Shown one piece after another: positions 1 through 64,000 of a stretch of DNA of 64,000 bases. The translations under genes and the position numbers were made by a program. The notes under the pieces are model-generated. The model was not told where the DNA came from. It made no database searches and worked only from the letters and a program-made list of their open reading frames with translations. The DNA comes from an uncultured virus (IMG/VR IMGVR_UViG_3300000115_000011) (Duplodnaviria > Heunggongvirae > Uroviricota > Caudoviricetes): IMG/VR virus record IMGVR_UViG_3300000115_000011, one strand, 5' to 3'. Each line of letters starts with the position of its first letter. Position 1 is the first letter of the stretch.

Positions 1-247
1 TTGCTAAATTTGAAACAAGAGCAGATTTAAACGTAGTTCCTACTGCTTTTGGGATATTTTCTGTAACTGCTGAAGTTCCAGCAACAACTTCTATAGTCCC
101 GTCTGCTTTTAAAATGACGGGAACACCATTGGGTAACGTACCTGACGCTACAAAATCAGATTGCCCACCTACACTATCAGCATACTTAGTTGTTTTAACT
201 GAGCCGTCTGTAGTCAACAGCGTTGCTAGGTTTCTTGCTTTGCTCAT
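1..247 (-). CDS. Tail fibre / receptor-binding protein, N-terminal part only (runs off window start; absent from ORF track)
   Basis: Manual translation from ATG at 247: MSKARNLATLLTTDGSVKTTKYADSVGGQSDFVASGTLPNGVPVILKADGTIEVV..., open to base 1. Shares the DFVASGTLPNG module start with 3151..7509. Confidence 0.8.
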   Translation of the reverse strand, partial: MSKARNLATLLTTDGSVKTTKYADSVGGQSDFVASGTLPNGVPVILKADGTIEVVAGTSAVTENIPKAVGTTFKSALVSNLA

Positions 248-273
248 GTCAAATGCCCTTAATAATAAATTGG

Positions 274-624
274 TTACTCACCTACAGCTACCCAAGCCGT
301 TGTAGACTCGTCCCATGTGTATAGTTCACCATCTGAAGGGTAAGCTGTTGGTGCTTCCCAAAGACAAGTTGCATCCACAAGAGTCCAAGACGCATATGGC
401 TTAGGTGGAATGAACGCATCTTTAGCTGAATCATATGTGAATCCCATGCCAGCGTAGTTCATACGCAGTGGAGTTCCACCATCTGAATGAACGCCCCCAT
501 GAGTGTTGTAGGATGTTTGAATCCATTCGCCCGGAGATGTATCAACAAACGAATCAAAAAAGTCAGCCTCAGCTACAATCACTTGCTCAACTGTTCCTGA
601 ATTTACTTTTGCATAATGTGCCAT
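274..624 (-). CDS. Small tail-fibre-associated protein (MAHYAK... family, possible fibre chaperone)
   Basis: Motifs MAHYAKV, WIQTSYN, RMNYAGMG.TYD...DAFIPPKPY.SW; this type usually follows Gly-rich fibre genes in aquatic phages. Confidence 0.65.
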   Translation of the reverse strand: MAHYAKVNSGTVEQVIVAEADFFDSFVDTSPGEWIQTSYNTHGGVHSDGGTPLRMNYAGMGFTYDSAKDAFIPPKPYASWTLVDATCLWEAPTAYPSDGELYTWDESTTAWVAVGE

Positions 625-636
625 TTCTACTACCCC

Positions 637-1944
637 TTAAAGTGCATATCTAATTATTACAATGCCTGAGCCGCCTGATCCTGCTGGTAAAGGTGGTGGG
701 TTTGTATTCTCTGACGAACCTCCTCCACTTCCTGTGTTAGCTGTCCCTGAAGTGGCTAATACACCAATTGCGGCTCCGTTGCCACCGCCACCAGTTCCAC
801 CTAAGCCTCTTACTGCACCTTGAGATGTTGCCGCTCCACCACCACCTCCTGCTCTAATTAATGACGTACCTGTAATACTTGAAGCTTGTCCAGCACCACC
901 TGCTCCTGATTGAGATCCTGAATAAGAAACACCAACAGATCCGGCTCCTCCACCTCCTCCACCAGCATATGGGTGAACGGCTGTTGCGTTACCTCCTGCG
1001 GATCCCTGACCAGTTGTACCTGACCCACCAACTAATGAATAAACAGAACCACTAGCACCTGATCCAGAGCCTCCACTAACACCTCCGCCTATTGCAGCTT
1101 TGCCGCCACCTAATGATACAATGTTAGCAGAGCCTATAGACGAATCACTGCCTTGAATTCCATCTGCGTCATCTGTGCTTGCACCAGCACCGCCTGCACC
1201 AACTGTTATGGTGTAAGCTGCTACGCCCAGTGTCAGTGCAGCTTCAGAAGCAGAACCACCGCCTGATAATTGTCCGACTACGTTAGTCCTGTAGCCACCT
1301 GCACCAGCACCACCACCACGACTTCCGCCAGCAGAACCACCACCACCTCCAGCAATTACTAAGTATTCAAATTCACCTGCTCCAGTTACGGTAAACGTAC
1401 CTGATGTACTAAAAGTATGTATCTTATGAGTAGCTGTGGTTGTTATTACTCCACCTGTAGCAGATATCACAGTTGGTACAGCTGATCCCACTCGTTCCCA
1501 ATCGGTACCATTACTAACATAGAGGTCAGTATCGTCTGTTTTAAAGAACAAACTACCTACTGCTGAAACTGGACTAGGTAACGTAGTGCCTGTAACCACT
1601 CCTACTCCAGCAGCAGAAGCGCTTGCACCCATGATTAACTGGACTTCATCATCTAAATCAAGTGCTGGAGTAAACGTAACTGATGTACCATCGGTTGCTG
1701 TGAAGTCTGTACCAAGCAGCATCTTTGCGCCGTTGATATAACAATCTATACTTCCAACAAAATAGGTTAGCCCAGTTTTAGTCGCTTGGTTTGCAGTAGC
1801 TATAAACTCAACTCGATTAGATACTGTAGATCTAACTTTCCAAGCTGTGCCTGTCCAATCGTAGAACAGACCATTGATAACCAACGAGTCACCAGAGTTA
1901 GGAGAAGCAGGAAACCCACCTGATGTGTACAAATAATCCGTCAT
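637..1944 (-). CDS. Glycine-rich tail fibre protein
   Basis: C-terminal TGG...HTF.TSGTF...EYLVIAGGGGG...GGSGIVIIRY Gly-rich domain; N-terminal FPASP..GD and DFTATDGTSV fibre motifs. Confidence 0.75.
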   Translation of the reverse strand: MTDYLYTSGGFPASPNSGDSLVINGLFYDWTGTAWKVRSTVSNRVEFIATANQATKTGLTYFVGSIDCYINGAKMLLGTDFTATDGTSVTFTPALDLDDEVQLIMGASASAAGVGVVTGTTLPSPVSAVGSLFFKTDDTDLYVSNGTDWERVGSAVPTVISATGGVITTTATHKIHTFSTSGTFTVTGAGEFEYLVIAGGGGGSAGGSRGGGAGAGGYRTNVVGQLSGGGSASEAALTLGVAAYTITVGAGGAGASTDDADGIQGSDSSIGSANIVSLGGGKAAIGGGVSGGSGSGASGSVYSLVGGSGTTGQGSAGGNATAVHPYAGGGGGGAGSVGVSYSGSQSGAGGAGQASSITGTSLIRAGGGGGAATSQGAVRGLGGTGGGGNGAAIGVLATSGTANTGSGGGSSENTNPPPLPAGSGGSGIVIIRYAL

Positions 1945-1947
1945 CTT

Positions 1948-3141
1948 CTAATCCTCAGTAATGTCTATGCCAGCAACATACGCGCTGTAGCTACGAGCTG
2001 CGATACTTACAACACCCCCAGCTACACCAAATTTATCGCCAAAACTATTAACATTAGTAGTATTTAGTGTAAAACTGTGGCCGCCAGCAGATTTAGTAGT
2101 TCTAGTTCTTACTGGAGTACTTCCATTTGTATTAATTACTGTTGCACCATCATTATACTCTCCAAATATCACAGCAATTCCAGTAGCAATTTCAAAAAAT
2201 CCGTTACCGTATTCAGTAGAAGATTGGGAATTTGCTGAGGTTCTTGTCAATACATCCGTATTTAAATTCCAGTAATACCAGTAGGTTGTGCCTACTTCAA
2301 CTATAAATGGTACGCCTGAAGTATTAACAACAAGACCACCTCCATCGCTATAACTTCCTACATTAAAGTTAGCATCACTCTTATGGGTTGTAGCCCCTGT
2401 AGTAAGGTTTGTAATTGAAACAATAGTCCCTGAACCATTCTGTTTAGCGTAAAGAAAATTGCCATGGACAGCTATATAAGATCCTTGATTGTCAGCAGGA
2501 ATTTTTACAGCTTCTCCAGTACAAGTTAAATCAGTTCTCACTCCAGTTTCAATATGCCGTCTGTATATTAAAGTGCTGCTATGTACTGTATATAAGTATG
2601 TTGCGTCTTCAACAATTTGAGAATTAGCTCCAAACATAAAACTAGATGTTTCCGTTCCAGCTTCATTATGCACATGAACTGTTGACCCCAAACGTCTATA
2701 AAACGTTATATCTCCAGTAGTTGAATTCGTATGAATAGCGCCGCTAGTTCCTCTATTTACTGATGTTGTAGCACCAATTTGGGTCAAAGAATTAAAACTG
2801 CCATCAGTGCCATTTCCTTCTGCTAGTTGAATTCCTTCAGTTCCGCTAAAAAACAGTAACCCTTTAAAAGCTTGAGTATTTCTTGCTGGAAACTTTAACT
2901 TTAAAGTAGAAGACGGCCCCATAATTAAACTTTTAGTCCGTTCTAAGACTCCTTCATCAGTTCCCGTATTCATTGTTCTTCCATCAAGATCTAACGTAAC
3001 TCCCTTACCTAAACCAATGCAATCTAAATCTCTCAGAACTGCCCGTTGTGTAGATGATGTTGTGTGCAAGACTACATCTTGAGCCGATGCTGACAATACC
3101 TGATCTACTAAATTTTTAAATACTTTGACTTGCTCGGCCAT
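1948..3141 (-). CDS. Putative tail-associated beta-rich (propeller-like) protein
   Basis: 397 aa, Thr/Gly/Ser-rich beta pattern, co-oriented within the tail cluster. Confidence 0.55.
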   Translation of the reverse strand: MAEQVKVFKNLVDQVLSASAQDVVLHTTSSTQRAVLRDLDCIGLGKGVTLDLDGRTMNTGTDEGVLERTKSLIMGPSSTLKLKFPARNTQAFKGLLFFSGTEGIQLAEGNGTDGSFNSLTQIGATTSVNRGTSGAIHTNSTTGDITFYRRLGSTVHVHNEAGTETSSFMFGANSQIVEDATYLYTVHSSTLIYRRHIETGVRTDLTCTGEAVKIPADNQGSYIAVHGNFLYAKQNGSGTIVSITNLTTGATTHKSDANFNVGSYSDGGGLVVNTSGVPFIVEVGTTYWYYWNLNTDVLTRTSANSQSSTEYGNGFFEIATGIAVIFGEYNDGATVINTNGSTPVRTRTTKSAGGHSFTLNTTNVNSFGDKFGVAGGVVSIAARSYSAYVAGIDITED

Positions 3142-3150
3142 GAGAGGCTC

Positions 3151-6100
3151 CTATGTATACATTAAGATTCTGGCTATAGTTGCCCCAGCAACCGCTGTGG
3201 ATGTAGTGCTGTTTGCTGCGCCTTGATCTAGCCAAGCACTGTCTGTGCCATCCGACAAGTATTCATAAAGAACACCTTGAGAGGTATCAAACCACTGTTG
3301 CCCAAGGGCAGGTGAAGTAGGGGCTGTTGCTTGACTGATTAAGACTAAAGCGGGTGTTCCAGCGGGGCCAGTAGCACCTGCAGGGCCAGCTACAGTTGAG
3401 TCAGCACCATCAGTGCCGTTAGTACCGTTAGTACCTGCTGCACCAGTTGGGCCAGTAGCACCTTGAATACCCTGTATTCCTTGAACCCCTTGTGGGCCTT
3501 GAATAGATCCACCACTTACCCATGCAGAAGTACCGTCCCAGACATGGAAGCTATCATCTGCTTGAACAATGTAGGCATCACCTTGGGTGTTACTTCCTGA
3601 TGGAAGATTACCAATAGCTGCGACTTGTCCTAAGAAATTAATACCTAGACCAGCAGTACCCTGTATTCCCTGTACACCTTGAGATCCAGCTGCGCCAGTT
3701 GCCCCATCTTCTCCGGCAGGGCCAGAAAGCAATATAGTCGTAGCATTTATTGCAAGACCTGCTTCAACTGAAGGTGTTGCTTCAGAAGTATCTAGTGTTC
3801 CATCACCTTGTATGTAGTAGCGAGATCCTGCTGTAAGGCCAGATTGATTTTCGCTAACACCACCTTTAAGAATAATAGATGCCGTTTGACCATCTGTGTA
3901 AGCTGCTGATGAAAGTCCAACGTAACTTAAAGAATTTAAAGTACTAGCTCCTATTGCTTGCATTTGACCAATGTAAGCTTTGCCCGGATTGGTAAACTTA
4001 GACATGTAAACAAATTTACCACTAGTATCTTGAATAAAAGCTAGAGCTGTTGCGTTATGATCAACTGAAGAATTTAATATTGTTTCAGTACCATAACTAA
4101 TAGTTGTACCTGTAACAGAGCCTGTGCGGATCGCTGAATCATTTAAATAGTCTTTCGTGTATAAAACAACAAATTTACCAGAGCTATGTGGGCTAAACGA
4201 TATAGCTACGTTTTTAGCACCGTTGTTGTCTTTAACAAAAAATGAGTTTGCTGTACCTAATGTGATTGACGTTCCTGATACAGTTCCTACTATTGCTGCA
4301 CCATTTTTATCATTTCCAATTATTATGCTACCTTTAAAAGCAACTATAAACTTGGTTGAATTGAAGGGGTCTACACTAAGAGAAAGATACTCCACTCCAC
4401 CAGCTGTGTGAAAATCTACCGGAGTTCCATAGCTAATACTAGTACCTGAAACTGTTGCTACGCAGGCTTTACCTCTAGCTGGGCTATATTCACTCCAAGC
4501 AAGTATAAATTTACCTGATGAAAGTCCTTTTAAAGAAGTGTCATAAACGTCTGTGGCAGAACTATATTGAAACCCAGTACCAAATGTTACACCAGTTCCA
4601 GATACTGTTCCTACTTTACAATAAGCTTTCCATGACACTGAGTAAGTAGTAATTAATTTAGTATCGTCAGCAGGATCAAACGCAACTTTAGATAGCCCAG
4701 ACGTTACGGAAGAAAGAATAACTTCTGTACCAAGAGTTATTGTTGACCCAATTAATGTGCCTATTCTAATTGCAGCATAGCCATTATTTTTTCTGTAACT
4801 TATGGCAAATGTGCCATTAGAAGCAAAACTAATATCTCTAAAAGTTGTATGTTCACTGTTAAAACTAACTGATGTACTAAATGTTATAACAGTTCCATTA
4901 ATAGTTCCGAGTGTGTAGTAACCCTGAGTTCCTTGAAGAAGAATAAACTGATTAACATTATTTGGATCCATTGCAACTTCAATATTCAAAGCTAGAGATG
5001 AAGTGCCAAAATTATAACCAAGACCAGCAGGTATACTTTCTGCCGTAACTGCTGCCGCAACTGCCCGTACTGTACCATCAGCCATCAACTCAACAGCTTG
5101 ACCATTAGGTAACGTACCTGTTGCTACAAAGTCTCTGACTCCTCCAACACCATCTGCTCCAGTTGCTCCATCTAATGTAAACACTTCAAAATTAGAAGGA
5201 AAGTTACTTTGAAGAGATGTATTTACTCCACTTGAAGTCCCTGATTTAGTTAATGTAAAGTTACTAGTAGCAACAAATAGACCGTCAGCAAAGCTATTGT
5301 TAACTCCGGTATAGCCATCTAGCCTAAATACATCTCCGTCTACAACATCTAAGGTTCCGCTGCCTACTCCTAATCCAGTGCCAATCGAGTAATTTAACAA
5401 TACGCCTATAAAGTTAAACTCGCCTTCAGCACCATCAGCACCATCAGCACCATCTAATGTAAATACTTCAAAGTTAGAGGGGAAGTTATTTTGAAGCGCT
5501 GTATTTACTACACTTTGAGTTTGTGATTTAGTTACTGAAAAATTATTAGTAGCAACATAAAGACCATCGCCAAAGCTGTTATTGTTTCCGTTATATCCAT
5601 CTAACCTAAATACATCGCCGTCTACAATATCTACAGTTCCGCTACTTCCTACTAATGACCCTGCGGTAATTGAGTAAGTAAACAATGTCCCGATAAAGCT
5701 AAATTCCCCTTGAGCACCAGCTGCTCCCGCAGGGCCAGTAGCTCCAGTTGCCCCAGTAGCTCCCGCTTCACTTGTTAATAATAACTCGGTAGACGATAAG
5801 GCTCGTCCTGCTTCAACACTAGGATTACCAGCAGTAGTAGAAATAGTACCATCAGTCTGAACATAATAAACTGAATTAGTAGTAAGACTTGTTTGATTAG
5901 CAGACACGCCTCCAGCTAAAACAATAGATGAAGTAGCTCCGTCAGCATAAGCTGCTGTGGACATACCAATGAAGTTATCTGCGGTTAAATTTGGTGCCGC
6001 TGCTAATGCTAATTGACCAAAAAGCGTATAAACAGCATTTGGACTTACAGATCTGTTCCTATAAAACATCATAAATTGACCCGAATTAAATGGGTCAAAA

Positions 6101-7509
6101 GCTGAATTAAGATTAGTATGATTTCCAGCAGCAATAACTATAGGTGTATCAGGAGTTACAGTTGTACCAGACACTGTGCTTACTGCTATCTCAAAGTTAG
6201 ATGACACATAGCTGGCCGTAATAAGTTTAGATAAACTAGAGTTATATGAGCTAAATACAGAGTTTGCTATAGGAGTACCTGATCCTATTTGTGCTGCTGT
6301 GCTAAATGCAAACGTGTTTCCAGACACAGTGCAGACTCTGGCATAAGTGCCTCCATATCGGTAGGCCATTATAAATTTACCAGCAACTGCTGAATCAGAA
6401 AAAATATAATTCCCGTCAAAAGTGCCACCGGTGCCAACAGATTGTATTGTTGTTACAGCCCCAGCCGTAACCGTTGTTCCAGATACAGTGCCCGCTAGTA
6501 TTTTAAATTCAGCATTGGGAGAGGCAACCATATCTTTATAAGAAAGAACATAATTACCAGCAATGCTGCTGTCAAATGATAGGCCATGTTCTCTAAAATC
6601 AGTACCACTATCGGCTAAAACTGGCGTTCCAAAAGTAAGTGTAGTACCAGATAACGTACCCGCATAAACTTTAAGACCAGCGGAACTGTTGGCTGAAACA
6701 ACAAAAGAACCTGAAGTGTTAGGGTCAAAAGCCCATGATCTATAGAGAGTTGAAGTCGAAGCGTATATTGTAGCTGTGCCTAACGTAATAGCGGTTCCAG
6801 AAACAGTGCCAGCAATCATAGTTCCGTAATAAGTGTTAGGAGGTCTATAAGAAACTATAAAGCTGTTAGGCGTTACTGGGTCAAAATCTATTTCAAAAGG
6901 CCCACCTACACTGCCGCCAGCTGCTAAAACTTCGGTACCAAATGTAATTGTAGTTCCAGATATAGTACCTATTACTAGGCGTAAACCACTTCTTATATAA
7001 GCCAATACAACTCTATTTTGTGTGTGCGGATCATAAGCAATAGCTGTAACTGTTGTGTTACCTAAACCCGTATCAGATGGAGTACCGTTAGGTATGCTTT
7101 GAGCAGTTCCTGCAATAGTGACGGCTTCTACAGTGCCATCTGATTTTAAAATTACAGGAGAGCCATTAGGCAAAGTGCCTGAAGCAACAAAGTCTTTAGA
7201 CCCACTATTAGATAAAGCATTAACATCTGCGGCAGTTAATGCTTGGAAGAATGAATCCCCCGCTGACCATGCCTGATCTCCAAACGAAGACTCTGCATTC
7301 TTAGTGACACCTGTTAGCGTCCAGTAAGTTGTGTTGTCTGTCCGACCTGTGTAGCTGATGATCTCAGTCTTACCAGTTGCAGATAAAGTTAAGCGCCCAT
7401 TTGCAGGAACATCTTTGTTAGGCGCGACAGCTTTAAGTACATTGACAGTAGTCGCACCGATTGCTACGTTTGCCTGAAGCGTACCTTGTACGTTATTCTC
7501 GAAAGCCAT
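3151..7509 (-). CDS. Long modular tail fibre with collagen-like G-X-Y segments and two propeller-like modules
   Basis: GATGATGPAG and GPQGVQGIQG triplets; repeated GTVSGTTITFGT blades; two DFVA(S/T)GTLPNG...PSVEAG modules; tandem ~90-aa duplication. Confidence 0.85.
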   Translation of the reverse strand: MAFENNVQGTLQANVAIGATTVNVLKAVAPNKDVPANGRLTLSATGKTEIISYTGRTDNTTYWTLTGVTKNAESSFGDQAWSAGDSFFQALTAADVNALSNSGSKDFVASGTLPNGSPVILKSDGTVEAVTIAGTAQSIPNGTPSDTGLGNTTVTAIAYDPHTQNRVVLAYIRSGLRLVIGTISGTTITFGTEVLAAGGSVGGPFEIDFDPVTPNSFIVSYRPPNTYYGTMIAGTVSGTAITLGTATIYASTSTLYRSWAFDPNTSGSFVVSANSSAGLKVYAGTLSGTTLTFGTPVLADSGTDFREHGLSFDSSIAGNYVLSYKDMVASPNAEFKILAGTVSGTTVTAGAVTTIQSVGTGGTFDGNYIFSDSAVAGKFIMAYRYGGTYARVCTVSGNTFAFSTAAQIGSGTPIANSVFSSYNSSLSKLITASYVSSNFEIAVSTVSGTTVTPDTPIVIAAGNHTNLNSAFDPFNSGQFMMFYRNRSVSPNAVYTLFGQLALAAAPNLTADNFIGMSTAAYADGATSSIVLAGGVSANQTSLTTNSVYYVQTDGTISTTAGNPSVEAGRALSSTELLLTSEAGATGATGATGPAGAAGAQGEFSFIGTLFTYSITAGSLVGSSGTVDIVDGDVFRLDGYNGNNNSFGDGLYVATNNFSVTKSQTQSVVNTALQNNFPSNFEVFTLDGADGADGAEGEFNFIGVLLNYSIGTGLGVGSGTLDVVDGDVFRLDGYTGVNNSFADGLFVATSNFTLTKSGTSSGVNTSLQSNFPSNFEVFTLDGATGADGVGGVRDFVATGTLPNGQAVELMADGTVRAVAAAVTAESIPAGLGYNFGTSSLALNIEVAMDPNNVNQFILLQGTQGYYTLGTINGTVITFSTSVSFNSEHTTFRDISFASNGTFAISYRKNNGYAAIRIGTLIGSTITLGTEVILSSVTSGLSKVAFDPADDTKLITTYSVSWKAYCKVGTVSGTGVTFGTGFQYSSATDVYDTSLKGLSSGKFILAWSEYSPARGKACVATVSGTSISYGTPVDFHTAGGVEYLSLSVDPFNSTKFIVAFKGSIIIGNDKNGAAIVGTVSGTSITLGTANSFFVKDNNGAKNVAISFSPHSSGKFVVLYTKDYLNDSAIRTGSVTGTTISYGTETILNSSVDHNATALAFIQDTSGKFVYMSKFTNPGKAYIGQMQAIGASTLNSLSYVGLSSAAYTDGQTASIILKGGVSENQSGLTAGSRYYIQGDGTLDTSEATPSVEAGLAINATTILLSGPAGEDGATGAAGSQGVQGIQGTAGLGINFLGQVAAIGNLPSGSNTQGDAYIVQADDSFHVWDGTSAWVSGGSIQGPQGVQGIQGIQGATGPTGAAGTNGTNGTDGADSTVAGPAGATGPAGTPALVLISQATAPTSPALGQQWFDTSQGVLYEYLSDGTDSAWLDQGAANSTTSTAVAGATIARILMYT

Positions 7510-7510
7510 T

Positions 7511-7783
7511 TTATGTATCCTTCACTTTAACTTTAAAGTTCACTTCTTTAGTTCGGCCTTGGTTGGTCTCAACTGTGACAGAAACGATGTAGCTCTTTTT
7601 ATCCAGACCTGCGGCTACCCAAACTTTAGGTATGATGGTCGCTGCATCAGTCACATAAATAGTCAAGCCCGCTGGAGTTGAGGCGGTCACAGTTGAAATT
7701 ATCGCGTCCCCATTTGGAAGCCATGCAGTAAAATCAATGTCATAGTCCAATCTTTCAGTGGGCTGTTTGGTATACGATTCCAT
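7511..7783 (-). CDS. Putative fibre-tail adaptor protein
   Basis: KQP.E.LDYDIDF..WL..GD.I...T..GRT motif typical of small phage fibre adaptors; position between fibre genes. Confidence 0.6.
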   Translation of the reverse strand: MESYTKQPTERLDYDIDFTAWLPNGDAIISTVTASTPAGLTIYVTDAATIIPKVWVAAGLDKKSYIVSVTVETNQGRTKEVNFKVKVKDT

Positions 7784-7795
7784 AAATATCTCTCT

Positions 7796-10700
7796 TTAAG
7801 CTGCTTCGGCAAAGATGGTTCTATCTTCTGCATCTACAATGATTCTTCGGTCAATCGCTTCAACCGCGATAGATCGGACTTCTGCCTCAACCAATATGAG
7901 AATGCCGTTACTGCGTTCACCCGTCTGTGAAACATAAGTAAAGCTGCTTACTAGTTCAGCTGTTGCTATGGCGTTTATCGGAGAAGGAACCCTCATCCTA
8001 AAGGCTGTTGCTACTACTGAAGCAGCGGCATTTGAATAACCAAACGCAGCGTTTATTCCTGTCCCTGAAACAGCTATGTCAGCCGTTCCGACTACATCCG
8101 CCTTGCCATAAATTTCCTTATCAGCTAATGACACAACATCAGACGAAGCTGATAGTGCAGCACTGGTGAATACAAGGAAGTTTGTGTTAACTGGAGATAT
8201 GGAAGCTGTACCATTTAACGTACAGGTTGCAGCACTCTCAATATGGGATGCGGCTGTGGTATCTGCTGACGCTGAGATCTGAGCAGAAGCAGTTTGTATT
8301 GCTCCAGCTGTGGCAGATAGTTCAGATGATGCAGTGAGGCTAAAGCTAAATTGTATGAATGCTTCGGCTGCAACATTTGCTGTAGGTGCGTAGCCTGTGT
8401 ATACAGTAACTGGCTCAACCCAAACAGCGGGATGTGTAGTAGTGACTCTTTGTTTAATGCTACCTGAGTAGCCACTTACTCCACTTCTAGTTTGAGCATG
8501 GCTTAACTGCGTATAATAAGTAGTTCCTGCGGGTGCTGCGTTATTTAAAGTGTTTAGTATAGTAGTAGGGATGTTAGTTCCGTTATACGTAGTGTTTGCA
8601 TAATACGGATCTATAGGTAACCAAACAAAAGAAATTTGAATTTGTGAGTTAGCATTATTTACCCAATAAGCAGCAGCAGCAGTATCGACTGAAGTGTCGT
8701 AAGCAGGTATTGTATAGCCCGCAACAACGTAGCTAGAGTCAGACACATGAGCTTCAGCACTTATTAACGTGTCGCCATCAGCAAAGGCAGAAGCACCTGC
8801 GTTCACTGAGGCACTAGCAGCTGATTCTGATAGGTAGCCAGAGGCATCAATGCTGGCTGTTGCGGTAGCTGTTGATTGCCCCGCAGTAATAATTACAAGG
8901 TCTCCAACAGCACTCATCGTTACAGATGGATTGATTGATGCTGAAGCGTCAAATATCACATAGGTTGATGAAGCGACAGAGACTGAAGCATTAGCCACAA
9001 TATCAGTCTGGCCTACAGCCTTCTTGTTACCGACAGAGATCGCTAGACTAGATCCACTGAAGGCTCCACTAGCAAACACAGTGTTAAAGCTTTCAGCTGT
9101 CGCTTCAGCATCTGCCAATACTTGGGCTGATCCTAATATGTCAACGGTGACACTTAGCGATAAGTCTGCCGTAGCATCAAAATGTACCCCTGATGCGTCA
9201 ATGTACCTTACTTTAAACGCTGTTGACGTAGCTGATGCTGCACTAGTTAAGTCTACTATGCCTATACAAACTCGAGTACCTGTTGCAGTAACCTCAGCAG
9301 ATCCTGTTGGGTAGGCGAAGCTACCACTAAGGACACTTACATCTGAAACCACAACCTGAGCATTAGGTGTGTAGCCTGTATATACAGTAAGTGGTGGGGT
9401 ATAAACAGAGTAAGGTGTGTTTACCTCTATGTGCTTCCAATAACCCTGATAATATACGCCATTAATATAATATGTGGTGTAACTTCCGGAACTTAACATG
9501 GAGCCAATTCGATATTGGTACCCCGTATTTGCTTGTGATATTGGCGCTAGACTTGGTGAAGCACTATAGACCTGATAGGTTGGTGGATACAGTCCGGGAA
9601 CAGCTTGGAAAAGAAAATAATTATTGCTATTAGCGGCATAGTACGTTCCACCAGAATTAGCCCAGCTGTCATACCAAGTGGTGTAGCCCGGAATAACGTA
9701 GCTAGAGTCCGACACATGCGCTTCGGCTGAAATAATTCTTGCTGCGATTGCCGAACTTGAAACCGAGGCGCTACAAGTAACTGTTGCCTGACCATTGCTA
9801 CTAGCCTGTGCTACAGCCGTTAGGTTGGCACTGCCTGTATACTGAGCATGCCCAACTGAAATCTTATTACCAACTGATATGGAAACAGCAAAAGCAGACA
9901 ACGCTGCGGATACATCAATAATAAGAGATGGCGCAGTAGCAATGACGCAAGAGCCGTCAATATTCGCAGTTGCAAAATGTATAGTAGCAGTCGTAGCCGA
10001 TATATTTGCATGAGCGATAATAGCTGCATATGGATTAGCAGTATTAAATGCTGAACTTGAAACAGAACTCTGAGCGACACAGCTGGCTTGAGCATATGAA
10101 TCGTTAGCTGCAATCGAAGTCACAACAGATGAAGCTGCTATTGAAGCTGTGTTGTAAACTTCAGAGTTAGCCGCGCTAGAAACTGCTGCGTTAGCATTGA
10201 TCGTTGTATGAGCGACTGACTTCTTATGGCCAACTGATATGGCAATACTGGAGCCAATGAAGGTTGCACTAGCCGAGGATACATTATAGCTAACACTTGA
10301 TAATGAGCTAGATCCAGCAACGCTTGCTTGAGCACCAGAAATCGCTATGGCTTCAGAAGTTACATTGCTCGATGAATCAAATGCTGCACCTACACCTACA
10401 ACTGCATGAGCGGCAGCCGTTAACTCTGATACAGAGGTAATTGTAACTAAGGCTTCAACAACGGAATTTGATGACGCGGCAATTAAGGCGGAGCCATTAA
10501 GGGCTGCGCTTGCAAAAGAATTTATACTGGCTGAAACATCGTCAGCACTTGAAACAGATACAGTGCCACCCATACCAGAATGGTAAGCACAATAATAATA
10601 AAGAGTAGATGGGGTGTCTTCAGTGACAACAATGGAAATGGAAGAGCCAGCCTGACCTTGATAACCAGTAATGGTTACGCCAGTAGTGTACTCGCTGCCA

Positions 10701-12523
10701 CCACCATGTGTGCCATTGTTAGTGGTACTGAATCGTAAAGGATGAGATCCATTGCTAGAGCTTGATAAGTCGAATGTATATGTAGATCCGACTTTGAAAT
10801 CTAATGGTCTATTAGATTGGCTAGCAATGACATAGTTACCGCCTGAAGCAGTAACCACAAAAGTTTGTGTGTCAGATCTAGATAATGAACTACTTGCAGT
10901 AACGCTAGCATTTAAGTCATGAATAATACTAGAGGTTGCGGTGAAGTTAGACTGAGCAGAAACAGTGGCATAAGATAATGACGCTGAAGTTGCAACGGCA
11001 GTTAATGCAGCGCTAGCAACTAAAGTGGTCTGTGCAACCGCTCTCTTCTCACCGACTGAGATCGCTAAGCTTGATCCAGTAAAGACACCAGAGGCATCCC
11101 ATACGACATAGGTTGATGAATCGACTTCACTTGATGCGGATACGCCAGCACTTGATTGAAGGATACAGTGTGCAGATGAACTTAGATTAGCTTGTGCCGC
11201 TACAGAACATTGGGCTGAGGCTTGCGCTGAGCTTTCTGATAGAACTGAGCAAGAGCTGATGACACTGGCTGTTGCTGGAGTGACTATAAAGGTAGATGAG
11301 GAAGAATCGGCAGTCGCATTGATAGATGCCTGCACGCCTCGATAAGCATTTGCACTAGAGGACATTGCCGCCGTTGCAAGTAAAGTCGTGTGAGCAACTG
11401 CTTTCTTTTCACCAACTGAAATGGCTAGACTTGAACCAGTAAAGGAACCCGATGCGTTAGCAATAACGTAGCTTGATGCTGTTACATCACTTGATGCTGC
11501 TATATCAGATTCAGCTGAAACTATGCCTGAAGTTGAAGCTATAACTGAGCAAGAGCCTGCGATGTTGGCAGAAGCAGACTTAGACTTATAAGCCGAGGAT
11601 GTAACTACTGCGCTAGCGGTAATGTCCCCAGAAACATTTAATGTATTTGATGCAGTAGCTGAAGATGTAGCAGAAGCGGCAATATCAGCTGTGCCGTAAA
11701 AGACTGTATGTACTGTAGCAGTTGCAGACAATGCTGCGCTTGGGTAGTGAAAAGTTGTAACCCATTGTGGTTGAGTTGTAATTTGCCGTTGCTGTACATA
11801 GTAAGCATATACAGAAGATGAACCACTACCCTGCGCCGTGTGGTAAGGCAATCCCGTTTGGTAGTCGCTTTGATTTGTAATGTACCTGTCAAACCAGCCG
11901 CCGTAACCCCATGCTGCCTGCCAAGTAGAATCACTGACGCTGTAGCGACCAGCAACATCACTATTGTTTGTGGGGAGACCACCAATTAGGTTGTAGACCC
12001 CAGAATTACGCCAGATGACATTATAGGTGTTTACCCAACTGTAAATTGGGGCTGTCCAGTATCCACTTTCCATTGTGGATTGAGCGAAGATGACCTTACC
12101 TGAGTTAGCGGTTAGGTTACACTCTGCTTGTAATGAAGCAGACGCGTAGGCCACCCTCGATCCTACAGCAACATTCGTTGCTTGAGCCGTAACGTACACG
12201 ACTGCTTGCCTGTAAACCACAGCATTAGCATTACTGCTTGCTGCACAAACTATTTCAGCGTTACTAAACTTAACTCTATACCCTTCTACGTTTGCAGCTG
12301 CGTTACAACCTAGTGTGGCAGTAGCCATGGCAAAACGAACAACAGACTGCGTTGTTGTTAATGCGACTGAGTTGATTACAGTAGCAGTAGCATGAGAGTA
12401 TAAAGTTGCTTGAGCAGAAGCAGATGCCCCTGCACTTAATGATGCCGCACCCTCAACTGTTGCCACCCCTGCCGAAGCAGAGATAACACCAATCGCGTGT
12501 GTATTGAGTGCGGAAAAATTCAT
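7796..12523 (-). CDS. Long Ala/Ser-rich repetitive tail/fibre protein with inserted globular domains
   Basis: 1575 aa of low-complexity A/S/T/V repeats (F.GSS.AISVG.K recurs), interrupted by three Tyr/Trp-rich inserts and a cupredoxin-like domain. Confidence 0.7.
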   Translation of the reverse strand: MNFSALNTHAIGVISASAGVATVEGAASLSAGASASAQATLYSHATATVINSVALTTTQSVVRFAMATATLGCNAAANVEGYRVKFSNAEIVCAASSNANAVVYRQAVVYVTAQATNVAVGSRVAYASASLQAECNLTANSGKVIFAQSTMESGYWTAPIYSWVNTYNVIWRNSGVYNLIGGLPTNNSDVAGRYSVSDSTWQAAWGYGGWFDRYITNQSDYQTGLPYHTAQGSGSSSVYAYYVQQRQITTQPQWVTTFHYPSAALSATATVHTVFYGTADIAASATSSATASNTLNVSGDITASAVVTSSAYKSKSASANIAGSCSVIASTSGIVSAESDIAASSDVTASSYVIANASGSFTGSSLAISVGEKKAVAHTTLLATAAMSSSANAYRGVQASINATADSSSSTFIVTPATASVISSCSVLSESSAQASAQCSVAAQANLSSSAHCILQSSAGVSASSEVDSSTYVVWDASGVFTGSSLAISVGEKRAVAQTTLVASAALTAVATSASLSYATVSAQSNFTATSSIIHDLNASVTASSSLSRSDTQTFVVTASGGNYVIASQSNRPLDFKVGSTYTFDLSSSSNGSHPLRFSTTNNGTHGGGSEYTTGVTITGYQGQAGSSISIVVTEDTPSTLYYYCAYHSGMGGTVSVSSADDVSASINSFASAALNGSALIAASSNSVVEALVTITSVSELTAAAHAVVGVGAAFDSSSNVTSEAIAISGAQASVAGSSSLSSVSYNVSSASATFIGSSIAISVGHKKSVAHTTINANAAVSSAANSEVYNTASIAASSVVTSIAANDSYAQASCVAQSSVSSSAFNTANPYAAIIAHANISATTATIHFATANIDGSCVIATAPSLIIDVSAALSAFAVSISVGNKISVGHAQYTGSANLTAVAQASSNGQATVTCSASVSSSAIAARIISAEAHVSDSSYVIPGYTTWYDSWANSGGTYYAANSNNYFLFQAVPGLYPPTYQVYSASPSLAPISQANTGYQYRIGSMLSSGSYTTYYINGVYYQGYWKHIEVNTPYSVYTPPLTVYTGYTPNAQVVVSDVSVLSGSFAYPTGSAEVTATGTRVCIGIVDLTSAASATSTAFKVRYIDASGVHFDATADLSLSVTVDILGSAQVLADAEATAESFNTVFASGAFSGSSLAISVGNKKAVGQTDIVANASVSVASSTYVIFDASASINPSVTMSAVGDLVIITAGQSTATATASIDASGYLSESAASASVNAGASAFADGDTLISAEAHVSDSSYVVAGYTIPAYDTSVDTAAAAYWVNNANSQIQISFVWLPIDPYYANTTYNGTNIPTTILNTLNNAAPAGTTYYTQLSHAQTRSGVSGYSGSIKQRVTTTHPAVWVEPVTVYTGYAPTANVAAEAFIQFSFSLTASSELSATAGAIQTASAQISASADTTAASHIESAATCTLNGTASISPVNTNFLVFTSAALSASSDVVSLADKEIYGKADVVGTADIAVSGTGINAAFGYSNAAASVVATAFRMRVPSPINAIATAELVSSFTYVSQTGERSNGILILVEAEVRSIAVEAIDRRIIVDAEDRTIFAEAA

Positions 12524-12913
12524 TTAGTCTAGTGTTACCGTAACACCACTGACGGCAAACGACAGTACATCGTCAGCAGTTAGTGTCTTGGACGTTGCCA
12601 AGTTGGTGTGGTAAAGCATGTTGCCACTGGTTGCCGCATCGAAAATGCCGATGTGACTAATGGTGACGTTAGACCCGACCAATGCAGGAAACTGAAGCTG
12701 GGTTGAGCTGTTAACGGCTCCACCAGAAATAGTGCCAAATGACATTGCTTGACGGGCATAGTTAGTCCATGAACCTTCAGCGCCACCAGAAGCCGCGTCA
12801 GTAGGATCACCGATGAATACAGCTAAATAGGCTGTAGTAATAGTAGGAAATGTACCACCCTTCAAGGTGGAATTGAGAATTTGAGTCTCAAGATAATCAG
12901 AAAACTTAGACAT
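12524..12913 (-). CDS. Virion structural protein (tail-fibre-associated family)
   Basis: MSKFSDYLE..ILN...YLA.F..DP.D...Y.RQ...FP...I.H.GIFDA.T.GN.L motif; GGAG RBS supports the ATG at 12913. Confidence 0.7.
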   Translation of the reverse strand: MSKFSDYLETQILNSTLKGGTFPTITTAYLAVFIGDPTDAASGGAEGSWTNYARQAMSFGTISGGAVNSSTQLQFPALVGSNVTISHIGIFDAATSGNMLYHTNLATSKTLTADDVLSFAVSGVTVTLD

Positions 12914-12972
12914 TGCTAACTCCAAATAAGATTTTAAGTTGCACTATTTAGTGCAGGATTGGGCCAGCGCCC

Positions 12973-13617
12973 CTACGCTCCAAATCGAACTGACTTAACG
13001 CGGAGATTTGTACTGTCGTAACCTTGCATCTGAGCAACCTTTGCCCTAGCAAGTTCACGATCAAATAGTTGCCTGTAATAGGCCGCACGATTGGGGTCGT
13101 ACCATTCGGTATTCGCCATCATGCAAAGAAAATGCTTGGCTCCAGTCTCAATAGCAGTGCGCCATCGAACACCTAGCTCGTAAGGAATCGTAGTTGCATT
13201 TTGCTTAGGCTTTAAAGCAAGTCGGCACTCCAATTCTTCATCAGCCAAGGGGATGGGTGACAGTCTCGTAGTTAATATGCCGTCTGTGGAGTAGTAAGTA
13301 GGAACACCCCATCGAGTCTCATCCTCTGGATCACCCTGCTGCTGATAAATCTTTCTCACTTGAACTGGAATTAACTCAGCACCCTTTCGAGATATGGATA
13401 TTAACTGCACAAGTTCTGCGTTTCTTGGAATGGGAAGATCATGTTCTACTTCACCAGCATATAAATCCAAGGTATCTTCCGTGTGCTCCCAAATGAGGGT
13501 TCGCTCACACAACTCAGAAGTTGCCCTACGAAGTGAATGGATAATAGTGAATGAAGGTGCGCCTTGAATCTCGACAACAACGTCAGGTACAAGGTCTTCT
13601 AACTTTATATCAGCCAT
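12973..13617 (-). CDS. Putative head-tail adaptor / tail tubular protein
   Basis: Position downstream of the capsid gene; size and GVPTYYS...RLSPIP motif resemble podoviral adaptors. Confidence 0.55.
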   Translation of the reverse strand: MADIKLEDLVPDVVVEIQGAPSFTIIHSLRRATSELCERTLIWEHTEDTLDLYAGEVEHDLPIPRNAELVQLISISRKGAELIPVQVRKIYQQQGDPEDETRWGVPTYYSTDGILTTRLSPIPLADEELECRLALKPKQNATTIPYELGVRWRTAIETGAKHFLCMMANTEWYDPNRAAYYRQLFDRELARAKVAQMQGYDSTNLRVKSVRFGA

Positions 13618-13625
13618 GGGTATTC

Positions 13626-14336
13626 CTAAGAGTTAACTGCATCTGCGCCTTGAACTGCTCTCATCTGCGCACTAGAAGCATCGATCTTGGATTTAACACC
13701 CAGTGAAGAAGCGAAGCCCATCATATGAACTTGAGCACGAGTCGCATTGCCTGCAAACTCAGCGTCTTTGTTATAGGCTCGATACAGAATGAAATCCAAA
13801 AGAGCATTGGCGTATATATCATCTATACCTATCATCGTAGTTGCGGCTGCTGCATTTAATGTTTCGTCTGCATTTACAATCGAAATCTCGGCAGGCAATG
13901 TCGAATAGATAATTTCTAACCTTGCTAAAGAATTAGGTCGGGGGTACAAATAAAATGTCTTTGGATCACGTTCGTCATAGACAAAATGATCGATGTTCGT
14001 TGAAGGCGTGGCGTTATGCCATGCAGGAACTTGGTCATCAAGAACAGATCGTTGAATTAATCGAGCAGCTTTAAACGTGGAAGTTGTTGCTGTGTTGCGA
14101 GTAACTTCCATCAACCTCAACCCGTTAACCGGAAGGGTCTGCTTAGAAGATTCTGCGACAGGAGTAAACTCTTCGTTAATAGTATTGGCATCAGGCCGAT
14201 ACAATATGACTTCTTTATGAGCATCGTTTAACCAATACTGAAGTTCAGAGTTTGGCCACCGCGTGCCAGACGAGCTTGTGTCCTGCAACACAATCTTAGC
14301 TCGATTGATAATATCTTTGGCTAACGTGACGGCCAT
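13626..14336 (-). CDS. Putative head-tail adaptor (DUF6682-like)
   Basis: I..RA...LQD....RW...EL..WLND...RPD and ALLDFILYRAY.KD.E motifs. Confidence 0.65.
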   Translation of the reverse strand: MAVTLAKDIINRAKIVLQDTSSSGTRWPNSELQYWLNDAHKEVILYRPDANTINEEFTPVAESSKQTLPVNGLRLMEVTRNTATTSTFKAARLIQRSVLDDQVPAWHNATPSTNIDHFVYDERDPKTFYLYPRPNSLARLEIIYSTLPAEISIVNADETLNAAAATTMIGIDDIYANALLDFILYRAYNKDAEFAGNATRAQVHMMGFASSLGVKSKIDASSAQMRAVQGADAVNS

Positions 14337-14345
14337 GGATTACTC

Positions 14346-14705
14346 CTAGATTAATTTACCGCTTGAATCACATGGTACCCATTCAGGATTTAACTCAGAC
14401 CATGGAACGATGGGGTAAGGAAAACCATCAGCAGGATTTCTTACAAACTGAAGACTGGATTTTTTCTTTGGCTGCTTGGTTTCTTTTTTCTCAACCACTG
14501 GCTCATTCAGACCTAAAGAGTCCTTGACCATTTTCGTAGCATCGGCTCTTAGTTGGCTGGCCTTGATACGTTTATCCATATCGATACTGAAATGCTGCTT
14601 AACGTAGCCTTCAAGATCATCTTTCGACATGGTTTCAATAAGTTTTAAATCTGCTTCAGATACCGCAGACTCGATTTTTAGAGCTTCACCTTCTGACATA
14701 ATCAT
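14346..14705 (-). CDS. Hypothetical virion-module protein
   Basis: ORF with GAGG RBS directly after the capsid terminator. Confidence 0.55.
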   Translation of the reverse strand: MIMSEGEALKIESAVSEADLKLIETMSKDDLEGYVKQHFSIDMDKRIKASQLRADATKMVKDSLGLNEPVVEKKETKQPKKKSSLQFVRNPADGFPYPIVPWSELNPEWVPCDSSGKLI

Positions 14706-14710
14706 TCCTC

Positions 14711-14748
14711 AAAAAAAACCCTCACCCCGAACGAATCGAGATAAGGGT
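14711..14748 (-). terminator. Intrinsic terminator after major capsid gene
   Basis: Minus strand ACCCTTATCTCGA-TTCGT-TCGGGGTGAGGGT followed by a T-run. Confidence 0.8.
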
Positions 14749-14754
14749 ATTTAT

Positions 14755-15672
14755 TTAAGCGTCCTTCTTAGCGTTTAACAAAACACCAGAAGTAGGCTGT
14801 ACGACTTTGTAGCCGTATACTTTCAAACCACGGATGGCATCACCGAAACGGCTTTCCAAACGTAGGGTTTCAGTCTTAACAAACTGGCTAGCAAACGTAG
14901 CGAACTGGGTAGTACCACCCATGATCTTGTACTGAGCATCAGCATCAGCTGCTGCCGCAACAGCACCATCGTCACCACGAATAGGCAAGTTGTTAGACTG
15001 GTAGATAGTAAAGCGATCAATGATGCCTAACTTACCATTACGCGCAATCGAGGTAGAATCACCTGATTGGTTAGCGTTTTGGAGGTCTGACTTCTTGATC
15101 ATTGAACAGATCCAAGGTGGTAGAACCAACCAACGACCAGCTTCAGGCTGATCAGCTTCGTCCAACTTGTTACCCATATCAATGATATGATCGATAACGT
15201 TAGCCTTAGTGATCTGCTGAGCAAGAGTATGAGTAGCTCCGCCAATGATATTGCCAGCAGCAACGCCACTGTAAATACCACCCAACACATCGCTATCAAC
15301 AGCAATCTTCATACGCTCACCAGCATCACGAGTTGCCTCGTTCACTAGCTGAATATCAGATTGAGCCATCAATACATCGTCAACCTTGAAAGCAAACATC
15401 TTAGCTTTGTCGATTAACAACTCTAGCTCGGTATCGTTAAGATCCGCATAGCTAGTGATTGGTGTTGCGTGAGCTGGATCGTAATCCGAGATGCCCACAG
15501 TTGGTGTGTGGCGAACATGAACCTTGCTACCGTGGCCAGAAATATCGCCTTGGTAATCAGTGTTACAAATTGCGTCCAACACAGTAGACTTGTAGAAGTT
15601 TGCTAGTAATTTCTTACTCCATACTTCAGGTATAAACCGGCCACCTGAGCCGTCTGCAAATGGAAGTGCCAT
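14755..15672 (-). CDS. Major capsid protein (HK97 fold, P22-coat-like)
   Basis: FIPEVWS..LL..F...V...I.N.DY.G.I...G..V motif, GRWLVLPP, F.DAIRGL.VYG.KV; follows scaffold. Confidence 0.9.
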   Translation of the reverse strand: MALPFADGSGGRFIPEVWSKKLLANFYKSTVLDAICNTDYQGDISGHGSKVHVRHTPTVGISDYDPAHATPITSYADLNDTELELLIDKAKMFAFKVDDVLMAQSDIQLVNEATRDAGERMKIAVDSDVLGGIYSGVAAGNIIGGATHTLAQQITKANVIDHIIDMGNKLDEADQPEAGRWLVLPPWICSMIKKSDLQNANQSGDSTSIARNGKLGIIDRFTIYQSNNLPIRGDDGAVAAAADADAQYKIMGGTTQFATFASQFVKTETLRLESRFGDAIRGLKVYGYKVVQPTSGVLLNAKKDA

Positions 15673-15734
15673 TGCCCTTCTCCTTATTTAGAAAATAAAT
15701 TTTCGAGTCAGGAAAGGGAATCAATCCTAACTCG

Positions 15735-16742
15735 TCATAACTGACCGGATAACATGGCCTGATCAATTTGATCGGCATGCTTTTCGTACTCAGCAAGACT
15801 CATGTTTTTAATTTGGTCACGAGTAAACTGAGTAGTCTTTTGGCCAGCATTGTTGGAACGAACAGATGAAACAGCCGGATCAGCCGCCTTCTTTGCATCG
15901 TCCAAAAGCTGCTTTTGCTTGTCCGCTTTAGCGTTCACGGGACTAGCACCTACAGCCTCTTTGTACGAGGAGAGCATCCAAATAACCGATTCAGGGTTGC
16001 CTGTGATGAGGATGTCTTGAATCTCTTTAGGTTGGCGAGAACTCCAGCCCTGAAAGTCAGGTGTATCAACGATGTCGTAGGCGTCTGCATGACCTTCAAT
16101 GATGGCTTCTCGATGAGCTACTTGTGCCGTTTTACTGGCCGAGGCTTGTCGGGATTTCTCCATTTCGGATAGCTGCCCACTCATCTTGTTGATGAGCTGC
16201 TGTTGATTGCGAATGTTACTTACGAGTGGATTGAAGTCTTCACCATATTCATTAACGAACGATGAAAGGTCATCAGCCTCAGCCGCTTCCGGCCTTGGTG
16301 GTGGGGCTTCACTAGGAATCAGTGGTGGGACTTTAGCCACCGTTCTTGAGTTCTCTAGCTGAGCCTGAAGGGCTTCGTTCTGCTTGCGAAGTTCCGAGGC
16401 TTCCATAGACGCCTGCGTCATCTTCTTGCGTGCATTCTCATAAGAGGCTTGCGCATTCTGAATACGCTGTTGCGCATTCTTAATACTCACTCCATCAGTC
16501 TCGAAGTTTTCTGAATTGTCCTCTTCAGATTCTGTTGCAGCTGCCGCTACCTCTTCATCTGCGTTGGGTTCATCCGCCTTGGATTCTTCTGGTTCAACCA
16601 CTTGGGTTTCAATTTCATCAGCGTTGGCTTGCGCCTCTGCTTCTTGAGCTGCTTCAACCTTGTCCGTTTCGGGGGTTGCTGTAGCCTGCTTTAACGCCTC
16701 ATCGGCTTCCGCTTCTAAACGGTCTATTTGCTCTGGTGTCAC
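15735..16742 (-). CDS. Capsid scaffolding protein
   Basis: Acidic coiled-coil protein between portal and capsid, ending FTR.QI..MS..EY.K....ID.A...G. GTG at 16742 has GGAG 7 nt upstream (track starts at TTG 16757). Confidence 0.8.
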   Translation of the reverse strand: MTPEQIDRLEAEADEALKQATATPETDKVEAAQEAEAQANADEIETQVVEPEESKADEPNADEEVAAAATESEEDNSENFETDGVSIKNAQQRIQNAQASYENARKKMTQASMEASELRKQNEALQAQLENSRTVAKVPPLIPSEAPPPRPEAAEADDLSSFVNEYGEDFNPLVSNIRNQQQLINKMSGQLSEMEKSRQASASKTAQVAHREAIIEGHADAYDIVDTPDFQGWSSRQPKEIQDILITGNPESVIWMLSSYKEAVGASPVNAKADKQKQLLDDAKKAADPAVSSVRSNNAGQKTTQFTRDQIKNMSLAEYEKHADQIDQAMLSGQL

Positions 16743-16875
16743 TTGCTCTCTCCGCAATGATGGGTATCAGGCCGATCCGCGCCTTGTCCTGTTCGGGGGG
16801 CACTTCTTCGGGAATTCCTTCACCCGCTCCAATTCAGCTGGGGCAAAATTGCTTATCCAGCCAGAAAAAATAAAG

Positions 16876-17115
16876 CTATTTGTTGAGGAGTGTCTGCGCG
16901 GTTTCTTCAATCCGCAGCAGCTTACGAAGCACCGCACATTCCCCTTGTAGCGTGCGATAAGCACCAAGGTCGTGAGGGTTCGTCTCCATGTCTTCCTTCG
17001 CAATGTCATACATGCGTTGGAGGTATTCTTTGTAGCGCTTCCAGTGATCTGGACTGCTATATGTGAGGTACATGACAGCTTCAACTTCTGAACGCTGTAA
17101 TTGTTTTTGATTCAT
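16876..17115 (-). CDS. Small conserved head-module protein (portal-downstream type)
   Basis: W.....YL...YR.LQG....LR.LL pattern; position between portal and scaffold. Confidence 0.55.
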   Translation of the reverse strand: MNQKQLQRSEVEAVMYLTYSSPDHWKRYKEYLQRMYDIAKEDMETNPHDLGAYRTLQGECAVLRKLLRIEETAQTLLNK

Positions 17116-17441
17116 TCGGTCAACCCATATTGCTTAACCACAAGACGAACGTAATCCCCATCCAGTTGGATGGCATCTAGGAACAGGTCGTCTGGAGATA
17201 GTAGATAGCACCATGCACTCACCCTAACCGTGGGTTTAATGTGGGCTAAATCGGCTACGGCCTGCTTAATAACAGCAAACGCTAGTCGATTTTCTGGGAA
17301 ATTTAGATTTAATCCTTTACGGATGTGCTTGACTGCAAGCTCTGCCCTAACTAATTTAGATAGGGTATAAAATTTACTGGCGTCACCACCGATACTGAGA
17401 TACCAAAGGTCAGGTTGGTATCGTTCAGTATGGTATTCCAT
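17112..17441 (-). CDS. Hypothetical protein
   Basis: Likely start MEYHTER at 17441 just after the portal stop; PE.RL..AVI.QAV.D motif seen in phage proteins. Confidence 0.5.
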   Translation of the reverse strand: MEYHTERYQPDLWYLSIGGDASKFYTLSKLVRAELAVKHIRKGLNLNFPENRLAFAVIKQAVADLAHIKPTVRVSAWCYLLSPDDLFLDAIQLDGDYVRLVVKQYGLTE

Positions 17442-17445
17442 ACAT

Positions 17446-19575
17446 TTACTGACTAAATCCGTCTGGTGTCCTGCCTTGCTGCACGGATTGAGCAGTTTGC
17501 ATAGCGTATGCCCTGTCTCGAGCTGCCTCAGCCTCTCGTTCTGCGGGTAATGTCTCTGCATCAACCATGTTAAGCATGGCCTGAGCCTGCTCTTTCTTAG
17601 CCTGAGCCTCTAACTTGGCTGTCTCAGCTGCTTGATTAGCCATATCTAACTGCATATGCTGCTCTTGCATCGCCTTCTGAGCTTCTTGCTGCTCAGCTTG
17701 AGCCTGCATAGTTTCATCATCATCTAATGGCATGAACTTATCTGGGTCTAGATCTAACGACTTAGCCACTTCACTAAGCACAGCGCGTCTATCTGTTAAC
17801 GGCAGATCAACTTCGTTAGTTGTCATCTGCGCAAATTGTATTAGACGCTGTGACTGTATTTCTTTAGCCAATAATGAGGTCGATCCACGGGCCACAATCT
17901 TCATGTCACCCTTAATATTTTCTTTTATGTTCCAGCGCATGTTCCAATCGTACAAACTGGAAATTAAAGGACTCGTTAAATAATCATCAATGTTCTTAAT
18001 AATTGATTTAACCGCTATAGAGGCTGCACCCATTAACATGGACATACCTGAAGCTGTCTTTGTCATGCCCGGAGTGTGTCCACCATGACTATAAGAAGGC
18101 ATCGATGTTTCTTCGTCAGCAAATCGCCTAAACAACTCGATCACTGTGGTCAGATGGGCTGAAACATTTTGAGGCTGGTAGAAACGCAACATGGGTGTCG
18201 CTGAATCCCCACCTTCTCGTAACCAGATCTTCCACGGATGGATGTCGGTTACATCTGCTCCTGCTGGAAGCATGTTCGTATTCACCTCAACTTGAGGGCC
18301 AGAAGAGATTGCTTGGTTATCAATGAAGATTCTTACTGCTGCATTGATAGTATCTTGGGAGTCCCGCATCATTTTCGGTACGCCTGTGCCCCATAACTGG
18401 TGAGGAGTGCGCTCGTATGGGAACAACTGGAATGGAAGACCACCACCTTGATGTGGATTCAAACGAGCACGGATCACTTTAGATCCACAGACCCATACGT
18501 TAGCTTCGTATTCTTGAGTCTCATCTTCAACTTCTAGTCCAGCCTCAACAAGATCTGCCCCATCAACTAAACCCCACCATTCAATGACTTCAAATCGATT
18601 CGATGTTGTCTTCATTAACTGACCAGAAATATGACGGCGAGATTGTTCATGAGTCATCTCGACATGATTTCCATCTGGACTATCGGAAATAGTTTCTTCA
18701 ATATTATCTATGCTAAAACCAGTCATCCGCTTTAATTCGCGGAATTGATACTTGGTCATTACATGCCGGTGGAAGACTCCAGATAAATCGTTTAAATCAA
18801 CGGCGTATGGATCAGGGTAAACATCGAAAATTGATACATATTCGACATTCGGTTTTGCGATTTCTTCCGAAGACATCATCCAACCATCAGGCGTTTCTGC
18901 CCAACGTTGTTTGGTTTCCACTTTGACTGTGGCACCCTTCACACAACCCGTTCCAAGCATGCAAGATTCCATAATGGCTTTCTTGTACACGCCTTCGTAA
19001 TTTAATTCTTCCAGCTGATCCTTCATCTCAATGGTCATGAGTTCAGCACGCTTCTTTGCAATCTTTCGAGCTTCTGAAGCAGCCTCTTCCATGACTTCTT
19101 CTACACGCTGCTTGGCCAACTCCATTGGATCAATCTGTAGCTCTCCACCTTCAGCCTGTAACTGCTGCATGATGGCTTCTACTTCAGACATAGCCCTTTG
19201 GTGTAGCTCAACGATAGACGGTTCATCCATCATCTCAGGGACACTGGTAGGCTCTATGCTCCAAGGCATATCTCCAGCGGGAAATAAAAGATCAATGATG
19301 CGACTGTATGCCGCCATGGTCTTCTCTCGCGTGAGACGTACATAAATTTGTGAACGGTTAGGATCAGCAGACAATCGAGCTTGAGTCGTCTCATCGTATT
19401 GCGCATTAAAGGCACGCAGGTCTTTAACCCAGTCCTCCTCAATGTCTTTACGAGCATCGCTCCACTCTACAAAGCGGTTGCGCAGCGTTCCGCCTAACGA
19501 CTCAGCAGCCTGTTCATTGGCAGCTTGCTCGTCAGTTTGCGAATCTTCTTCACCTTCTTTGTAATCAATGATCAT
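17446..19575 (-). CDS. Portal protein (P22/podoviral type)
   Basis: 709 aa after TerL; motifs F.VYPDP, WG.GVP..M.D.Q..IN, KTASGMSMLMGAA and a long Gln-rich C-terminal helix. Confidence 0.9.
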   Translation of the reverse strand: MIIDYKEGEEDSQTDEQAANEQAAESLGGTLRNRFVEWSDARKDIEEDWVKDLRAFNAQYDETTQARLSADPNRSQIYVRLTREKTMAAYSRIIDLLFPAGDMPWSIEPTSVPEMMDEPSIVELHQRAMSEVEAIMQQLQAEGGELQIDPMELAKQRVEEVMEEAASEARKIAKKRAELMTIEMKDQLEELNYEGVYKKAIMESCMLGTGCVKGATVKVETKQRWAETPDGWMMSSEEIAKPNVEYVSIFDVYPDPYAVDLNDLSGVFHRHVMTKYQFRELKRMTGFSIDNIEETISDSPDGNHVEMTHEQSRRHISGQLMKTTSNRFEVIEWWGLVDGADLVEAGLEVEDETQEYEANVWVCGSKVIRARLNPHQGGGLPFQLFPYERTPHQLWGTGVPKMMRDSQDTINAAVRIFIDNQAISSGPQVEVNTNMLPAGADVTDIHPWKIWLREGGDSATPMLRFYQPQNVSAHLTTVIELFRRFADEETSMPSYSHGGHTPGMTKTASGMSMLMGAASIAVKSIIKNIDDYLTSPLISSLYDWNMRWNIKENIKGDMKIVARGSTSLLAKEIQSQRLIQFAQMTTNEVDLPLTDRRAVLSEVAKSLDLDPDKFMPLDDDETMQAQAEQQEAQKAMQEQHMQLDMANQAAETAKLEAQAKKEQAQAMLNMVDAETLPAEREAEAARDRAYAMQTAQSVQQGRTPDGFSQ

Positions 19576-21168
19576 TTAATACCCTACACCCGTTTGAGCG
19601 GCTTTAAACTGTCTGATGTTGACCACGGTGCGGCCATAATTCCTAGGCATCCTGCGGTACATTTCGCACGCAATGGCATAAGACATAACTCGGTCATCGT
19701 AATAACCCTGCCTTGAGTTAGTGCTGCCGTTTGCATGAACAACGTAGGTTTCCATTTCGTCAATCGTTTCTAAACAGCGGATGCCAGATTCAGAGTCTCG
19801 AGTGATGGATGCGAGGTTATCTATGATTAAAGGTTTTGAACGTGATGTGGTCAGCCATCCAATCTTCTTGAACTGCTTACCATCGTATTCCCGCTCTAAC
19901 TCTTCTTGCATGTAAAGGTTGGGGTAACCTTTATTCTTTAATATCGTCAGTGTGGTGAGTCCGTGGTTGTTACGCTCGACACCCATAAAGGCTCTTCGGT
20001 ACAACATACCCAATGCATACAATAGGTCTCCGAAATGATCAGGAGAAATCTTTCCATGCCACTGGGCAACTTGGTCACCATTCTCATCAAGGACATCTGC
20101 ACAAGAGAAGTCCCCTTTGTCTAAACCTTCTGCTACGTCAGCTCCGATCACATAACGCTTGTTTGATTGAGGGGCTTCCCAGACTCTTAAACAGCCATCC
20201 TCTTTTTCAATCAATGTTTGTGATTCAATCTGAAGGTCAGCTGTCATCGTTGGGGAGTAACATTCATCTCTTGCGGCCATAAGCCATGTAGATACGAACA
20301 CACTTCGACCCGAGGAAATGAAAGCCTCGTTCGCTGAAATCGGATACTCTTGTCGAAACAACTCATCAGAGCGTAGCTCCATGATTTTATTGCGCCGCCA
20401 GTAAAGCTGATTGTTTGTTAAGCCTAAGCTCTCAACCATCTGCTCTTCTTGTTTAGTTCTTACAAAGTCTACTGGGCATAACATCACATACTCAGGTTGC
20501 CAGAACCACGGCACAAAGATGAGTTGATAGTTACCCTCACCGCGTTGAGCTGCTTGAACCATCTCGTAGAAAACACCACCAACACCGTTGGCTGTTGACT
20601 CGAGAATAACTTCAGTACCAGACTCAGAAGGAACCGCTTGCAAGACGCCAGCTAAATGCTCTTCACCATTGGGCCAGAAGCCAACTTCTGATCCATGAAA
20701 TAATTGTAGGGTTTGAGATCGGCCTACCGCTTTGTTACCCGCAGTACCCACCTTATAACCAGAATCGATCTTGTCGAACATGAGTTCTTTAGCATTAGAG
20801 CTTGAGACCGATGGTGCGAAAGGATTGCCATCATGATAACGGCGTACCATGTCAAACAAGTTGGCAGTGGCTTCATGCTCATGGGTCAAGATGAATGCAC
20901 GCTTACCTCGGTTCTGACTCACCTTGTGGTAGAAACGAGCTTCAGTGTAGGTGGAACATCCTTGCTGACGGCCTTTAAGAATTAATGCTCTGACCATTCC
21001 AGTCTTAGATAGCTGTTCCTCACACTTTTTATGAATGTAGTGCTGAGCTTTGTTAAGCTCGAATCTTTTCTCATCACCCTTCTTTGTTCTGATGTTCAAA
21101 CATGACTTAGCGAAGTAAGGGAAGTTAGTCTTTAACGCCCGAAGCTTTTTTTGTTCTGCCGGTGTCAT
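19576..21168 (-). CDS. terL: Terminase large subunit
   Basis: ILKGRQQG.ST Walker A, LFHGSEVGFW Walker B region, ESTANG coupling motif, IGADVAEG nuclease Asp, DDRVMS. Confidence 0.95.
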   Translation of the reverse strand: MTPAEQKKLRALKTNFPYFAKSCLNIRTKKGDEKRFELNKAQHYIHKKCEEQLSKTGMVRALILKGRQQGCSTYTEARFYHKVSQNRGKRAFILTHEHEATANLFDMVRRYHDGNPFAPSVSSSNAKELMFDKIDSGYKVGTAGNKAVGRSQTLQLFHGSEVGFWPNGEEHLAGVLQAVPSESGTEVILESTANGVGGVFYEMVQAAQRGEGNYQLIFVPWFWQPEYVMLCPVDFVRTKQEEQMVESLGLTNNQLYWRRNKIMELRSDELFRQEYPISANEAFISSGRSVFVSTWLMAARDECYSPTMTADLQIESQTLIEKEDGCLRVWEAPQSNKRYVIGADVAEGLDKGDFSCADVLDENGDQVAQWHGKISPDHFGDLLYALGMLYRRAFMGVERNNHGLTTLTILKNKGYPNLYMQEELEREYDGKQFKKIGWLTTSRSKPLIIDNLASITRDSESGIRCLETIDEMETYVVHANGSTNSRQGYYDDRVMSYAIACEMYRRMPRNYGRTVVNIRQFKAAQTGVGY

Positions 21169-21854
21169 ATCTTATCAATGTCATCAACTGACGATACTGA
21201 TGGCGCTTGTGTGAACTCACCCTCAATAGCAAACTCTGAGTCATCATCTAAAGAAGGTAGGTCAGCGATAACAGATTCAATGGCTACCCTAGAGTCCACG
21301 GTTTTCTTATCAGTGAACATGGCAAGGTGACGGCCTAACTGAGTCCAAGCAGTGACCCTAGATCCGGGCGAACCGAACTCCATGTCCTTTGCCTCTTTGA
21401 TAAGACCACGGACGACCATCTCTTCGTCTATCAGTGACTTTTCTTTAAGCTCAGTCATTCGCTCTTGCATAAATAACCTTGAATGATGTTTGTTTAATAT
21501 CTTAACGGCGACTTTTTTCTGGATGATCTGCGCTGCTTCCATCGCACGAGAAAGATTAAAGTCAACCATATAAGACATTAGGAAATGTTCTTGTCGCACG
21601 GTAAGCAATGTCCCTGTCTCTTCAAGGATCTGGCCACCGTGTCTTTGCTGTGCGCTCTTTAGTCCATTACGAGAACACCAGCGTTTGAATTTTTCTTTGC
21701 GCCGATCTTCTTTCGCCTTGTGTTCAGCGATGATAGCGTCTTCTTCCTTCTCTCTTTTAAGTCTGACAGACCAAGCTTTCTTTTCTTCAGAGGTTAAAGG
21801 AGTTTCTCGTTTCTTAGCGCCGCTTCGGCTTTGGACTGAGTATTGGTCAGCCAT
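21165..21854 (-). CDS. terS: Terminase small subunit
   Basis: LT.RQE.F...Y..DFN..RA HTH and A...LGRHLAMFTDK; overlaps the terL start. Confidence 0.85.
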   Translation of the reverse strand: MADQYSVQSRSGAKKRETPLTSEEKKAWSVRLKREKEEDAIIAEHKAKEDRRKEKFKRWCSRNGLKSAQQRHGGQILEETGTLLTVRQEHFLMSYMVDFNLSRAMEAAQIIQKKVAVKILNKHHSRLFMQERMTELKEKSLIDEEMVVRGLIKEAKDMEFGSPGSRVTAWTQLGRHLAMFTDKKTVDSRVAIESVIADLPSLDDDSEFAIEGEFTQAPSVSSVDDIDKI

Positions 21855-21888
21855 TTGGCCTCCAACATAAGATTTTGTTTGCGGATAT

Positions 21889-21923
21889 AAAAATCCCCGC
21901 TCGGCTTAGGAAGACGGCGGGGA
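21889..21923 (-). terminator. tR'-like terminator in the late leader
   Basis: Minus strand TCCCCGC...GCGGGGA followed by TTTTT, between the putative promoter and terS. Confidence 0.65.
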
Positions 21924-22009
21924 AGACTGCAACGATCTAGGAGGAAATCGCTTAGCTAGTTCTTCATTACTGAAGAGATTCAGCCACTACGCCTGAATCT
22001 ATTCCCTTT

Positions 22010-22036
22010 ATTATAGTGTCGTGCGCACTCCGTCAA
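22010..22036 (-). promoter_or_regulatory. Putative sigma70 late promoter (pR'-like)
   Basis: Minus strand TTGACG-N15-TATAAT; the spacer is shorter than the optimal 17. Confidence 0.5.
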
Positions 22037-22347
22037 CCCAATATATTAAAAAACTCTATTTATTTCATGAGATTGGGGGGGGTAACTAACCATGCAGTAT
22101 ATTTGGAGTTAGTTACCCCTAATCCTAGGAGATTAGTGCTTGTCACTAAGTGTAGTGAAACGTATATAAGCGTAGGTATTCGGCAGAGGCGCAGCATTTT
22201 ATGAATTACCCTGATTAATGGCACAATCGGCAGGGAATTACGTCCCTAAATGATGGTGATTTTTGGGGGTCATACTGAGGGGAGATGATGTGGGGTTTTT
22301 GGGGGGATTAAGCAGAAGCGCAGTAACCAGTACAAAAAATAACACCG

Positions 22348-22534
22348 ACCTGTTCGCGTGCTGGACAGGTACCTGTTCGCGTGCTGGACAGGTCGCTACT
22401 TATGTTAGTGGTTACTAACCTTGTAGACCAAGTGTTTACGCGGGTTTAGCTAATTTGGTAAAGACAATCAATACAACCCCGACCTGTTCGCCTGCTGGAC
22501 AGGTACTTTCGACCTGTTCGCGTGCTGGACAGGT
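22348..22534. repeat. Four 23-bp direct repeats ACCTGTTCGC(G/C)TGCTGGACAGGT, each an imperfect palindrome (iteron-like)
   Basis: Copies at 22348, 22371, 22482 and 22512. Confidence 0.95.
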
Positions 22535-22731
22535 AAACGCCCTAATCAGCCCATAATCTCAGTATTTTGGTTAGTATCTCCTAACCTGCTAGACCAAGTT
22601 GTTTTGCGGCTTCAGCGTATGGCGCAGAGGATCGTAATCCCAACCCATCAGGTAGCTAAACTTACTATGTGTTTCAGAATGCCACTATGTTAGTGGACAC
22701 TAACCTGAGAGACCAAGTGTTTACGGGGTTT
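22401..22731. repeat. Three ~45-bp degenerate repeats GTTAGT..CTAACCT...AGACCAAGT(T)GTTT.CG
   Basis: Copies near 22401, 22569 and 22685, interleaved with the 23-bp repeats. Confidence 0.85.
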
Positions 22732-23604
22732 CTCTCTTGCTCTGGGGGATTTTAAAATCGGCAAGAGGCCAAACGCAGGAGATTTGCCAGAAAATAACGC
22801 CACATCCCAGCAACCACAAGGGATAGCGTCCATTTGTTAGGTTAATAATCCCTAGAGATTTAAAAGTCTCCCACTCTACCTTGTTAAAAAAAAAAGAATT
22901 ACTTCGTAACAAGAAAAGAAAAAGCCGGAATGCTGACGCAATCCTGAGCTGGCGAAAACGCCATCCCGATCCAGAGTTTTTACGAAATAAAATTACGTCC
23001 ATTCGATGGGTGGATTTAAACCCTGTTGGACGACCAAACATTCCGTGGGGAATTTTTTAAAATTTTTTTTGGGGACTATCCAACTCACAAATTGCCCTAC
23101 TCTGAGCAGTATTACCAATCACTAGGACGGAAATACTACAGATATGTAGCAGGAAGGGGTCAAATCGTTCGCTCACAGCACGTTTAAACAAATCTGATGC
23201 CAACATATAGGGTCGAACACAAACGCCCCTTAGAATCTTTCGTAGGAGCGAAATTAAATACTACCACAATAAAGCCAGCACCTTATATACACACCCTGAA
23301 AAAACACACCACCAGCTAGCACAAGCCAATTCTGTACAAATCGCACCCAAAGCCCCACCACACCTACGTTTCAGTGACGAGCTAGGAATTTTTCATAGAG
23401 GGAATTTTTTTTTGGGGTAATTTTTTTGGGAGTTGTCCCAACTTTTGGGAAAAATGGTTCTAGTTTTCGAGGGGGTCTTTAAATAGACACACCCCACCTT
23501 GCGTGAGTTACGCCCGTTTGCCCCATACCCCCCTCCAGCATACGGTTTTGCCCTAGTCTAGGTCGTTTAGGATTTAGAAGATCGAAGGAGATAGGCGAAG
23601 TTAG

Positions 23605-23619
23605 TCCGGATCATCCGGA
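23605..23619. repeat. Palindrome TCCGGATCATCCGGA, copy 1
   Basis: Intergenic, ~100 bp upstream of the first early gene. Confidence 0.95.
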
Positions 23620-23715
23620 GTTAAAAGCATTTGGCAACGAGCCGCATAATCTCCAGTAAGGCATTATAAGTTATCAGCCGAGCAATCATGCAGAGCGATA
23701 CAAGGAATCAAGATT

Positions 23716-24360
23716 ATGACTAAGTTATTCAAGTTGACCACCAAGAACATCACCGACATCAAGAGCGCTATTGACACCAATGGCAAGTTGGAAACCGCCA
23801 TCGGCAACCACCGCGCAAATTTTTACGTCACTTTAACGGGCATGTTTCAAGCCTCGGGCGTAGAAATGGATGTCTTTAAGGCCGCCATTGCAACGGGTTT
23901 AAATGCCTACTTTGGACGCGCTGACCGCCAAACCGAGGCTCAGGTAAAAGCGAAGGCTAAGCCTATGCCGCAGGTAGTCATTGATTGGGCTGGACGCGTG
24001 CAACAGACCGTCACCCTTGGTATCAAGCCCGCGACCATCAAAACCATGAGTGAGGGCGAAATGAAGAAGGAAATCGCCCTAGTCAAGGCCGCCGCGAAAC
24101 AAGGCGTAACACGCGCCGCAATCGTCAAGGCCGCAGGTGGCGCGAAAGCACCGCTGAAGGCCGTAGAAAAAGCGATCAAGGCCGCCACGATCAAGGCCGA
24201 CCCCAGTGCAGAAAAGGAGCGCATCGCACTGGCAGAACTTGTGGGAGCGATCAGGTCGCACATGGCCAGCCTAGACCATGCCGGCCGCATGACTTACATG
24301 GCCAGCCTAGTGACCACTGCTAAGGCTAACCCAGCAGAGGCCGCAGCCGCGAACTTCTAA
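23716..24360 (+). CDS. First early gene; Ala/Lys-rich basic protein of unknown function
   Basis: AAGGA RBS; 214 aa; visibly GC-rich codons (GCC, AAG, ATC). Confidence 0.75.
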   Translation: MTKLFKLTTKNITDIKSAIDTNGKLETAIGNHRANFYVTLTGMFQASGVEMDVFKAAIATGLNAYFGRADRQTEAQVKAKAKPMPQVVIDWAGRVQQTVTLGIKPATIKTMSEGEMKKEIALVKAAAKQGVTRAAIVKAAGGAKAPLKAVEKAIKAATIKADPSAEKERIALAELVGAIRSHMASLDHAGRMTYMASLVTTAKANPAEAAAANF

Positions 24361-24468
24361 AGCCCCCAAGAAACAGCTCTCTTAATTGAGGGTTGTTTTG
24401 TTTAGGCGATTAATTCCCCTAGTCACCTAAACAAAACGACCGTAATTAAACCACTGGAGATTGACCCT

Positions 24469-24720
24469 ATGAAATTCATTAACACTAAAACCACCATCGC
24501 CACCATCGACCGCGAACTGGCCGCCTACAAAGAGGGCGCTCAAATCATGAATCATTTTTTGTTGATTGCAAGCGACCGCATCAAAGAGCAAAGCAAAACC
24601 ATTGCAGAGCTTGAGCGCGAGGTATCAGACCTGAAGCACTCTCTTGAGATGGTCTCAATCGATAGTCAATCGTCCCTAGACATTACAAAACGTGCTCTTG
24701 CTCTGGAGGTGGCGTCATGA
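24469..24720 (+). CDS. Hypothetical coiled-coil protein
   Basis: GGAG RBS; ATGA overlap with the next gene. Confidence 0.65.
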   Translation: MKFINTKTTIATIDRELAAYKEGAQIMNHFLLIASDRIKEQSKTIAELEREVSDLKHSLEMVSIDSQSSLDITKRALALEVAS

Positions 24721-25241
24721 TTTCTATTCGCAACCAGATGATGGCACTGCTTCCAGATATGAAGCCCATTTCTACTCCGGATCATCCGGTGCAGGGAACC
24801 CACTCCAAACCCAGAGGTCGTGCTTATGGCGACTTCTCAGACACCACCATTGACGGGTATAACCAAACCCGAATGGGGTATGAATTTGAGTCCTATTGCA
24901 TCCCAGAATGGGTGCTAGCAGGCCCATGGAAGCACCACAGGGTGCAGATAGTCAAAGCCTGCCCTGCCACATGGTCTAGAGTTAATCAGTTTGGCGACAA
25001 GGTATACAAGCAACGCGCTTGTACCTTCGGACAGAGTGCCCAGCACAGCCGGTTGGGTGATGATTATAAAGGCATGGAGCTGAGTAACTTATACGCATCC
25101 AAGTTATTAGTTCAGGATACATTCAAGGAGCTAATTAAGTTACTTCCCTCTCCAAAGGGTCAACGATTAGATCAAAAGTATAAGAAGAGTTTACAACGAG
25201 TCCACTTAGTGTGGGAACCGAAGCAAAAGGAGAAGTCATAA
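24717..25241 (+). CDS. Hypothetical protein
   Basis: GGAGG RBS; translationally coupled. Confidence 0.6.
   Translation: MISIRNQMMALLPDMKPISTPDHPVQGTHSKPRGRAYGDFSDTTIDGYNQTRMGYEFESYCIPEWVLAGPWKHHRVQIVKACPATWSRVNQFGDKVYKQRACTFGQSAQHSRLGDDYKGMELSNLYASKLLVQDTFKELIKLLPSPKGQRLDQKYKKSLQRVHLVWEPKQKEKS
24776..24790. repeat. Palindrome copy 2 (TCCGGATCATCCGGT), inside CDS
   Basis: Encodes part of TPDHPV in 24717..25241. Confidence 0.95.
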
Positions 25242-25456
25242 TGAGTGATTGTCAAGAGCGGGAAATAGATCAATCCATAAGGGCCGATGTGTATCAGGAG
25301 AACGGGTACAAGAATCGTACAGAGTATTTATCGTCATTGGCTTGGGAACATGAGGTCTCGATAGAGACGGTTCATCAGTACGCATATTTACTGGGGCCAT
25401 CAGAGGATTTTGATGGGCTGGTGGCGGTATTGATGGTGAAGAGGGGTGACGTATGA
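25241..25456 (+). CDS. Conserved small phage hypothetical protein
   Basis: Y.ENGY.NR.EYL..LA...LGPSEDFDGLV motif; ATG at 25241 after GGAG. Confidence 0.7.
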   Translation: MSDCQEREIDQSIRADVYQENGYKNRTEYLSSLAWEHEVSIETVHQYAYLLGPSEDFDGLVAVLMVKRGDV

Positions 25457-25650
25457 ATCAATATATGAAGTGGAACCATGGGTTCGTTAGCCATGCAATA
25501 GCTCAGTATGAGGAGGAGCAGCTGATTAACCTCAAGAGTATGGAGAGGTATAGGGGTGTGATTGAGGATCCTGATTACAGGTCTGCATCACCCACATTTA
25601 AAGAACGGGTGATATTGTCTGACCAAACATATTTGGAGTGGATTACTTGA
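25453..25650 (+). CDS. Hypothetical protein
   Basis: Coupled ATGA start. Confidence 0.55.
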   Translation: MNQYMKWNHGFVSHAIAQYEEEQLINLKSMERYRGVIEDPDYRSASPTFKERVILSDQTYLEWIT

Positions 25651-25670
25651 CACCCCAGGAATTACATTGA

Positions 25671-25703
25671 AAAGCCTAGCAGTTAATCTTGCTGGGTTTT
25701 TTT
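25671..25703 (+). terminator. Intrinsic terminator
   Basis: AAAGCCTAGCAG-loop-TTGCTGGGTTT followed by a T-run. Confidence 0.75.
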
Positions 25704-25931
25704 ATGTCTATTGATTTTGTGTGGGTCAAACGACAGGGCTTTGTGTGTGTTAGAGCTTTGTCGTTTGCTTATATCTGTATAGGACAGAATGGCACTTGCC
25801 GATTTTTGGGGGCCGGTGGATATAAAGTCTTCAGAAGGGGTAAATGGGGTGTTGGCGTAGTCGTGTAGCCAGTACCTATAGTACCGTGAATCGCCTTGAT
25901 AGTCAATGGCGGTGCGGGTTTAACTACTAAG

Positions 25932-25946
25932 TCCGGATCATCCGGA
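25932..25946. repeat. Palindrome copy 3, overlapping an RBS
   Basis: TCCGGATCATCCGGA-GGAG-AACAAC-ATG. Confidence 0.95.
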
Positions 25947-25956
25947 GGAGAACAAC

Positions 25957-26151
25957 ATGATAAAACAAGAATTGATTGACGAGGCATTGAGTCGGGTAAT
26001 TGTTGACGTATTTGTAGGTGACATCACCGCTATTCAGGAGTTACTTAGACTTACACCCCGAAAAATACTATTAGGTTTCCTAGATGAAGAGAGAGCGGCA
26101 GAACTTAAACTCCGTCTGGATAACCCATTCCCTACGGAGGACAAGTCATGA
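25957..26151 (+). CDS. Hypothetical protein
   Basis: GGAGGAG RBS; GD.TAI.ELL motif. Confidence 0.65.
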   Translation: MIKQELIDEALSRVIVDVFVGDITAIQELLRLTPRKILLGFLDEERAAELKLRLDNPFPTEDKS

Positions 26152-26303
26152 ACAGACAGACAAAAATGGAATTGAAAAGAGAGTTAGCGATACTCGGATG
26201 GAGCATCGTCAAGGCAATGTTCTTTTGCTTCTTCGTCCTCGCCCTATCATGGTCACTGGTAACAGTGGCTGTGACGTTCCAGATAATTCAGATAGGAGGT
26301 TAA
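26148..26303 (+). CDS. 51-aa predicted membrane peptide (not in ORF track)
   Basis: MNRQTKMELKRELAILGWSIVKAMFFCFFVLALSWSLVTVAVTFQIIQIGG; GGAGG RBS, ATGA overlap. Confidence 0.55.
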   Translation: MNRQTKMELKRELAILGWSIVKAMFFCFFVLALSWSLVTVAVTFQIIQIGG

Positions 26304-26305
26304 GT

Positions 26306-26527
26306 ATGTGTAATACATGCCCGACTAAATGTAATGCCGAAGTGGTGCAGTATGTACCGCTAGGCTATCACCACAAGGAAGTAATCTCTAAGTGTGGTAG
26401 CACTGGCCACACTGGAGAAGAACTTAGGTGTGATCGATGCGAGAACATCAAGCCTTGGTACATATGTGAGGGCTGCGGCTCTGACATCAGCGAATATGAC
26501 TGCCCTCGTGGCTGTGGAGAACAATAA
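26306..26527 (+). CDS. Cys-rich putative zinc-binding protein
   Basis: GGAGG RBS before ATG 26306; multiple CxxC/CxxxC motifs. Confidence 0.6.
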   Translation: MCNTCPTKCNAEVVQYVPLGYHHKEVISKCGSTGHTGEELRCDRCENIKPWYICEGCGSDISEYDCPRGCGEQ

Positions 26528-26928
26528 TGATTTCATATGCAGATAAGTACAGCCAAGTAATAGTATCTCAAACTCTAGAATCTGAGAGTGCAGAGTATGA
26601 GGCAGCAAAACGAAACCCATACGGAGAAATTAATCCGAACAAGTTTCTTCAGTCCATCATCAACTGGAAGACTAACATAAGTCATCTCGACTATATCCTC
26701 TGGGTATCTCCTATCAATGTAACCGAGGATGGAGTCGCCTATGAAATAGATTGGGGTACTCACATCCATTCGGTCGTATCTTCAAGTGAGAAATGCTTGG
26801 TTGAATATGTCGATGATGAATTGTTCAAGGTGACCGCACCTGTTGGGGGTGAAAGACGTTTCGCAATGCGAGGAGGGTTTATTAACAATTCCAACACTCT
26901 CGTACCAAGCTGGGGGTCACACTCATGA
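26527..26928 (+). CDS. Hypothetical protein
   Basis: Coupled TAATG start with GGAG RBS. Confidence 0.6.
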   Translation: MISYADKYSQVIVSQTLESESAEYEAAKRNPYGEINPNKFLQSIINWKTNISHLDYILWVSPINVTEDGVAYEIDWGTHIHSVVSSSEKCLVEYVDDELFKVTAPVGGERRFAMRGGFINNSNTLVPSWGSHS

Positions 26929-27518
26929 GGGAAGAAACGATCACTATCTATAACTACTCTGAGCTGTCGGATAAGGCTAAGGAAAATGCCTATGAAAACT
27001 TCGTGATGAATAATGAGCACCACTTTGCAGAGGAAGGTATGGATACCCTCATATCTTTTCTTAAATGGTCTGGCATAAGCATAGGTAGATACGAGATAGG
27101 TGCCTATCAATATAGCTATATCAGAACGGATATACCTGAAGATTGTCAGGAGGAAATACGAACCATGGAGGTCGAGTGTCGCCTACTAGGTCTTGATGAA
27201 CAGGATACAGAGGACAGACTCTTACAATCGTTTGACCAAATGCAGATAGATATAAATCATCTCTCACCAAATCACCCAGATGAGAGTCTAAATCACTGGG
27301 GCAGTGGGTGGTGCATGACTGACGATATCATTCACTACTGGGATACACACTTGAAAGAAAACCCTCTCGATAACATCGGTGCGCTTCATGCTGTGGTTGA
27401 TGGAGCACTATCTCAAATGGTAGCCGACTTGGAGCATCAAGATTCGAGGGAATACTTCGAGGAGGTTATGCAAGATTATCATCAGAATGAGTACCTAGAA
27501 GACGGAACCCTACACTAA
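26925..27518 (+). CDS. Acidic conserved hypothetical protein (Y..SELSD.AKE.A family)
   Basis: N-terminal TIY.YSELSDKAKENA and C-terminal EY.EDG motifs common in phage and plasmid early regions. Confidence 0.7.
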   Translation: MREETITIYNYSELSDKAKENAYENFVMNNEHHFAEEGMDTLISFLKWSGISIGRYEIGAYQYSYIRTDIPEDCQEEIRTMEVECRLLGLDEQDTEDRLLQSFDQMQIDINHLSPNHPDESLNHWGSGWCMTDDIIHYWDTHLKENPLDNIGALHAVVDGALSQMVADLEHQDSREYFEEVMQDYHQNEYLEDGTLH

Positions 27519-27519
27519 C

Positions 27520-27534
27520 TCCGGATCATCCGGT
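27520..27534. repeat. Palindrome copy 4, between stop codon and RBS
   Basis: TAAC-TCCGGATCATCCGGT-GGAG. Confidence 0.95.
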
Positions 27535-27546
27535 GGAGAAATCACT

Positions 27547-27747
27547 ATGGAAAACTTAAGACTAAGAAACGTACAGGTAGGTGGCATTTGCATGGCTGAC
27601 TACCCAGACTTCGTGGATGCGTATATCTCTTACGCAGAAGATTCTAATGGGAAAGCCTTGACTGATGAGCAGTTGGAGACCCTGACTAATGAGCATCAGG
27701 ATTTTGTGCAAGAGTGGGCGCACGATGAAATTATGGGGAGAGTGTAA
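27547..27747 (+). CDS. Small acidic conserved phage protein
   Basis: DYPDF.DAYI..A...G..LTDE.L motif. Confidence 0.7.
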   Translation: MENLRLRNVQVGGICMADYPDFVDAYISYAEDSNGKALTDEQLETLTNEHQDFVQEWAHDEIMGRV

Positions 27748-28073
27748 TGAAACTCTATGTGAACGAAAGCCGCACCCAATGGGCTGGTACTCAAGCGGAT
27801 GCCAAGAAAGAACTTGGTAAGTATGAGGCATTTGATGTGCCTGTGGATAAGTCTGGCTTGCTAGCGTTCCTCAATAAGGAGTCAGGATTTAACATAGATC
27901 CTGTTGAGGTTGAGCAGCAACCAGTGGTGACCAATCAACGTGACACACGCCCTCTTAATGACACTCTAGTGGGACGCTGTAACCTAGTTGAATTAAAGGA
28001 ACTGTCTACCATGATGAACGTACTTTTGAATCGTACATGGAACGACATGGATAAATTAACGGAGGACGTATGA
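27747..28073 (+). CDS. Hypothetical protein
   Basis: WAGTQADA...VPVDK.GL..FLN motif. Confidence 0.65.
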   Translation: MKLYVNESRTQWAGTQADAKKELGKYEAFDVPVDKSGLLAFLNKESGFNIDPVEVEQQPVVTNQRDTRPLNDTLVGRCNLVELKELSTMMNVLLNRTWNDMDKLTEDV

Positions 28074-28246
28074 AAACTTATACAGTTGTGTGGGAGGTAG
28101 AGTTAGATGCTGACAGTCACAGAGAAGCTGCTGAGGAAGCACGGAGTATGCAGTTAGATGCCTACTCTGAAGCTACGTTTTTCGATGTTACTTGTTTGGA
28201 TGCTAAAGGTAATGAAATTGAAATAGGAGTTGATTTAAATGGGTAA
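28070..28246 (+). CDS. 58-aa acidic protein (not in ORF track)
   Basis: MKTYTVVWEVELDADSHREAAEEARSMQLD...; GGAGG RBS; fills the gap exactly. Confidence 0.65.
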   Translation: MKTYTVVWEVELDADSHREAAEEARSMQLDAYSEATFFDVTCLDAKGNEIEIGVDLNG

Positions 28247-28577
28247 ATTAAGCAATCAGGAAGTAAGTAGCTACGTTAATAATCTTAAACCGTTCGAGAC
28301 CAATAGCGGTAGCATATTTTCAGATGGAGGTAGGGACAAAGGGTTATACGCTGTCTACTCCTACGGGTATCACTTCCCGATGTACGTCTACGACACTGCA
28401 TCTAAACAATGGTTCGGGAACCACGACAAATACAGCAACACCACCTCACGCCATCAGAATTGTGCCCAGCCTAGCGCCAAGATACATTGGATGGGAACCC
28501 GCGACATGAAGCTGCTCACTGCCGCCGGTTCCCTAGCTAGAAGGTGTGCCAATAGAATGAAAGGAGAAGCAGCATGA
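28239..28577 (+). CDS. Conserved phage hypothetical protein
   Basis: Y.VYSYG.HFP...W..N.DKYS.TTSRHQ motif. Confidence 0.7.
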   Translation: MGKLSNQEVSSYVNNLKPFETNSGSIFSDGGRDKGLYAVYSYGYHFPMYVYDTASKQWFGNHDKYSNTTSRHQNCAQPSAKIHWMGTRDMKLLTAAGSLARRCANRMKGEAA

Positions 28578-28765
28578 CATCTGATCAACTAAAACTTTTA
28601 GCGGCTGTTAACAATGCAGAGTTAGTGCTTAGAAAAACACGATCAGTCATAGAGGATGCAGAGGCGTCTATTAAATTTTGTAAATTAACTGAGAAGGTTT
28701 ACCTCAGAAAACTAAGGGCGTCTAAGGCAGCTTTAAGTAATAACAGGAAGGGAGCTTCAGTATGA
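28574..28765 (+). CDS. Hypothetical basic protein
   Basis: Coupled start, GGAG RBS. Confidence 0.55.
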   Translation: MTSDQLKLLAAVNNAELVLRKTRSVIEDAEASIKFCKLTEKVYLRKLRASKAALSNNRKGASV

Positions 28766-29082
28766 TCAAAGTAACCCAGCGTATGTTAAACAAGTCGATC
28801 ATCGATGCTAACAAAGCGGTGACGTCATTTGTTAATGACAATCTGCCCCAAGGGTATGAGGGTCTAACAGATAAGATCACCTACCCTGCCCTAATAGGAC
28901 GTCCTGATGAATGGACTGATGGCTGGATAGAGTCTGAGCTAAGGCTTTATAAACGGATACGAGGTGACAAACTTTTGTCAATCAAAAACTTAGGCAAGAT
29001 AGCTGATGTTGGTGACGTCTTGACCTTTGATTCAACTGATGGCGTCAGTGTTTTGATAACTGTAACCAAGGGGGATGTATGA
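28762..29082 (+). CDS. Putative stand-alone B3/EcoRII-N-like DNA-binding domain
   Basis: T..ML.KSIIDA...V..F...LY....GD......L...A..GD.L pattern, recalled from N-terminal accessory domains of restriction enzymes; unverified. Confidence 0.4.
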   Translation: MIKVTQRMLNKSIIDANKAVTSFVNDNLPQGYEGLTDKITYPALIGRPDEWTDGWIESELRLYKRIRGDKLLSIKNLGKIADVGDVLTFDSTDGVSVLITVTKGDV

Positions 29083-29480
29083 GTAAATTATATATCGTTT
29101 TAGACAGTGAACACCGCATGTGCGATGTAGGCTTTAACGAAGGCGGGTGCAGCGTGTGGAGTACATACGAGGATGCTTTGCAGTCAGCCCATACAGAACA
29201 TGCAAGACCCTATGGCCTAACGAATCAAGAAGGACTAGATGAAGATTGTCCCTATTATGATTATCAAATTCTAATTGTTGAAAAGATAGGTCACTCAGTC
29301 AACCAATGTGAAGTTTACCTGCCAAAAAAAGTAGACTTTGATTTTGTTATGGACACCTTTGTATCTGTTCGAGCGCCCGAAGGTACTGACCCTGACGATC
29401 TTATTAAAGAGGCCAAGATTAGGTTTCAAGACGTAGCAAAGAATACTAACTTTGATGTGGTTTTAAAGGAGGATGTATGA
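29079..29480 (+). CDS. Hypothetical acidic protein
   Basis: GGGGGATGTATG junction start. Confidence 0.6.
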   Translation: MSKLYIVLDSEHRMCDVGFNEGGCSVWSTYEDALQSAHTEHARPYGLTNQEGLDEDCPYYDYQILIVEKIGHSVNQCEVYLPKKVDFDFVMDTFVSVRAPEGTDPDDLIKEAKIRFQDVAKNTNFDVVLKEDV

Positions 29481-29683
29481 GTAAAAGATTCTGTACTTAC
29501 ATGAGTGATTCCAATGACTTAACTGATCGTCCGATTAGATTTATAGTGGAAGGCCAAAGCCTACCTGACGATTGGTCTGAGTATGTATGGCAGTACGCCA
29601 AGGATGGGGACGAAGCAGTTAGCCAACATGTGGAAAAGCATGATCTCTGGCAAAAAGATCGGGTAGAGAAACACACCTACTAG
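29477..29683 (+). CDS. Hypothetical protein
   Basis: GGAGGATGTATG junction start. Confidence 0.6.
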   Translation: MSKRFCTYMSDSNDLTDRPIRFIVEGQSLPDDWSEYVWQYAKDGDEAVSQHVEKHDLWQKDRVEKHTY

Positions 29684-29691
29684 GAGGATGT

Positions 29692-29862
29692 ATGAAAAAA
29701 TATAACGTTTACATTACTTATCCAGTTAAACATAGCTATGAAGTAGAAGCAGAAAATGAAGATGAAGCTAAACAAATGGCTTGTGAAGGCGAAGGCTATA
29801 TCACAACAGAATATGTGGAGTACAAAACTGAGATTGAAATAACCGAAGGAGGAGGCGTATGA
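29692..29862 (+). CDS. 56-aa acidic protein, DpnD/PcfM-like pattern (not in ORF track)
   Basis: MKKYNVYITYPVKHSYEVEAENEDEAKQMA...; GGAGGATGTATG start. Confidence 0.65.
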   Translation: MKKYNVYITYPVKHSYEVEAENEDEAKQMACEGEGYITTEYVEYKTEIEITEGGGV

Positions 29863-30065
29863 GTAAAGCTGAATCTATATATGAATGGTTCCAAGATCAC
29901 TTCGATACCTTCGAGTGCTATCCCATGGATTGGATTGATTACGCTGACACTGACTTCACTCACACTGATGCAGGTTATGAAGAAGTAGGACGGCTATATA
30001 ATTGGGACGAATGTTGGGCCATATTGAACGAGCATTATCCAAATGTTAAGTGGAGGATGAACTAA
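29859..30065 (+). CDS. Small acidic aromatic-rich protein
   Basis: GGAGGCGTATG junction start. Confidence 0.6.
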   Translation: MSKAESIYEWFQDHFDTFECYPMDWIDYADTDFTHTDAGYEEVGRLYNWDECWAILNEHYPNVKWRMN

Positions 30066-30224
30066 ATGTCTAGTAAAGGTCACTGGTTTCCTTGCGGGAA
30101 CATAAACATGAAAGGACGTAAGACACAGAAAGCTCCTTGTGGGTGCTGTAGTGAAATACAGAACCAAAAAGACAAGCTCCTTATAAAAATACATAGAAAA
30201 GAAGCTAAGGAGACTTATGACTAA
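30066..30224 (+). CDS. 52-aa basic Cys-containing protein (not in ORF track)
   Basis: MSSKGHWFPCGNINMKGRKTQKAPCGCCSEIQNQKDK...; fills the gap. Confidence 0.45.
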   Translation: MSSKGHWFPCGNINMKGRKTQKAPCGCCSEIQNQKDKLLIKIHRKEAKETYD

Positions 30225-30241
30225 CCAATAACGGAGGACGT

Positions 30242-30550
30242 ATGGACTATAAGAACAAACCAAAGGTAGCAGTATGTCAGGAGTGTGATTCAGAAGATCT
30301 TTCTGCCACAGGGTACTTGTTATGGGATAAAGATAAAGGCGACTGGCTTTCTAATCCTAACGATGAGTTGCATGGTGTTTGGTGTTTCGACTGTGATGGC
30401 GAATGTATCGTAGACTACATAACAGAAGAGGAACTGAAGTTACGTCAGGTAAAAGGAAGGCTCCTCAGTTCTAAGGGTGTCTATAATATAGATCTATACA
30501 AAGGAATGGATGCTGGTGCTATCTATAAAAAACTTCAGGGGGATGTATGA
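30242..30550 (+). CDS. Zinc-ribbon protein, paralog A
   Basis: AVCQECDS...WD...WC.DCDGEC.VDY.TEEELK.RQVK.RL. Confidence 0.7.
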   Translation: MDYKNKPKVAVCQECDSEDLSATGYLLWDKDKGDWLSNPNDELHGVWCFDCDGECIVDYITEEELKLRQVKGRLLSSKGVYNIDLYKGMDAGAIYKKLQGDV

Positions 30551-30774
30551 AAACTTATGCCGTCTGTCAGGAGTGTGATTCACTGGAGATTGAAGGATTA
30601 GCAACTGTCTTCTGGGATCATGTCGTAGGTGAATGGGTGCTACCTCGTGGGGATTATATATATGATTCTGTCTGGTGCCCTCGATGTGAAGGCGAATGTA
30701 ACGTGGACTATCTAACAGAAGAAGAGCTGAAGGTACGTCAGGTAAAGACTAGACTACAAGGTGTCAGTGTATAA
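30547..30774 (+). CDS. Zinc-ribbon protein, paralog B
   Basis: Same motifs as the upstream gene; tandem duplicate. Confidence 0.7.
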   Translation: MKTYAVCQECDSLEIEGLATVFWDHVVGEWVLPRGDYIYDSVWCPRCEGECNVDYLTEEELKVRQVKTRLQGVSV

Positions 30775-30930
30775 CTGTATAGCACATACAGGCACTTGCC
30801 GATTTCTCGGGGCCGGTACACATAAACAAACTTAGCGGGTAATACAGAGACATAGGTGTTGAAAACCTATACCTTATTGTGCCCTAAATTTATATTAAAG
30901 TCAATCATATCAGTGACTTAACTTATCTAC

Positions 30931-30945
30931 TCCGGATCATCCGGC
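30931..30945. repeat. Palindrome copy 5 (TCCGGATCATCCGGC)
   Basis: Intergenic, 25 bp before ATG 30971. Confidence 0.95.
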
Positions 30946-30970
30946 GGAGAACTAACTAGGAGTATCCATC

Positions 30971-31414
30971 ATGGGATATAGATCAGACGTATTGTGGGTA
31001 GCTATTGTGCCATCCATTAAAGAAGCTAATGAATGTATAAAAGCATACATGGTGTTGACCAAGTTGGAACAGACACAACCTCCGTACCCTGATGATGTCA
31101 AAGGGGTATTCGTAGTGGATACACAAGATGACCCAGCCTACATTACTTATGTCGGCAGAGAGGTTAAATGGTACGAGTCATCCGAAAGCGTAAACTTCAT
31201 CAACAATTTTTTTGAATATTATGTGAAGGAATACTTTAATGTTAAAGATATGTCATGGGGGTGCAGATTCTTTAGGGTCGGAGAGGAGCATGAAGATGTA
31301 GAAGTGGAAGAGTACATATGTGAACGCGAAACGTATTCAGAACTTCTTTGGGAGTCGGCTAGTGTAGTCCGTTACATAGAGTCTCCTTTCATAAATAATT
31401 ATTATCATCAATAG
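30971..31414 (+). CDS. Conserved phage hypothetical protein (MGYRSDV family)
   Basis: MGYRSDV...KWY...F.R.GEE..D motif. Confidence 0.7.
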   Translation: MGYRSDVLWVAIVPSIKEANECIKAYMVLTKLEQTQPPYPDDVKGVFVVDTQDDPAYITYVGREVKWYESSESVNFINNFFEYYVKEYFNVKDMSWGCRFFRVGEEHEDVEVEEYICERETYSELLWESASVVRYIESPFINNYYHQ

Positions 31415-31487
31415 GAATTATTCCTAGATAAAACTGTCTGGGAATGTGTTTAAATCATCATAGATTATATACCTAGGAGGAGGAATC

Positions 31488-31733
31488 ATGACTAAAATCT
31501 ATGCACCTAAGACCCGCCCTACCCTTGAGGAAGCTCAAGCCATGGTGGGTGGGTACGTTGCAATGGCAGTCAATCGTCCAGACAAACAGATGCTAGTGGA
31601 TGAAGATGGGAATTCAAAGGACTTGGATGTGAACCACGAGGCATCGTTCATTGCGAACATGAGAATAGTAGGCAACGCTATCGTCCTCACGGGCGATGCG
31701 ATGTGGATAGATGACGAGGAGGAGGATGTATGA
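31488..31733 (+). CDS. DUF3846-like protein
   Basis: PTLEEAQ..VGGY......M.VDEDG..K.L.VN..AS...IVGNAIV. Confidence 0.7.
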   Translation: MTKIYAPKTRPTLEEAQAMVGGYVAMAVNRPDKQMLVDEDGNSKDLDVNHEASFIANMRIVGNAIVLTGDAMWIDDEEEDV

Positions 31734-32038
31734 GTGAGCCAGCAAAAGAAAATAGGTATACACATCTCACAGAAGAAATCGAGGGAGTCAATCGTACCTA
31801 CACCCTTGACCTTGAGATTGAGAGGGAAGGAAAAGAAGTAGTCACTCGATGCAGTGTCGAAGTTAAAGTCCGAGGCACGGTGTACCACACTGACCTAGAC
31901 GAGATAGACAGACACAATGCCTATCACCCTGATGAAGACTTCAAGTTATTTTTAAATGACGAGGACGAGGAAGGATTAACTATCCCAAACGGGGATAAGA
32001 AAGAGATGTTCAATTGGGCATGGGCTAACGGATATTGA
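31730..32038 (+). CDS. Hypothetical acidic protein
   Basis: Junction start; ends WA..NGY. Confidence 0.6.
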   Translation: MSEPAKENRYTHLTEEIEGVNRTYTLDLEIEREGKEVVTRCSVEVKVRGTVYHTDLDEIDRHNAYHPDEDFKLFLNDEDEEGLTIPNGDKKEMFNWAWANGY

Positions 32039-32047
32039 GGAGATAGT

Positions 32048-32272
32048 ATGAGTGAAGCAATAGTTAAAGACGCGTGGCGTTTGGTTGATGATAAGGATCA
32101 ACTCGTTCAAACCGGTGCCGTGTACATTGGACGCGATGGACTGAAGTTCACCGTAAACGGTGGACAGCCACCACATAAACCCTCAAGCAGTGGCCGAGTA
32201 TATGGAGACTGGGAAACAGGACACAGTGGGGAATACTTCCCGCATGTATTCGATCTAGTGTGGAAGAAGTAA
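32048..32272 (+). CDS. Conserved phage hypothetical protein
   Basis: GG.PPHKPSS.GRVY...EYFP.VF.L.W motif. Confidence 0.7.
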   Translation: MSEAIVKDAWRLVDDKDQLVQTGAVYIGRDGLKFTVNGGQPPHKPSSSGRVYGDWETGHSGEYFPHVFDLVWKK

Positions 32273-32294
32273 TGTAGGATAATTCTATACAACT

Positions 32295-32317
32295 ACCAGC
32301 CAAGTGCTGGTTTTTTT
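32295..32317 (+). terminator. Intrinsic terminator
   Basis: ACCAGC-CAAGT-GCTGGT-TTTTTT. Confidence 0.75.
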
Positions 32318-32515
32318 ATGCCTAAATCTTATTGGATATATACCTACACCGAGGGTATAAAAACAATAGTAATTAATTGGAGTGCTTATGATTATCACAA
32401 TAGCTTGTGTCGCTGGATTCTTCATTGGGTTTACTACACACCTTATGCTCACTCGATGGGCTAAGCGCAGGCATCTTGAACTGATTCGCGTCAGCTCTAG
32501 TTGGAAGGGGTAGCC

Positions 32516-32650
32516 ATGTCAACAAAGAAGTGCCCTCGATGTGGAGGTACTCACCTTGGTCTAGTCAGATCACAGCTCTTAAAGTTCTGCACAGACTGCT
32601 GGCTGTGGTTTACATGGCCTCTTGATAAACACCAGAAGGAACTAAAGTAA
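32516..32650 (+). CDS. 44-aa zinc-finger peptide (not in ORF track)
   Basis: MSTKKCPRCGGTHLGLVRSQLLKFCTDCWLWFTWPLDKHQKELK; TAATG-coupled to the MazG-like gene. Confidence 0.6.
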   Translation: MSTKKCPRCGGTHLGLVRSQLLKFCTDCWLWFTWPLDKHQKELK

Positions 32651-32946
32651 TGGATAAACTAATTAATAATGTCATCCAGTGGGCAGATGACAAGGGGATC
32701 CTAGAAAAGTCTACCCCTTTGCACCAACACGTTAAGACTCAAGAAGAGGTGAATGAGTTGCTTGAGGCAATCGTTAACTCTGATCGTGAGGAAACCATAG
32801 ATGCCATTGGTGACATCATCGTCACCCTTATCATACAAGCAGAGCTGAATGGATTGTCCGTCAAGGACTGTCTCCAAAGTGCATATGATGTGATCAAAGG
32901 GCGTCAAGGGTCTATGGTCAATGGCTTATTCGTAAAGGATTCATGA
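32650..32946 (+). CDS. MazG-like NTP pyrophosphohydrolase
   Basis: WA...GI......Q..K..EEV.EL...DAIGD..VTL...CL..AY.VIK.R.G.MVNG.FVK. Confidence 0.9.
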   Translation: MDKLINNVIQWADDKGILEKSTPLHQHVKTQEEVNELLEAIVNSDREETIDAIGDIIVTLIIQAELNGLSVKDCLQSAYDVIKGRQGSMVNGLFVKDS

Positions 32947-33206
32947 GCTTAATATTTAACCCAAAGGTTACGTTACGTCCTAAAAGGACTATGAAGGAAA
33001 AAACCTTGGGTGATTTATCTCATGACGAATGCAATCGTCTAGTAGAGCTTCGTGCAATAGCTGTCCCATACTATGAGATCGAGTCCCTAATGGGTAGATC
33101 ATACAAGATATGGCAGTCAGCACCTGAGAAGTATGGGCTGACAGTACGCATTGCAAATAAGCGTGCTGAACTAACACAAGCAGCCCTTAATCCTGACGCT
33201 GCTTAG
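32943..33206 (+). CDS. Hypothetical protein (possible HTH)
   Basis: L.ELR......Y.EI...MGRS pattern. Confidence 0.55.
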   Translation: MSLIFNPKVTLRPKRTMKEKTLGDLSHDECNRLVELRAIAVPYYEIESLMGRSYKIWQSAPEKYGLTVRIANKRAELTQAALNPDAA

Positions 33207-33207
33207 C

Positions 33208-33222
33208 TCCGGATGATCCGGA
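33208..33222. repeat. Palindrome copy 6, inverted (TCCGGATGATCCGGA)
   Basis: Directly after a stop codon and before a terminator hairpin at ~33227-33251. Confidence 0.95.
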
Positions 33223-33262
33223 CTATAGCCTCGTTTGATCGGGGCTTTTTTATATAAAATTT

Positions 33263-33859
33263 TTGGAGAAAAATATGAATGACTTCGCAACCTACTCTCT
33301 TATAAATCTACCAAGTAACTGCGCAGATATATCTGACGTAAATGAATCTCTTTCAAGCATGACTAAGAATCAGCTTATCAATTTGATACTAGGGAATATA
33401 GCACCCCGTATATCAGACCTACGAGGCGTGCCTATGAATGTAGGTCACTGCACCTATAAAGGTAAAGGTAAGTCATGCTATGTAGTAGGACGTAAACTTT
33501 ATGGTTTTGTTGGTGGAGGCAATGGCGTCTCCTTTCATGCTGGTCAGCTAATAGATGCTAATGTACTTATGTACGGGTCAAAGTCATCTAAGTGGGCGTC
33601 ACACATACTAGAGTGCTTTAATGCAGATCAGCTTAACGAAATCCGTCTGGTGTTAGGTAGACCCATGAGTAAGAAAGACTACTCCCTAATTTCTAAACAC
33701 TTGCCTACCTATTCTGGAGAGATTATTAAATATACTAGTTCTCGGTGGAACGCATACAATCCATACGGCCTTAAACCCATGACCGACTTTAAGTTTGCCA
33801 TCGTGAAAGCCTGTCTTGATGGACTTAGCCGAACCAAATTATTTAAAGCCGCAGCGTAA
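33263..33859 (+). CDS. Hypothetical protein
   Basis: ORF track; real start is probably the ATG after GGAG at ~33275. Confidence 0.6.
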   Translation: MEKNMNDFATYSLINLPSNCADISDVNESLSSMTKNQLINLILGNIAPRISDLRGVPMNVGHCTYKGKGKSCYVVGRKLYGFVGGGNGVSFHAGQLIDANVLMYGSKSSKWASHILECFNADQLNEIRLVLGRPMSKKDYSLISKHLPTYSGEIIKYTSSRWNAYNPYGLKPMTDFKFAIVKACLDGLSRTKLFKAAA

Positions 33860-33868
33860 GGAAAAAAT

Positions 33869-34114
33869 ATGACTGATATATCTAGTAAAGAGTGGCATCT
33901 TAAATGCTATGGAGAAACCGAAGAGGCCATGATGGCAATGAAACCTATGATGAGTGGGAGCCTTGGCTGGGGCATGCTGACTATGAGCATACTCAGTGAC
34001 TCTCAGGAAGCCATGGAGCGTGGGCAACCTGAAGTGTCTCGACAGTTTATAAACAAAGCCAAGTGGATCATATCCCGTGAGTGGATGATTGATAAAGAGG
34101 AGGAAGACCAATGA
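33869..34114 (+). CDS. Hypothetical protein
   Basis: MSILSD.QE.......RQ.IN.AK motif. Confidence 0.65.
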   Translation: MTDISSKEWHLKCYGETEEAMMAMKPMMSGSLGWGMLTMSILSDSQEAMERGQPEVSRQFINKAKWIISREWMIDKEEEDQ

Positions 34115-34389
34115 ACGTAAGTCCTATTGCCGAATACTACTTCACCATGGAGCACAGCCTAGTCACTGCAATAATAAACAATGACACCTCTGGCATTAGC
34201 GATGAAGAAGATGAAGCTCTTGACAACTTCATTGAAAGGATTCACGACAAGACTACTAAGGAGCATGGACTGAGTGCATTTGCTGCCATTCTTAAACCAG
34301 AAAATGAAACCGAGTTTACTCGATGTGATGTCACTGGGTTTCAAGGCAACTGTTACGATGTGACAGCACTCGTGTATCAAACTCACTAG
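34111..34389 (+). CDS. Small acidic conserved protein
   Basis: A.IN.D.SG.SDEE...L..F...F..CD..G..G.C motif. Confidence 0.65.
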   Translation: MNVSPIAEYYFTMEHSLVTAIINNDTSGISDEEDEALDNFIERIHDKTTKEHGLSAFAAILKPENETEFTRCDVTGFQGNCYDVTALVYQTH

Positions 34390-34398
34390 GAGAATGAA

Positions 34399-34749
34399 GT
34401 GCATCTAAATATTACCTATACGTCTATGTGTATGTGGGAACACATAACAGAGAGCATCCTTATCGAGCATGGCCCCTGTTATGAAGCCTTCAAAAAGAGT
34501 GAGGACATTAGAACAATCAGGATCACTGTCGCTCACATGGCAAAAGAAGTTCAGCGTGCCTGTGACGATGCCCGTACTGATGAAACTTTCTCTCACCTCA
34601 CTACCCCTTGGGGTAATGCTGTGGCCCATGACTGGGAGTTTATTCCAGCTCTAGTAGATTACTTGGTAGATATAAACGATCAAGACTTTAGTACCGAGGA
34701 TACCTATGACGATACCTATACGTTCTTAGAGTTATCCGCCACAAAATAA
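34399..34749 (+). CDS. Hypothetical acidic protein
   Basis: GGAG RBS, GTG start; followed by a terminator at ~34768-34795. Confidence 0.6.
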   Translation: MHLNITYTSMCMWEHITESILIEHGPCYEAFKKSEDIRTIRITVAHMAKEVQRACDDARTDETFSHLTTPWGNAVAHDWEFIPALVDYLVDINDQDFSTEDTYDDTYTFLELSATK

Positions 34750-34807
34750 CCTCTTAACTTAACAACCAAACCGCCCCTTCACTGGGGTTTTTTTATGCCT
34801 AAAGGAA

Positions 34808-35008
34808 ATGATAATGAAATATTACGCTTACGATAGTAACAGTGACCTTCACCATCTAGGTGAACACAAGTCACCTTACTTCGCCCGTCAAAACGCACAA
34901 GAAATTTTCGGTGAGTATAGCTTTAAGTCCACTGTAGTTCTCAGTGAGACTCAGATCATGACATCAGCGGTGACCGCTCGGATGTTATCCAATGTAACCC
35001 CCTCATGA
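34808..35008 (+). CDS. Hypothetical protein
   Basis: ORF track, AAGGA RBS. Confidence 0.5.
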   Translation: MIMKYYAYDSNSDLHHLGEHKSPYFARQNAQEIFGEYSFKSTVVLSETQIMTSAVTARMLSNVTPS

Positions 35009-35029
35009 AACCTTAACAGGAGTAGATAA

Positions 35030-35227
35030 ATGGATATAAACCAAAAGGATGGTTACGTTCTAGTAGATGCCAACAATAACGTGGTCTCTTACTTGAGCCG
35101 ATCATCTGTCGAAGACCGATCAAAACCACTCGTTCCATTCAAGGGGATGAGGATAGTCAGCATTGCTAGCAGAGACATCTCTCACCTAGAGGATCTATTC
35201 GACCCCAGCCTATGGACACCTGATTAA
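35030..35227 (+). CDS. Hypothetical protein
   Basis: GGAG RBS. Confidence 0.55.
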   Translation: MDINQKDGYVLVDANNNVVSYLSRSSVEDRSKPLVPFKGMRIVSIASRDISHLEDLFDPSLWTPD

Positions 35228-35242
35228 TTGTAAGGAGGATTT

Positions 35243-35548
35243 ATGCAACTAGAAATAACCTATGAACAGTGGAAAGCCACCGTCAGAATCACTGACTACA
35301 TGGTAGGTCAGCTCCCCTTTAGGGGGGCCACCCCAGAGGATTCTGATTGTGGTTGTCCATCCAGTGTGGACTTTCTAATAGAAAGAATCGAGAGCACATC
35401 AGATCTTTGTGACCCCTCGATGCTGTCGTACTTCGACAGCTCAGGGTTTACCGATAAAGTCGAGGAGCTATGGATCAAAGAGCTGGAGGATTCTAACCAG
35501 CCTGACTTCGATGACTTCGATGACTATGGATACGATGTCGCAGTCTGA
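35243..35548 (+). CDS. Hypothetical highly acidic protein
   Basis: AAGGAGG RBS; Asp-rich tail. Confidence 0.6.
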   Translation: MQLEITYEQWKATVRITDYMVGQLPFRGATPEDSDCGCPSSVDFLIERIESTSDLCDPSMLSYFDSSGFTDKVEELWIKELEDSNQPDFDDFDDYGYDVAV

Positions 35549-35604
35549 TTCACATCAACCAATACCTTTAAGTAAATACAACAATTTCCTAGGAGGAAAT
35601 TATA

Positions 35605-36588
35605 ATGAAGCACTCTGAAGTTTTACAAGCAGTACACACATGTATGTCAGCCGATGTACCCTTGTTGATTCATGGCAAGCCCGGAGTTGGTAAGTCAGCC
35701 TTGGTTAAGGCAGTCGCCGCTGAGTATAAGATGGAGCTGCGTGATATTCGCGCTGCCCTGCTCGACCCTGTGGATGTCATGGGTGTACCCGTACCTGATC
35801 GAGAGACCCGCGAGACTAACTGGTTCACACCAGAGCTATGGCCTAGCAAGGGTAAAGGCATACTCTTTCTTGACGAGCTGCCTCAAGCCACTGTGGCGGT
35901 GCAAAAAGCACTGAGTCAGCTGGTGCTTGATCGCACCATTGGTACATCATACAAGTTACCCAAAGGCTGGAGGATTCTTGCCGCTGGTAACTACACCACT
36001 GACAGGGCAGGTGCTGGTGAATTACTCAGCCAGATGAAGAACCGATTCATCCACGTTGACTATGAAACTGACATGACGGAATGGATTAACTATGCACTCA
36101 AGGCAAACATCATGCCAGAGATCATTGCCTTTATTCGCTACCGCCCTGAGCTTCTCCATGATATGGACGTCACAAAGAATGCTTTTCCCACGCCACGCAG
36201 TTGGGAATTTGCATCAGACATCCTAAAGGCCAAGCCTTCTCGAGAGATTGAGTACCAGTTGCTTATCGGAACCATCGGTGAGGGTGCTGCCGCAGAACTT
36301 CTGGGGTTCTTAAAGATCTTCCGTACCCTGCCTGACCCTGACCATATCTTACTTGACCCAATGAACGCAGAGGTTCCAGAAGATCCGGCCACACTGTACG
36401 CATTGACTGGTGCGCTTGCATCAAGAGCAAGTGAGTCTAACTTCGAGAGAATAGTCCAGTACAGCAAGCGTATTAAGCCAGAGTTCAGCGTACTAATGGT
36501 GCGAGACTCAGTAACCAAGTGTCCAGAAGCTACAAAGACTATCGCCTTTGTTAACTGGGCTTCAGAAAACCACAAGGTAATTATCTAG
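35605..36588 (+). CDS. MoxR-like AAA+ ATPase
   Basis: Walker A GKPGVGKS, Walker B LFLDE, sensor AAGN, arginine finger NRF, TPRSW. Confidence 0.9.
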   Translation: MKHSEVLQAVHTCMSADVPLLIHGKPGVGKSALVKAVAAEYKMELRDIRAALLDPVDVMGVPVPDRETRETNWFTPELWPSKGKGILFLDELPQATVAVQKALSQLVLDRTIGTSYKLPKGWRILAAGNYTTDRAGAGELLSQMKNRFIHVDYETDMTEWINYALKANIMPEIIAFIRYRPELLHDMDVTKNAFPTPRSWEFASDILKAKPSREIEYQLLIGTIGEGAAAELLGFLKIFRTLPDPDHILLDPMNAEVPEDPATLYALTGALASRASESNFERIVQYSKRIKPEFSVLMVRDSVTKCPEATKTIAFVNWASENHKVII

Positions 36589-36597
36589 GAGATAAAT

Positions 36598-37461
36598 ATG
36601 TCTATAAGAAATCAAGCTATGCTAGTGAACCTCACAGTTCACGGATGGAATCCATCGAAAGAAGATATCTCTGTAACTGATGAGGCACACATTCTACATG
36701 GTGCTTCCAGTAGGGCTGGTCGGTACATCAAGAGATTGATTGCTGCCAAATACACTAACCCAATCTCAGCAGCAGAGAGACGCATTCGAGTTTATGTTCA
36801 ACAACATACAGTCCCTTGGGACGACTTCGGATTCCGAGCCTTGCGCTCTGACCAGTTCTTTAAATTCAGAGAGGGGTACGATAAGGCTGTCAGTGATTAC
36901 GACAAAACTGTTAAGACATTCGTTAATGAGTACCAGCGGATTATCTCTGATCAAAAGAATGAACTAGGAAGTATGTTCAAAGAGAGTGACTATCCTGATG
37001 CAGGAATAGTCCAGTCTAAGTACGGAGCCGACTTAACTATCAGACCGATTCAAGAGTCTGAGAACTTTATTGTCCAAGCAACTGATGAAGAATCTGCTTA
37101 CATCAAGGATAAGATGGAGAAGGATGTCCTATCCTCTATGCAGTCTGCACTGGCTGACCCTTGGGAGCGCCTGTATGAGACCATAAGCGATGTGGCTAGA
37201 CGACTGGCCCTATCCCCTGACGTAAAGGAAGGAGTCTTTACTAAGAAAACCACTATGAAACTAGAGAAGCTATTGGATCAGCTACCTCTACTTAACATCT
37301 CTGGTGATCCTCACCTAGATGAACTCAATGAACAAGCCAAGAAGTTGCTCGTTAATCCAGCTGAACTAAGAGTCTTCCCTGATACTAGGGCTGAAGCTAA
37401 GAACACAGCGGATGATATTCTAAAGAAGATGTCTGGTTATCTTGGAGAATCTGCTGCCTAG
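36598..37461 (+). CDS. DUF3150-like helical protein
   Basis: T.PW...G.R.L, F...Y...LG..F...DYP, L..LN..GDP.L; usual neighbour of this ATPase class. Confidence 0.6.
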   Translation: MSIRNQAMLVNLTVHGWNPSKEDISVTDEAHILHGASSRAGRYIKRLIAAKYTNPISAAERRIRVYVQQHTVPWDDFGFRALRSDQFFKFREGYDKAVSDYDKTVKTFVNEYQRIISDQKNELGSMFKESDYPDAGIVQSKYGADLTIRPIQESENFIVQATDEESAYIKDKMEKDVLSSMQSALADPWERLYETISDVARRLALSPDVKEGVFTKKTTMKLEKLLDQLPLLNISGDPHLDELNEQAKKLLVNPAELRVFPDTRAEAKNTADDILKKMSGYLGESAA

Positions 37462-37469
37462 GAGGCACT

Positions 37470-37778
37470 ATGAAATACACTACACATGACGTTGATACCA
37501 ACGGTTCATTTTTGCAGGGGCAAATCACATGCCCCTTTTCTTTGCTCGTTACTTTGTTCGGGGAGCCTCATGAGGGTGACACTCAGGTAAGTGATGCCTT
37601 CTGGCCTCTCAAGTTTGACGATGGTGTCACTGCCACTATCTACAACTGGAAGAACGGCAGGAATTGGTGTGGTGGCCCCGAGGTGGAGCACATCACTAAG
37701 TGGAACATCGGCGGGTTTAATATAGCCGCAGTAGACCATGTAAAAAACATACTTATATCTCAGGAGATAGCCGCATGA
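37470..37778 (+). CDS. Conserved phage hypothetical protein
   Basis: LQG......L...FGEP...W...F.DG..ATIY.WK...WNIGG motif. Confidence 0.7.
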   Translation: MKYTTHDVDTNGSFLQGQITCPFSLLVTLFGEPHEGDTQVSDAFWPLKFDDGVTATIYNWKNGRNWCGGPEVEHITKWNIGGFNIAAVDHVKNILISQEIAA

Positions 37779-38926
37779 CACCAAATGAAAAAGTAGTAAA
37801 AGCCAGAGTGGCTTTGGTACTAGACCATCCGTTCTTCGGGAGCTTGGCTCTTAAACTTACAGTCAAAGAAGATCCTGAGTGCAAGACCGCTTGGGTCGAT
37901 GGTACTCATCTGGGTTATAACCCAGAGTTTGTGGACAAGTTACCATCTGACGAACTGAAGGGGCTTATAGCCCACGAGGTGATGCACTGTGGCCTCAATC
38001 ACATAGCGAGGAAGGGAGACAGAGATGGTCATCGATGGAACCTAGCCTGTGACTATGCCATTAATCCTATCTTACTTGACTATGGAATGGCTCTGCCTGA
38101 TGGCGCTCTTAATGATCCTCAGTATTACGACATGGATGCTGACACTATCTACACTAAGCTACCAGAAAATGGTGGCGGTGGCGGTGGTGGTGGCGGTGGT
38201 GATGGCGATGAAGAAGAGGATGTCGGAGGGTGTGGCGTCATGCGAGAACCCACAAATGAAGATGGGCAATCTCTATCAGATGCTGAACTAAAAGAAATGG
38301 ATCATGACTGGGAGGTGGCAACAGCTCAGGCTGCACAGCAAGCCAAGGCAATGGGTAAGTTACCCGCTAATCTAGGTGAGATGGTCGGTGAGATGCTCCG
38401 CCCTGTAGCTAACTGGAAGTATATCCTTCAGCGTTTCATTACCCAGTGGGTCAAAGATGAATACACATGGAGGCGTCCTGATCGTAGGTTCATCCATGAT
38501 GACATCTACTGTCCATCGCTAGGTAACGAGTCCATGGGTGAGATTGTCATCGGTTGGGATACGTCTGGTTCGACTGACGAATTCAAGATACGTTTCGCAT
38601 CGGAAATAAATTACATCCTCAGCCAGTTCAGCACCACTGTTCACATTGTGTACTGTGATAGCCAAGTTCAAAAGGTACAGACACTAAACACCCCTGATGA
38701 TCTTCCATTTAAAATGGAGTGCCCTCGAGGTGGAGGTACTGCCTTCCAGCCTGTGTTTGATTGGGTTGATAACCGTATACAGGAAACAGGTGTTGAACCT
38801 GCATGTTTGATTTACCTGACAGATTTGTATGGGCGCACGCCTATACAGCCAGACTATCCTGTCTTGTGGGCTTGCACCAATGAACAGGTAGCAGACTTTG
38901 GCGAAACAATTAACATTAGTATGTAG
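37775..38926 (+). CDS. Zinc metallopeptidase-VWA protein (DUF2201 family)
   Basis: HEVMH zincin motif, WN.ACD.AIN, MIDAS-like DTSGS, GGGT.F, YLTD.YG. Confidence 0.9.
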   Translation: MTPNEKVVKARVALVLDHPFFGSLALKLTVKEDPECKTAWVDGTHLGYNPEFVDKLPSDELKGLIAHEVMHCGLNHIARKGDRDGHRWNLACDYAINPILLDYGMALPDGALNDPQYYDMDADTIYTKLPENGGGGGGGGGGDGDEEEDVGGCGVMREPTNEDGQSLSDAELKEMDHDWEVATAQAAQQAKAMGKLPANLGEMVGEMLRPVANWKYILQRFITQWVKDEYTWRRPDRRFIHDDIYCPSLGNESMGEIVIGWDTSGSTDEFKIRFASEINYILSQFSTTVHIVYCDSQVQKVQTLNTPDDLPFKMECPRGGGTAFQPVFDWVDNRIQETGVEPACLIYLTDLYGRTPIQPDYPVLWACTNEQVADFGETINISM

Positions 38927-38935
38927 GAGAGCACT

Positions 38936-40060
38936 ATGAGTATTAAAAAACCAAAAATGAAATTAATTAACAGGTATTCGCGTGAGTTAGTAGAGAAACT
39001 TCATGATCGAAGTATGCATTTGAGTTTGCTTTCCCCTCTAATAAAACATTTTTATAAACTGATAGGTGAAGTACACCACTTTGCTGTTGACTTTAATGAA
39101 GTAGAGAGGAATCACTCAAAGGCTTATCATTTTGCATGTTCAAAGTATCTGTTTGGGTTCAAAGATAAGAAAGCTTTAATGAATATGATTCACCCTATCA
39201 CAAGAATAGATAAACAAATCCAAGATGATAGACGCTATCGACAAAGAGAGACAGATGATTTGGTTAGAAAAGATGTGATCGGAAGCGATCAGACTGCATA
39301 CCAACGCTACAAAAAGATAGCGAGTGCCAAGTGGAAAATTAACTTCGGGCATACTCATGAACATAGTCAGGTATATCGTAGACTTATCGAGAATGTATCA
39401 CCATCACAGTTTGAATTTGAATGTGGTGCGTTCCATAATAAGATCATTTACATGACTGGGTTGTGGTCAGTAGTTAAAGAACATGATATTAAGAAGGTAG
39501 ACAACAAAGTCACAGTGTATGCCAAGCTCATAAGCGAAGACGAGCATGGCCTCAAGGTGTTCAAAGCCAAATGGATTCGGCCCATTAATAAGCACCCCAA
39601 GTATGTTAACGAGTCAGGTTATATCTTTTCGCATAACGGAAACAACATCACCGCAGCCAAGAATGTAAAAGCAGAGCAGCGCATTGAGACAGTAGCCCAG
39701 AAAATGATGACCGAAAAGTATGGTGAAACTGCGATGACAAGAATCAATGACCTTGCTGGCAAGCCTGTGCCTTACTACCTGTACCCCACTATTATAGATT
39801 ATATTTTCAAAGAAACTCAGTCGGGTTCAAGCACGCTCGATGTCATTTCACACTTCAGATTCACAGTGTTCATGACTTCAGTAATGAACCAGATTAAAGT
39901 AACCAAAGAAGCTTCTGAGGCTGAGGTTGCGGCGGCTGAGGCTGAGGTTGCGGCTGAGATTGAAGTTGAAGTTGATAAAGCTGTAAAGGAATCTATAGAG
40001 GCAGCTGGCCTTACAGATTTAATAGATAAGATCAACGCTAGCAAGGATAAGGCTGCATGA
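38936..40060 (+). CDS. Hypothetical protein
   Basis: 374-aa ORF with GGAG RBS; no recognised motif. Confidence 0.65.
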   Translation: MSIKKPKMKLINRYSRELVEKLHDRSMHLSLLSPLIKHFYKLIGEVHHFAVDFNEVERNHSKAYHFACSKYLFGFKDKKALMNMIHPITRIDKQIQDDRRYRQRETDDLVRKDVIGSDQTAYQRYKKIASAKWKINFGHTHEHSQVYRRLIENVSPSQFEFECGAFHNKIIYMTGLWSVVKEHDIKKVDNKVTVYAKLISEDEHGLKVFKAKWIRPINKHPKYVNESGYIFSHNGNNITAAKNVKAEQRIETVAQKMMTEKYGETAMTRINDLAGKPVPYYLYPTIIDYIFKETQSGSSTLDVISHFRFTVFMTSVMNQIKVTKEASEAEVAAAEAEVAAEIEVEVDKAVKESIEAAGLTDLIDKINASKDKAA

Positions 40061-40272
40061 AAACACGCATACATATCAACCAACACATCATTAAAAGCAA
40101 CGGCAAGAGTGGTGCAAGGGAGCCAGTGATTACGGTAAAGAATTACAAGGAGAACCGGTATGCCCATGAGGTTGTAATCAATGGGCCGTGCCGTGTCATA
40201 TACAGCCCTGACAAGCCGCTAAGTTGTGGCGCAAAGGTATGGATAGAGACTGACTCTGACTGTGTAAGCTAG
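40057..40272 (+). CDS. Conserved small phage protein
   Basis: IH.NQH.I..N.K.G...PV.TVK...YSPDKPLSCGA.VWIET. Confidence 0.75.
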   Translation: MKTRIHINQHIIKSNGKSGAREPVITVKNYKENRYAHEVVINGPCRVIYSPDKPLSCGAKVWIETDSDCVS

Positions 40273-40715
40273 CCAATAGGACGTCCTACCCCTCGGTCTT
40301 CATCGAGGCGGTATTGTACATTAGGGTTGATCGTTTGTTGAGCAATCGCTGTTAGAAAACCAGACAGCCATAACCTAGCCCTATCTAATATCGTGAAGTA
40401 ATTTCTACGGCTAACACCCAGTACCTTACACTTCTCAACTGCACTACCTTTCTCGCAGTAATGAAGTGCTAACGCATTGCTGAGTGTGTGATCAATCTGA
40501 GCTAACTTAATGATGGATTTGTTCACGGCTTCTGCTCGATAGTCTCGCTTATTAAGTGGTGGTGTCGATGATCTAAAGCTGCTTCCCGATGTGATGTCTC
40601 CATCAGCTAGCCTTCCAAGCACTGTATTAGAAGGGAACCCTAGTCCAGAGTCTTTATCTCTAGCGACCCATTCGGCCCAGTGGTTTAGTAAAGTGTCTAC
40701 TTCTTTATCGGTCAT
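40269..40715 (-). CDS. Antitermination protein Q-like
   Basis: L..WA.W...GLG.P N-terminus and C-terminal HTH (HY...LGVSR..Y...L..A...L.G); last gene of the nin-like region. Confidence 0.7.
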   Translation of the reverse strand: MTDKEVDTLLNHWAEWVARDKDSGLGFPSNTVLGRLADGDITSGSSFRSSTPPLNKRDYRAEAVNKSIIKLAQIDHTLSNALALHYCEKGSAVEKCKVLGVSRRNYFTILDRARLWLSGFLTAIAQQTINPNVQYRLDEDRGVGRPIG

Positions 40716-41019
40716 TCTGATTCCCCTTTACACTAATTAATCCCTGCTCAACCCAGTAAGCAATCGTCCTTACCATTGCTCTGCGAGTAAAGAACAACTC
40801 ATCCTCATACCTCATCTTGTGCTGGTCGAGATGAACGTGGCAGGAGAAACATGCAAAGGCAGCAGAGAAATCATCTGCCTTACCACCCATGATGCCACCC
40901 TCTGTCTGTATGTGAGCCAGTACAGTGGTCTCTCTGTTGTGATTACAAACCTTTGGGATTTGGAACGTGCAGATCTGATCCTTAGCTGACTTGCGAAGTG
41001 CGTTAGATTTAATGCCCAT
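40705..41019 (-). CDS. DUF1364/YbcO-like putative nuclease
   Basis: LRKSA....C..Q.P..CN.N.ETTVLAH...K..D...A.AC..CH; likely start MGIKS at 41019. Confidence 0.85.
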   Translation of the reverse strand: MGIKSNALRKSAKDQICTFQIPKVCNHNRETTVLAHIQTEGGIMGGKADDFSAAFACFSCHVHLDQHKMRYEDELFFTRRAMVRTIAYWVEQGLISVKGNQNDR

Positions 41020-41422
41020 GTCTTTGATCCTCGGGGTGAGGTAGATATAAATTAAGGGTGTCCATGCAGAACCGCTCAACGTCTTGCATGTACTGAGCAA
41101 ATACCGATGGCTCTAGTGTTTTGGTACTCACCCTAATGGTGAACTCATGGCCACCAATGGAACCTGTGGTCTCCAATCCGTATGCGTCTTTGAACTTATC
41201 TCTAAAGGCTTCATGTGATTCAAGTTTGGTGTACCCTGTTTCAGCAGATACAAGCGTCATCCAATCCCAATAAAGCCTGTTCTGTTTGTTTGATCTAGCC
41301 TTCTTGAACGGCTGAATAGATATTTGCCACAAAGGTTTGTCCTCATTTAGTTCAAGCCCATTGATATAGTCGAGGGCAGATGAGACAACTGACTGCGTGC
41401 GCAGAATAAAGTCACGCTTCAT
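41009..41422 (-). CDS. ninB: NinB-like recombination protein
   Basis: RS..QN..YW motif and ST..L....F..Y...V; likely start MKRDF at 41422. Confidence 0.8.
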   Translation of the reverse strand: MKRDFILRTQSVVSSALDYINGLELNEDKPLWQISIQPFKKARSNKQNRLYWDWMTLVSAETGYTKLESHEAFRDKFKDAYGLETTGSIGGHEFTIRVSTKTLEPSVFAQYMQDVERFCMDTLNLYLPHPEDQRHGH

Positions 41423-41829
41423 TACATTTTTTCTCTGACTAACGTGCAAAACATTTCTGGACTCATGGTGAGGCTGTATTCGTATGTGTTCTCCCATATC
41501 GACTCCTGTTTGCCGATTAGATGGCTACCTGCCACGACAACCATCCAAGGTCGCCTAGCCTGCTTCCAAAAAAGAACTGGGTGGCGTGATGCTTTGATCG
41601 CTTCGTCAACAGTCTGATCCCACCAACCTCGGATCAGAGATGGTGTAGCTTCTTTATAATTCTTTACTTCAATCGCCCAATCAGGGAGGCCCAATATGTC
41701 CATCCCCCCGTCATGGCATTGATCGAGAAGGTTGCGCTTGAACACATAACCATCTCCTAGTAGATCCCTTAGTAAGGTAACCACCTCACGCTCACCACGT
41801 TTACCTTTCTCTCTGGACATTTTGCTCAT
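41422..41829 (-). CDS. PD-(D/E)xK Holliday junction resolvase-like protein
   Basis: SR.KG.RGERE...D.....AIEVK. Confidence 0.8.
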   Translation of the reverse strand: MSKMSREKGKRGEREVVTLLRDLLGDGYVFKRNLLDQCHDGGMDILGLPDWAIEVKNYKEATPSLIRGWWDQTVDEAIKASRHPVLFWKQARRPWMVVVAGSHLIGKQESIWENTYEYSLTMSPEMFCTLVREKM

Positions 41830-41995
41830 GTGCTTCTCCCATTACCTCGGCAAGGTCTCTTTTAAATCGGTATTCTTTTTGCTGCTCACGGATTCTAAGC
41901 TGGTTATCCTTGTACCATTTAGCGCGGTAAGCTTTGCGTTCTTCCTTGTGACGTTCTGCCCAGCTCTTGCCCCATCGTTCGTATTGATCTGTCAT
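41801..41995 (-). CDS. Small basic hypothetical protein
   Basis: Charged helical peptide in operon context. Confidence 0.5.
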   Translation of the reverse strand: MTDQYERWGKSWAERHKEERKAYRAKWYKDNQLRIREQQKEYRFKRDLAEVMGEAHEQNVQRER

Positions 41996-42435
41996 GCCAC
42001 CCTCTTAAATAAATCCATTGGTATATGTACTACAGGCTCTGAGTCCTGATTGTCTCTTACGTTCTTAGTCCTTCCACCCCAACGGATAGGTAGGTCGTCA
42101 CCATCGGAGTGAAGATACCAAAAGTCTCCGTCTTGCATTGATGCCACCACGATAAATGGTAGGCCAGTTCTGTTGTGGTACTGGATACCCCTGTCCATCT
42201 TGGCGTAAGAAATAATCAGTGTTGGGTAAGTGTTAAAGGAATGATTACGACACTTGATCTCACACCAACCTGACGGTTTGTTGTTGCGTTCAAACATATA
42301 GTCAAGTTGATAGGAGATCGGTAGCTTACGAGCATTACATTTCCATGCCGACATCAACCGCTCAACGCAGTCATACTCTCGGTTTAGATCTGCCTTAGTC
42401 TCGTAAAGAGGTCTCATTTTTTTATGCGCCCCCAC
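41992..42435 (-). CDS. PD-(D/E)xK nuclease-like protein
   Basis: LDY......EIK.R...YPT..IS..K motif. Confidence 0.65.
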   Translation of the reverse strand: MGAHKKMRPLYETKADLNREYDCVERLMSAWKCNARKLPISYQLDYMFERNNKPSGWCEIKCRNHSFNTYPTLIISYAKMDRGIQYHNRTGLPFIVVASMQDGDFWYLHSDGDDLPIRWGGRTKNVRDNQDSEPVVHIPMDLFKRVA

Positions 42436-42650
42436 GAATCACCAATCTGTTTAGGCTCAACAAAAATGCTAACGTACTCAGACTCATCTGGCTCAGTCCC
42501 AACCACTCGGTCATTCTCTTTTGCGTACACGACCTTGAGCTGACCGAACGCTTCAGTGAGTGAGTCATAAGCCTTAGTAAACTCAGGCATTAACTCTCTG
42601 TTATCAGCACGGACTTCATCCGGAGTTATTTTATTGCCAGCATGATTCAT
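42414..42650 (-). CDS. Hypothetical protein
   Basis: NR..MP...FG..KV.YA.EN motif. Confidence 0.6.
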   Translation of the reverse strand: MNHAGNKITPDEVRADNRELMPEFTKAYDSLTEAFGQLKVVYAKENDRVVGTEPDESEYVSIFVEPKQIGDSWGRIKK

Positions 42651-42868
42651 CTTGGCGCACCATTTTCTTTTTCATACGCTGCCCATGTTCTGTCAGCAGA
42701 TACAAAAGATTTATTAGCCAGCTCAAGTTTTTTCTCTGCGATATAGAATTCTTTTCTAGCCACTCGAGTTAACTCAAAGGTGCGATGCCATTCGGTAACC
42801 AGCTTATCCAACTCTGGGTTAGAGTCAGCGTGATAACCTTTCTTATTCATTCTTAAAATATTCATCAT
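42647..42868 (-). CDS. Hypothetical protein
   Basis: Coupled to the primase-helicase stop. Confidence 0.5.
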   Translation of the reverse strand: MMNILRMNKKGYHADSNPELDKLVTEWHRTFELTRVARKEFYIAEKKLELANKSFVSADRTWAAYEKENGAPR

Positions 42869-44613
42869 TAAAATGTCGCCGGAATGGGTGAGTTGTAATA
42901 GCTGGTAGGTATCTCTTGGTTAGCTTGATCGAGCTGCGAGTAGTCACCCGTTACATGGTTGTACGCAAGTTCAGCAACACCCACCTTTCCGATCTCTTTG
43001 AATCGTACCTTTTGCACATGAACCTGAGTCACCCTAGAAGAGGAATCATTTATGTCACGCCAAACCGTAATAGAGTTGTCAGCCTTGTTACGCCAGTGAG
43101 CTGCACCAGCAACGTCATAGGGTGTAGGCACTGGGTAGTCACCGTTCTTATCCTTCTGTAGTTTAGTAGGGTGAGCCACGATCCAAAGGTGAACACGATT
43201 GTTTCGAGCGAATGTTCTCAGTTCAGTGAGAGCTATAGATATGTATTCAGTTTCACTCACCCCATCTGTACGAGAGTGTTCAATTTCATTCCACGGATCA
43301 ATCACGATGCCTTGAACGCCTCTACGTTTAACCTGCACTCGCATTAGTCTTAGGACTTCAGCCAGTGTGGGACGCTCAGGCATAACAAAGGAGAAGTGAT
43401 CGTCAACCCATGATCGAGCTGATGTATATTCATCTCGGTTCATTCTAAGTGGGTGTTGGGTAGCAATAGACTTACCCGTTTTCTTTTCGATGAGGCCAGC
43501 AATATGACGAGCAACTGGTTGGTTCTCAGGAGAGCAGATACAGAAACGCCACTGATGCTGGTTAGCTAACCGCACTAGCATAGCGTCTAGAAAGTTTGAC
43601 TTACCGTGAGATGGAACGCCTGTCACCAGAGTCCACTCCCCTTGCCTAACTGTGTAGAACTGATCAACATCTTTCCACCCTGTCGAGATCCCTAATTCGT
43701 ATCCTGCCTCGTAGATGTAATCAAGTTGATCAACTACATCTGATACCTCAAAGATACCAGTAACGGGATAGTCAAGAGCCGCTTCTATACAATCATGTAT
43801 AGTGTGTGAACCATGGGTTTTTAAGGTATCGTTCGCATCCTTGCAGTCCGTTGGCCATATCACTCGGGCGCATCTTTCTACACCTAGTCTGCGGCTCAGT
43901 TCATCCTCAAGCCTTTTGCCCGGAGCATCAGTATCAACAGCAATAACGAAGCGCTTAACACTATCTAGTCTCGGGTCTGCCAAGAAATCAAACTTACTTG
44001 AGTAAGACTTTGACTCCATTGATGGAGCACCATCAGGTACTGAAATACAGTTACGGTATCCGGCTTCTTCGAGCGACAGCTTATCCATTTCTCCTTCAAC
44101 TATAATCGTGAGGGATTTATTTAGATCGTCTAGACCATAGAGCAAACGCTCTGCACCTTTGCTTAGCTTGAAGTTCTTCTTACCGTCTCTGTATTTGATG
44201 TTGACTAGCTCACCATCCCGATAGTATGGGAACTCAATGGCACCTGTTTCAGCTCCAATCTGAGGCATCCACGACTGCCCATATGCGATCTTATTTCTAA
44301 TAAGGACAGCCTCAGAGATACCCCTCTTTAAGAACCACTCTACTACCTGTTCAGGAAGATCAGACTTAGGTCTTTCGACAGGCGCAACGTAAACCTTTGG
44401 TCGCTCAACAAAGTCAGGCTTCTTATCGTTACCTAATCCTCCAGCCTCACCACAGTTGTGACAGAACCATGTCCCCTTGTCGAGGTTCACATTGAGTGGT
44501 TTATGATGGGCGTTCTTATTACTTCTTGTGTGACGACAGCTGGGGCAGAATGCTTTGACCTCACCAGATTTATTTTGAGGTACGTCTATACTAAAATCAG
44601 CGTATGTATTCAT
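42868..44613 (-). CDS. Primase-helicase (T7 gp4/Twinkle-like)
   Basis: Zinc finger CPSC...CHNC, TOPRIM EGEMD and DTD.PG, KDAND, Walker A GVPSHGKS, IDPWN, VAHP.K. Confidence 0.92.
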   Translation of the reverse strand: MNTYADFSIDVPQNKSGEVKAFCPSCRHTRSNKNAHHKPLNVNLDKGTWFCHNCGEAGGLGNDKKPDFVERPKVYVAPVERPKSDLPEQVVEWFLKRGISEAVLIRNKIAYGQSWMPQIGAETGAIEFPYYRDGELVNIKYRDGKKNFKLSKGAERLLYGLDDLNKSLTIIVEGEMDKLSLEEAGYRNCISVPDGAPSMESKSYSSKFDFLADPRLDSVKRFVIAVDTDAPGKRLEDELSRRLGVERCARVIWPTDCKDANDTLKTHGSHTIHDCIEAALDYPVTGIFEVSDVVDQLDYIYEAGYELGISTGWKDVDQFYTVRQGEWTLVTGVPSHGKSNFLDAMLVRLANQHQWRFCICSPENQPVARHIAGLIEKKTGKSIATQHPLRMNRDEYTSARSWVDDHFSFVMPERPTLAEVLRLMRVQVKRRGVQGIVIDPWNEIEHSRTDGVSETEYISIALTELRTFARNNRVHLWIVAHPTKLQKDKNGDYPVPTPYDVAGAAHWRNKADNSITVWRDINDSSSRVTQVHVQKVRFKEIGKVGVAELAYNHVTGDYSQLDQANQEIPTSYYNSPIPATF

Positions 44614-45338
44614 AGGACTACTCCTGATGGATTTCCTTTGGTCTTACGCAACCGATTTCCAGTTGGTAATTCGGAACCCATCTTTGTTTTTAATGCTGTG
44701 TATTTATCTCGCAGCTTCGATGGACTTAAGATATTGCTTTGCCAGAACTTATCTTCGTTTGCCCATTTAAAAACCTCACAGATCTCTCGAGGTGTGCGCT
44801 CATCATTGGATCTCATTAGCCTTACATCGTTTGACCAGACCGCATAGTTGGGTTGCCGCGCTCTAGAATCAATGCGTTTGATACATCCATAGATGTACTC
44901 TGCTACTTTTAGATCGGCGCTTGTGCCCCACTTCCAACCGTTCTTTTCACGCTTAGAAACAACAGCACCTTCGGGCGGTTGAGGTATGGGTTCTTCTACT
45001 AGCACAGGCTCGGAAGCTCTAATAGGTTTGACAGGTTCAGCAATCTCAACTACGTCATCATTAGTTGGTAGCCTCGCATTGAACTCATACCCATCACGCG
45101 AACAAGTTGAGTGTTGAGATTTAACTAACCACCCCATTGCCTCAGCCAAATTGAGATGCTTAACCACTGACGTCCGAGACATTGAAGTCTCCATCACGAT
45201 TGTTTGTGATCGCAAAGTGCAGTTAACACTGGTGGCATCAAGATGATTGGAGATCGTAAGCAATACGAGTCGCGTTAAGGGCTGAAGATCGGATTGAACT
45301 ATCCCCTTGCGCCATTGTTTTATTTTTGTCATGACCAA
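44610..45338 (-). CDS. Phage replication initiator (N-terminal winged HTH, lambdoid C-terminal domain)
   Basis: I..ET.MSR.SV..HL......GWL HTH; C-terminal W.ND.RLM...D.R...W...D.FW..NILSP.KLR.KY. Confidence 0.8.
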   Translation of the reverse strand: MVMTKIKQWRKGIVQSDLQPLTRLVLLTISNHLDATSVNCTLRSQTIVMETSMSRTSVVKHLNLAEAMGWLVKSQHSTCSRDGYEFNARLPTNDDVVEIAEPVKPIRASEPVLVEEPIPQPPEGAVVSKREKNGWKWGTSADLKVAEYIYGCIKRIDSRARQPNYAVWSNDVRLMRSNDERTPREICEVFKWANEDKFWQSNILSPSKLRDKYTALKTKMGSELPTGNRLRKTKGNPSGVVL

Positions 45339-45342
45339 TCAC

Positions 45343-45564
45343 CTATTGCTGAATGGTTATGTATCGCTCGGGGTACAAGATTTCAATCTCATTGATCTCT
45401 TTCTTAAAGAAGATGCTCAGTTTTTCTGCGAGATCAGGAGAAGTTTTTTCACCTCGCTCAATGCGCGAGAGGTGGCCGTTGTCTACGCCAACCTGAGCAC
45501 AGACATACTGGAGGGAGAAGCCTTTAAGTTTGCGAATGTTTCTGAGAGGAGATGATTCATTCAT
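45343..45564 (-). CDS. Cro-like XRE HTH regulator
   Basis: LR.IRK..G.SL..V...VGVD.G.LSRIERG...S..LA.KL...EILYP. Confidence 0.85.
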   Translation of the reverse strand: MNESSPLRNIRKLKGFSLQYVCAQVGVDNGHLSRIERGEKTSPDLAEKLSIFFKKEINEIEILYPERYITIQQ

Positions 45565-45604
45565 AGTGGTGTTCCTAGATTATTATTGAGTTAATGCGAA
45601 ATAT

Positions 45605-45657
45605 AGTCTGGGTGTGTCGCAGAGTTATGTCAACATAAAACTTTCGTATTTAAGAAA
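45605..45657 (-). promoter_or_regulatory. pR-like promoter with adjacent operator
   Basis: Minus strand TTGACA (45628-33)-N17-CAGACT; operator-like TTTCGTATTTAAGAAA at 45642-45657. Confidence 0.55.
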
Positions 45658-45781
45658 GTATCTAGGGAGGAAATGTAAATGACAGAATAAAATTTCGTAT
45701 TAGTGATTGAAAAAAATCAAACCATAAGTTACATTTGTGCGGTACACGCATAATGCTGTACCCAATTAAAGGAGAAATAAA

Positions 45782-46054
45782 ATGATCAAGCAATCGTTTC
45801 GCGTCATTGACATTGCAAGTAAATTACAAATAAAAAAGAAGGGTTGGATGAAAGATGCAGGATCAAACTGGCCTTGGCACATTACGTTTTGGGATCACCA
45901 AAGTGAATGCCGTCCTGAGTATTTAAGAACTAAGGATACGTTTGAAGGTGATAACCAACTCAAAATACTCAGCTCAGACTATAGTTATGTAGGCGTAACT
46001 AAGCTGAGTTTGAAAAACACAGTAGATGAGGACATGAAGGATGAGCTTATTTAA
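45782..46054 (+). CDS. Hypothetical protein in immunity region
   Basis: AAGGAG RBS; AT-rich. Confidence 0.5.
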   Translation: MIKQSFRVIDIASKLQIKKKGWMKDAGSNWPWHITFWDHQSECRPEYLRTKDTFEGDNQLKILSSDYSYVGVTKLSLKNTVDEDMKDELI

Positions 46055-46170
46055 ACGCTATTCAATAAACAACGAAGTTGGACGCAATGGTGAAACCAAC
46101 TTTGGACATAATTTAAATTTAATTAATATGATGGATCGAATTAGGTCAATCATGTGGGAGATTTTTAAAT

Positions 46171-46503
46171 ATGCAACTTATTCTAGGCCCACTAGCCAAG
46201 AGAATGCGGATGCAACTTGGTCTAAAGCAAGCGGATGTGGCTAAAGAAATTGGCACCACCGCAGGAAATCTATGTAGATTTGAGAAAGGAAATCAGGGTT
46301 TAAGCGATCCATTATTGGAGAAGTTAACGAAGAAACTTAACACAACACCAGAGCAGTTAATTTTAATGAACCTAACAACCACGCCAAGTGAGTTACTGGA
46401 GTACGCTGTGTTGTTATCTAAACTAAATGCTAATCAGATGTTGGGTGTTAAGGCTGTCATAGACTCTATGGTCTCTGATGTTAACGATGATGGGAGGGGT
46501 TGA
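46171..46503 (+). CDS. CI-like XRE repressor without peptidase domain
   Basis: R.R..LGL.QADVA..IGTT...L.RFEKG HTH; 110 aa; divergent from cro. Confidence 0.75.
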   Translation: MQLILGPLAKRMRMQLGLKQADVAKEIGTTAGNLCRFEKGNQGLSDPLLEKLTKKLNTTPEQLILMNLTTTPSELLEYAVLLSKLNANQMLGVKAVIDSMVSDVNDDGRG

Positions 46504-46750
46504 TCACTGCTTTAAATTAGGCCGCAGTAATAATCTGGTGCGGGTTTAAGGAGTCATAATGAATGGAGCAACATCAACTTACGTCTATTGATCTAGGCGA
46601 GGACGGAGAAGGCAAAATAAGGAGAGAGATTTTATTGAAATTAATTAATCTCCCTCCTCCTAAAAAACGAAAAGTATTAACGCTACTGGAGGAGCTAGTA
46701 CGGAACAAGTAATAACCTGAGCTAACTCTCAGGTATCAACCTCAAGAATC

Positions 46751-46775
46751 AAGACGCCCTCGTGGCGTTTTTTTT
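46751..46775 (+). terminator. Terminator after repressor unit
   Basis: AAGACGCC-CTCGT-GGCGTTTT followed by a T-run. Confidence 0.7.
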
Positions 46776-46874
46776 CGACTATAAGAAAGTAAGAAATCAA
46801 ATAATGACACTGTTGACGAAATTTTATTTCGGTGGTAGTCTTAACTTATTGACAAAGATTTCGCTATTACGAAA
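46773..46874 (+). promoter_or_regulatory. pL-like promoter flanked by two operators
   Basis: TTGACG (46813)-N17-TAGTCT (46836); TTTCG-N6-(A/C)GAAA at 46773 and 46859. Confidence 0.7.
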
Positions 46875-46893
46875 CACAACTAGGAGAATACTG

Positions 46894-47541
46894 ATGGAAA
46901 CATCTGAAACTATTGGCAAGATAAGTCTTGCTCTCTCACAGGCGCAAGCTGAAATGATTAACGTCTATAAAGGCTCGGCTGCTTACAACTACAACTACGC
47001 TGATCTCGGTGTGATTCTGGACATGCTGCGCCAGACACTACCCAAGTATGAGATCGCTCTTATTCAAACGCCCAGTAACGATGGAGCGAATGCGTGTGTT
47101 ACGACCATGCTCTCGCACAGTTCAGGGGAGTGGATAAAAGATTCGGTCTCTTGTCAGATAGAGATGGCCAAGGGCAACTCAGCAATACAGTGTCTGGGTA
47201 GCTCAATAACCTATTTGCGTAGGTACTCATGCAGTGCGATAGCGGGACTAACCCAGACCGATTCCGATGCCTCTATCCGTACTCCGGATGATCCGGAGGG
47301 GGTGGAAGCTCAGCCTATAGAACTGGTTCGTATGGCGTCAAAAGTAGAGATCAAATCTGTGACAGACATGGCAGCGAAGGCTGATGTAGACATCGCAAAC
47401 GTAACCAAGAGTCTTAATCTTAAATCCATCAGCGACATGACTTCCGAACAAGCTGAGCGTGCATGTCGGAAGCTCCACAAAACTATACTCGCAGCTGAGA
47501 AGGTTGTGCCTGCTGAAGATGAGTTGGCGGTGGCGTCATGA
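46894..47541 (+). CDS. erf: ERF-family single-strand annealing protein
   Basis: AL..AQ......K.....Y.YADL..I, L.H.SGEW, Q..GS.ITY.RRY...AI.G...D.DA; GGAG RBS supports ATG 46894. Confidence 0.9.
   Translation: METSETIGKISLALSQAQAEMINVYKGSAAYNYNYADLGVILDMLRQTLPKYEIALIQTPSNDGANACVTTMLSHSSGEWIKDSVSCQIEMAKGNSAIQCLGSSITYLRRYSCSAIAGLTQTDSDASIRTPDDPEGVEAQPIELVRMASKVEIKSVTDMAAKADVDIANVTKSLNLKSISDMTSEQAERACRKLHKTILAAEKVVPAEDELAVAS
47283..47297. repeat. Palindrome copy 7, inverted, inside erf linker
   Basis: TCCGGATGATCCGGA encodes part of TPDDPE. Confidence 0.95.
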
Positions 47542-48431
47542 ACGCTGTAGTCCAGCTGGAGCAGAACACAGATGAGTGGATGAACCACCGCCGCTTACAC
47601 TGTAACGCAAGTTCAGCAGGAATCATAATGGGTGTACAGGCTTTCAAGCCCAACACATGGGACTCGTTGCTCGATTGGTATCGCGGTAATGGCATTCCAT
47701 TTGTTGGCAATGTCGCTACGGAGTGGGGTCACACCCACGAGGACGAAGCGCGTATAGCGGCAGAGAAGGTCAACGATGAGTTCTACGCCCCTGTTGTTGT
47801 TACCCGTGAGCATAACGGCCTCCCCTTGTCAGCGTCTCTGGACGGCAAATCTGTGGAGTTTGATGGCAGTACAGGTCATGTCTCTGAAATCAAGTGCCCC
47901 TACCAAGGTAAGCAATCAAAGACTTGGATCACAGTAGAGAATGGCGATTGTCCACAGGGTTACTACTGGCAGATTCAGCAGCAGATGTTTGTGTCTGATG
48001 CGAAAGAAGCCAAGTTGTTTATCTACGATGCGCGTGACAAGTCGCACCTTCAAATAACAATTCCTCGTAACGAAGATGACATTAATCTTCTCATGGAAAA
48101 GTGGGCTGAGTTTTGGGCGCTGCTTGATGCAGGAGAAATGAAGGGTGATGGCGTACTACGCCGTGAAGACCCTGAGTTTACCTCTGTCGCAAACGAATGG
48201 ACTGAAGCTAACACATTGCTTGCTGAAGCCAAAGAGCGCGTAGACGCAGCGAGAGCCACTCTCATCGACCTGTCCGGTGACAGAGACTGCGAGGGTGGTG
48301 GTGTTCGCGTCACTCAGGCCGAACGCAAAGGAAATATTAACTATAAAAAGGTTCCCTCACTAGAGGGTGTAGACCTTGAACTTTACCGGAGCAAAAGCAG
48401 CTCGTACTTCAGAGTTGCCGCGACAAAGTAA
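47538..48431 (+). CDS. YqaJ/lambda-exonuclease family protein
   Basis: Q.T.EW...R.....AS, G...E..AR, SASLDG, EIKCP, Y.WQ.Q.Q. Confidence 0.9.
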   Translation: MNAVVQLEQNTDEWMNHRRLHCNASSAGIIMGVQAFKPNTWDSLLDWYRGNGIPFVGNVATEWGHTHEDEARIAAEKVNDEFYAPVVVTREHNGLPLSASLDGKSVEFDGSTGHVSEIKCPYQGKQSKTWITVENGDCPQGYYWQIQQQMFVSDAKEAKLFIYDARDKSHLQITIPRNEDDINLLMEKWAEFWALLDAGEMKGDGVLRREDPEFTSVANEWTEANTLLAEAKERVDAARATLIDLSGDRDCEGGGVRVTQAERKGNINYKKVPSLEGVDLELYRSKSSSYFRVAATK

Positions 48432-48614
48432 TGTCCGTTCTGGCGCGGCCCCATAGTTGGGGGATAGGCCAGCGTTGCGGATCAGCTGTGAGTGCCGCGC
48501 ATAGAAAAACCACAGCACGATGAGCGAGGTTCAGTCCTATCAGACTATTCCGACTTTGTGATCATTGGGACTTGCTGGCCTAACCAGCTATTAAATTAAT
48601 CTTAGGAGAAAACC

Positions 48615-49091
48615 ATGTCAGGTTTAAATGAAGTAAATCTTATTGGAAATGTAGGACAACAACCACAGGTTGTTAACACCGCGAACGGCAGCACCATTTT
48701 AAAAATGTCACTAGCTACCTCTGACAAGTGGAAGGATAAACAGTCAGGTGAAACAAAAGAAAAAACTGAATGGCATCGCATCAGCGTGTTCGGAAAGACA
48801 GCTGAGAATCTTGCTCAGTATATAAATTCAGGGGATAAACTTTTCGTTCGCGGGAAAATTCAAACGTCTAAATATCAGGACAAAAGCAGCGGCGAAGATC
48901 GTTACTCCACAGACATTATTGTGGATGGATTCTCTGGCGCAATCCAAATGTTGGGAAGCAAATCGGCAGGTGGAGGTGGGCAGCAACGTGCGCCACAGCA
49001 GAAGCAACGTGCTCCGCAGCAACGTGCGCCACAGCAACAGCAGCAGCCACCCGCTGATGACGGATTTGATGACGACATTCCTTTTAATTAG
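48615..49091 (+). CDS. ssb: Single-stranded DNA-binding protein
   Basis: N.V.LIGN.G..P, TEWHR, acidic DDDIPF tail. Confidence 0.97.
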   Translation: MSGLNEVNLIGNVGQQPQVVNTANGSTILKMSLATSDKWKDKQSGETKEKTEWHRISVFGKTAENLAQYINSGDKLFVRGKIQTSKYQDKSSGEDRYSTDIIVDGFSGAIQMLGSKSAGGGGQQRAPQQKQRAPQQRAPQQQQQPPADDGFDDDIPFN

Positions 49092-49097
49092 GAGGCT

Positions 49098-49544
49098 ATG
49101 ACAACCTCGATAAAAACATGCTTTAGAGCACCTAACACTACCCGCCACATGAGTGGCGGTGTAACTACTAACAATCTAGGACTTTTTATGCGCAAATATA
49201 AATCTACACCACTGAATGTCGAGGCATTTATTCTGACCCTTGAGGGCGTCAGCTTGAATGCAACGGCTTCACGAATCGGTTTGTCGTCAGGACGCGTTCG
49301 CTATGCACTGCACAGTGAGTGTCAAATCCGATGTCCAAAACTTTATCAAAGTTTAATCAAACACAAGTTGACGCCCAGCTTAGCTGAGCTACGGCGGCAC
49401 TCCTCTGCATTTATTGATGGTTCAGACATCGGCCAGTTTGCTCACGCTCCGAAGTCGTTGCGCCCCATCCGACAAACAACTATTACTGTTGCGGCAAAGG
49501 AACCATCAATATTCGAGAGAATGTTTAAGTCGGTGTTCGGATAG
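49098..49544 (+). CDS. Hypothetical protein (possible HTH)
   Basis: G.SL...A.R.GLS..RVR pattern; start uncertain. Confidence 0.55.
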   Translation: MTTSIKTCFRAPNTTRHMSGGVTTNNLGLFMRKYKSTPLNVEAFILTLEGVSLNATASRIGLSSGRVRYALHSECQIRCPKLYQSLIKHKLTPSLAELRRHSSAFIDGSDIGQFAHAPKSLRPIRQTTITVAAKEPSIFERMFKSVFG

Positions 49545-49964
49545 ATGTTTGAGTCAGCCCTGCTCTGCCTTGCTCTCGGACTCTATCACGAGGCGAGGTC
49601 TGAGCCGCTGGTTGGACAGCTTAGTGTTGGGTTTGTCGTGATGAATCGAGTTGATGACTCTCGTTATCCCGACTCAATTTGCGAGGTAGTAAAGCAAGGG
49701 CGCACTCATCCCAACAATCCTAAAGTGATGCTTCGCCATCAGTGTCAGTTCAGCTTTTGGTGTGACGGATTGAATGACACCCCCAAAAATTTACCGGCTT
49801 GGAACAACTCAATTATCCTCGCCTCACAAATTCTGGGTGGTCAGTACAAAAATACAAGCGAAGGGGCCACCCACTATCACGCAAATTATGTATCCCCCAC
49901 TTGGGCTGACGAATCAAAAATGATAGCGCAAGTGGGCACTCATATTTTCTACAGACTGGAGTAA
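49545..49964 (+). CDS. SleB-like cell wall hydrolase
   Basis: CLA...YHEAR.E...GQ..V..V..NRV, CQFS.WCDG, GATHYHA.YV.P.W, G.H.FY. Confidence 0.93.
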   Translation: MFESALLCLALGLYHEARSEPLVGQLSVGFVVMNRVDDSRYPDSICEVVKQGRTHPNNPKVMLRHQCQFSFWCDGLNDTPKNLPAWNNSIILASQILGGQYKNTSEGATHYHANYVSPTWADESKMIAQVGTHIFYRLE

Positions 49965-49969
49965 TTTGT

Positions 49970-50236
49970 ATGGCTTATTTCTGGACAGATGAAGAAATTT
50001 CTTTTGTTGCAAGCAACTATAACATTATGACCGTTCGTTCTATCTGCGAGAAGATTAACAGACCTGAAAGTTCTGTGCGCATGTTAGCTAGCAAACTCGG
50101 CGTCACTGATCGACATGGTGCAACCCAGCGAAGGCTTGTTCAAGAAGAAGCTAGACCGCCAACATATAACCCCTTCATCACTGGGAAAATTGCTCCCCCT
50201 ACATCAACAAGACTATGGGTTCGAGCATATGGGTAA
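49970..50236 (+). CDS. Small HTH protein
   Basis: WT.EE..F...NY......I...INR...SVR..A.KLG. Confidence 0.7.
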   Translation: MAYFWTDEEISFVASNYNIMTVRSICEKINRPESSVRMLASKLGVTDRHGATQRRLVQEEARPPTYNPFITGKIAPPTSTRLWVRAYG

Positions 50237-50516
50237 GCGATATTCTGAATTAGATAATCAGTTTATCCGACTCAACTATCAAGCCCTAACCTACTTTGAA
50301 ATCGGATTGCTAATTGATCGTGACCCTCGAAGCGTTCGTGAGAGAGCGCGACTCATGGGGCTAAGAAAAATAAACAGACGAGAGTGGACACGCGATGAGT
50401 GCCTCACTTTTTTAACCAACATCACGCTTGCTGATAGAGAACTAGCGTCAATGCTAGGCCGCAATAGGCAAAGTGTCTCTGCCAAACGAGCTTGGTTTCG
50501 CAGGAAAATAAATTAG
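50229..50516 (+). CDS. Tandem-HTH protein
   Basis: Two repeats of the same HTH pattern; likely start MGKRY at 50229. Confidence 0.65.
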   Translation: MGKRYSELDNQFIRLNYQALTYFEIGLLIDRDPRSVRERARLMGLRKINRREWTRDECLTFLTNITLADRELASMLGRNRQSVSAKRAWFRRKIN

Positions 50517-50828
50517 GAAATAATTATGTCTGAGAGCGAAGAGCTAAAGGATGCACTCTTAAAAAAAGTTGAGTCACTAAGAATGAAGGCTTCTATTCTT
50601 GAAGAGATTGTAAATGAAACAAATTTCAATATTCTTGATCAAGATGATCGAGATATTATCGTCATGCTTTTAGCCATGGTGGATTAAATATGTGGCCACT
50701 GCTAACTATCTTTTGTTTCGGAACATCCCTTGTGCTAGATCTGATGGGACAGGACATCAATCTAGTAATCACGGGGATTATCTGCGGGTGGATTTCATTA
50801 GCCACCACTTCAATCATTAGCCATTTGT

Positions 50829-51059
50829 ATGAGGACGATGAAGATGACCAGTGATCACACGATATACGATGGGCCAGACACGAAGGCTCGACAACGAGAG
50901 GAACTGAAACGCAAGACAGAAGAGTTTTTGAGCGAGGGAGGAAACATAACACAAGTGGACATGGGCAAGATCAATGACAACAGAGTCCTTACTCCAAGCG
51001 AGATTAACGCTAGAAGTTTTGCTCATGCAATGGAGAAAAAGAATGTTAGATCAAAATGA
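50829..51059 (+). CDS. SutA-like RNA polymerase-binding protein
   Basis: K.RQREEL....EEFLS.GG.I..V matches the recalled core of Pseudomonas SutA (K.KERDAL...MEEFLSRGGKVQEI). Confidence 0.65.
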   Translation: MRTMKMTSDHTIYDGPDTKARQREELKRKTEEFLSEGGNITQVDMGKINDNRVLTPSEINARSFAHAMEKKNVRSK

Positions 51060-51199
51060 AAAGGCTCAGGAAAATTTTAGGCGTAACTATGACTCTGTAT
51101 TTTCTCCAAAAAGATTTAAAGACCGAGTTGACTTAGGTCTGTCCCCATCTACCGATGTGAGTTGGGTTGATATGAGAGATAAACCAAAGGAGATTGAAG

Positions 51200-51442
51200 A
51201 TGAGCAAGCTGATGAGCGTGGATGAATATCTAAGGACAGCATTCACAGCTGACTCTATTCCTACCAAACGAACAGCGCTGGATTGGATAAGAAGAGGTGA
51301 TCTTCTGGCGCACAAGATCGGCAGAAAGTATTATGTTGATATAAGCAATGGTGATCCACTACTCACTACCTCAAATGATTCACTACTGAATAAAATCTTA
51401 GGAGATTTAGGAGATGAAGAAACGTCAATCAAACGCAAGTAA
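51200..51442 (+). CDS. xis: Excisionase
   Basis: LM...EY....F.....P...T...WIR.G.L.A.KIG..YYV winged helix; overlaps int. Confidence 0.85.
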   Translation: MSKLMSVDEYLRTAFTADSIPTKRTALDWIRRGDLLAHKIGRKYYVDISNGDPLLTTSNDSLLNKILGDLGDEETSIKRK

Positions 51443-52607
51443 AGGCTTGCCTATGTACTTGTCTATGAATACAAGCAAGGGTATCACGAACTACAGGTAT
51501 CGCAATAGACAAGCTAAGGTAGATAAATCCCTCGGTACTAACAGAGCTGCTGCAATACGCGCAGCAAACCAAGCCAACTCAATACTGTTCACACGCACTG
51601 ACTTAACAGAGTCGATCATCGGCACTCGCATGAAGTTGAGCGATCTGTGCGACAAATTTCTTAATGTTGTCGAGAAAAATGTAGACAACTTCTCTGACTC
51701 GTTAATAGCTGAACGCAAAACCATGATGAACAAGGTGAAGAAGTATATGCCTGATCTTCCATTGGAACAGTTCACGCTGCTTAAAATCAATGAGCTGTTT
51801 GATTTAGTATATGACCCCGAAGAAGATGATGAAGACTCTGGTACACCCCACGCTAGGAACGCTACTCGGAAGAACCTAAAGATGATGATGCAGTATGCGC
51901 TCACGAAAGGTTACATCACCGGTAATTCTAATCCTGTTGATCTGACCAAGCCGGTCAAAACTAAACGTGTGATAAAGCGTCATACTTATGCAGGTTGGAT
52001 GGCCATCTATGACCACCCTGAATGCCCTCAATGGTTACGTTGTGCCATGAACGTTGGACTTACCACGCTCCAGCGCAGAGCTGACATACTATCTATACCG
52101 ATGCCTAAACCTAGTGACACTTACATCGAAGTAATACAGCAGAAGACAGAGAAGTATTCCGATATGGGCTACCTGAAGATTGAGATCACGCCTGAGCTTA
52201 AGGCTATTGTTAATCAGTGTAGAGATAATATAGTAAGTCCGTTTCTTATTCACAGAAAGCCAATGATCCGTAACGCAGGACGAGAAGATGGGGTTCACTA
52301 TACAAAGGTGTACCCGAAGTATTTGTCTGACGAGTTCAAGAGGATCAGAGACTTAGCTAACCCCTACCCTGATCTAGCTATGAATGAACAGCCCGGATTT
52401 CATCAGGGTCGTGCGCTAGGAATCTATCTTATTCAAAAGCAAACCAAAGAATATCCACAGCAGTTGGCTGGCCATGCGAATCCAGAGATGACGGAGAACT
52501 ACGCAAGAGATCACGAAGATATTGTGTGGCAGGAGGCAACGCCTACGCTAGACGTATTGAATCGAGCTTCGATTGAAGCCCTTAACCCAAGCAAGAAGAC
52601 TGCTTAA
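51414..52607 (+). CDS. int: Tyrosine integrase (lambda-like, N-terminal arm-binding domain)
   Basis: Catalytic QRRAD (R), QQKT (K), HQGR (HxxR), LAGH, MT..Y. Confidence 0.92.
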   Translation: MKKRQSNASKGLPMYLSMNTSKGITNYRYRNRQAKVDKSLGTNRAAAIRAANQANSILFTRTDLTESIIGTRMKLSDLCDKFLNVVEKNVDNFSDSLIAERKTMMNKVKKYMPDLPLEQFTLLKINELFDLVYDPEEDDEDSGTPHARNATRKNLKMMMQYALTKGYITGNSNPVDLTKPVKTKRVIKRHTYAGWMAIYDHPECPQWLRCAMNVGLTTLQRRADILSIPMPKPSDTYIEVIQQKTEKYSDMGYLKIEITPELKAIVNQCRDNIVSPFLIHRKPMIRNAGREDGVHYTKVYPKYLSDEFKRIRDLANPYPDLAMNEQPGFHQGRALGIYLIQKQTKEYPQQLAGHANPEMTENYARDHEDIVWQEATPTLDVLNRASIEALNPSKKTA

Positions 52608-52651
52608 CTATAGACTAAATAGTAGTTCATATAAACTAAGAATTAGTCCAG

Positions 52652-53095
52652 TTGTATAGCGTGCATTGTAAACTGTATGATGCATTAAACATACCTAATG
52701 TACACTGGAGTATACATTTTAACCGAGATGATAATTGTATGGAACATTTTGAAACCCCACAGCTACATAAGAGTAGGAATGACTTTAAATTGCACTGGCT
52801 ACCAGTAAAATATGGATGGATATTTGATGATGGTGACTGCGGCGCTACGGCTTTTCTTTGTAAAAGTGGGATGGTTGAGATGCACCAGCTATCAGGACAG
52901 TGGTCTGACCTTCCTTCTGATGCACTGTCTTGGCTAGCAGATAAATTGATTGCATTCGATGATCAGATTGAGGAGTACTGGGAGGTTATTATGGATGATG
53001 AAACACCAGAGGATTTCTGCATTCACTACGATCTCGGTGAGGTCTTAACGCCCTTCGATGATCAGAAAGACAATCCCAAAGTAATACAAAAGTAA
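52652..53095 (+). CDS. Hypothetical acidic protein next to attP
   Basis: ORF track; start uncertain. Confidence 0.4.
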   Translation: MYSVHCKLYDALNIPNVHWSIHFNRDDNCMEHFETPQLHKSRNDFKLHWLPVKYGWIFDDGDCGATAFLCKSGMVEMHQLSGQWSDLPSDALSWLADKLIAFDDQIEEYWEVIMDDETPEDFCIHYDLGEVLTPFDDQKDNPKVIQK

Positions 53096-53111
53096 TCCCA
53101 AGGAATTATCG

Positions 53112-53373
53112 TTGTCCCAACCTTGTCCCAACCTTGTCCCAACTTTATTTAGGCCAAAAAAAAGACACCGCTAAGTGTCTGATTTTAATAAGTAATTGGT
53201 GGGTGATGACGGTCTCGAACCGCCGACCCTCTGCGTGTAAAAAAGAGTCCCACTTTTAGCTAAGTCATTGATAACATTAATTAATGTCCTGATAATCACC
53301 ATATTCTGCGTGGTAATCAGGACGTTTCACTACGTTATAAAACAATAACTTACAGTACAGTTGTCCCAACTTT
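53112..53373. other. attP region: arm repeats TTGTCCCAAC(C/T) three times plus once, IHF sites, tRNA core
   Basis: Repeats at 53112, 53123, 53134 and 53361; IHF consensus WATCAANNNNTTR exact at 53261-53273 (minus strand), 1 mismatch at 53172-53184. Confidence 0.85.
53197..53240 (-). tRNA. 3' half of tRNA-Val(TAC) = attP common core (not a complete tRNA)
   Basis: Minus strand TTACACGCAGAGGGTCGGCGGTTCGAGACCGTCATCACCCACCA: anticodon, T-arm, acceptor strand and CCA; no 5' half. Confidence 0.9.
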
Positions 53374-53438
53374 CTAAGGGCTTCCTGAACTGCCAGCGCA
53401 TCATACCCATAGTGATAATGCGCGTCAAGCAGATCTTA

Positions 53439-53678
53439 TTATTTTCTAAACCTAGCTGTCTTATCTGCAATCTTTTTAGGCTGCTTAACAACCTGCTTAC
53501 CTGCTTTAGTACCTGCCCTCTTTGCTGCTGTGGTAGCTGCATACTCTGCTTTAGTCAGACCAGCTATGGCAGCTTTAGGTAGATAGCGCTCACCTGTCTT
53601 GGCACTAGGTTTCCCGCTTTTCGTACCCCACTCTTGCTTAGTCCATTTATTTAAAGACTTCTGTGGCTTCTTAATCAC
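53439..53678 (-). CDS. Small basic protein (DUF5872-like, C-terminal half)
   Basis: QKSL.KWTKQ.W.TKSGKPS..TGERYLP..AI..L...EY..TT..KR; GTG start after GGAGG. Confidence 0.7.
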   Translation of the reverse strand: MIKKPQKSLNKWTKQEWGTKSGKPSAKTGERYLPKAAIAGLTKAEYAATTAAKRAGTKAGKQVVKQPKKIADKTARFRK

Positions 53679-53856
53679 GATAACCTCCCCCTGCTTTCTT
53701 GTACTCGCTGGCCAGAAGCTGAGCCTTACGCGCTGACCACTGCCCAGCTTTACCACCTTTAGTTCCTGCTTTGATTTTATTAAACAATCTTTTACGCAGA
53801 GCAGGTTTCGTATAGTTGCCAGCTTCATTTACTTTTGATTTTGATTTGGCTTTCAT
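53671..53856 (-). CDS. Small basic protein (DUF5872-like, N-terminal half)
   Basis: VNEAGNYTKP.LRK.LF..IKAG.KGG..GQWSARKAQ.LA..YK..GGGY. Confidence 0.7.
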   Translation of the reverse strand: MKAKSKSKVNEAGNYTKPALRKRLFNKIKAGTKGGKAGQWSARKAQLLASEYKKAGGGYRD

Positions 53857-53863
53857 TACTCTC

Positions 53864-54142
53864 TCACCACTTGACCAAATTAGACCAATAGCTACCTGAC
53901 ATTTTCCCCGATTTGATACCCTTGGCATGCCTTGCTTTGAAGGACTTGCGCTTTGCTTTCATTGCGTCACTCTCCCCCGCCTTCGGCTTACCTGCTGTGC
54001 TTGCCCCCTGCTCCCCAAACCTGATCATCTTTATTTCAGATCCTTCTTTAGCTAGCACGACATGGCTTTTCGTTGGGTGATTAGGCGTCCTCTTGGGTTT
54101 GTTGTATCCTTCAAACCTCTCCCCTCTGTACTCTATACTCAT
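53864..54142 (-). CDS. Small basic conserved phage protein
   Basis: GYNKPKRTP.HP.KSH.V.AK.G...K.IRFG.QG...RKSFKARH...YW....KW; likely start MSIEY at 54142. Confidence 0.7.
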   Translation of the reverse strand: MSIEYRGERFEGYNKPKRTPNHPTKSHVVLAKEGSEIKMIRFGEQGASTAGKPKAGESDAMKAKRKSFKARHAKGIKSGKMSGSYWSNLVKW

Positions 54143-54158
54143 ATAAAATTCTCTATGA

Positions 54159-57100
54159 TTATTCTTTACCGAACGTATACTCATTTATTAAATACAAATG
54201 CTTCTTGGGTAAGACCACACCTTCAATCGCTGACGCTTTCATGATGACCTTGGACTTCAGGCTGGCAAGAAGTGTCTTCGATGTGATCAACTCTGACTGA
54301 ACGAGATACTTCATAGCTGGATCTTTAATATCATTAATGCGCTCCATAATATAATTGTTCCACCTAGTCACAGCCGCCAATGCGTCCTGTACATCTGACT
54401 GATCTCCACCTGAAATTGCGGTATAAACATCACCAAGCACGTTTCGTCTGACCGCTTTCTGTTGTTCAGATTTATTCTTCCCAGCAAATGCCCGACTGTA
54501 TGTAGAGCTTACGACTTCTGGAGTAAATCCTAGGGCTTGAATAACTATATCACTCGTGTCGAGTGAATCGATAACCTCCAAATCATTGCGTGTCTTGACA
54601 CCATTCTTTGAGTAATCAACAGCTTTGTAAGCGTCCCGTACAACCTTGGGTAATGCAGACTTCAGATTATTAGTGGGGTTTCCTTCATACACATCCTGAG
54701 CAAAGTTGAAAGTAGATCCACCGATGCCACCGAACACTGGGCCAGCCACTGATAATAAAAGTTCCTTGTAATATTCTTTGCCTGAAGACATCGGACGATC
54801 TGGCATCATGATTAACAGGTTCGTGTTCTGTCCTGTTCTTGATGCTATGTCTACGCCTAACGCATTACCGAGTCCTTTGCTGAGTAGAGCACTCATGAAT
54901 TGCTGCTCATCATCATCGAACATGCCTCTAACAAGGTCGTCCAACCATTGAGTAAACTCAACTTCACTTGAGACAACCTCCTCTTCATCATCAGCAAATA
55001 AGTTGTACGCTACGCCGCCCATCCACACAGCTACGGCTATTGGTAGTACACCTGTTGCCCCAGCTGCTAACATCTGGAATGTGACAAGACCGGCAAGGGC
55101 TTTCATTGCTTCTCTACGTTTCTCTGGAGACAAAGACTTGTCTCTACCTAAAGCCTCACGAGCGAGCTGAGAGTACATGTAGATAACGTGCTGACCATAG
55201 ATTTTAAAGGTCGTCATCGACTTGATAATGTTGTTCTCTCGCATAGCCCTTGGACGGTTCTCAGATTCATACAAGAACTGAGTTTCTCCAATCAACTCAC
55301 GCACCTCGTCATAAATCTTTAGCTCATTCTCGCTCATCTCTTCAGAGCTTTTGAACGTAGATCCTTTGAACAGCTCAGGGTGCTTGTCTTTGATCAGTCT
55401 GTATGTGGCTAATCCAGTGACCTCTCGGTTACTCATCTCAGCCCCGTGGAACATATAAGCACCTGTGCGCATTAGCTTCTGCATTTTCGTGCCGAATACG
55501 CTAGGCGTTCTCTGATCAGAGTGAGCTTCTTCAGTGATCGAGCCAACTCGAGTGATGTCTATATCTCCTCGGTCTATTAACACCTTGATAAAGTTCTGCT
55601 CATCAGCTGTGACATTCTTATTGCCATCTCGCGCGAACGACTTGTACGCATCACGCAAAGACAACTCACTCTTGCCAAGATGCCAGTCAGTCATTGTCTT
55701 GAGGAACACTGCTGATGTTTTAGCTAGGCCATACCGCGCACCGACAATCGGAATTGCTATCGTTGGAACCTGAGTCAAGTTGACAAACGCTGCGGCAGGA
55801 GACCAACCAAGGTAATGGAAGAAAGCCAACCGTCCTGCGTTCGATGCCCATGCTGCGCCTGTTGGATTCATAGTCAACTCGAATCTCTTCGTCATCTCAG
55901 CATGTGTTGCTGAAGCAATATCAGCATACTGTTGCGTAACTTGCGAAGCCTCACCCGTGGCAAACTTGCGATTCTCTAGACCGATGTCGTTCAATTCAGA
56001 TTGGATTCGATCAGCATACTTAATCTTAGAGATCTGCTGTGCCGACTGAAGCATCATGTTCTGAACTGACCTTCTCATGTCAGATGACGCACCCTTGGTG
56101 CCAAGCCGCTGACGTCTACGCTGCATGATGGAGCTAGAAGGTAACGTGTTCAGCATCAAATTGTTTATATCAGTCTTGAGCTGTTCAGTTGATGCTCGGA
56201 TAGACGATCTAGCATTTTCATCCATCATATCATCACGAAGAACATCATCCCGATTCTCATCAAGCGCAGTAAATAGATTGTCTCTGAACGAGAAGAGGTC
56301 ACCTGACTGAGCTGTCTTGCCCATGTCAGCCATGTACGTCATGCGTGCATTATCTTCACCCCACTTGGACTTGTGCCACTTCAACGCACGCTCAGCTTCT
56401 GTGCGGCTCTCGAACTGCTCTCGAACAAACTCCCTCTTGCCATTAATTTCTGCAAAAGCAATGACAACATGATTGCCAAATCTAGATAGAGGGAAGTATG
56501 GGCCGCGCTTAATTAACTCACCCATCCGATTCTTCAAAGCTTTCTTAGCCGACTCACGATGAACAGGGTTTTCAATCTGCCTATCAATACGAGCAAGTAA
56601 CTCACTCTGCTCCATCTCATACTGCTCTCGTAACATAACTCGGGTGTCATCATAAACGAGCTTGGCATTAGCGGTGAGCTTGTTCCACTCCCTTCTCAAT
56701 CGGGCATGCTCGGACTGCATAAAGGCTAAGCTTTCTTCTAAATTAGAAATGTTTGCCATGTCCACTTTAGTCTTCTTGGGTTTTGCCTTTAGCTTATCAA
56801 GCCTATTCTGGTCAAGACGAACAAACTCATGAACTTTATTCGCCATTGATTCGTCAGGGTGTATGCCAGCAATCGTAGAATCACGCATGAGACTAGCCAA
56901 AGAGTTAGCTTCCTTGGTACTTAACTTGTCCCAAATCTTCTCCTCTTTTTCAAACCCATGAAGCGCTCGTTCTTTATCAACTCTGAACTCACCTAGTAAA
57001 TTGTTAATGGTCTTTAACGGGTTACCATCTTTCCAGTCAAACGCCGCCTTATAGGTGCGGAAGATCTGAGTATTAGTTAACCAATACTGGAGGAAGTTAC

Positions 57101-60100
57101 GGTTCTTGTTCTGATTAATAACCTTAGAAGCCGAATCAACTGTTGATTTACGGAAGTTCTCAGCTGCTAAGCCACCAAGAATCTTACCTACATTTTCTTC
57201 CGAGTCAGCAAATACCTCCATCTGCTTAGGAGCATCGAGCTTGCTCACTTTGGAATAGAGAATCTGACCCGCAGTTTGTGGTGCTGTGTTTGCATTAGCA
57301 TTGTCAGTGTAAACGTGGCGCTTGGCATCTAATACTAAGTCTCTTAAATTACCATTCGATGCAATGTAATTGTTAGAGAACGTGCGCTTCATCCACATAC
57401 GGATAGCGTCATACACACGAGTCATCAATGAACGAGACTCCAATCCTTCAGCCATCACTGCGATGATCTCCTCAGCTTCCTGCTCACGGCTAAGCTGACC
57501 TTCCCTATTCATAACTACTTCAGCCGCAGCAACCACTTCAGGATCGCCATTCGCTTTCATGTCCTGCACTTCGTCTAGGATTGAGTTGAACTCATCTCCT
57601 AACATAGATTGAATGCCATAGTGGCCAACAACCTCATGACTAAAGACAGTACGCGCCTCTGACTTAGAGTGAATGTTGTCAGCAACGAGGTACGAAGTCA
57701 TGCTGTTAGGAATGAATAGACCTCTTGCTGTTGGGTCGATGTCTGCGTTAAGCCCTGCGGTTGGAATATCAGAAACAGATTGAACCACTTCAACTGAGTG
57801 CCCAAGCTTACTCATGTTTGCTAATACAGAATTACCTACCCACTTCTGAACATCTTTAACAGACTTACTTGAAAGACCTCTAGCCTTTTCACTGACTGAC
57901 TGACGAGAGTAGACCACACCTCTGTCGTTGAGGTCAGTAGCTATTGCCTTAGCATGCGCTGTCTGCCAGACGTAGAAGAACGTTTCATTATTCCTGCTCT
58001 TAGGTGTAATGAAAGCACTTTCATTTCCCTTTTTGTCTAAGGGAAGTATCCTTCTTAGAGTGGCCTCAATAGACGCCTTATTAGCAGGAGTGGCTGTAAG
58101 GCTTAAATACTTTTTACCCTTGGCAGTCTCAGCTGTAATAGGATTAGCGCCATGCCGCTTCAGCTCTTCTATGTAGGTGTCACCAGCCTCTGGTTTAATA
58201 GCTGGCTTGACCTCAACTGAACCGAGGTCGCCTCCTCTGGCCTTAACTGCTTCTATTTGCTGTGGCGTCAACCCACCTGAACCATCACCTTCAAGGTCAT
58301 AAACAGTTCCATCGTCATCCGCTACTCTGTTACCATCTCCGTCTTTAGTCCCTTCCCACTCAAACGAATCAAAGATACTTGGCTCACCGCTCGAACTCAA
58401 CAGTGTGTTAAGTTTGCGTTTAACCACTAATGATTTGTGCTCATCACCTATGCCACCTTCCAGATTAACCACATGAACGACTGAAGCAGACTGGGTATTC
58501 TTTCTTGAGACTCGACCAATTAACTGAACCACTTTATCACCAGACCAGTTCTTGGTGACCATGATAAGTGAACGAGGAGTATCTCCTACAACGTCATCCA
58601 AGTTGATTCCAGTACCACCAGAAGCAGCAGTTATTAAAGCAACGGGAGCCTTTCCTTCTTGGAATTCTGCTACGTTTTCTTTACGCTCATCTGTGGTGTC
58701 TCCCGTAAGCTCCGTATAGTTTATTCCCTCAGAATCCAAGCGCTCTTTCATCAAGCCGATGAACCCCATAATTTTCTTATCATCTAAGCCTTTAATAGTT
58801 AAATCGTTACTGACAGTCTCCGCTGCTACAATAACTTGTTTACCGTTAGCAAGATCTTCTTTAAGCTGTTCTACTGTTGCGTCTAGCTTGAGGTGCTCTT
58901 CCCACCTTACGAACTCATTGATCCTTTGGCCCTTCATCGTACTAGGATTGCCTTTAGCAGCCATCTCTGACGACCACCATCTATCCATCTCACTTTGCTC
59001 GATCCTTGATTCTTCTGTCATCTGAACATTAATGTCATTGGTTGTGCCAAAGAAAGGGTAGTACCGCTTGAGCATACGTCCTGACTTAATGACAAAATCT
59101 CTCATCTCAGCTACTTTTTCCAAAGCCCTCTTAGGAGAAACACCCTTCTTTAGCACCACCTCTTTTGGCCCTTCTATATATAGGCCAGATTTAGTCTTCA
59201 CCTTCTTACCAGTGGCCAGCTTATGACCTAACCGATCAAGCGCTTTCTCATATGTCTCACCTGTTATTTGCGCCCACATGTTAGCACCAGATGAAGCACG
59301 ATCCATTGGTGTAGCTGTAACGTAAACTACTTTTTCTTTCCTTAGCCCACGACTTGCCTTAGCTTGAATGGTGTCGTAGTTCTTTAGGTTATGAGCCTCA
59401 TCAAATAAAACCATACCCCAGTCTTGGTCGAACTCAGAATTTACTGCGTTCCCTTTCTTGCCGTCCTTAAAACTATTGTATGTTCCCGTCTTAAACTGGT
59501 TCATGTCGATGCCCATAATCGCAGCATCTTCAGCAAAGTTCTTTTTGAGAATCTCGGGCTTCTCAGAAATTATTAGAACCTTCTTACCTGTAGACTTTTT
59601 GTATTGATCAGCTATGGCTAGAATTTGTCGGGTCTTACCAAAGCCCGTACCATCCGCTAACAAGAACCCTTTGTAGTTTTTTTCCATCATAGATGACAAC
59701 GCTAGATCAACACCCATACGTTGCCCTGCATCTAACGAATCAGCATAGACAGATGAGTGATCATTTATAGTTGCACGATCTGGAATAATATCAGGTCTTA
59801 CTTCGACAGCTGGCAGTCTACCCTTAGCAAGATTTGTCTCTGTTGCTATTCTTTGTGTAGGTATTCCTACCAAGGTTCTAGATGGATCTCCCAAGTTTCT
59901 AGATGGCTTGGACTCAGCTACGATGACCTTCCTTTGTTCATCTAATTGTTCTATTTGAACAGCTTCTATGGCCTCAGCTTGAGCAGCTTGAGCAGCTTCA
60001 GCAGCCACACGGATCTTAGTTTGAGCAGCTACGTTAGCCAGTAATGCTTCCATAGAAGCATCGAGGCCATCTTCTGATGCTGGCACATTGAACTTGATGT

Positions 60101-63100
60101 CATCAATCTTTCCATTTACTTGGAGAGAAGTTTCCACATCAGCCTCAGTAAACTGCTTACCGAAACTCTGCAACGTCCTGCGAACATCTGCCTTGGTGTA
60201 GTGCTCATAGAAGCCCACCTTACGGAGTGCCTTCATGACGTATGAAACAATCGCATCCCAAGCTTTACCAAACTTAGATTGATCTGCCTCTTCAGCTACT
60301 CGTGCAAAAACTTCTTCAGCAATAGAAGACTCTATGCTCTCGTCAGTAGCTCCCTGATTTTTCCAACCATCAATGTAAGGCTTATATCTGGTACGAACAT
60401 TATCAAAAATGAGAGTCATTTCTTTGTTCTGACCTTCTGCCTTAGACACCCTGTTTAATATATCCATCTTCTCTTCAAGAGTAGTAAAGACAGACAAGCC
60501 ATAGTGGGCAAGGATTTCGTGGCGCAGAACAGACTCAAGTTCAGCCGTGTTATTAATTCCAGCAGCGTTTAGCGTCACTACTTTATTCTTTAGGCTACCG
60601 ACAGCTGCACCGTCAGGCACAGGTGTGTTGATTATGTTGTACTTAATATCAGGTATGCCGTTGTACTTAGCTTCAAAATTATTTATGACTGATTGCACAG
60701 ACGCAACAGACATACCATTCGTATTTCTTAGCTGACTTCTAGATACAAATTTCCGCCCAAGAATATCTGCGACATCAAATATGTCATCTATATCAGAATT
60801 AGTAATACCACTGGCGGGTTTAGATTTTTTGACTACAACGCCTAATTCAACTAACGCCTTTTCTATCTTTGGGATAAGCGCCTTCGCGGCTTTGCGATCC
60901 GCAGCATTAAGCGTAGTATCTTTTGAATTAGACTTCGCATCTTTTAAACCTAATTGCAGCTGATCTATCTGATCTTGATCTGCGGTTGCGTCAGCAGGGT
61001 CTATCTCAATCTCTGGATCAGTGTTATCCGCATAGCCATTCAAGTCTCCCCAGTCTTGTTCATCATCAATCGTGAGATCTTCATCAGCAGTAAGGGTTGT
61101 TTCACCCAAAAATTCTTTAATAGGATCTGTGTTGCTAACAGTAAATGTTTCAGATTCAGCTTCAGCTTCAGCTTCAGTTTCATCGACTGTCTTTGCTTTT
61201 GTGGGTAGAGGCGGAAGGTCTGGGTCTGAGGCTATGACCTCTAACTGCTGCATTATATCTTCAGTAGTTAGACCATCATCAGCCTTAGTCTTTTTACCCT
61301 GTCTTACAGGTGCTCTACCAGCTTCCTCAATGGCAGCGTCTTCCTCCTGTTCTTCTTGTATTGCAGCGTCACTTCTTAAATCGTTTTCACGTTCCAACTT
61401 AACCTTCGCCTGAAACAAAGCTTTGGTTGGATTAATAACGTGGACAGCTCCATCAACCTCACCATCACGGAAGTAAAGAGCTTGGTTCTTAAGCTTCCCC
61501 CGTACTGATTGTGAGTTAGCCTTGGAAACTTTAATACCAACAAGCAGCCCCGTATCTCCATCACTTAATACGTCTTCCTTTCCTTTTGCTTTCTTATGGC
61601 TACTTAAGAATTCATTGATAGCCGATGTGTCCCCCATCAAAGTCACAGACCCATCATCATTCTCTATCGAATCAAACTTGCTTACTGAATTGAACATGAT
61701 GGATACTGCTTCAAGCCTATCCTTACCCTCTTCTAGCTCGAACTTACCTTTCTGTTCCCCACTTGCAAGCAATGCGTTAACAGTGTTGATGCGTAGGTTT
61801 GCAAATTCAGTTGCGGCTATTAAGGTGTCTGATTTTCCATCAGAATCAACATCAAGTAGTTCGCTTATGTTTTCCTCAGTGAGAGCCTCCATGCTATCCC
61901 CTTTGATGTAATCAAATAGGGGATCACTCTTGCGTGTAAGCATAAAGAGTTGGGGTTGGTTAGGGTATTTCTCGCTAGGAGTTTGGGCTAGGACGTAAGG
62001 TAATCCGCTATTCTCAATATTCTCTTGAAGGTTATTTCTAGGCTCAGTAACAGCAACGTCTGTAGAAGCAGCTTCCTCGGACTTACCTACTGTGTCCATC
62101 CTGCTAACAGAAGTGACTACAAAGAAGTCATCAGATACCTGTGATTTCTGAACGTCATAAGCACTGTTAGATCCGATTGTTTTTAATGCGTTCTCAGCAG
62201 ACGTCTTATTGTCGTATGCCATCGGTTCATCTGTGCGCATTTTCTTTGAAGGGATCAAAGCGTCAAGAACAAATGACTTCTGCTCTCCAAACAAACCAAG
62301 GGTAGCTGTAGGACGATAGAGTCCCAATCCCTTTCGTTCAAGATCCTTAGCCTCTTCCACAGCCGCATCCTGCGTTGCAAAGACTTGAGCATAAACATCA
62401 TCAGTGCCCTTCTCCCCCACATAAAGAGCAAGCTTTAAACCATCACCCCTTACTACAAACTGGAGAACCCTATCATCGTTAACTAGATCTGATGGATCAT
62501 TGTTTGATGTTGATCCTACATCCTTTAAATCGAACGCTACTTCCGCAGCTGCTTTAGCCACAACCTCAGTTGTATCTTGCACCGGATCATCCGGACTTGA
62601 ATCAACAACTTCATTTGTACTAACTGGGTCTTCAACTTCGTTAACATCTGTATTACCTTCAAATAAATCATTAGCTTGTGGGTTTTGTACTGGGTCTGCC
62701 TGAGTGGTTAAGCTTACGCCACCATCGAGGCTGAACCCGTCAACCTCTCGGTCAACTTGGTCTTTAGTTTCACCTGCATCAAGGTCTCGATCTGCTTTGG
62801 TAGCAAGGTCTTCTTCGGTTTGAGTGGATAGTTCAAGGGCTGGCGCAGCTACTTCATCATCTGTAGTTTCTGCTACCACTGGCGCAGCTACTTCATCATC
62901 TGTAGTTTCTGCTACTACTGGTTCAGCTACTTCATCATCTGTAGTTTCTGCTACTACTGGCGTAGCTACTTCATTACCTGTGAGTTCTGCAACGAGTGCA
63001 GGGTTGGTGTGCCAGTTTTGCCATTCGCGCTTCTGGTCTTTTAGTTCTTCAATCCTAGCTCTAACCGCTTCAGGATCTTTTACATTAACCCCTTCAGCCT

Positions 63101-64000
63101 TAGCTAACTCTGGATTATTTGATGCACCTGTAACTGCTGTCAACGTGCGCTGTATTTCAGCTTGCTTCTGTACAGCTTTACGCGCTAAATTCTCAGCCTC
63201 TTTCATAGCTGAGTCATCAAACCCAAACAGATCCCCACTCTCTTGAGCAGTATCTCTGGTCATACTGTTGACTGCTTTTACAATATTGACAGACACAGTA
63301 ATAGACTTGCCTTCTTGTAAGGCTTTGAGTCCAACAGCTTGAAGTGTTTCGTTATTAGGTGCGGCTTGGGATACCTGAGTTGCAGCTATGTCACTGATTT
63401 GGTCGGCACGATGGGCGGCAACGAGCGCAGGGCTTCCTTCACTCGCAATCGTGTATGCTCTTCTCCCTGTTTGCCTTGCCAAAATTCCTTGACGGTCTGC
63501 TTCTTCTTCACTGATTTGGGTGCCTTGGATGAACTCGACATAATCTTTTACCGTCCCTTGACCTTCTCTTATATTTAATAAAACATCCAGCATAGATGCT
63601 TGGTCTACCCCGAATCCTTCTGACTCTAGGTGATACTGTGCAGGTATGGTTGTTTCATTGCTTCGCTTGGCTAGGTCAAGACGATGCCTCCCACTGATAA
63701 CTTCCTTGCGTCCATCTTCACGCAACCAGATCTGAATAGGTGCAACACCCACCCGATCAAACGTGCCACCAAGAGGGTCAACAACTCCTTCATTGTCTGC
63801 CCCATCTTTAAATTGAGGTACATCTTCACTTATAGTTATGTCAGATATTAGCACTTCAACTACTTGCTGTCCTCCAGCCTGAAACTCTTCCGTTGGCTCC
63901 TCAATAACAGCTTCATCAATCTCTTCTAGTACAGCTTTATTACCTTTGGTTTTCTTACCAGCAGCAGATTTCTTAGCACTCGCGTCAGTGGTTTTATCTG
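54159..64000 (-). CDS. Giant polyvalent (probably virion-ejected) protein: ParB-like, zincin x2, Strawberry-notch SF2 helicase, PLxRFG; N-terminus outside window
   Basis: Frame is open from 63854 to 64000. Motifs ISGRHRLDLAK, HEILAHYG, GFLLADGTGFGKT / DEAH / TATP / QLIGRVSR, HEVVGHYG, YFPLSRFG. Confidence 0.85.
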   Translation of the reverse strand, partial: DKTTDASAKKSAAGKKTKGNKAVLEEIDEAVIEEPTEEFQAGGQQVVEVLISDITISEDVPQFKDGADNEGVVDPLGGTFDRVGVAPIQIWLREDGRKEVISGRHRLDLAKRSNETTIPAQYHLESEGFGVDQASMLDVLLNIREGQGTVKDYVEFIQGTQISEEEADRQGILARQTGRRAYTIASEGSPALVAAHRADQISDIAATQVSQAAPNNETLQAVGLKALQEGKSITVSVNIVKAVNSMTRDTAQESGDLFGFDDSAMKEAENLARKAVQKQAEIQRTLTAVTGASNNPELAKAEGVNVKDPEAVRARIEELKDQKREWQNWHTNPALVAELTGNEVATPVVAETTDDEVAEPVVAETTDDEVAAPVVAETTDDEVAAPALELSTQTEEDLATKADRDLDAGETKDQVDREVDGFSLDGGVSLTTQADPVQNPQANDLFEGNTDVNEVEDPVSTNEVVDSSPDDPVQDTTEVVAKAAAEVAFDLKDVGSTSNNDPSDLVNDDRVLQFVVRGDGLKLALYVGEKGTDDVYAQVFATQDAAVEEAKDLERKGLGLYRPTATLGLFGEQKSFVLDALIPSKKMRTDEPMAYDNKTSAENALKTIGSNSAYDVQKSQVSDDFFVVTSVSRMDTVGKSEEAASTDVAVTEPRNNLQENIENSGLPYVLAQTPSEKYPNQPQLFMLTRKSDPLFDYIKGDSMEALTEENISELLDVDSDGKSDTLIAATEFANLRINTVNALLASGEQKGKFELEEGKDRLEAVSIMFNSVSKFDSIENDDGSVTLMGDTSAINEFLSSHKKAKGKEDVLSDGDTGLLVGIKVSKANSQSVRGKLKNQALYFRDGEVDGAVHVINPTKALFQAKVKLERENDLRSDAAIQEEQEEDAAIEEAGRAPVRQGKKTKADDGLTTEDIMQQLEVIASDPDLPPLPTKAKTVDETEAEAEAESETFTVSNTDPIKEFLGETTLTADEDLTIDDEQDWGDLNGYADNTDPEIEIDPADATADQDQIDQLQLGLKDAKSNSKDTTLNAADRKAAKALIPKIEKALVELGVVVKKSKPASGITNSDIDDIFDVADILGRKFVSRSQLRNTNGMSVASVQSVINNFEAKYNGIPDIKYNIINTPVPDGAAVGSLKNKVVTLNAAGINNTAELESVLRHEILAHYGLSVFTTLEEKMDILNRVSKAEGQNKEMTLIFDNVRTRYKPYIDGWKNQGATDESIESSIAEEVFARVAEEADQSKFGKAWDAIVSYVMKALRKVGFYEHYTKADVRRTLQSFGKQFTEADVETSLQVNGKIDDIKFNVPASEDGLDASMEALLANVAAQTKIRVAAEAAQAAQAEAIEAVQIEQLDEQRKVIVAESKPSRNLGDPSRTLVGIPTQRIATETNLAKGRLPAVEVRPDIIPDRATINDHSSVYADSLDAGQRMGVDLALSSMMEKNYKGFLLADGTGFGKTRQILAIADQYKKSTGKKVLIISEKPEILKKNFAEDAAIMGIDMNQFKTGTYNSFKDGKKGNAVNSEFDQDWGMVLFDEAHNLKNYDTIQAKASRGLRKEKVVYVTATPMDRASSGANMWAQITGETYEKALDRLGHKLATGKKVKTKSGLYIEGPKEVVLKKGVSPKRALEKVAEMRDFVIKSGRMLKRYYPFFGTTNDINVQMTEESRIEQSEMDRWWSSEMAAKGNPSTMKGQRINEFVRWEEHLKLDATVEQLKEDLANGKQVIVAAETVSNDLTIKGLDDKKIMGFIGLMKERLDSEGINYTELTGDTTDERKENVAEFQEGKAPVALITAASGGTGINLDDVVGDTPRSLIMVTKNWSGDKVVQLIGRVSRKNTQSASVVHVVNLEGGIGDEHKSLVVKRKLNTLLSSSGEPSIFDSFEWEGTKDGDGNRVADDDGTVYDLEGDGSGGLTPQQIEAVKARGGDLGSVEVKPAIKPEAGDTYIEELKRHGANPITAETAKGKKYLSLTATPANKASIEATLRRILPLDKKGNESAFITPKSRNNETFFYVWQTAHAKAIATDLNDRGVVYSRQSVSEKARGLSSKSVKDVQKWVGNSVLANMSKLGHSVEVVQSVSDIPTAGLNADIDPTARGLFIPNSMTSYLVADNIHSKSEARTVFSHEVVGHYGIQSMLGDEFNSILDEVQDMKANGDPEVVAAAEVVMNREGQLSREQEAEEIIAVMAEGLESRSLMTRVYDAIRMWMKRTFSNNYIASNGNLRDLVLDAKRHVYTDNANANTAPQTAGQILYSKVSKLDAPKQMEVFADSEENVGKILGGLAAENFRKSTVDSASKVINQNKNRNFLQYWLTNTQIFRTYKAAFDWKDGNPLKTINNLLGEFRVDKERALHGFEKEEKIWDKLSTKEANSLASLMRDSTIAGIHPDESMANKVHEFVRLDQNRLDKLKAKPKKTKVDMANISNLEESLAFMQSEHARLRREWNKLTANAKLVYDDTRVMLREQYEMEQSELLARIDRQIENPVHRESAKKALKNRMGELIKRGPYFPLSRFGNHVVIAFAEINGKREFVREQFESRTEAERALKWHKSKWGEDNARMTYMADMGKTAQSGDLFSFRDNLFTALDENRDDVLRDDMMDENARSSIRASTEQLKTDINNLMLNTLPSSSIMQRRRQRLGTKGASSDMRRSVQNMMLQSAQQISKIKYADRIQSELNDIGLENRKFATGEASQVTQQYADIASATHAEMTKRFELTMNPTGAAWASNAGRLAFFHYLGWSPAAAFVNLTQVPTIAIPIVGARYGLAKTSAVFLKTMTDWHLGKSELSLRDAYKSFARDGNKNVTADEQNFIKVLIDRGDIDITRVGSITEEAHSDQRTPSVFGTKMQKLMRTGAYMFHGAEMSNREVTGLATYRLIKDKHPELFKGSTFKSSEEMSENELKIYDEVRELIGETQFLYESENRPRAMRENNIIKSMTTFKIYGQHVIYMYSQLAREALGRDKSLSPEKRREAMKALAGLVTFQMLAAGATGVLPIAVAVWMGGVAYNLFADDEEEVVSSEVEFTQWLDDLVRGMFDDDEQQFMSALLSKGLGNALGVDIASRTGQNTNLLIMMPDRPMSSGKEYYKELLLSVAGPVFGGIGGSTFNFAQDVYEGNPTNNLKSALPKVVRDAYKAVDYSKNGVKTRNDLEVIDSLDTSDIVIQALGFTPEVVSSTYSRAFAGKNKSEQQKAVRRNVLGDVYTAISGGDQSDVQDALAAVTRWNNYIMERINDIKDPAMKYLVQSELITSKTLLASLKSKVIMKASAIEGVVLPKKHLYLINEYTFGKE
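62581..62595. repeat. Palindrome copy 8 (ACCGGATCATCCGGA), inside giant gene linker
   Basis: Encodes part of SPDDPV. Confidence 0.95.
62841..62975. repeat. 39-bp tandem repeat, ~3.4 copies (PVVAETTDDEVA-x)
   Basis: Visible in both DNA and protein. Confidence 0.9.

Follow-up and report, generated by a model that had tools for sequence, protein, structure and literature searches.

What reads a short palindrome that recurs along one arm of a phage genome, and to what effect? The source phage is a temperate podophage, and an exact scan of the window (the whole stretch of 64,000 nucleotides analyzed here) found eight copies of CCGGAT(C/G)ATCCGG, with 13-mer starts at 23606, 24777, 25933, 27521, 30932, 33209, 47284, and 62582. 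The initial annotation had reported the same eight copies by the starts of the surrounding 15-mers (23605 and so on), one position before each 13-mer. The copies are real: 0.00024 copies per 64 kb are expected under a third-order Markov model, and none of 100 shuffles reached eight (mean 0.00). The window scan found no copy with one mismatch and two matches with two mismatches (0.57 expected). Six copies have C at the center and two have G; four carry the full TCCGGAT(C/G)ATCCGGA, and the remaining four match it at 14 of 15 positions. There was no Rfam match and no tRNA in the window. The sites and the elements beside them are as follows:

23605..23619, unstranded: site 1, a perfect 15-mer, 97 bp upstream of the first early gene
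23639..23667, plus strand: putative sigma70 promoter of the first early gene, placed from conserved alignment columns
23716..24360, plus strand: first early gene, 214 aa, candidate palindrome reader
24776..24790, unstranded: site 2, within ORF 24717-25241, encoding PDHP
25669..25702, plus strand: intrinsic terminator closing the first unit of the arm
25878..25906, minus strand: leftward promoter of sigma70 type, conserved (TTGACT-N17-TACTAT), lying 25 bp from site 3
25932..25946, unstranded: site 3, abutting the RBS of ORF 25957, at a gene-exchange junction
27520..27534, unstranded: site 4, flanked by the ORF 26925-27518 stop and the ORF 27547 RBS
30876..30904, minus strand: another leftward promoter (TTGACT-N17-CACAAT), lying 26 bp from site 5
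30931..30945, unstranded: site 5, preceding ORF 30971
32943..33206, plus strand: small HTH-like gene immediately preceding site 6, found in all three site types (A, B, and C, below)
33208..33222, unstranded: site 6, 5 bp ahead of an intrinsic terminator
33227..33252, plus strand: intrinsic terminator paired with site 6
47283..47297, unstranded: site 7, in the ERF gene, encoding PDDP
62581..62595, unstranded: site 8, in a linker-encoding part of the gene for the giant polyvalent protein

As first described, three copies lie in coding sequence (ORF 24717, the ERF gene, and the giant protein) and five between genes, and 1-23.6 kb holds none. Calling the array genome-wide overstated its spread: the first 9.6 kb of the early arm carries six of the eight copies. 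This arm, 17 kb long, adjoins terS; sites crowd its first 10 kb, and its final 7 kb is without one. The density gradient from the terS end itself held up and was also found in type B and type C relatives. The record G001, almost identical to the window (99.99% over 52.7 kb), shares all eight copies and, in a further 13.7 kb, has no additional one. Judged by synteny with the relative G002, about 2.4 kb of the genome is absent from both the window and G001, and since G002 has a site of its own type in that segment, a ninth copy is possible. Among viral contigs, the exact pattern occurs in at least 119 stretches, with a single match in 79 of the 80 listed; one of the 80 (L070) sits on a contig of a close relative. 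All five whole records checked have exactly one copy, which suggests that those stretches are mostly chance. A scan of genome contigs gave one weak partial match (L225), and a search of cultured phages found region 25700-25960 absent from them. Two other genomes show no such array: G005 (TerL 59%, complete), and G006, but the latter record stops before the early arm. In the article texts searched, the palindrome variants turned up in one paper, on an unrelated subject, and we found no related description.

Relatives carry sites at orthologous places, with shared flanks and switched sequence, in three types. Type A, that of the window, is TCCGGAT(C/G)ATCCGGA; type B is TCCGG(C/T)T(C/G)A(A/G)CCGGA, differing from A at two inner positions only; type C is TCGGGTT(C/G)AACCCGA. 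Twelve of 13 records have one site type only, and the hybrid contig L219 bears both A and B sites. Across 47 distinct contexts, the center is always C or G, flanked by invariant T/A, and either orientation occurs (C in 35 and G in 12, read in arm orientation). The independent sequence switches seen number two (A/B and AB/C), and type B amounts to a single genome (L223, L127, and G002 are apparently one phage). Conservation of the copies inside genes, proposed in the initial annotation as a check, gave a split result. The copy at 24777 is conserved with switched sequence, its type B equivalent being a type B site that encodes PVEP in place of PDHP, whereas the ERF and giant-gene copies are missing from the only type B genome that covers them (G002 is without site 7 and has a partial match at site 8). 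The PDDP allele occurs in three of 17 aligned ERF rows. A lineage-specific sequence switch, made also by a copy inside a gene despite the amino-acid change, points to a double-stranded DNA site and a phage-encoded dimer. From such comparisons, we consider it highly probable that the palindrome is a DNA site for a phage-encoded dimer, in line with the original suggestion of a DNA-level site for a dimer. Methylation sensitivity, also suggested there, does not emerge as a conserved feature, with type B losing GATC and type C losing both GATC and CCGG. CCGG is strongly avoided by type C phages, whose site is without it.

We propose that the palindrome is a dispersed double-stranded DNA operator read by a phage homodimer, likely the product of the first early gene (23716), acting as repressor or road-block of the arm; taken whole, this reading has in our estimate about an even chance. 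Of its parts, 23716 as the reader is somewhat favored, and we lean to a similar degree towards a net effect that is repressive rather than activating or structural. Host RNA polymerase would transcribe the first gene soon after entry, and the 23716 dimer would bind site 1 beside its own promoter. It would also occupy the sites at gene junctions, inside genes, and ahead of the terminator, where it may damp or road-block transcription across the first 10 kb of the arm. The outcome would be a short early pulse and an arm silent in the lysogen, a lineage-specific control separate from the cI/cro switch. Against an arm operator stand the site-free final 7 kb of the arm and the fact that sites 7 and 8 are not kept in G002.

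The placement of sites at promoters, at stop-site-RBS junctions, and ahead of a terminator favors a transcriptional role. In types A, B, and C, site 1 lies 17-23 bp upstream of a weak putative -35 (by eye, in the alignment); the first-gene promoter has this weak -35 and a -10 of CATTAT at 23662-23667, which reads TATGAT or TATCAT in type C. The position of site 3 has orthologous type B and C sites in relatives, and the unit of site 6 and its terminator recurs in types B and C. Within the window, one site of eight adjoins a terminator and three of eight lie in coding sequence. A sigma70 scan was by itself uninformative (29 found, 37 expected). The same site and a phage-encoded dimer might instead activate the weak sigma70 promoters of the arm and of two putative leftward antisense transcripts (from 25871 and 30869), which we think unlikely. 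Sites 3 and 5 and their orthologues keep a near-fixed 25-27 bp to a conserved leftward TTGACT, and the -35 downstream of site 1 is poor, both of which would suit activation; such site-promoter spacings are class I activator distances, as for CRP. Centers placed roughly -60 to -70 relative to weak promoters would suit an activator as well, a point against the repressive reading. However, the site 1 distance varies between types, so that helical phase is lost; no promoter is evident near sites 2, 4, 7, or 8, and many sites abut an RBS.

As candidate reader, the 23716 protein (214 aa, pI 9.9) is predicted to be all-helical. It is 92-94% identical in three of three type A records and 47% identical to type B, the products of the two genes downstream being 72-83% identical to type B. 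Profile comparison makes the first gene of type C phages (8948-9703 in G003) probably a distant homologue (HHalign probability 61%, E 8e-5, 143 columns). The predicted homodimer scored 0.71, against 0.00 for the best of three controls, with the homodimer mark reached by 20 of 30 solved homo-pairs and one of 23 single chains; contacts agreed between runs at 84% or more, at pLDDT of at least 88. First proteins have pI 9.4-10.0 across type A and B rows, and those of type C are not basic (pI 5.5-8.3). Two type C subgroups have first genes 52-55% identical, yet one common site. A-versus-B divergence is spread over the whole 23716 protein and is not loop-focused; loop 67-84, its most variable, is not named in the predicted interface. 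Counting against 23716 as reader, L219 tolerates a B site, and the first gene is fast-evolving anyway; since A and B differ at two inner positions only, one protein may read both. An alignment profile of 23716 had no Pfam, PHROG, or PDB sequence match, and in a search of cultured phages the first early protein was absent.

The parS-like loading put forward in the initial annotation did not stand as the main reading, as no ParA and no CTPase-bearing reader was found among the 86 window ORFs scanned. Structural loading sites would coat the first-entering DNA to protect it, take it up, or condense it, read by the 23716 dimer or by a virion-delivered ParB-like domain, a reading to which we give a low probability. 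The gradient from the terS end, retained in types A, B, and C, agrees with it, as do sites 7 and 8, distant from early promoters, and a site architecture that matches KorB's OB (PMC13768133). Two fold searches each gave the KorB DNA-binding domain (1r71_A) as a weak match (Z 4.6, rmsd 4.5, 99 aligned; Z 4.2, rmsd 5.0, 101 aligned), but at ranks 31 and 23, within noise; Foldseek with the 23716 model returned nothing at E below 0.001. No ParB N-terminal CTPase motif or domain was found in 23716, and no ParA or stand-alone ParB among the 86 window ORFs scanned, a set of larger ORFs, with about 16 kb of the genome lying beyond the window. The giant protein (3231 aa within the window) matches the LPD39 and SNF2 helicase families. 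Between types A and B, its ParB-like domain differs at two residues of a possible HTH, which would fit loading. Against this, the domain keeps 87% identity between the two types, resembles the DdrB-like ParB family (by motif and context, with no profile match), whose members are predicted to be DNases of no specificity that lack ParA (PMC5512222), and occurs in five of five fetched unrelated phage records without such an array. The first-gene profile had no match in ten records with the ParB-like domain, in a search without a positive control. The integrase looks intact in the phage genome, so plasmid partition would not be needed.

A dispersed operator with a different phage reader, chiefly the HTH-like 32943 protein, or else the 49970/50115 regulators or the cI-like protein, seems to us rather improbable. 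The 32943 product was called HTH-like by eye and has no Pfam match. In type A its gene immediately precedes site 6, and in type C it overlaps the corresponding site; the protein is 29% identical to its type C counterpart, and the 50115 and cI-like proteins are 53-54% identical in a comparison of A and B only. The first 71 residues of 32943 are identical in A and B, which speaks against it, although Cluster A repressors with identical HTH can have distinct stoperators (PMC6550527). Apart from 23716, the readers first suggested (the ParB-like domain of the giant protein, CI, Cro, and the 28762 protein) follow site type poorly. We rejected the 28762 protein, 90% identical to type B but 58% to the type A record L221. 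CI and Cro were likewise rejected, with recognition helices nearly unchanged between A and B and no site at the cro-cI switch (no palindrome in 45564-46171, between cro and the cI-like gene).

It is very unlikely that the repeats are mainly recombination cassettes, or RNA hairpins for mRNA processing or protection before the RBS, homogenized by short-patch recombination without a dedicated DNA reader. Gene gain, loss, and reordering do break at sites (L219 at 13140, the L223 gene order), the joints 25923-26526 and 30944-31415 fall at sites, and ORF 30971 is missing directly after site 5 in L221 and in contigs from two of four runs. Such breaks at repeats, with variable early genes exchanged at repeated elements, recall the PeSLs of T4-like phages, which are promoter-terminator cassettes (PMC4122927); there the unit is a composite of terminator and promoter, whereas here it is a 15-19 bp dyad found also inside genes. 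Shuffling is in any case a by-product expected from any repeat, and switching inside genes costs amino-acid changes. As RNA, the 15-mer has a folding energy of -7.4 kcal/mol; its inner mismatches in arm orientation are of G-U type in five cases and A-C type in three (six and two when the late-operon copy is taken in the direction of its own operon). But a 3-nt loop would not need an invariant complementary T/A at a C/G center in both orientations, and site 1 sits upstream of the putative first promoter. In phage N4, hairpin promoters are used by the virion RNA polymerase; a promoter of that kind was rejected here, with no RNA polymerase match in the giant protein's 3231 window residues (its N-terminal ~950 aa fall outside the window and its family scan). 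A host regulator's site or host repeat seems to us extremely improbable: A and B phages exchange DNA by recombination and their integrases are 87% identical, yet they have different sites, and hybrid L219 implies that A and B share a host.

A dispersed operator read by a phage dimer has partial parallels. The OB operators of KorB in the IncP-1 plasmid RK2 are 13-bp palindromes with a G/C center, about a dozen over ~60 kb, a few bases to more than 1 kb from promoters (PMC13768133, PMC11790492). Shared with that system, as described there, are the odd palindrome with a G/C center in several copies, the site positions kept between relatives, and a dimeric helical reader (predicted here). In contrast, OB sequence is conserved between IncP-alpha and IncP-beta while the phage sites switch and crowd one genome arm, and KorB has a ParB CTPase domain and the ParA partner IncC, neither of which was found for 23716. 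Cluster A mycobacteriophages and Streptomyces phage R4 have operators and stoperators that are also many short sites in a temperate phage, most off promoters; they are syntenic, with a consensus that diverges with the reader between lineages, as we infer here (PMC6550527, PMC10276819). A stoperator is an asymmetric 13-mer that points along transcription and binds the phage's only immunity repressor, unlike our palindrome, which occurs in either orientation in a phage with a separate, site-free lambdoid cI/cro switch (PMC6550527, PMC10276819). Nor does 23716 belong to any known family, and no homology to the L5 gp71-type repressor was found. Unlike lambdoid CI/Cro operators, no sites cluster between cI and cro. 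In phiC31, conserved inverted repeats are bound by repressor C, and P1 has dispersed C1 operators; both resemble the present array in having dispersed sites over early regions of a temperate phage, those of phiC31 being inverted repeats as well. The sole link to their repressors is a weak Phage_Repressor_c lead for 23716 (0.78 in Atlas, within the chance range), with no Pfam match.

A further, distinctly speculative possibility is that 23716 represents an undescribed family of KorB-like dimers that lack the CTPase, coating the first-entering 10 kb at lineage-specific sites and so marking self. It might protect DNA or time uptake and exclude co-infecting relatives of a different site type, adding to cI/cro a further, independent layer of immunity, with switching steered by host restriction. 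Returning to the operator reading, the array offers a compact example of joint change in a candidate protein and its DNA site, with three natural variants at the same positions, and the small candidate reader of no known family has natural loop-swap alleles, type A proteins that bear a type B-like loop (P0005, P0007, P0009, and P0014). The array also accounts for gene exchange within the early arm. If confirmed, 23716 and its relatives would define a family of phage regulators, new and dimeric, that bind DNA, and a lambdoid temperate phage could control its early accessory arm by a second circuit.

The palindrome CCGGAT(C/G)ATCCGG is present in eight exact copies in the window (sites 1–8, the extended 15-mers starting at 23605, 24776, 25932, 27520, 30931, 33208, 47283 and 62581); at least eight copies arose in 0 of 100 shuffles, and a third-order Markov model predicts 0.00024 copies per 64 kb. 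A scan of the window for exact and one-mismatch copies returned these eight and none with one mismatch, bearing out the number reported in the initial annotation along with its division into three sites in coding sequence and five between genes. Six of the eight lie within the first 9.6 kb of the early arm, a 17-kb plus-strand region between terS and Q (23716–40272) holding mostly unknown small genes. The nearest record, G001, matches window 11277–64000 at 99.99% and carries no additional copy in its extra 13.7 kb. We conclude that the array is genuine and that selection acts on it as a DNA site specific to the phage.

Scans of the 86 window ORFs identified a temperate podophage encoding TerS, TerL, portal, SU10-type adaptors, tail fibres, a lambda-type integrase, ERF, YqaJ, SSB, an O-like initiator, a primase-helicase, Q, a cro/cI-like pair and a giant LPD39/SNF2 polyvalent protein. 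The closest cultured TerL is 36% identical, and the public datasets that contain such sequence are labelled as marine and freshwater metagenomes. The integrase, together with a SutA-like domain, points to a gammaproteobacterial host. The SutA RNA-polymerase-binding domain (Pfam E 5e-10) lies in a small protein (50829–51059), possibly a host transcription modulator. CCWGG is nearly absent from the window (1 observed, 74 expected), with 0/90, 1/23 and 1/53 (observed/expected) in the related records G002, G003 and G004, a scarcity that suggests the host has a system of the EcoRII or Dcm type. Upstream of terS (22336–22731) lie lineage-specific direct and inverted repeats (CCTGTTCGCGTGCTGGACAGG-type, four copies; a 46-nt repeat, three copies), possibly a packaging or origin region; G002 carries other repeats there.

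We then compared relatives. Scanning with TerL retained 80 loci (21 at 77–99%), and five records searched whole held no copy of the window palindrome at up to one mismatch. Counting palindromes de novo revealed TCGGGTT(C/G)AACCCGA (type C) in G003 and G004 (TerL 79%), and in G002 (TerL 91%) TCCGG(C/T)T(C/G)A(A/G)CCGGA (type B) occupies the position of site 6; the window form is TCCGGAT(C/G)ATCCGGA (type A). Scanning metagenomes with an alignment of the first early gene (23716–24360, plus strand, 214 aa) gave five loci, including L223, the early arm of a type B phage.

Site counts at up to one mismatch in 13 records
Window: 8 A
L219: 4 A and 1 B
L220: 2 A
L221: 5 A
L223: 6 B, with two further degenerate sites by eye
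G002: 3 B
G003: 8 C
G004: 7 C
L129: 3 C
L133: 3 C
L135: 3 C
L138: 7 C
L139: 4 C

Shared flanks in alignments confirm the orthology of sites 1 and 3 across types A, B and C, and relatives retain the density gradient running from site 1. L223, L127 and G002 are apparently the same phage, and about four variants make up the type C records, so the data amount to two independent switches. CCGG is strongly avoided in type C (G003, 5 against 26 expected; G004, 10 against 54), whose site variant lacks it, and is kept in types A and B (56/84 and 51/82); restriction pressure may drive the site switch. G005, a more distant complete relative, has four copies of the non-palindromic repeat AACCCTTTCGATA in place of the array. 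A trio at 35605–38926 (a MoxR-type AAA ATPase, an unknown 287-aa protein and a DUF2201 metallopeptidase/vWA protein) is kept in all three types.

Of the 44 genes compared, the first early gene encodes the best candidate reader of the site: its identity is 92–94% in 3/3 type A records and 47% against type B. The two genes downstream of it reach 72% and 83% against type B. Small genes at 25453 and 30547 show a similar A/B contrast, and tblastn found neither in the fragmentary type C records. The type C arm begins with a probable remote homologue of the first gene (HHalign 61%, E 8e-5). Few family members were found (16 and 17 matches) and none in a cultured phage, and sequence searches of Pfam, PHROG and PDB gave no match. 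AlphaFold models the protein as all-helical (pLDDT 86); the predicted homodimer scores 0.71 (best control 0.00), with contacts agreeing at ≥84% and pLDDT ≥88; the homodimer mark is attained by 20/30 solved homo-pairs and 1/23 single chains. The predicted interface comprises both chain ends and does not name the variable loop 67–84, which occurs in two swapped alleles, one resembling type B. Among homologues the loop-helix segment 67–96 is swapped as a block, and four (P0005, P0007, P0009 and P0014) are type A proteins with a type B-like loop. Fold searches gave no clear match; the KorB DNA-binding domain turned up in them within noise (Z 4.6 and 4.2, 99–101/114 residues). Counting against this protein as reader are fast evolution within type C without site change, divergence spread along the chain, and type C proteins that are not basic.

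Site positions relative to expression signals
Site 1 (23605): upstream of the first gene's weak, putative −35 by 17–23 bp, measured by eye on the alignment
Sites 3 and 5 (25932, 30931): 25–27 bp from a leftward TTGACT-N17 promoter
Sites 3, 4 and 5 (25932, 27520, 30931): directly ahead of an RBS

The leftward −35 is invariant in 9/9 aligned regions, several from close kin. With sites so near promoters, a role in activation is conceivable, if unlikely; a terminator follows site 6 in types A, B and C, and in G002 a second site-plus-terminator unit ends the tail operon. An inverted repeat with 31-bp arms (24382–24450), kept in type B, adjoins the end of the first early gene as a possible terminator or processing hairpin. 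A 57-nt element is duplicated on the minus strand (25770–25871 and 30770–30869, 82% alike), each copy lying downstream of one of the conserved leftward promoters, and type C phages have a counterpart; the elements, lacking Rfam and cultured matches, are candidate antisense small RNAs of ~100–200 nt with C-rich 5' parts.

The phiC31 and P1 operators are further comparison systems. KorB binds OB, TTTAGC(G/C)GCTAAA, at twelve sites spread across ~60 kb, some close to promoters and others distant (PMC13768133, PMC11790492). The array would work like KorB-OB and like stoperator networks (PMC6550527, PMC10276819); gene shuffling at the sites, as a by-product, recalls PeSLs (PMC4122927). Because the candidate reader lacks a CTPase domain, the sites lack asymmetry and there is no homology, we do not class the array with any of these. 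The parS-like reading of the initial annotation, or structural coating, is a minority option and an improbable one. A literature search for the motif variants, with supplements outside its scope, returned one unrelated paper only.

That another phage protein reads the sites is unlikely. The other candidates agree less well with the site types: the 28762 protein shows 90% identity to B and 58% to an A record; the recognition helices of Cro and the cI-like protein are nearly unchanged; the first 71 residues of the 32943 protein are identical in A and B, though distinct stoperators can accompany identical HTHs (PMC6550527); and the giant protein's ParB-like domain is 87% identical to B, with two A/B changes in a possible HTH. 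The giant protein (window 54159–64000; G001 42883–55416; 4177 aa in G001, 4641 aa in G002) combines ParB-like, SNF2 helicase and LPD39 parts. Its ParB-like module is common to otherwise unrelated phages at 45–69%, and 0/5 such records examined (of 17 found) had such an array. By motif and context it resembles the DdrB-like ParB domain, a predicted non-specific DNase without ParA (PMC5512222). The cro to cI-like interval holds no site; beside cro, intergenic DNA of the window (45564–45782) and of G002 contains TTTCG-N6-(C/A)GAAA inverted repeats, spotted by eye, which are probably the genuine operators of CI and Cro.

A recombination or RNA element is very unlikely. Gene exchange breakpoints do fall at sites: in L219 a left flank of type A runs into a site and gene of type B, in L223 the genes between sites are reordered, and joints lie at 25923 and 30944 in contigs. 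Across 47 distinct contexts, C occupies the centre in 35 and G in 12, the T and A beside it are invariant, and inner mismatches are five of G-U and three of A-C type; a duplex-DNA dyad accounts for the C/G centre and invariant T/A better than a loop does, a hairpin role being conceivable. The expected conservation of in-gene copies holds for site 2, kept with a switched sequence that alters PDHP to PVEP, and fails for the ERF and giant-gene copies, whose absence from G002 counts against a general constraint. With five substitutions inside the ERF 15-mer between window and G002, and the PDDP allele in 3/17 aligned rows, the ERF copy looks like a lineage-specific gain. Reading by a host regulator is scarcely credible.

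In P22, packaging starts near terS and proceeds towards the portal; if it does so here, the arm would enter first. With the first early protein as reader, host polymerase would most likely transcribe its gene upon entry, and the resulting dimer would bind the sites, limiting its own promoter and damping or blocking transcription across the first 10 kb. Early accessory genes would then be expressed as a pulse and kept silent in the lysogen, under a control that is specific to the lineage and works alongside cI/cro.
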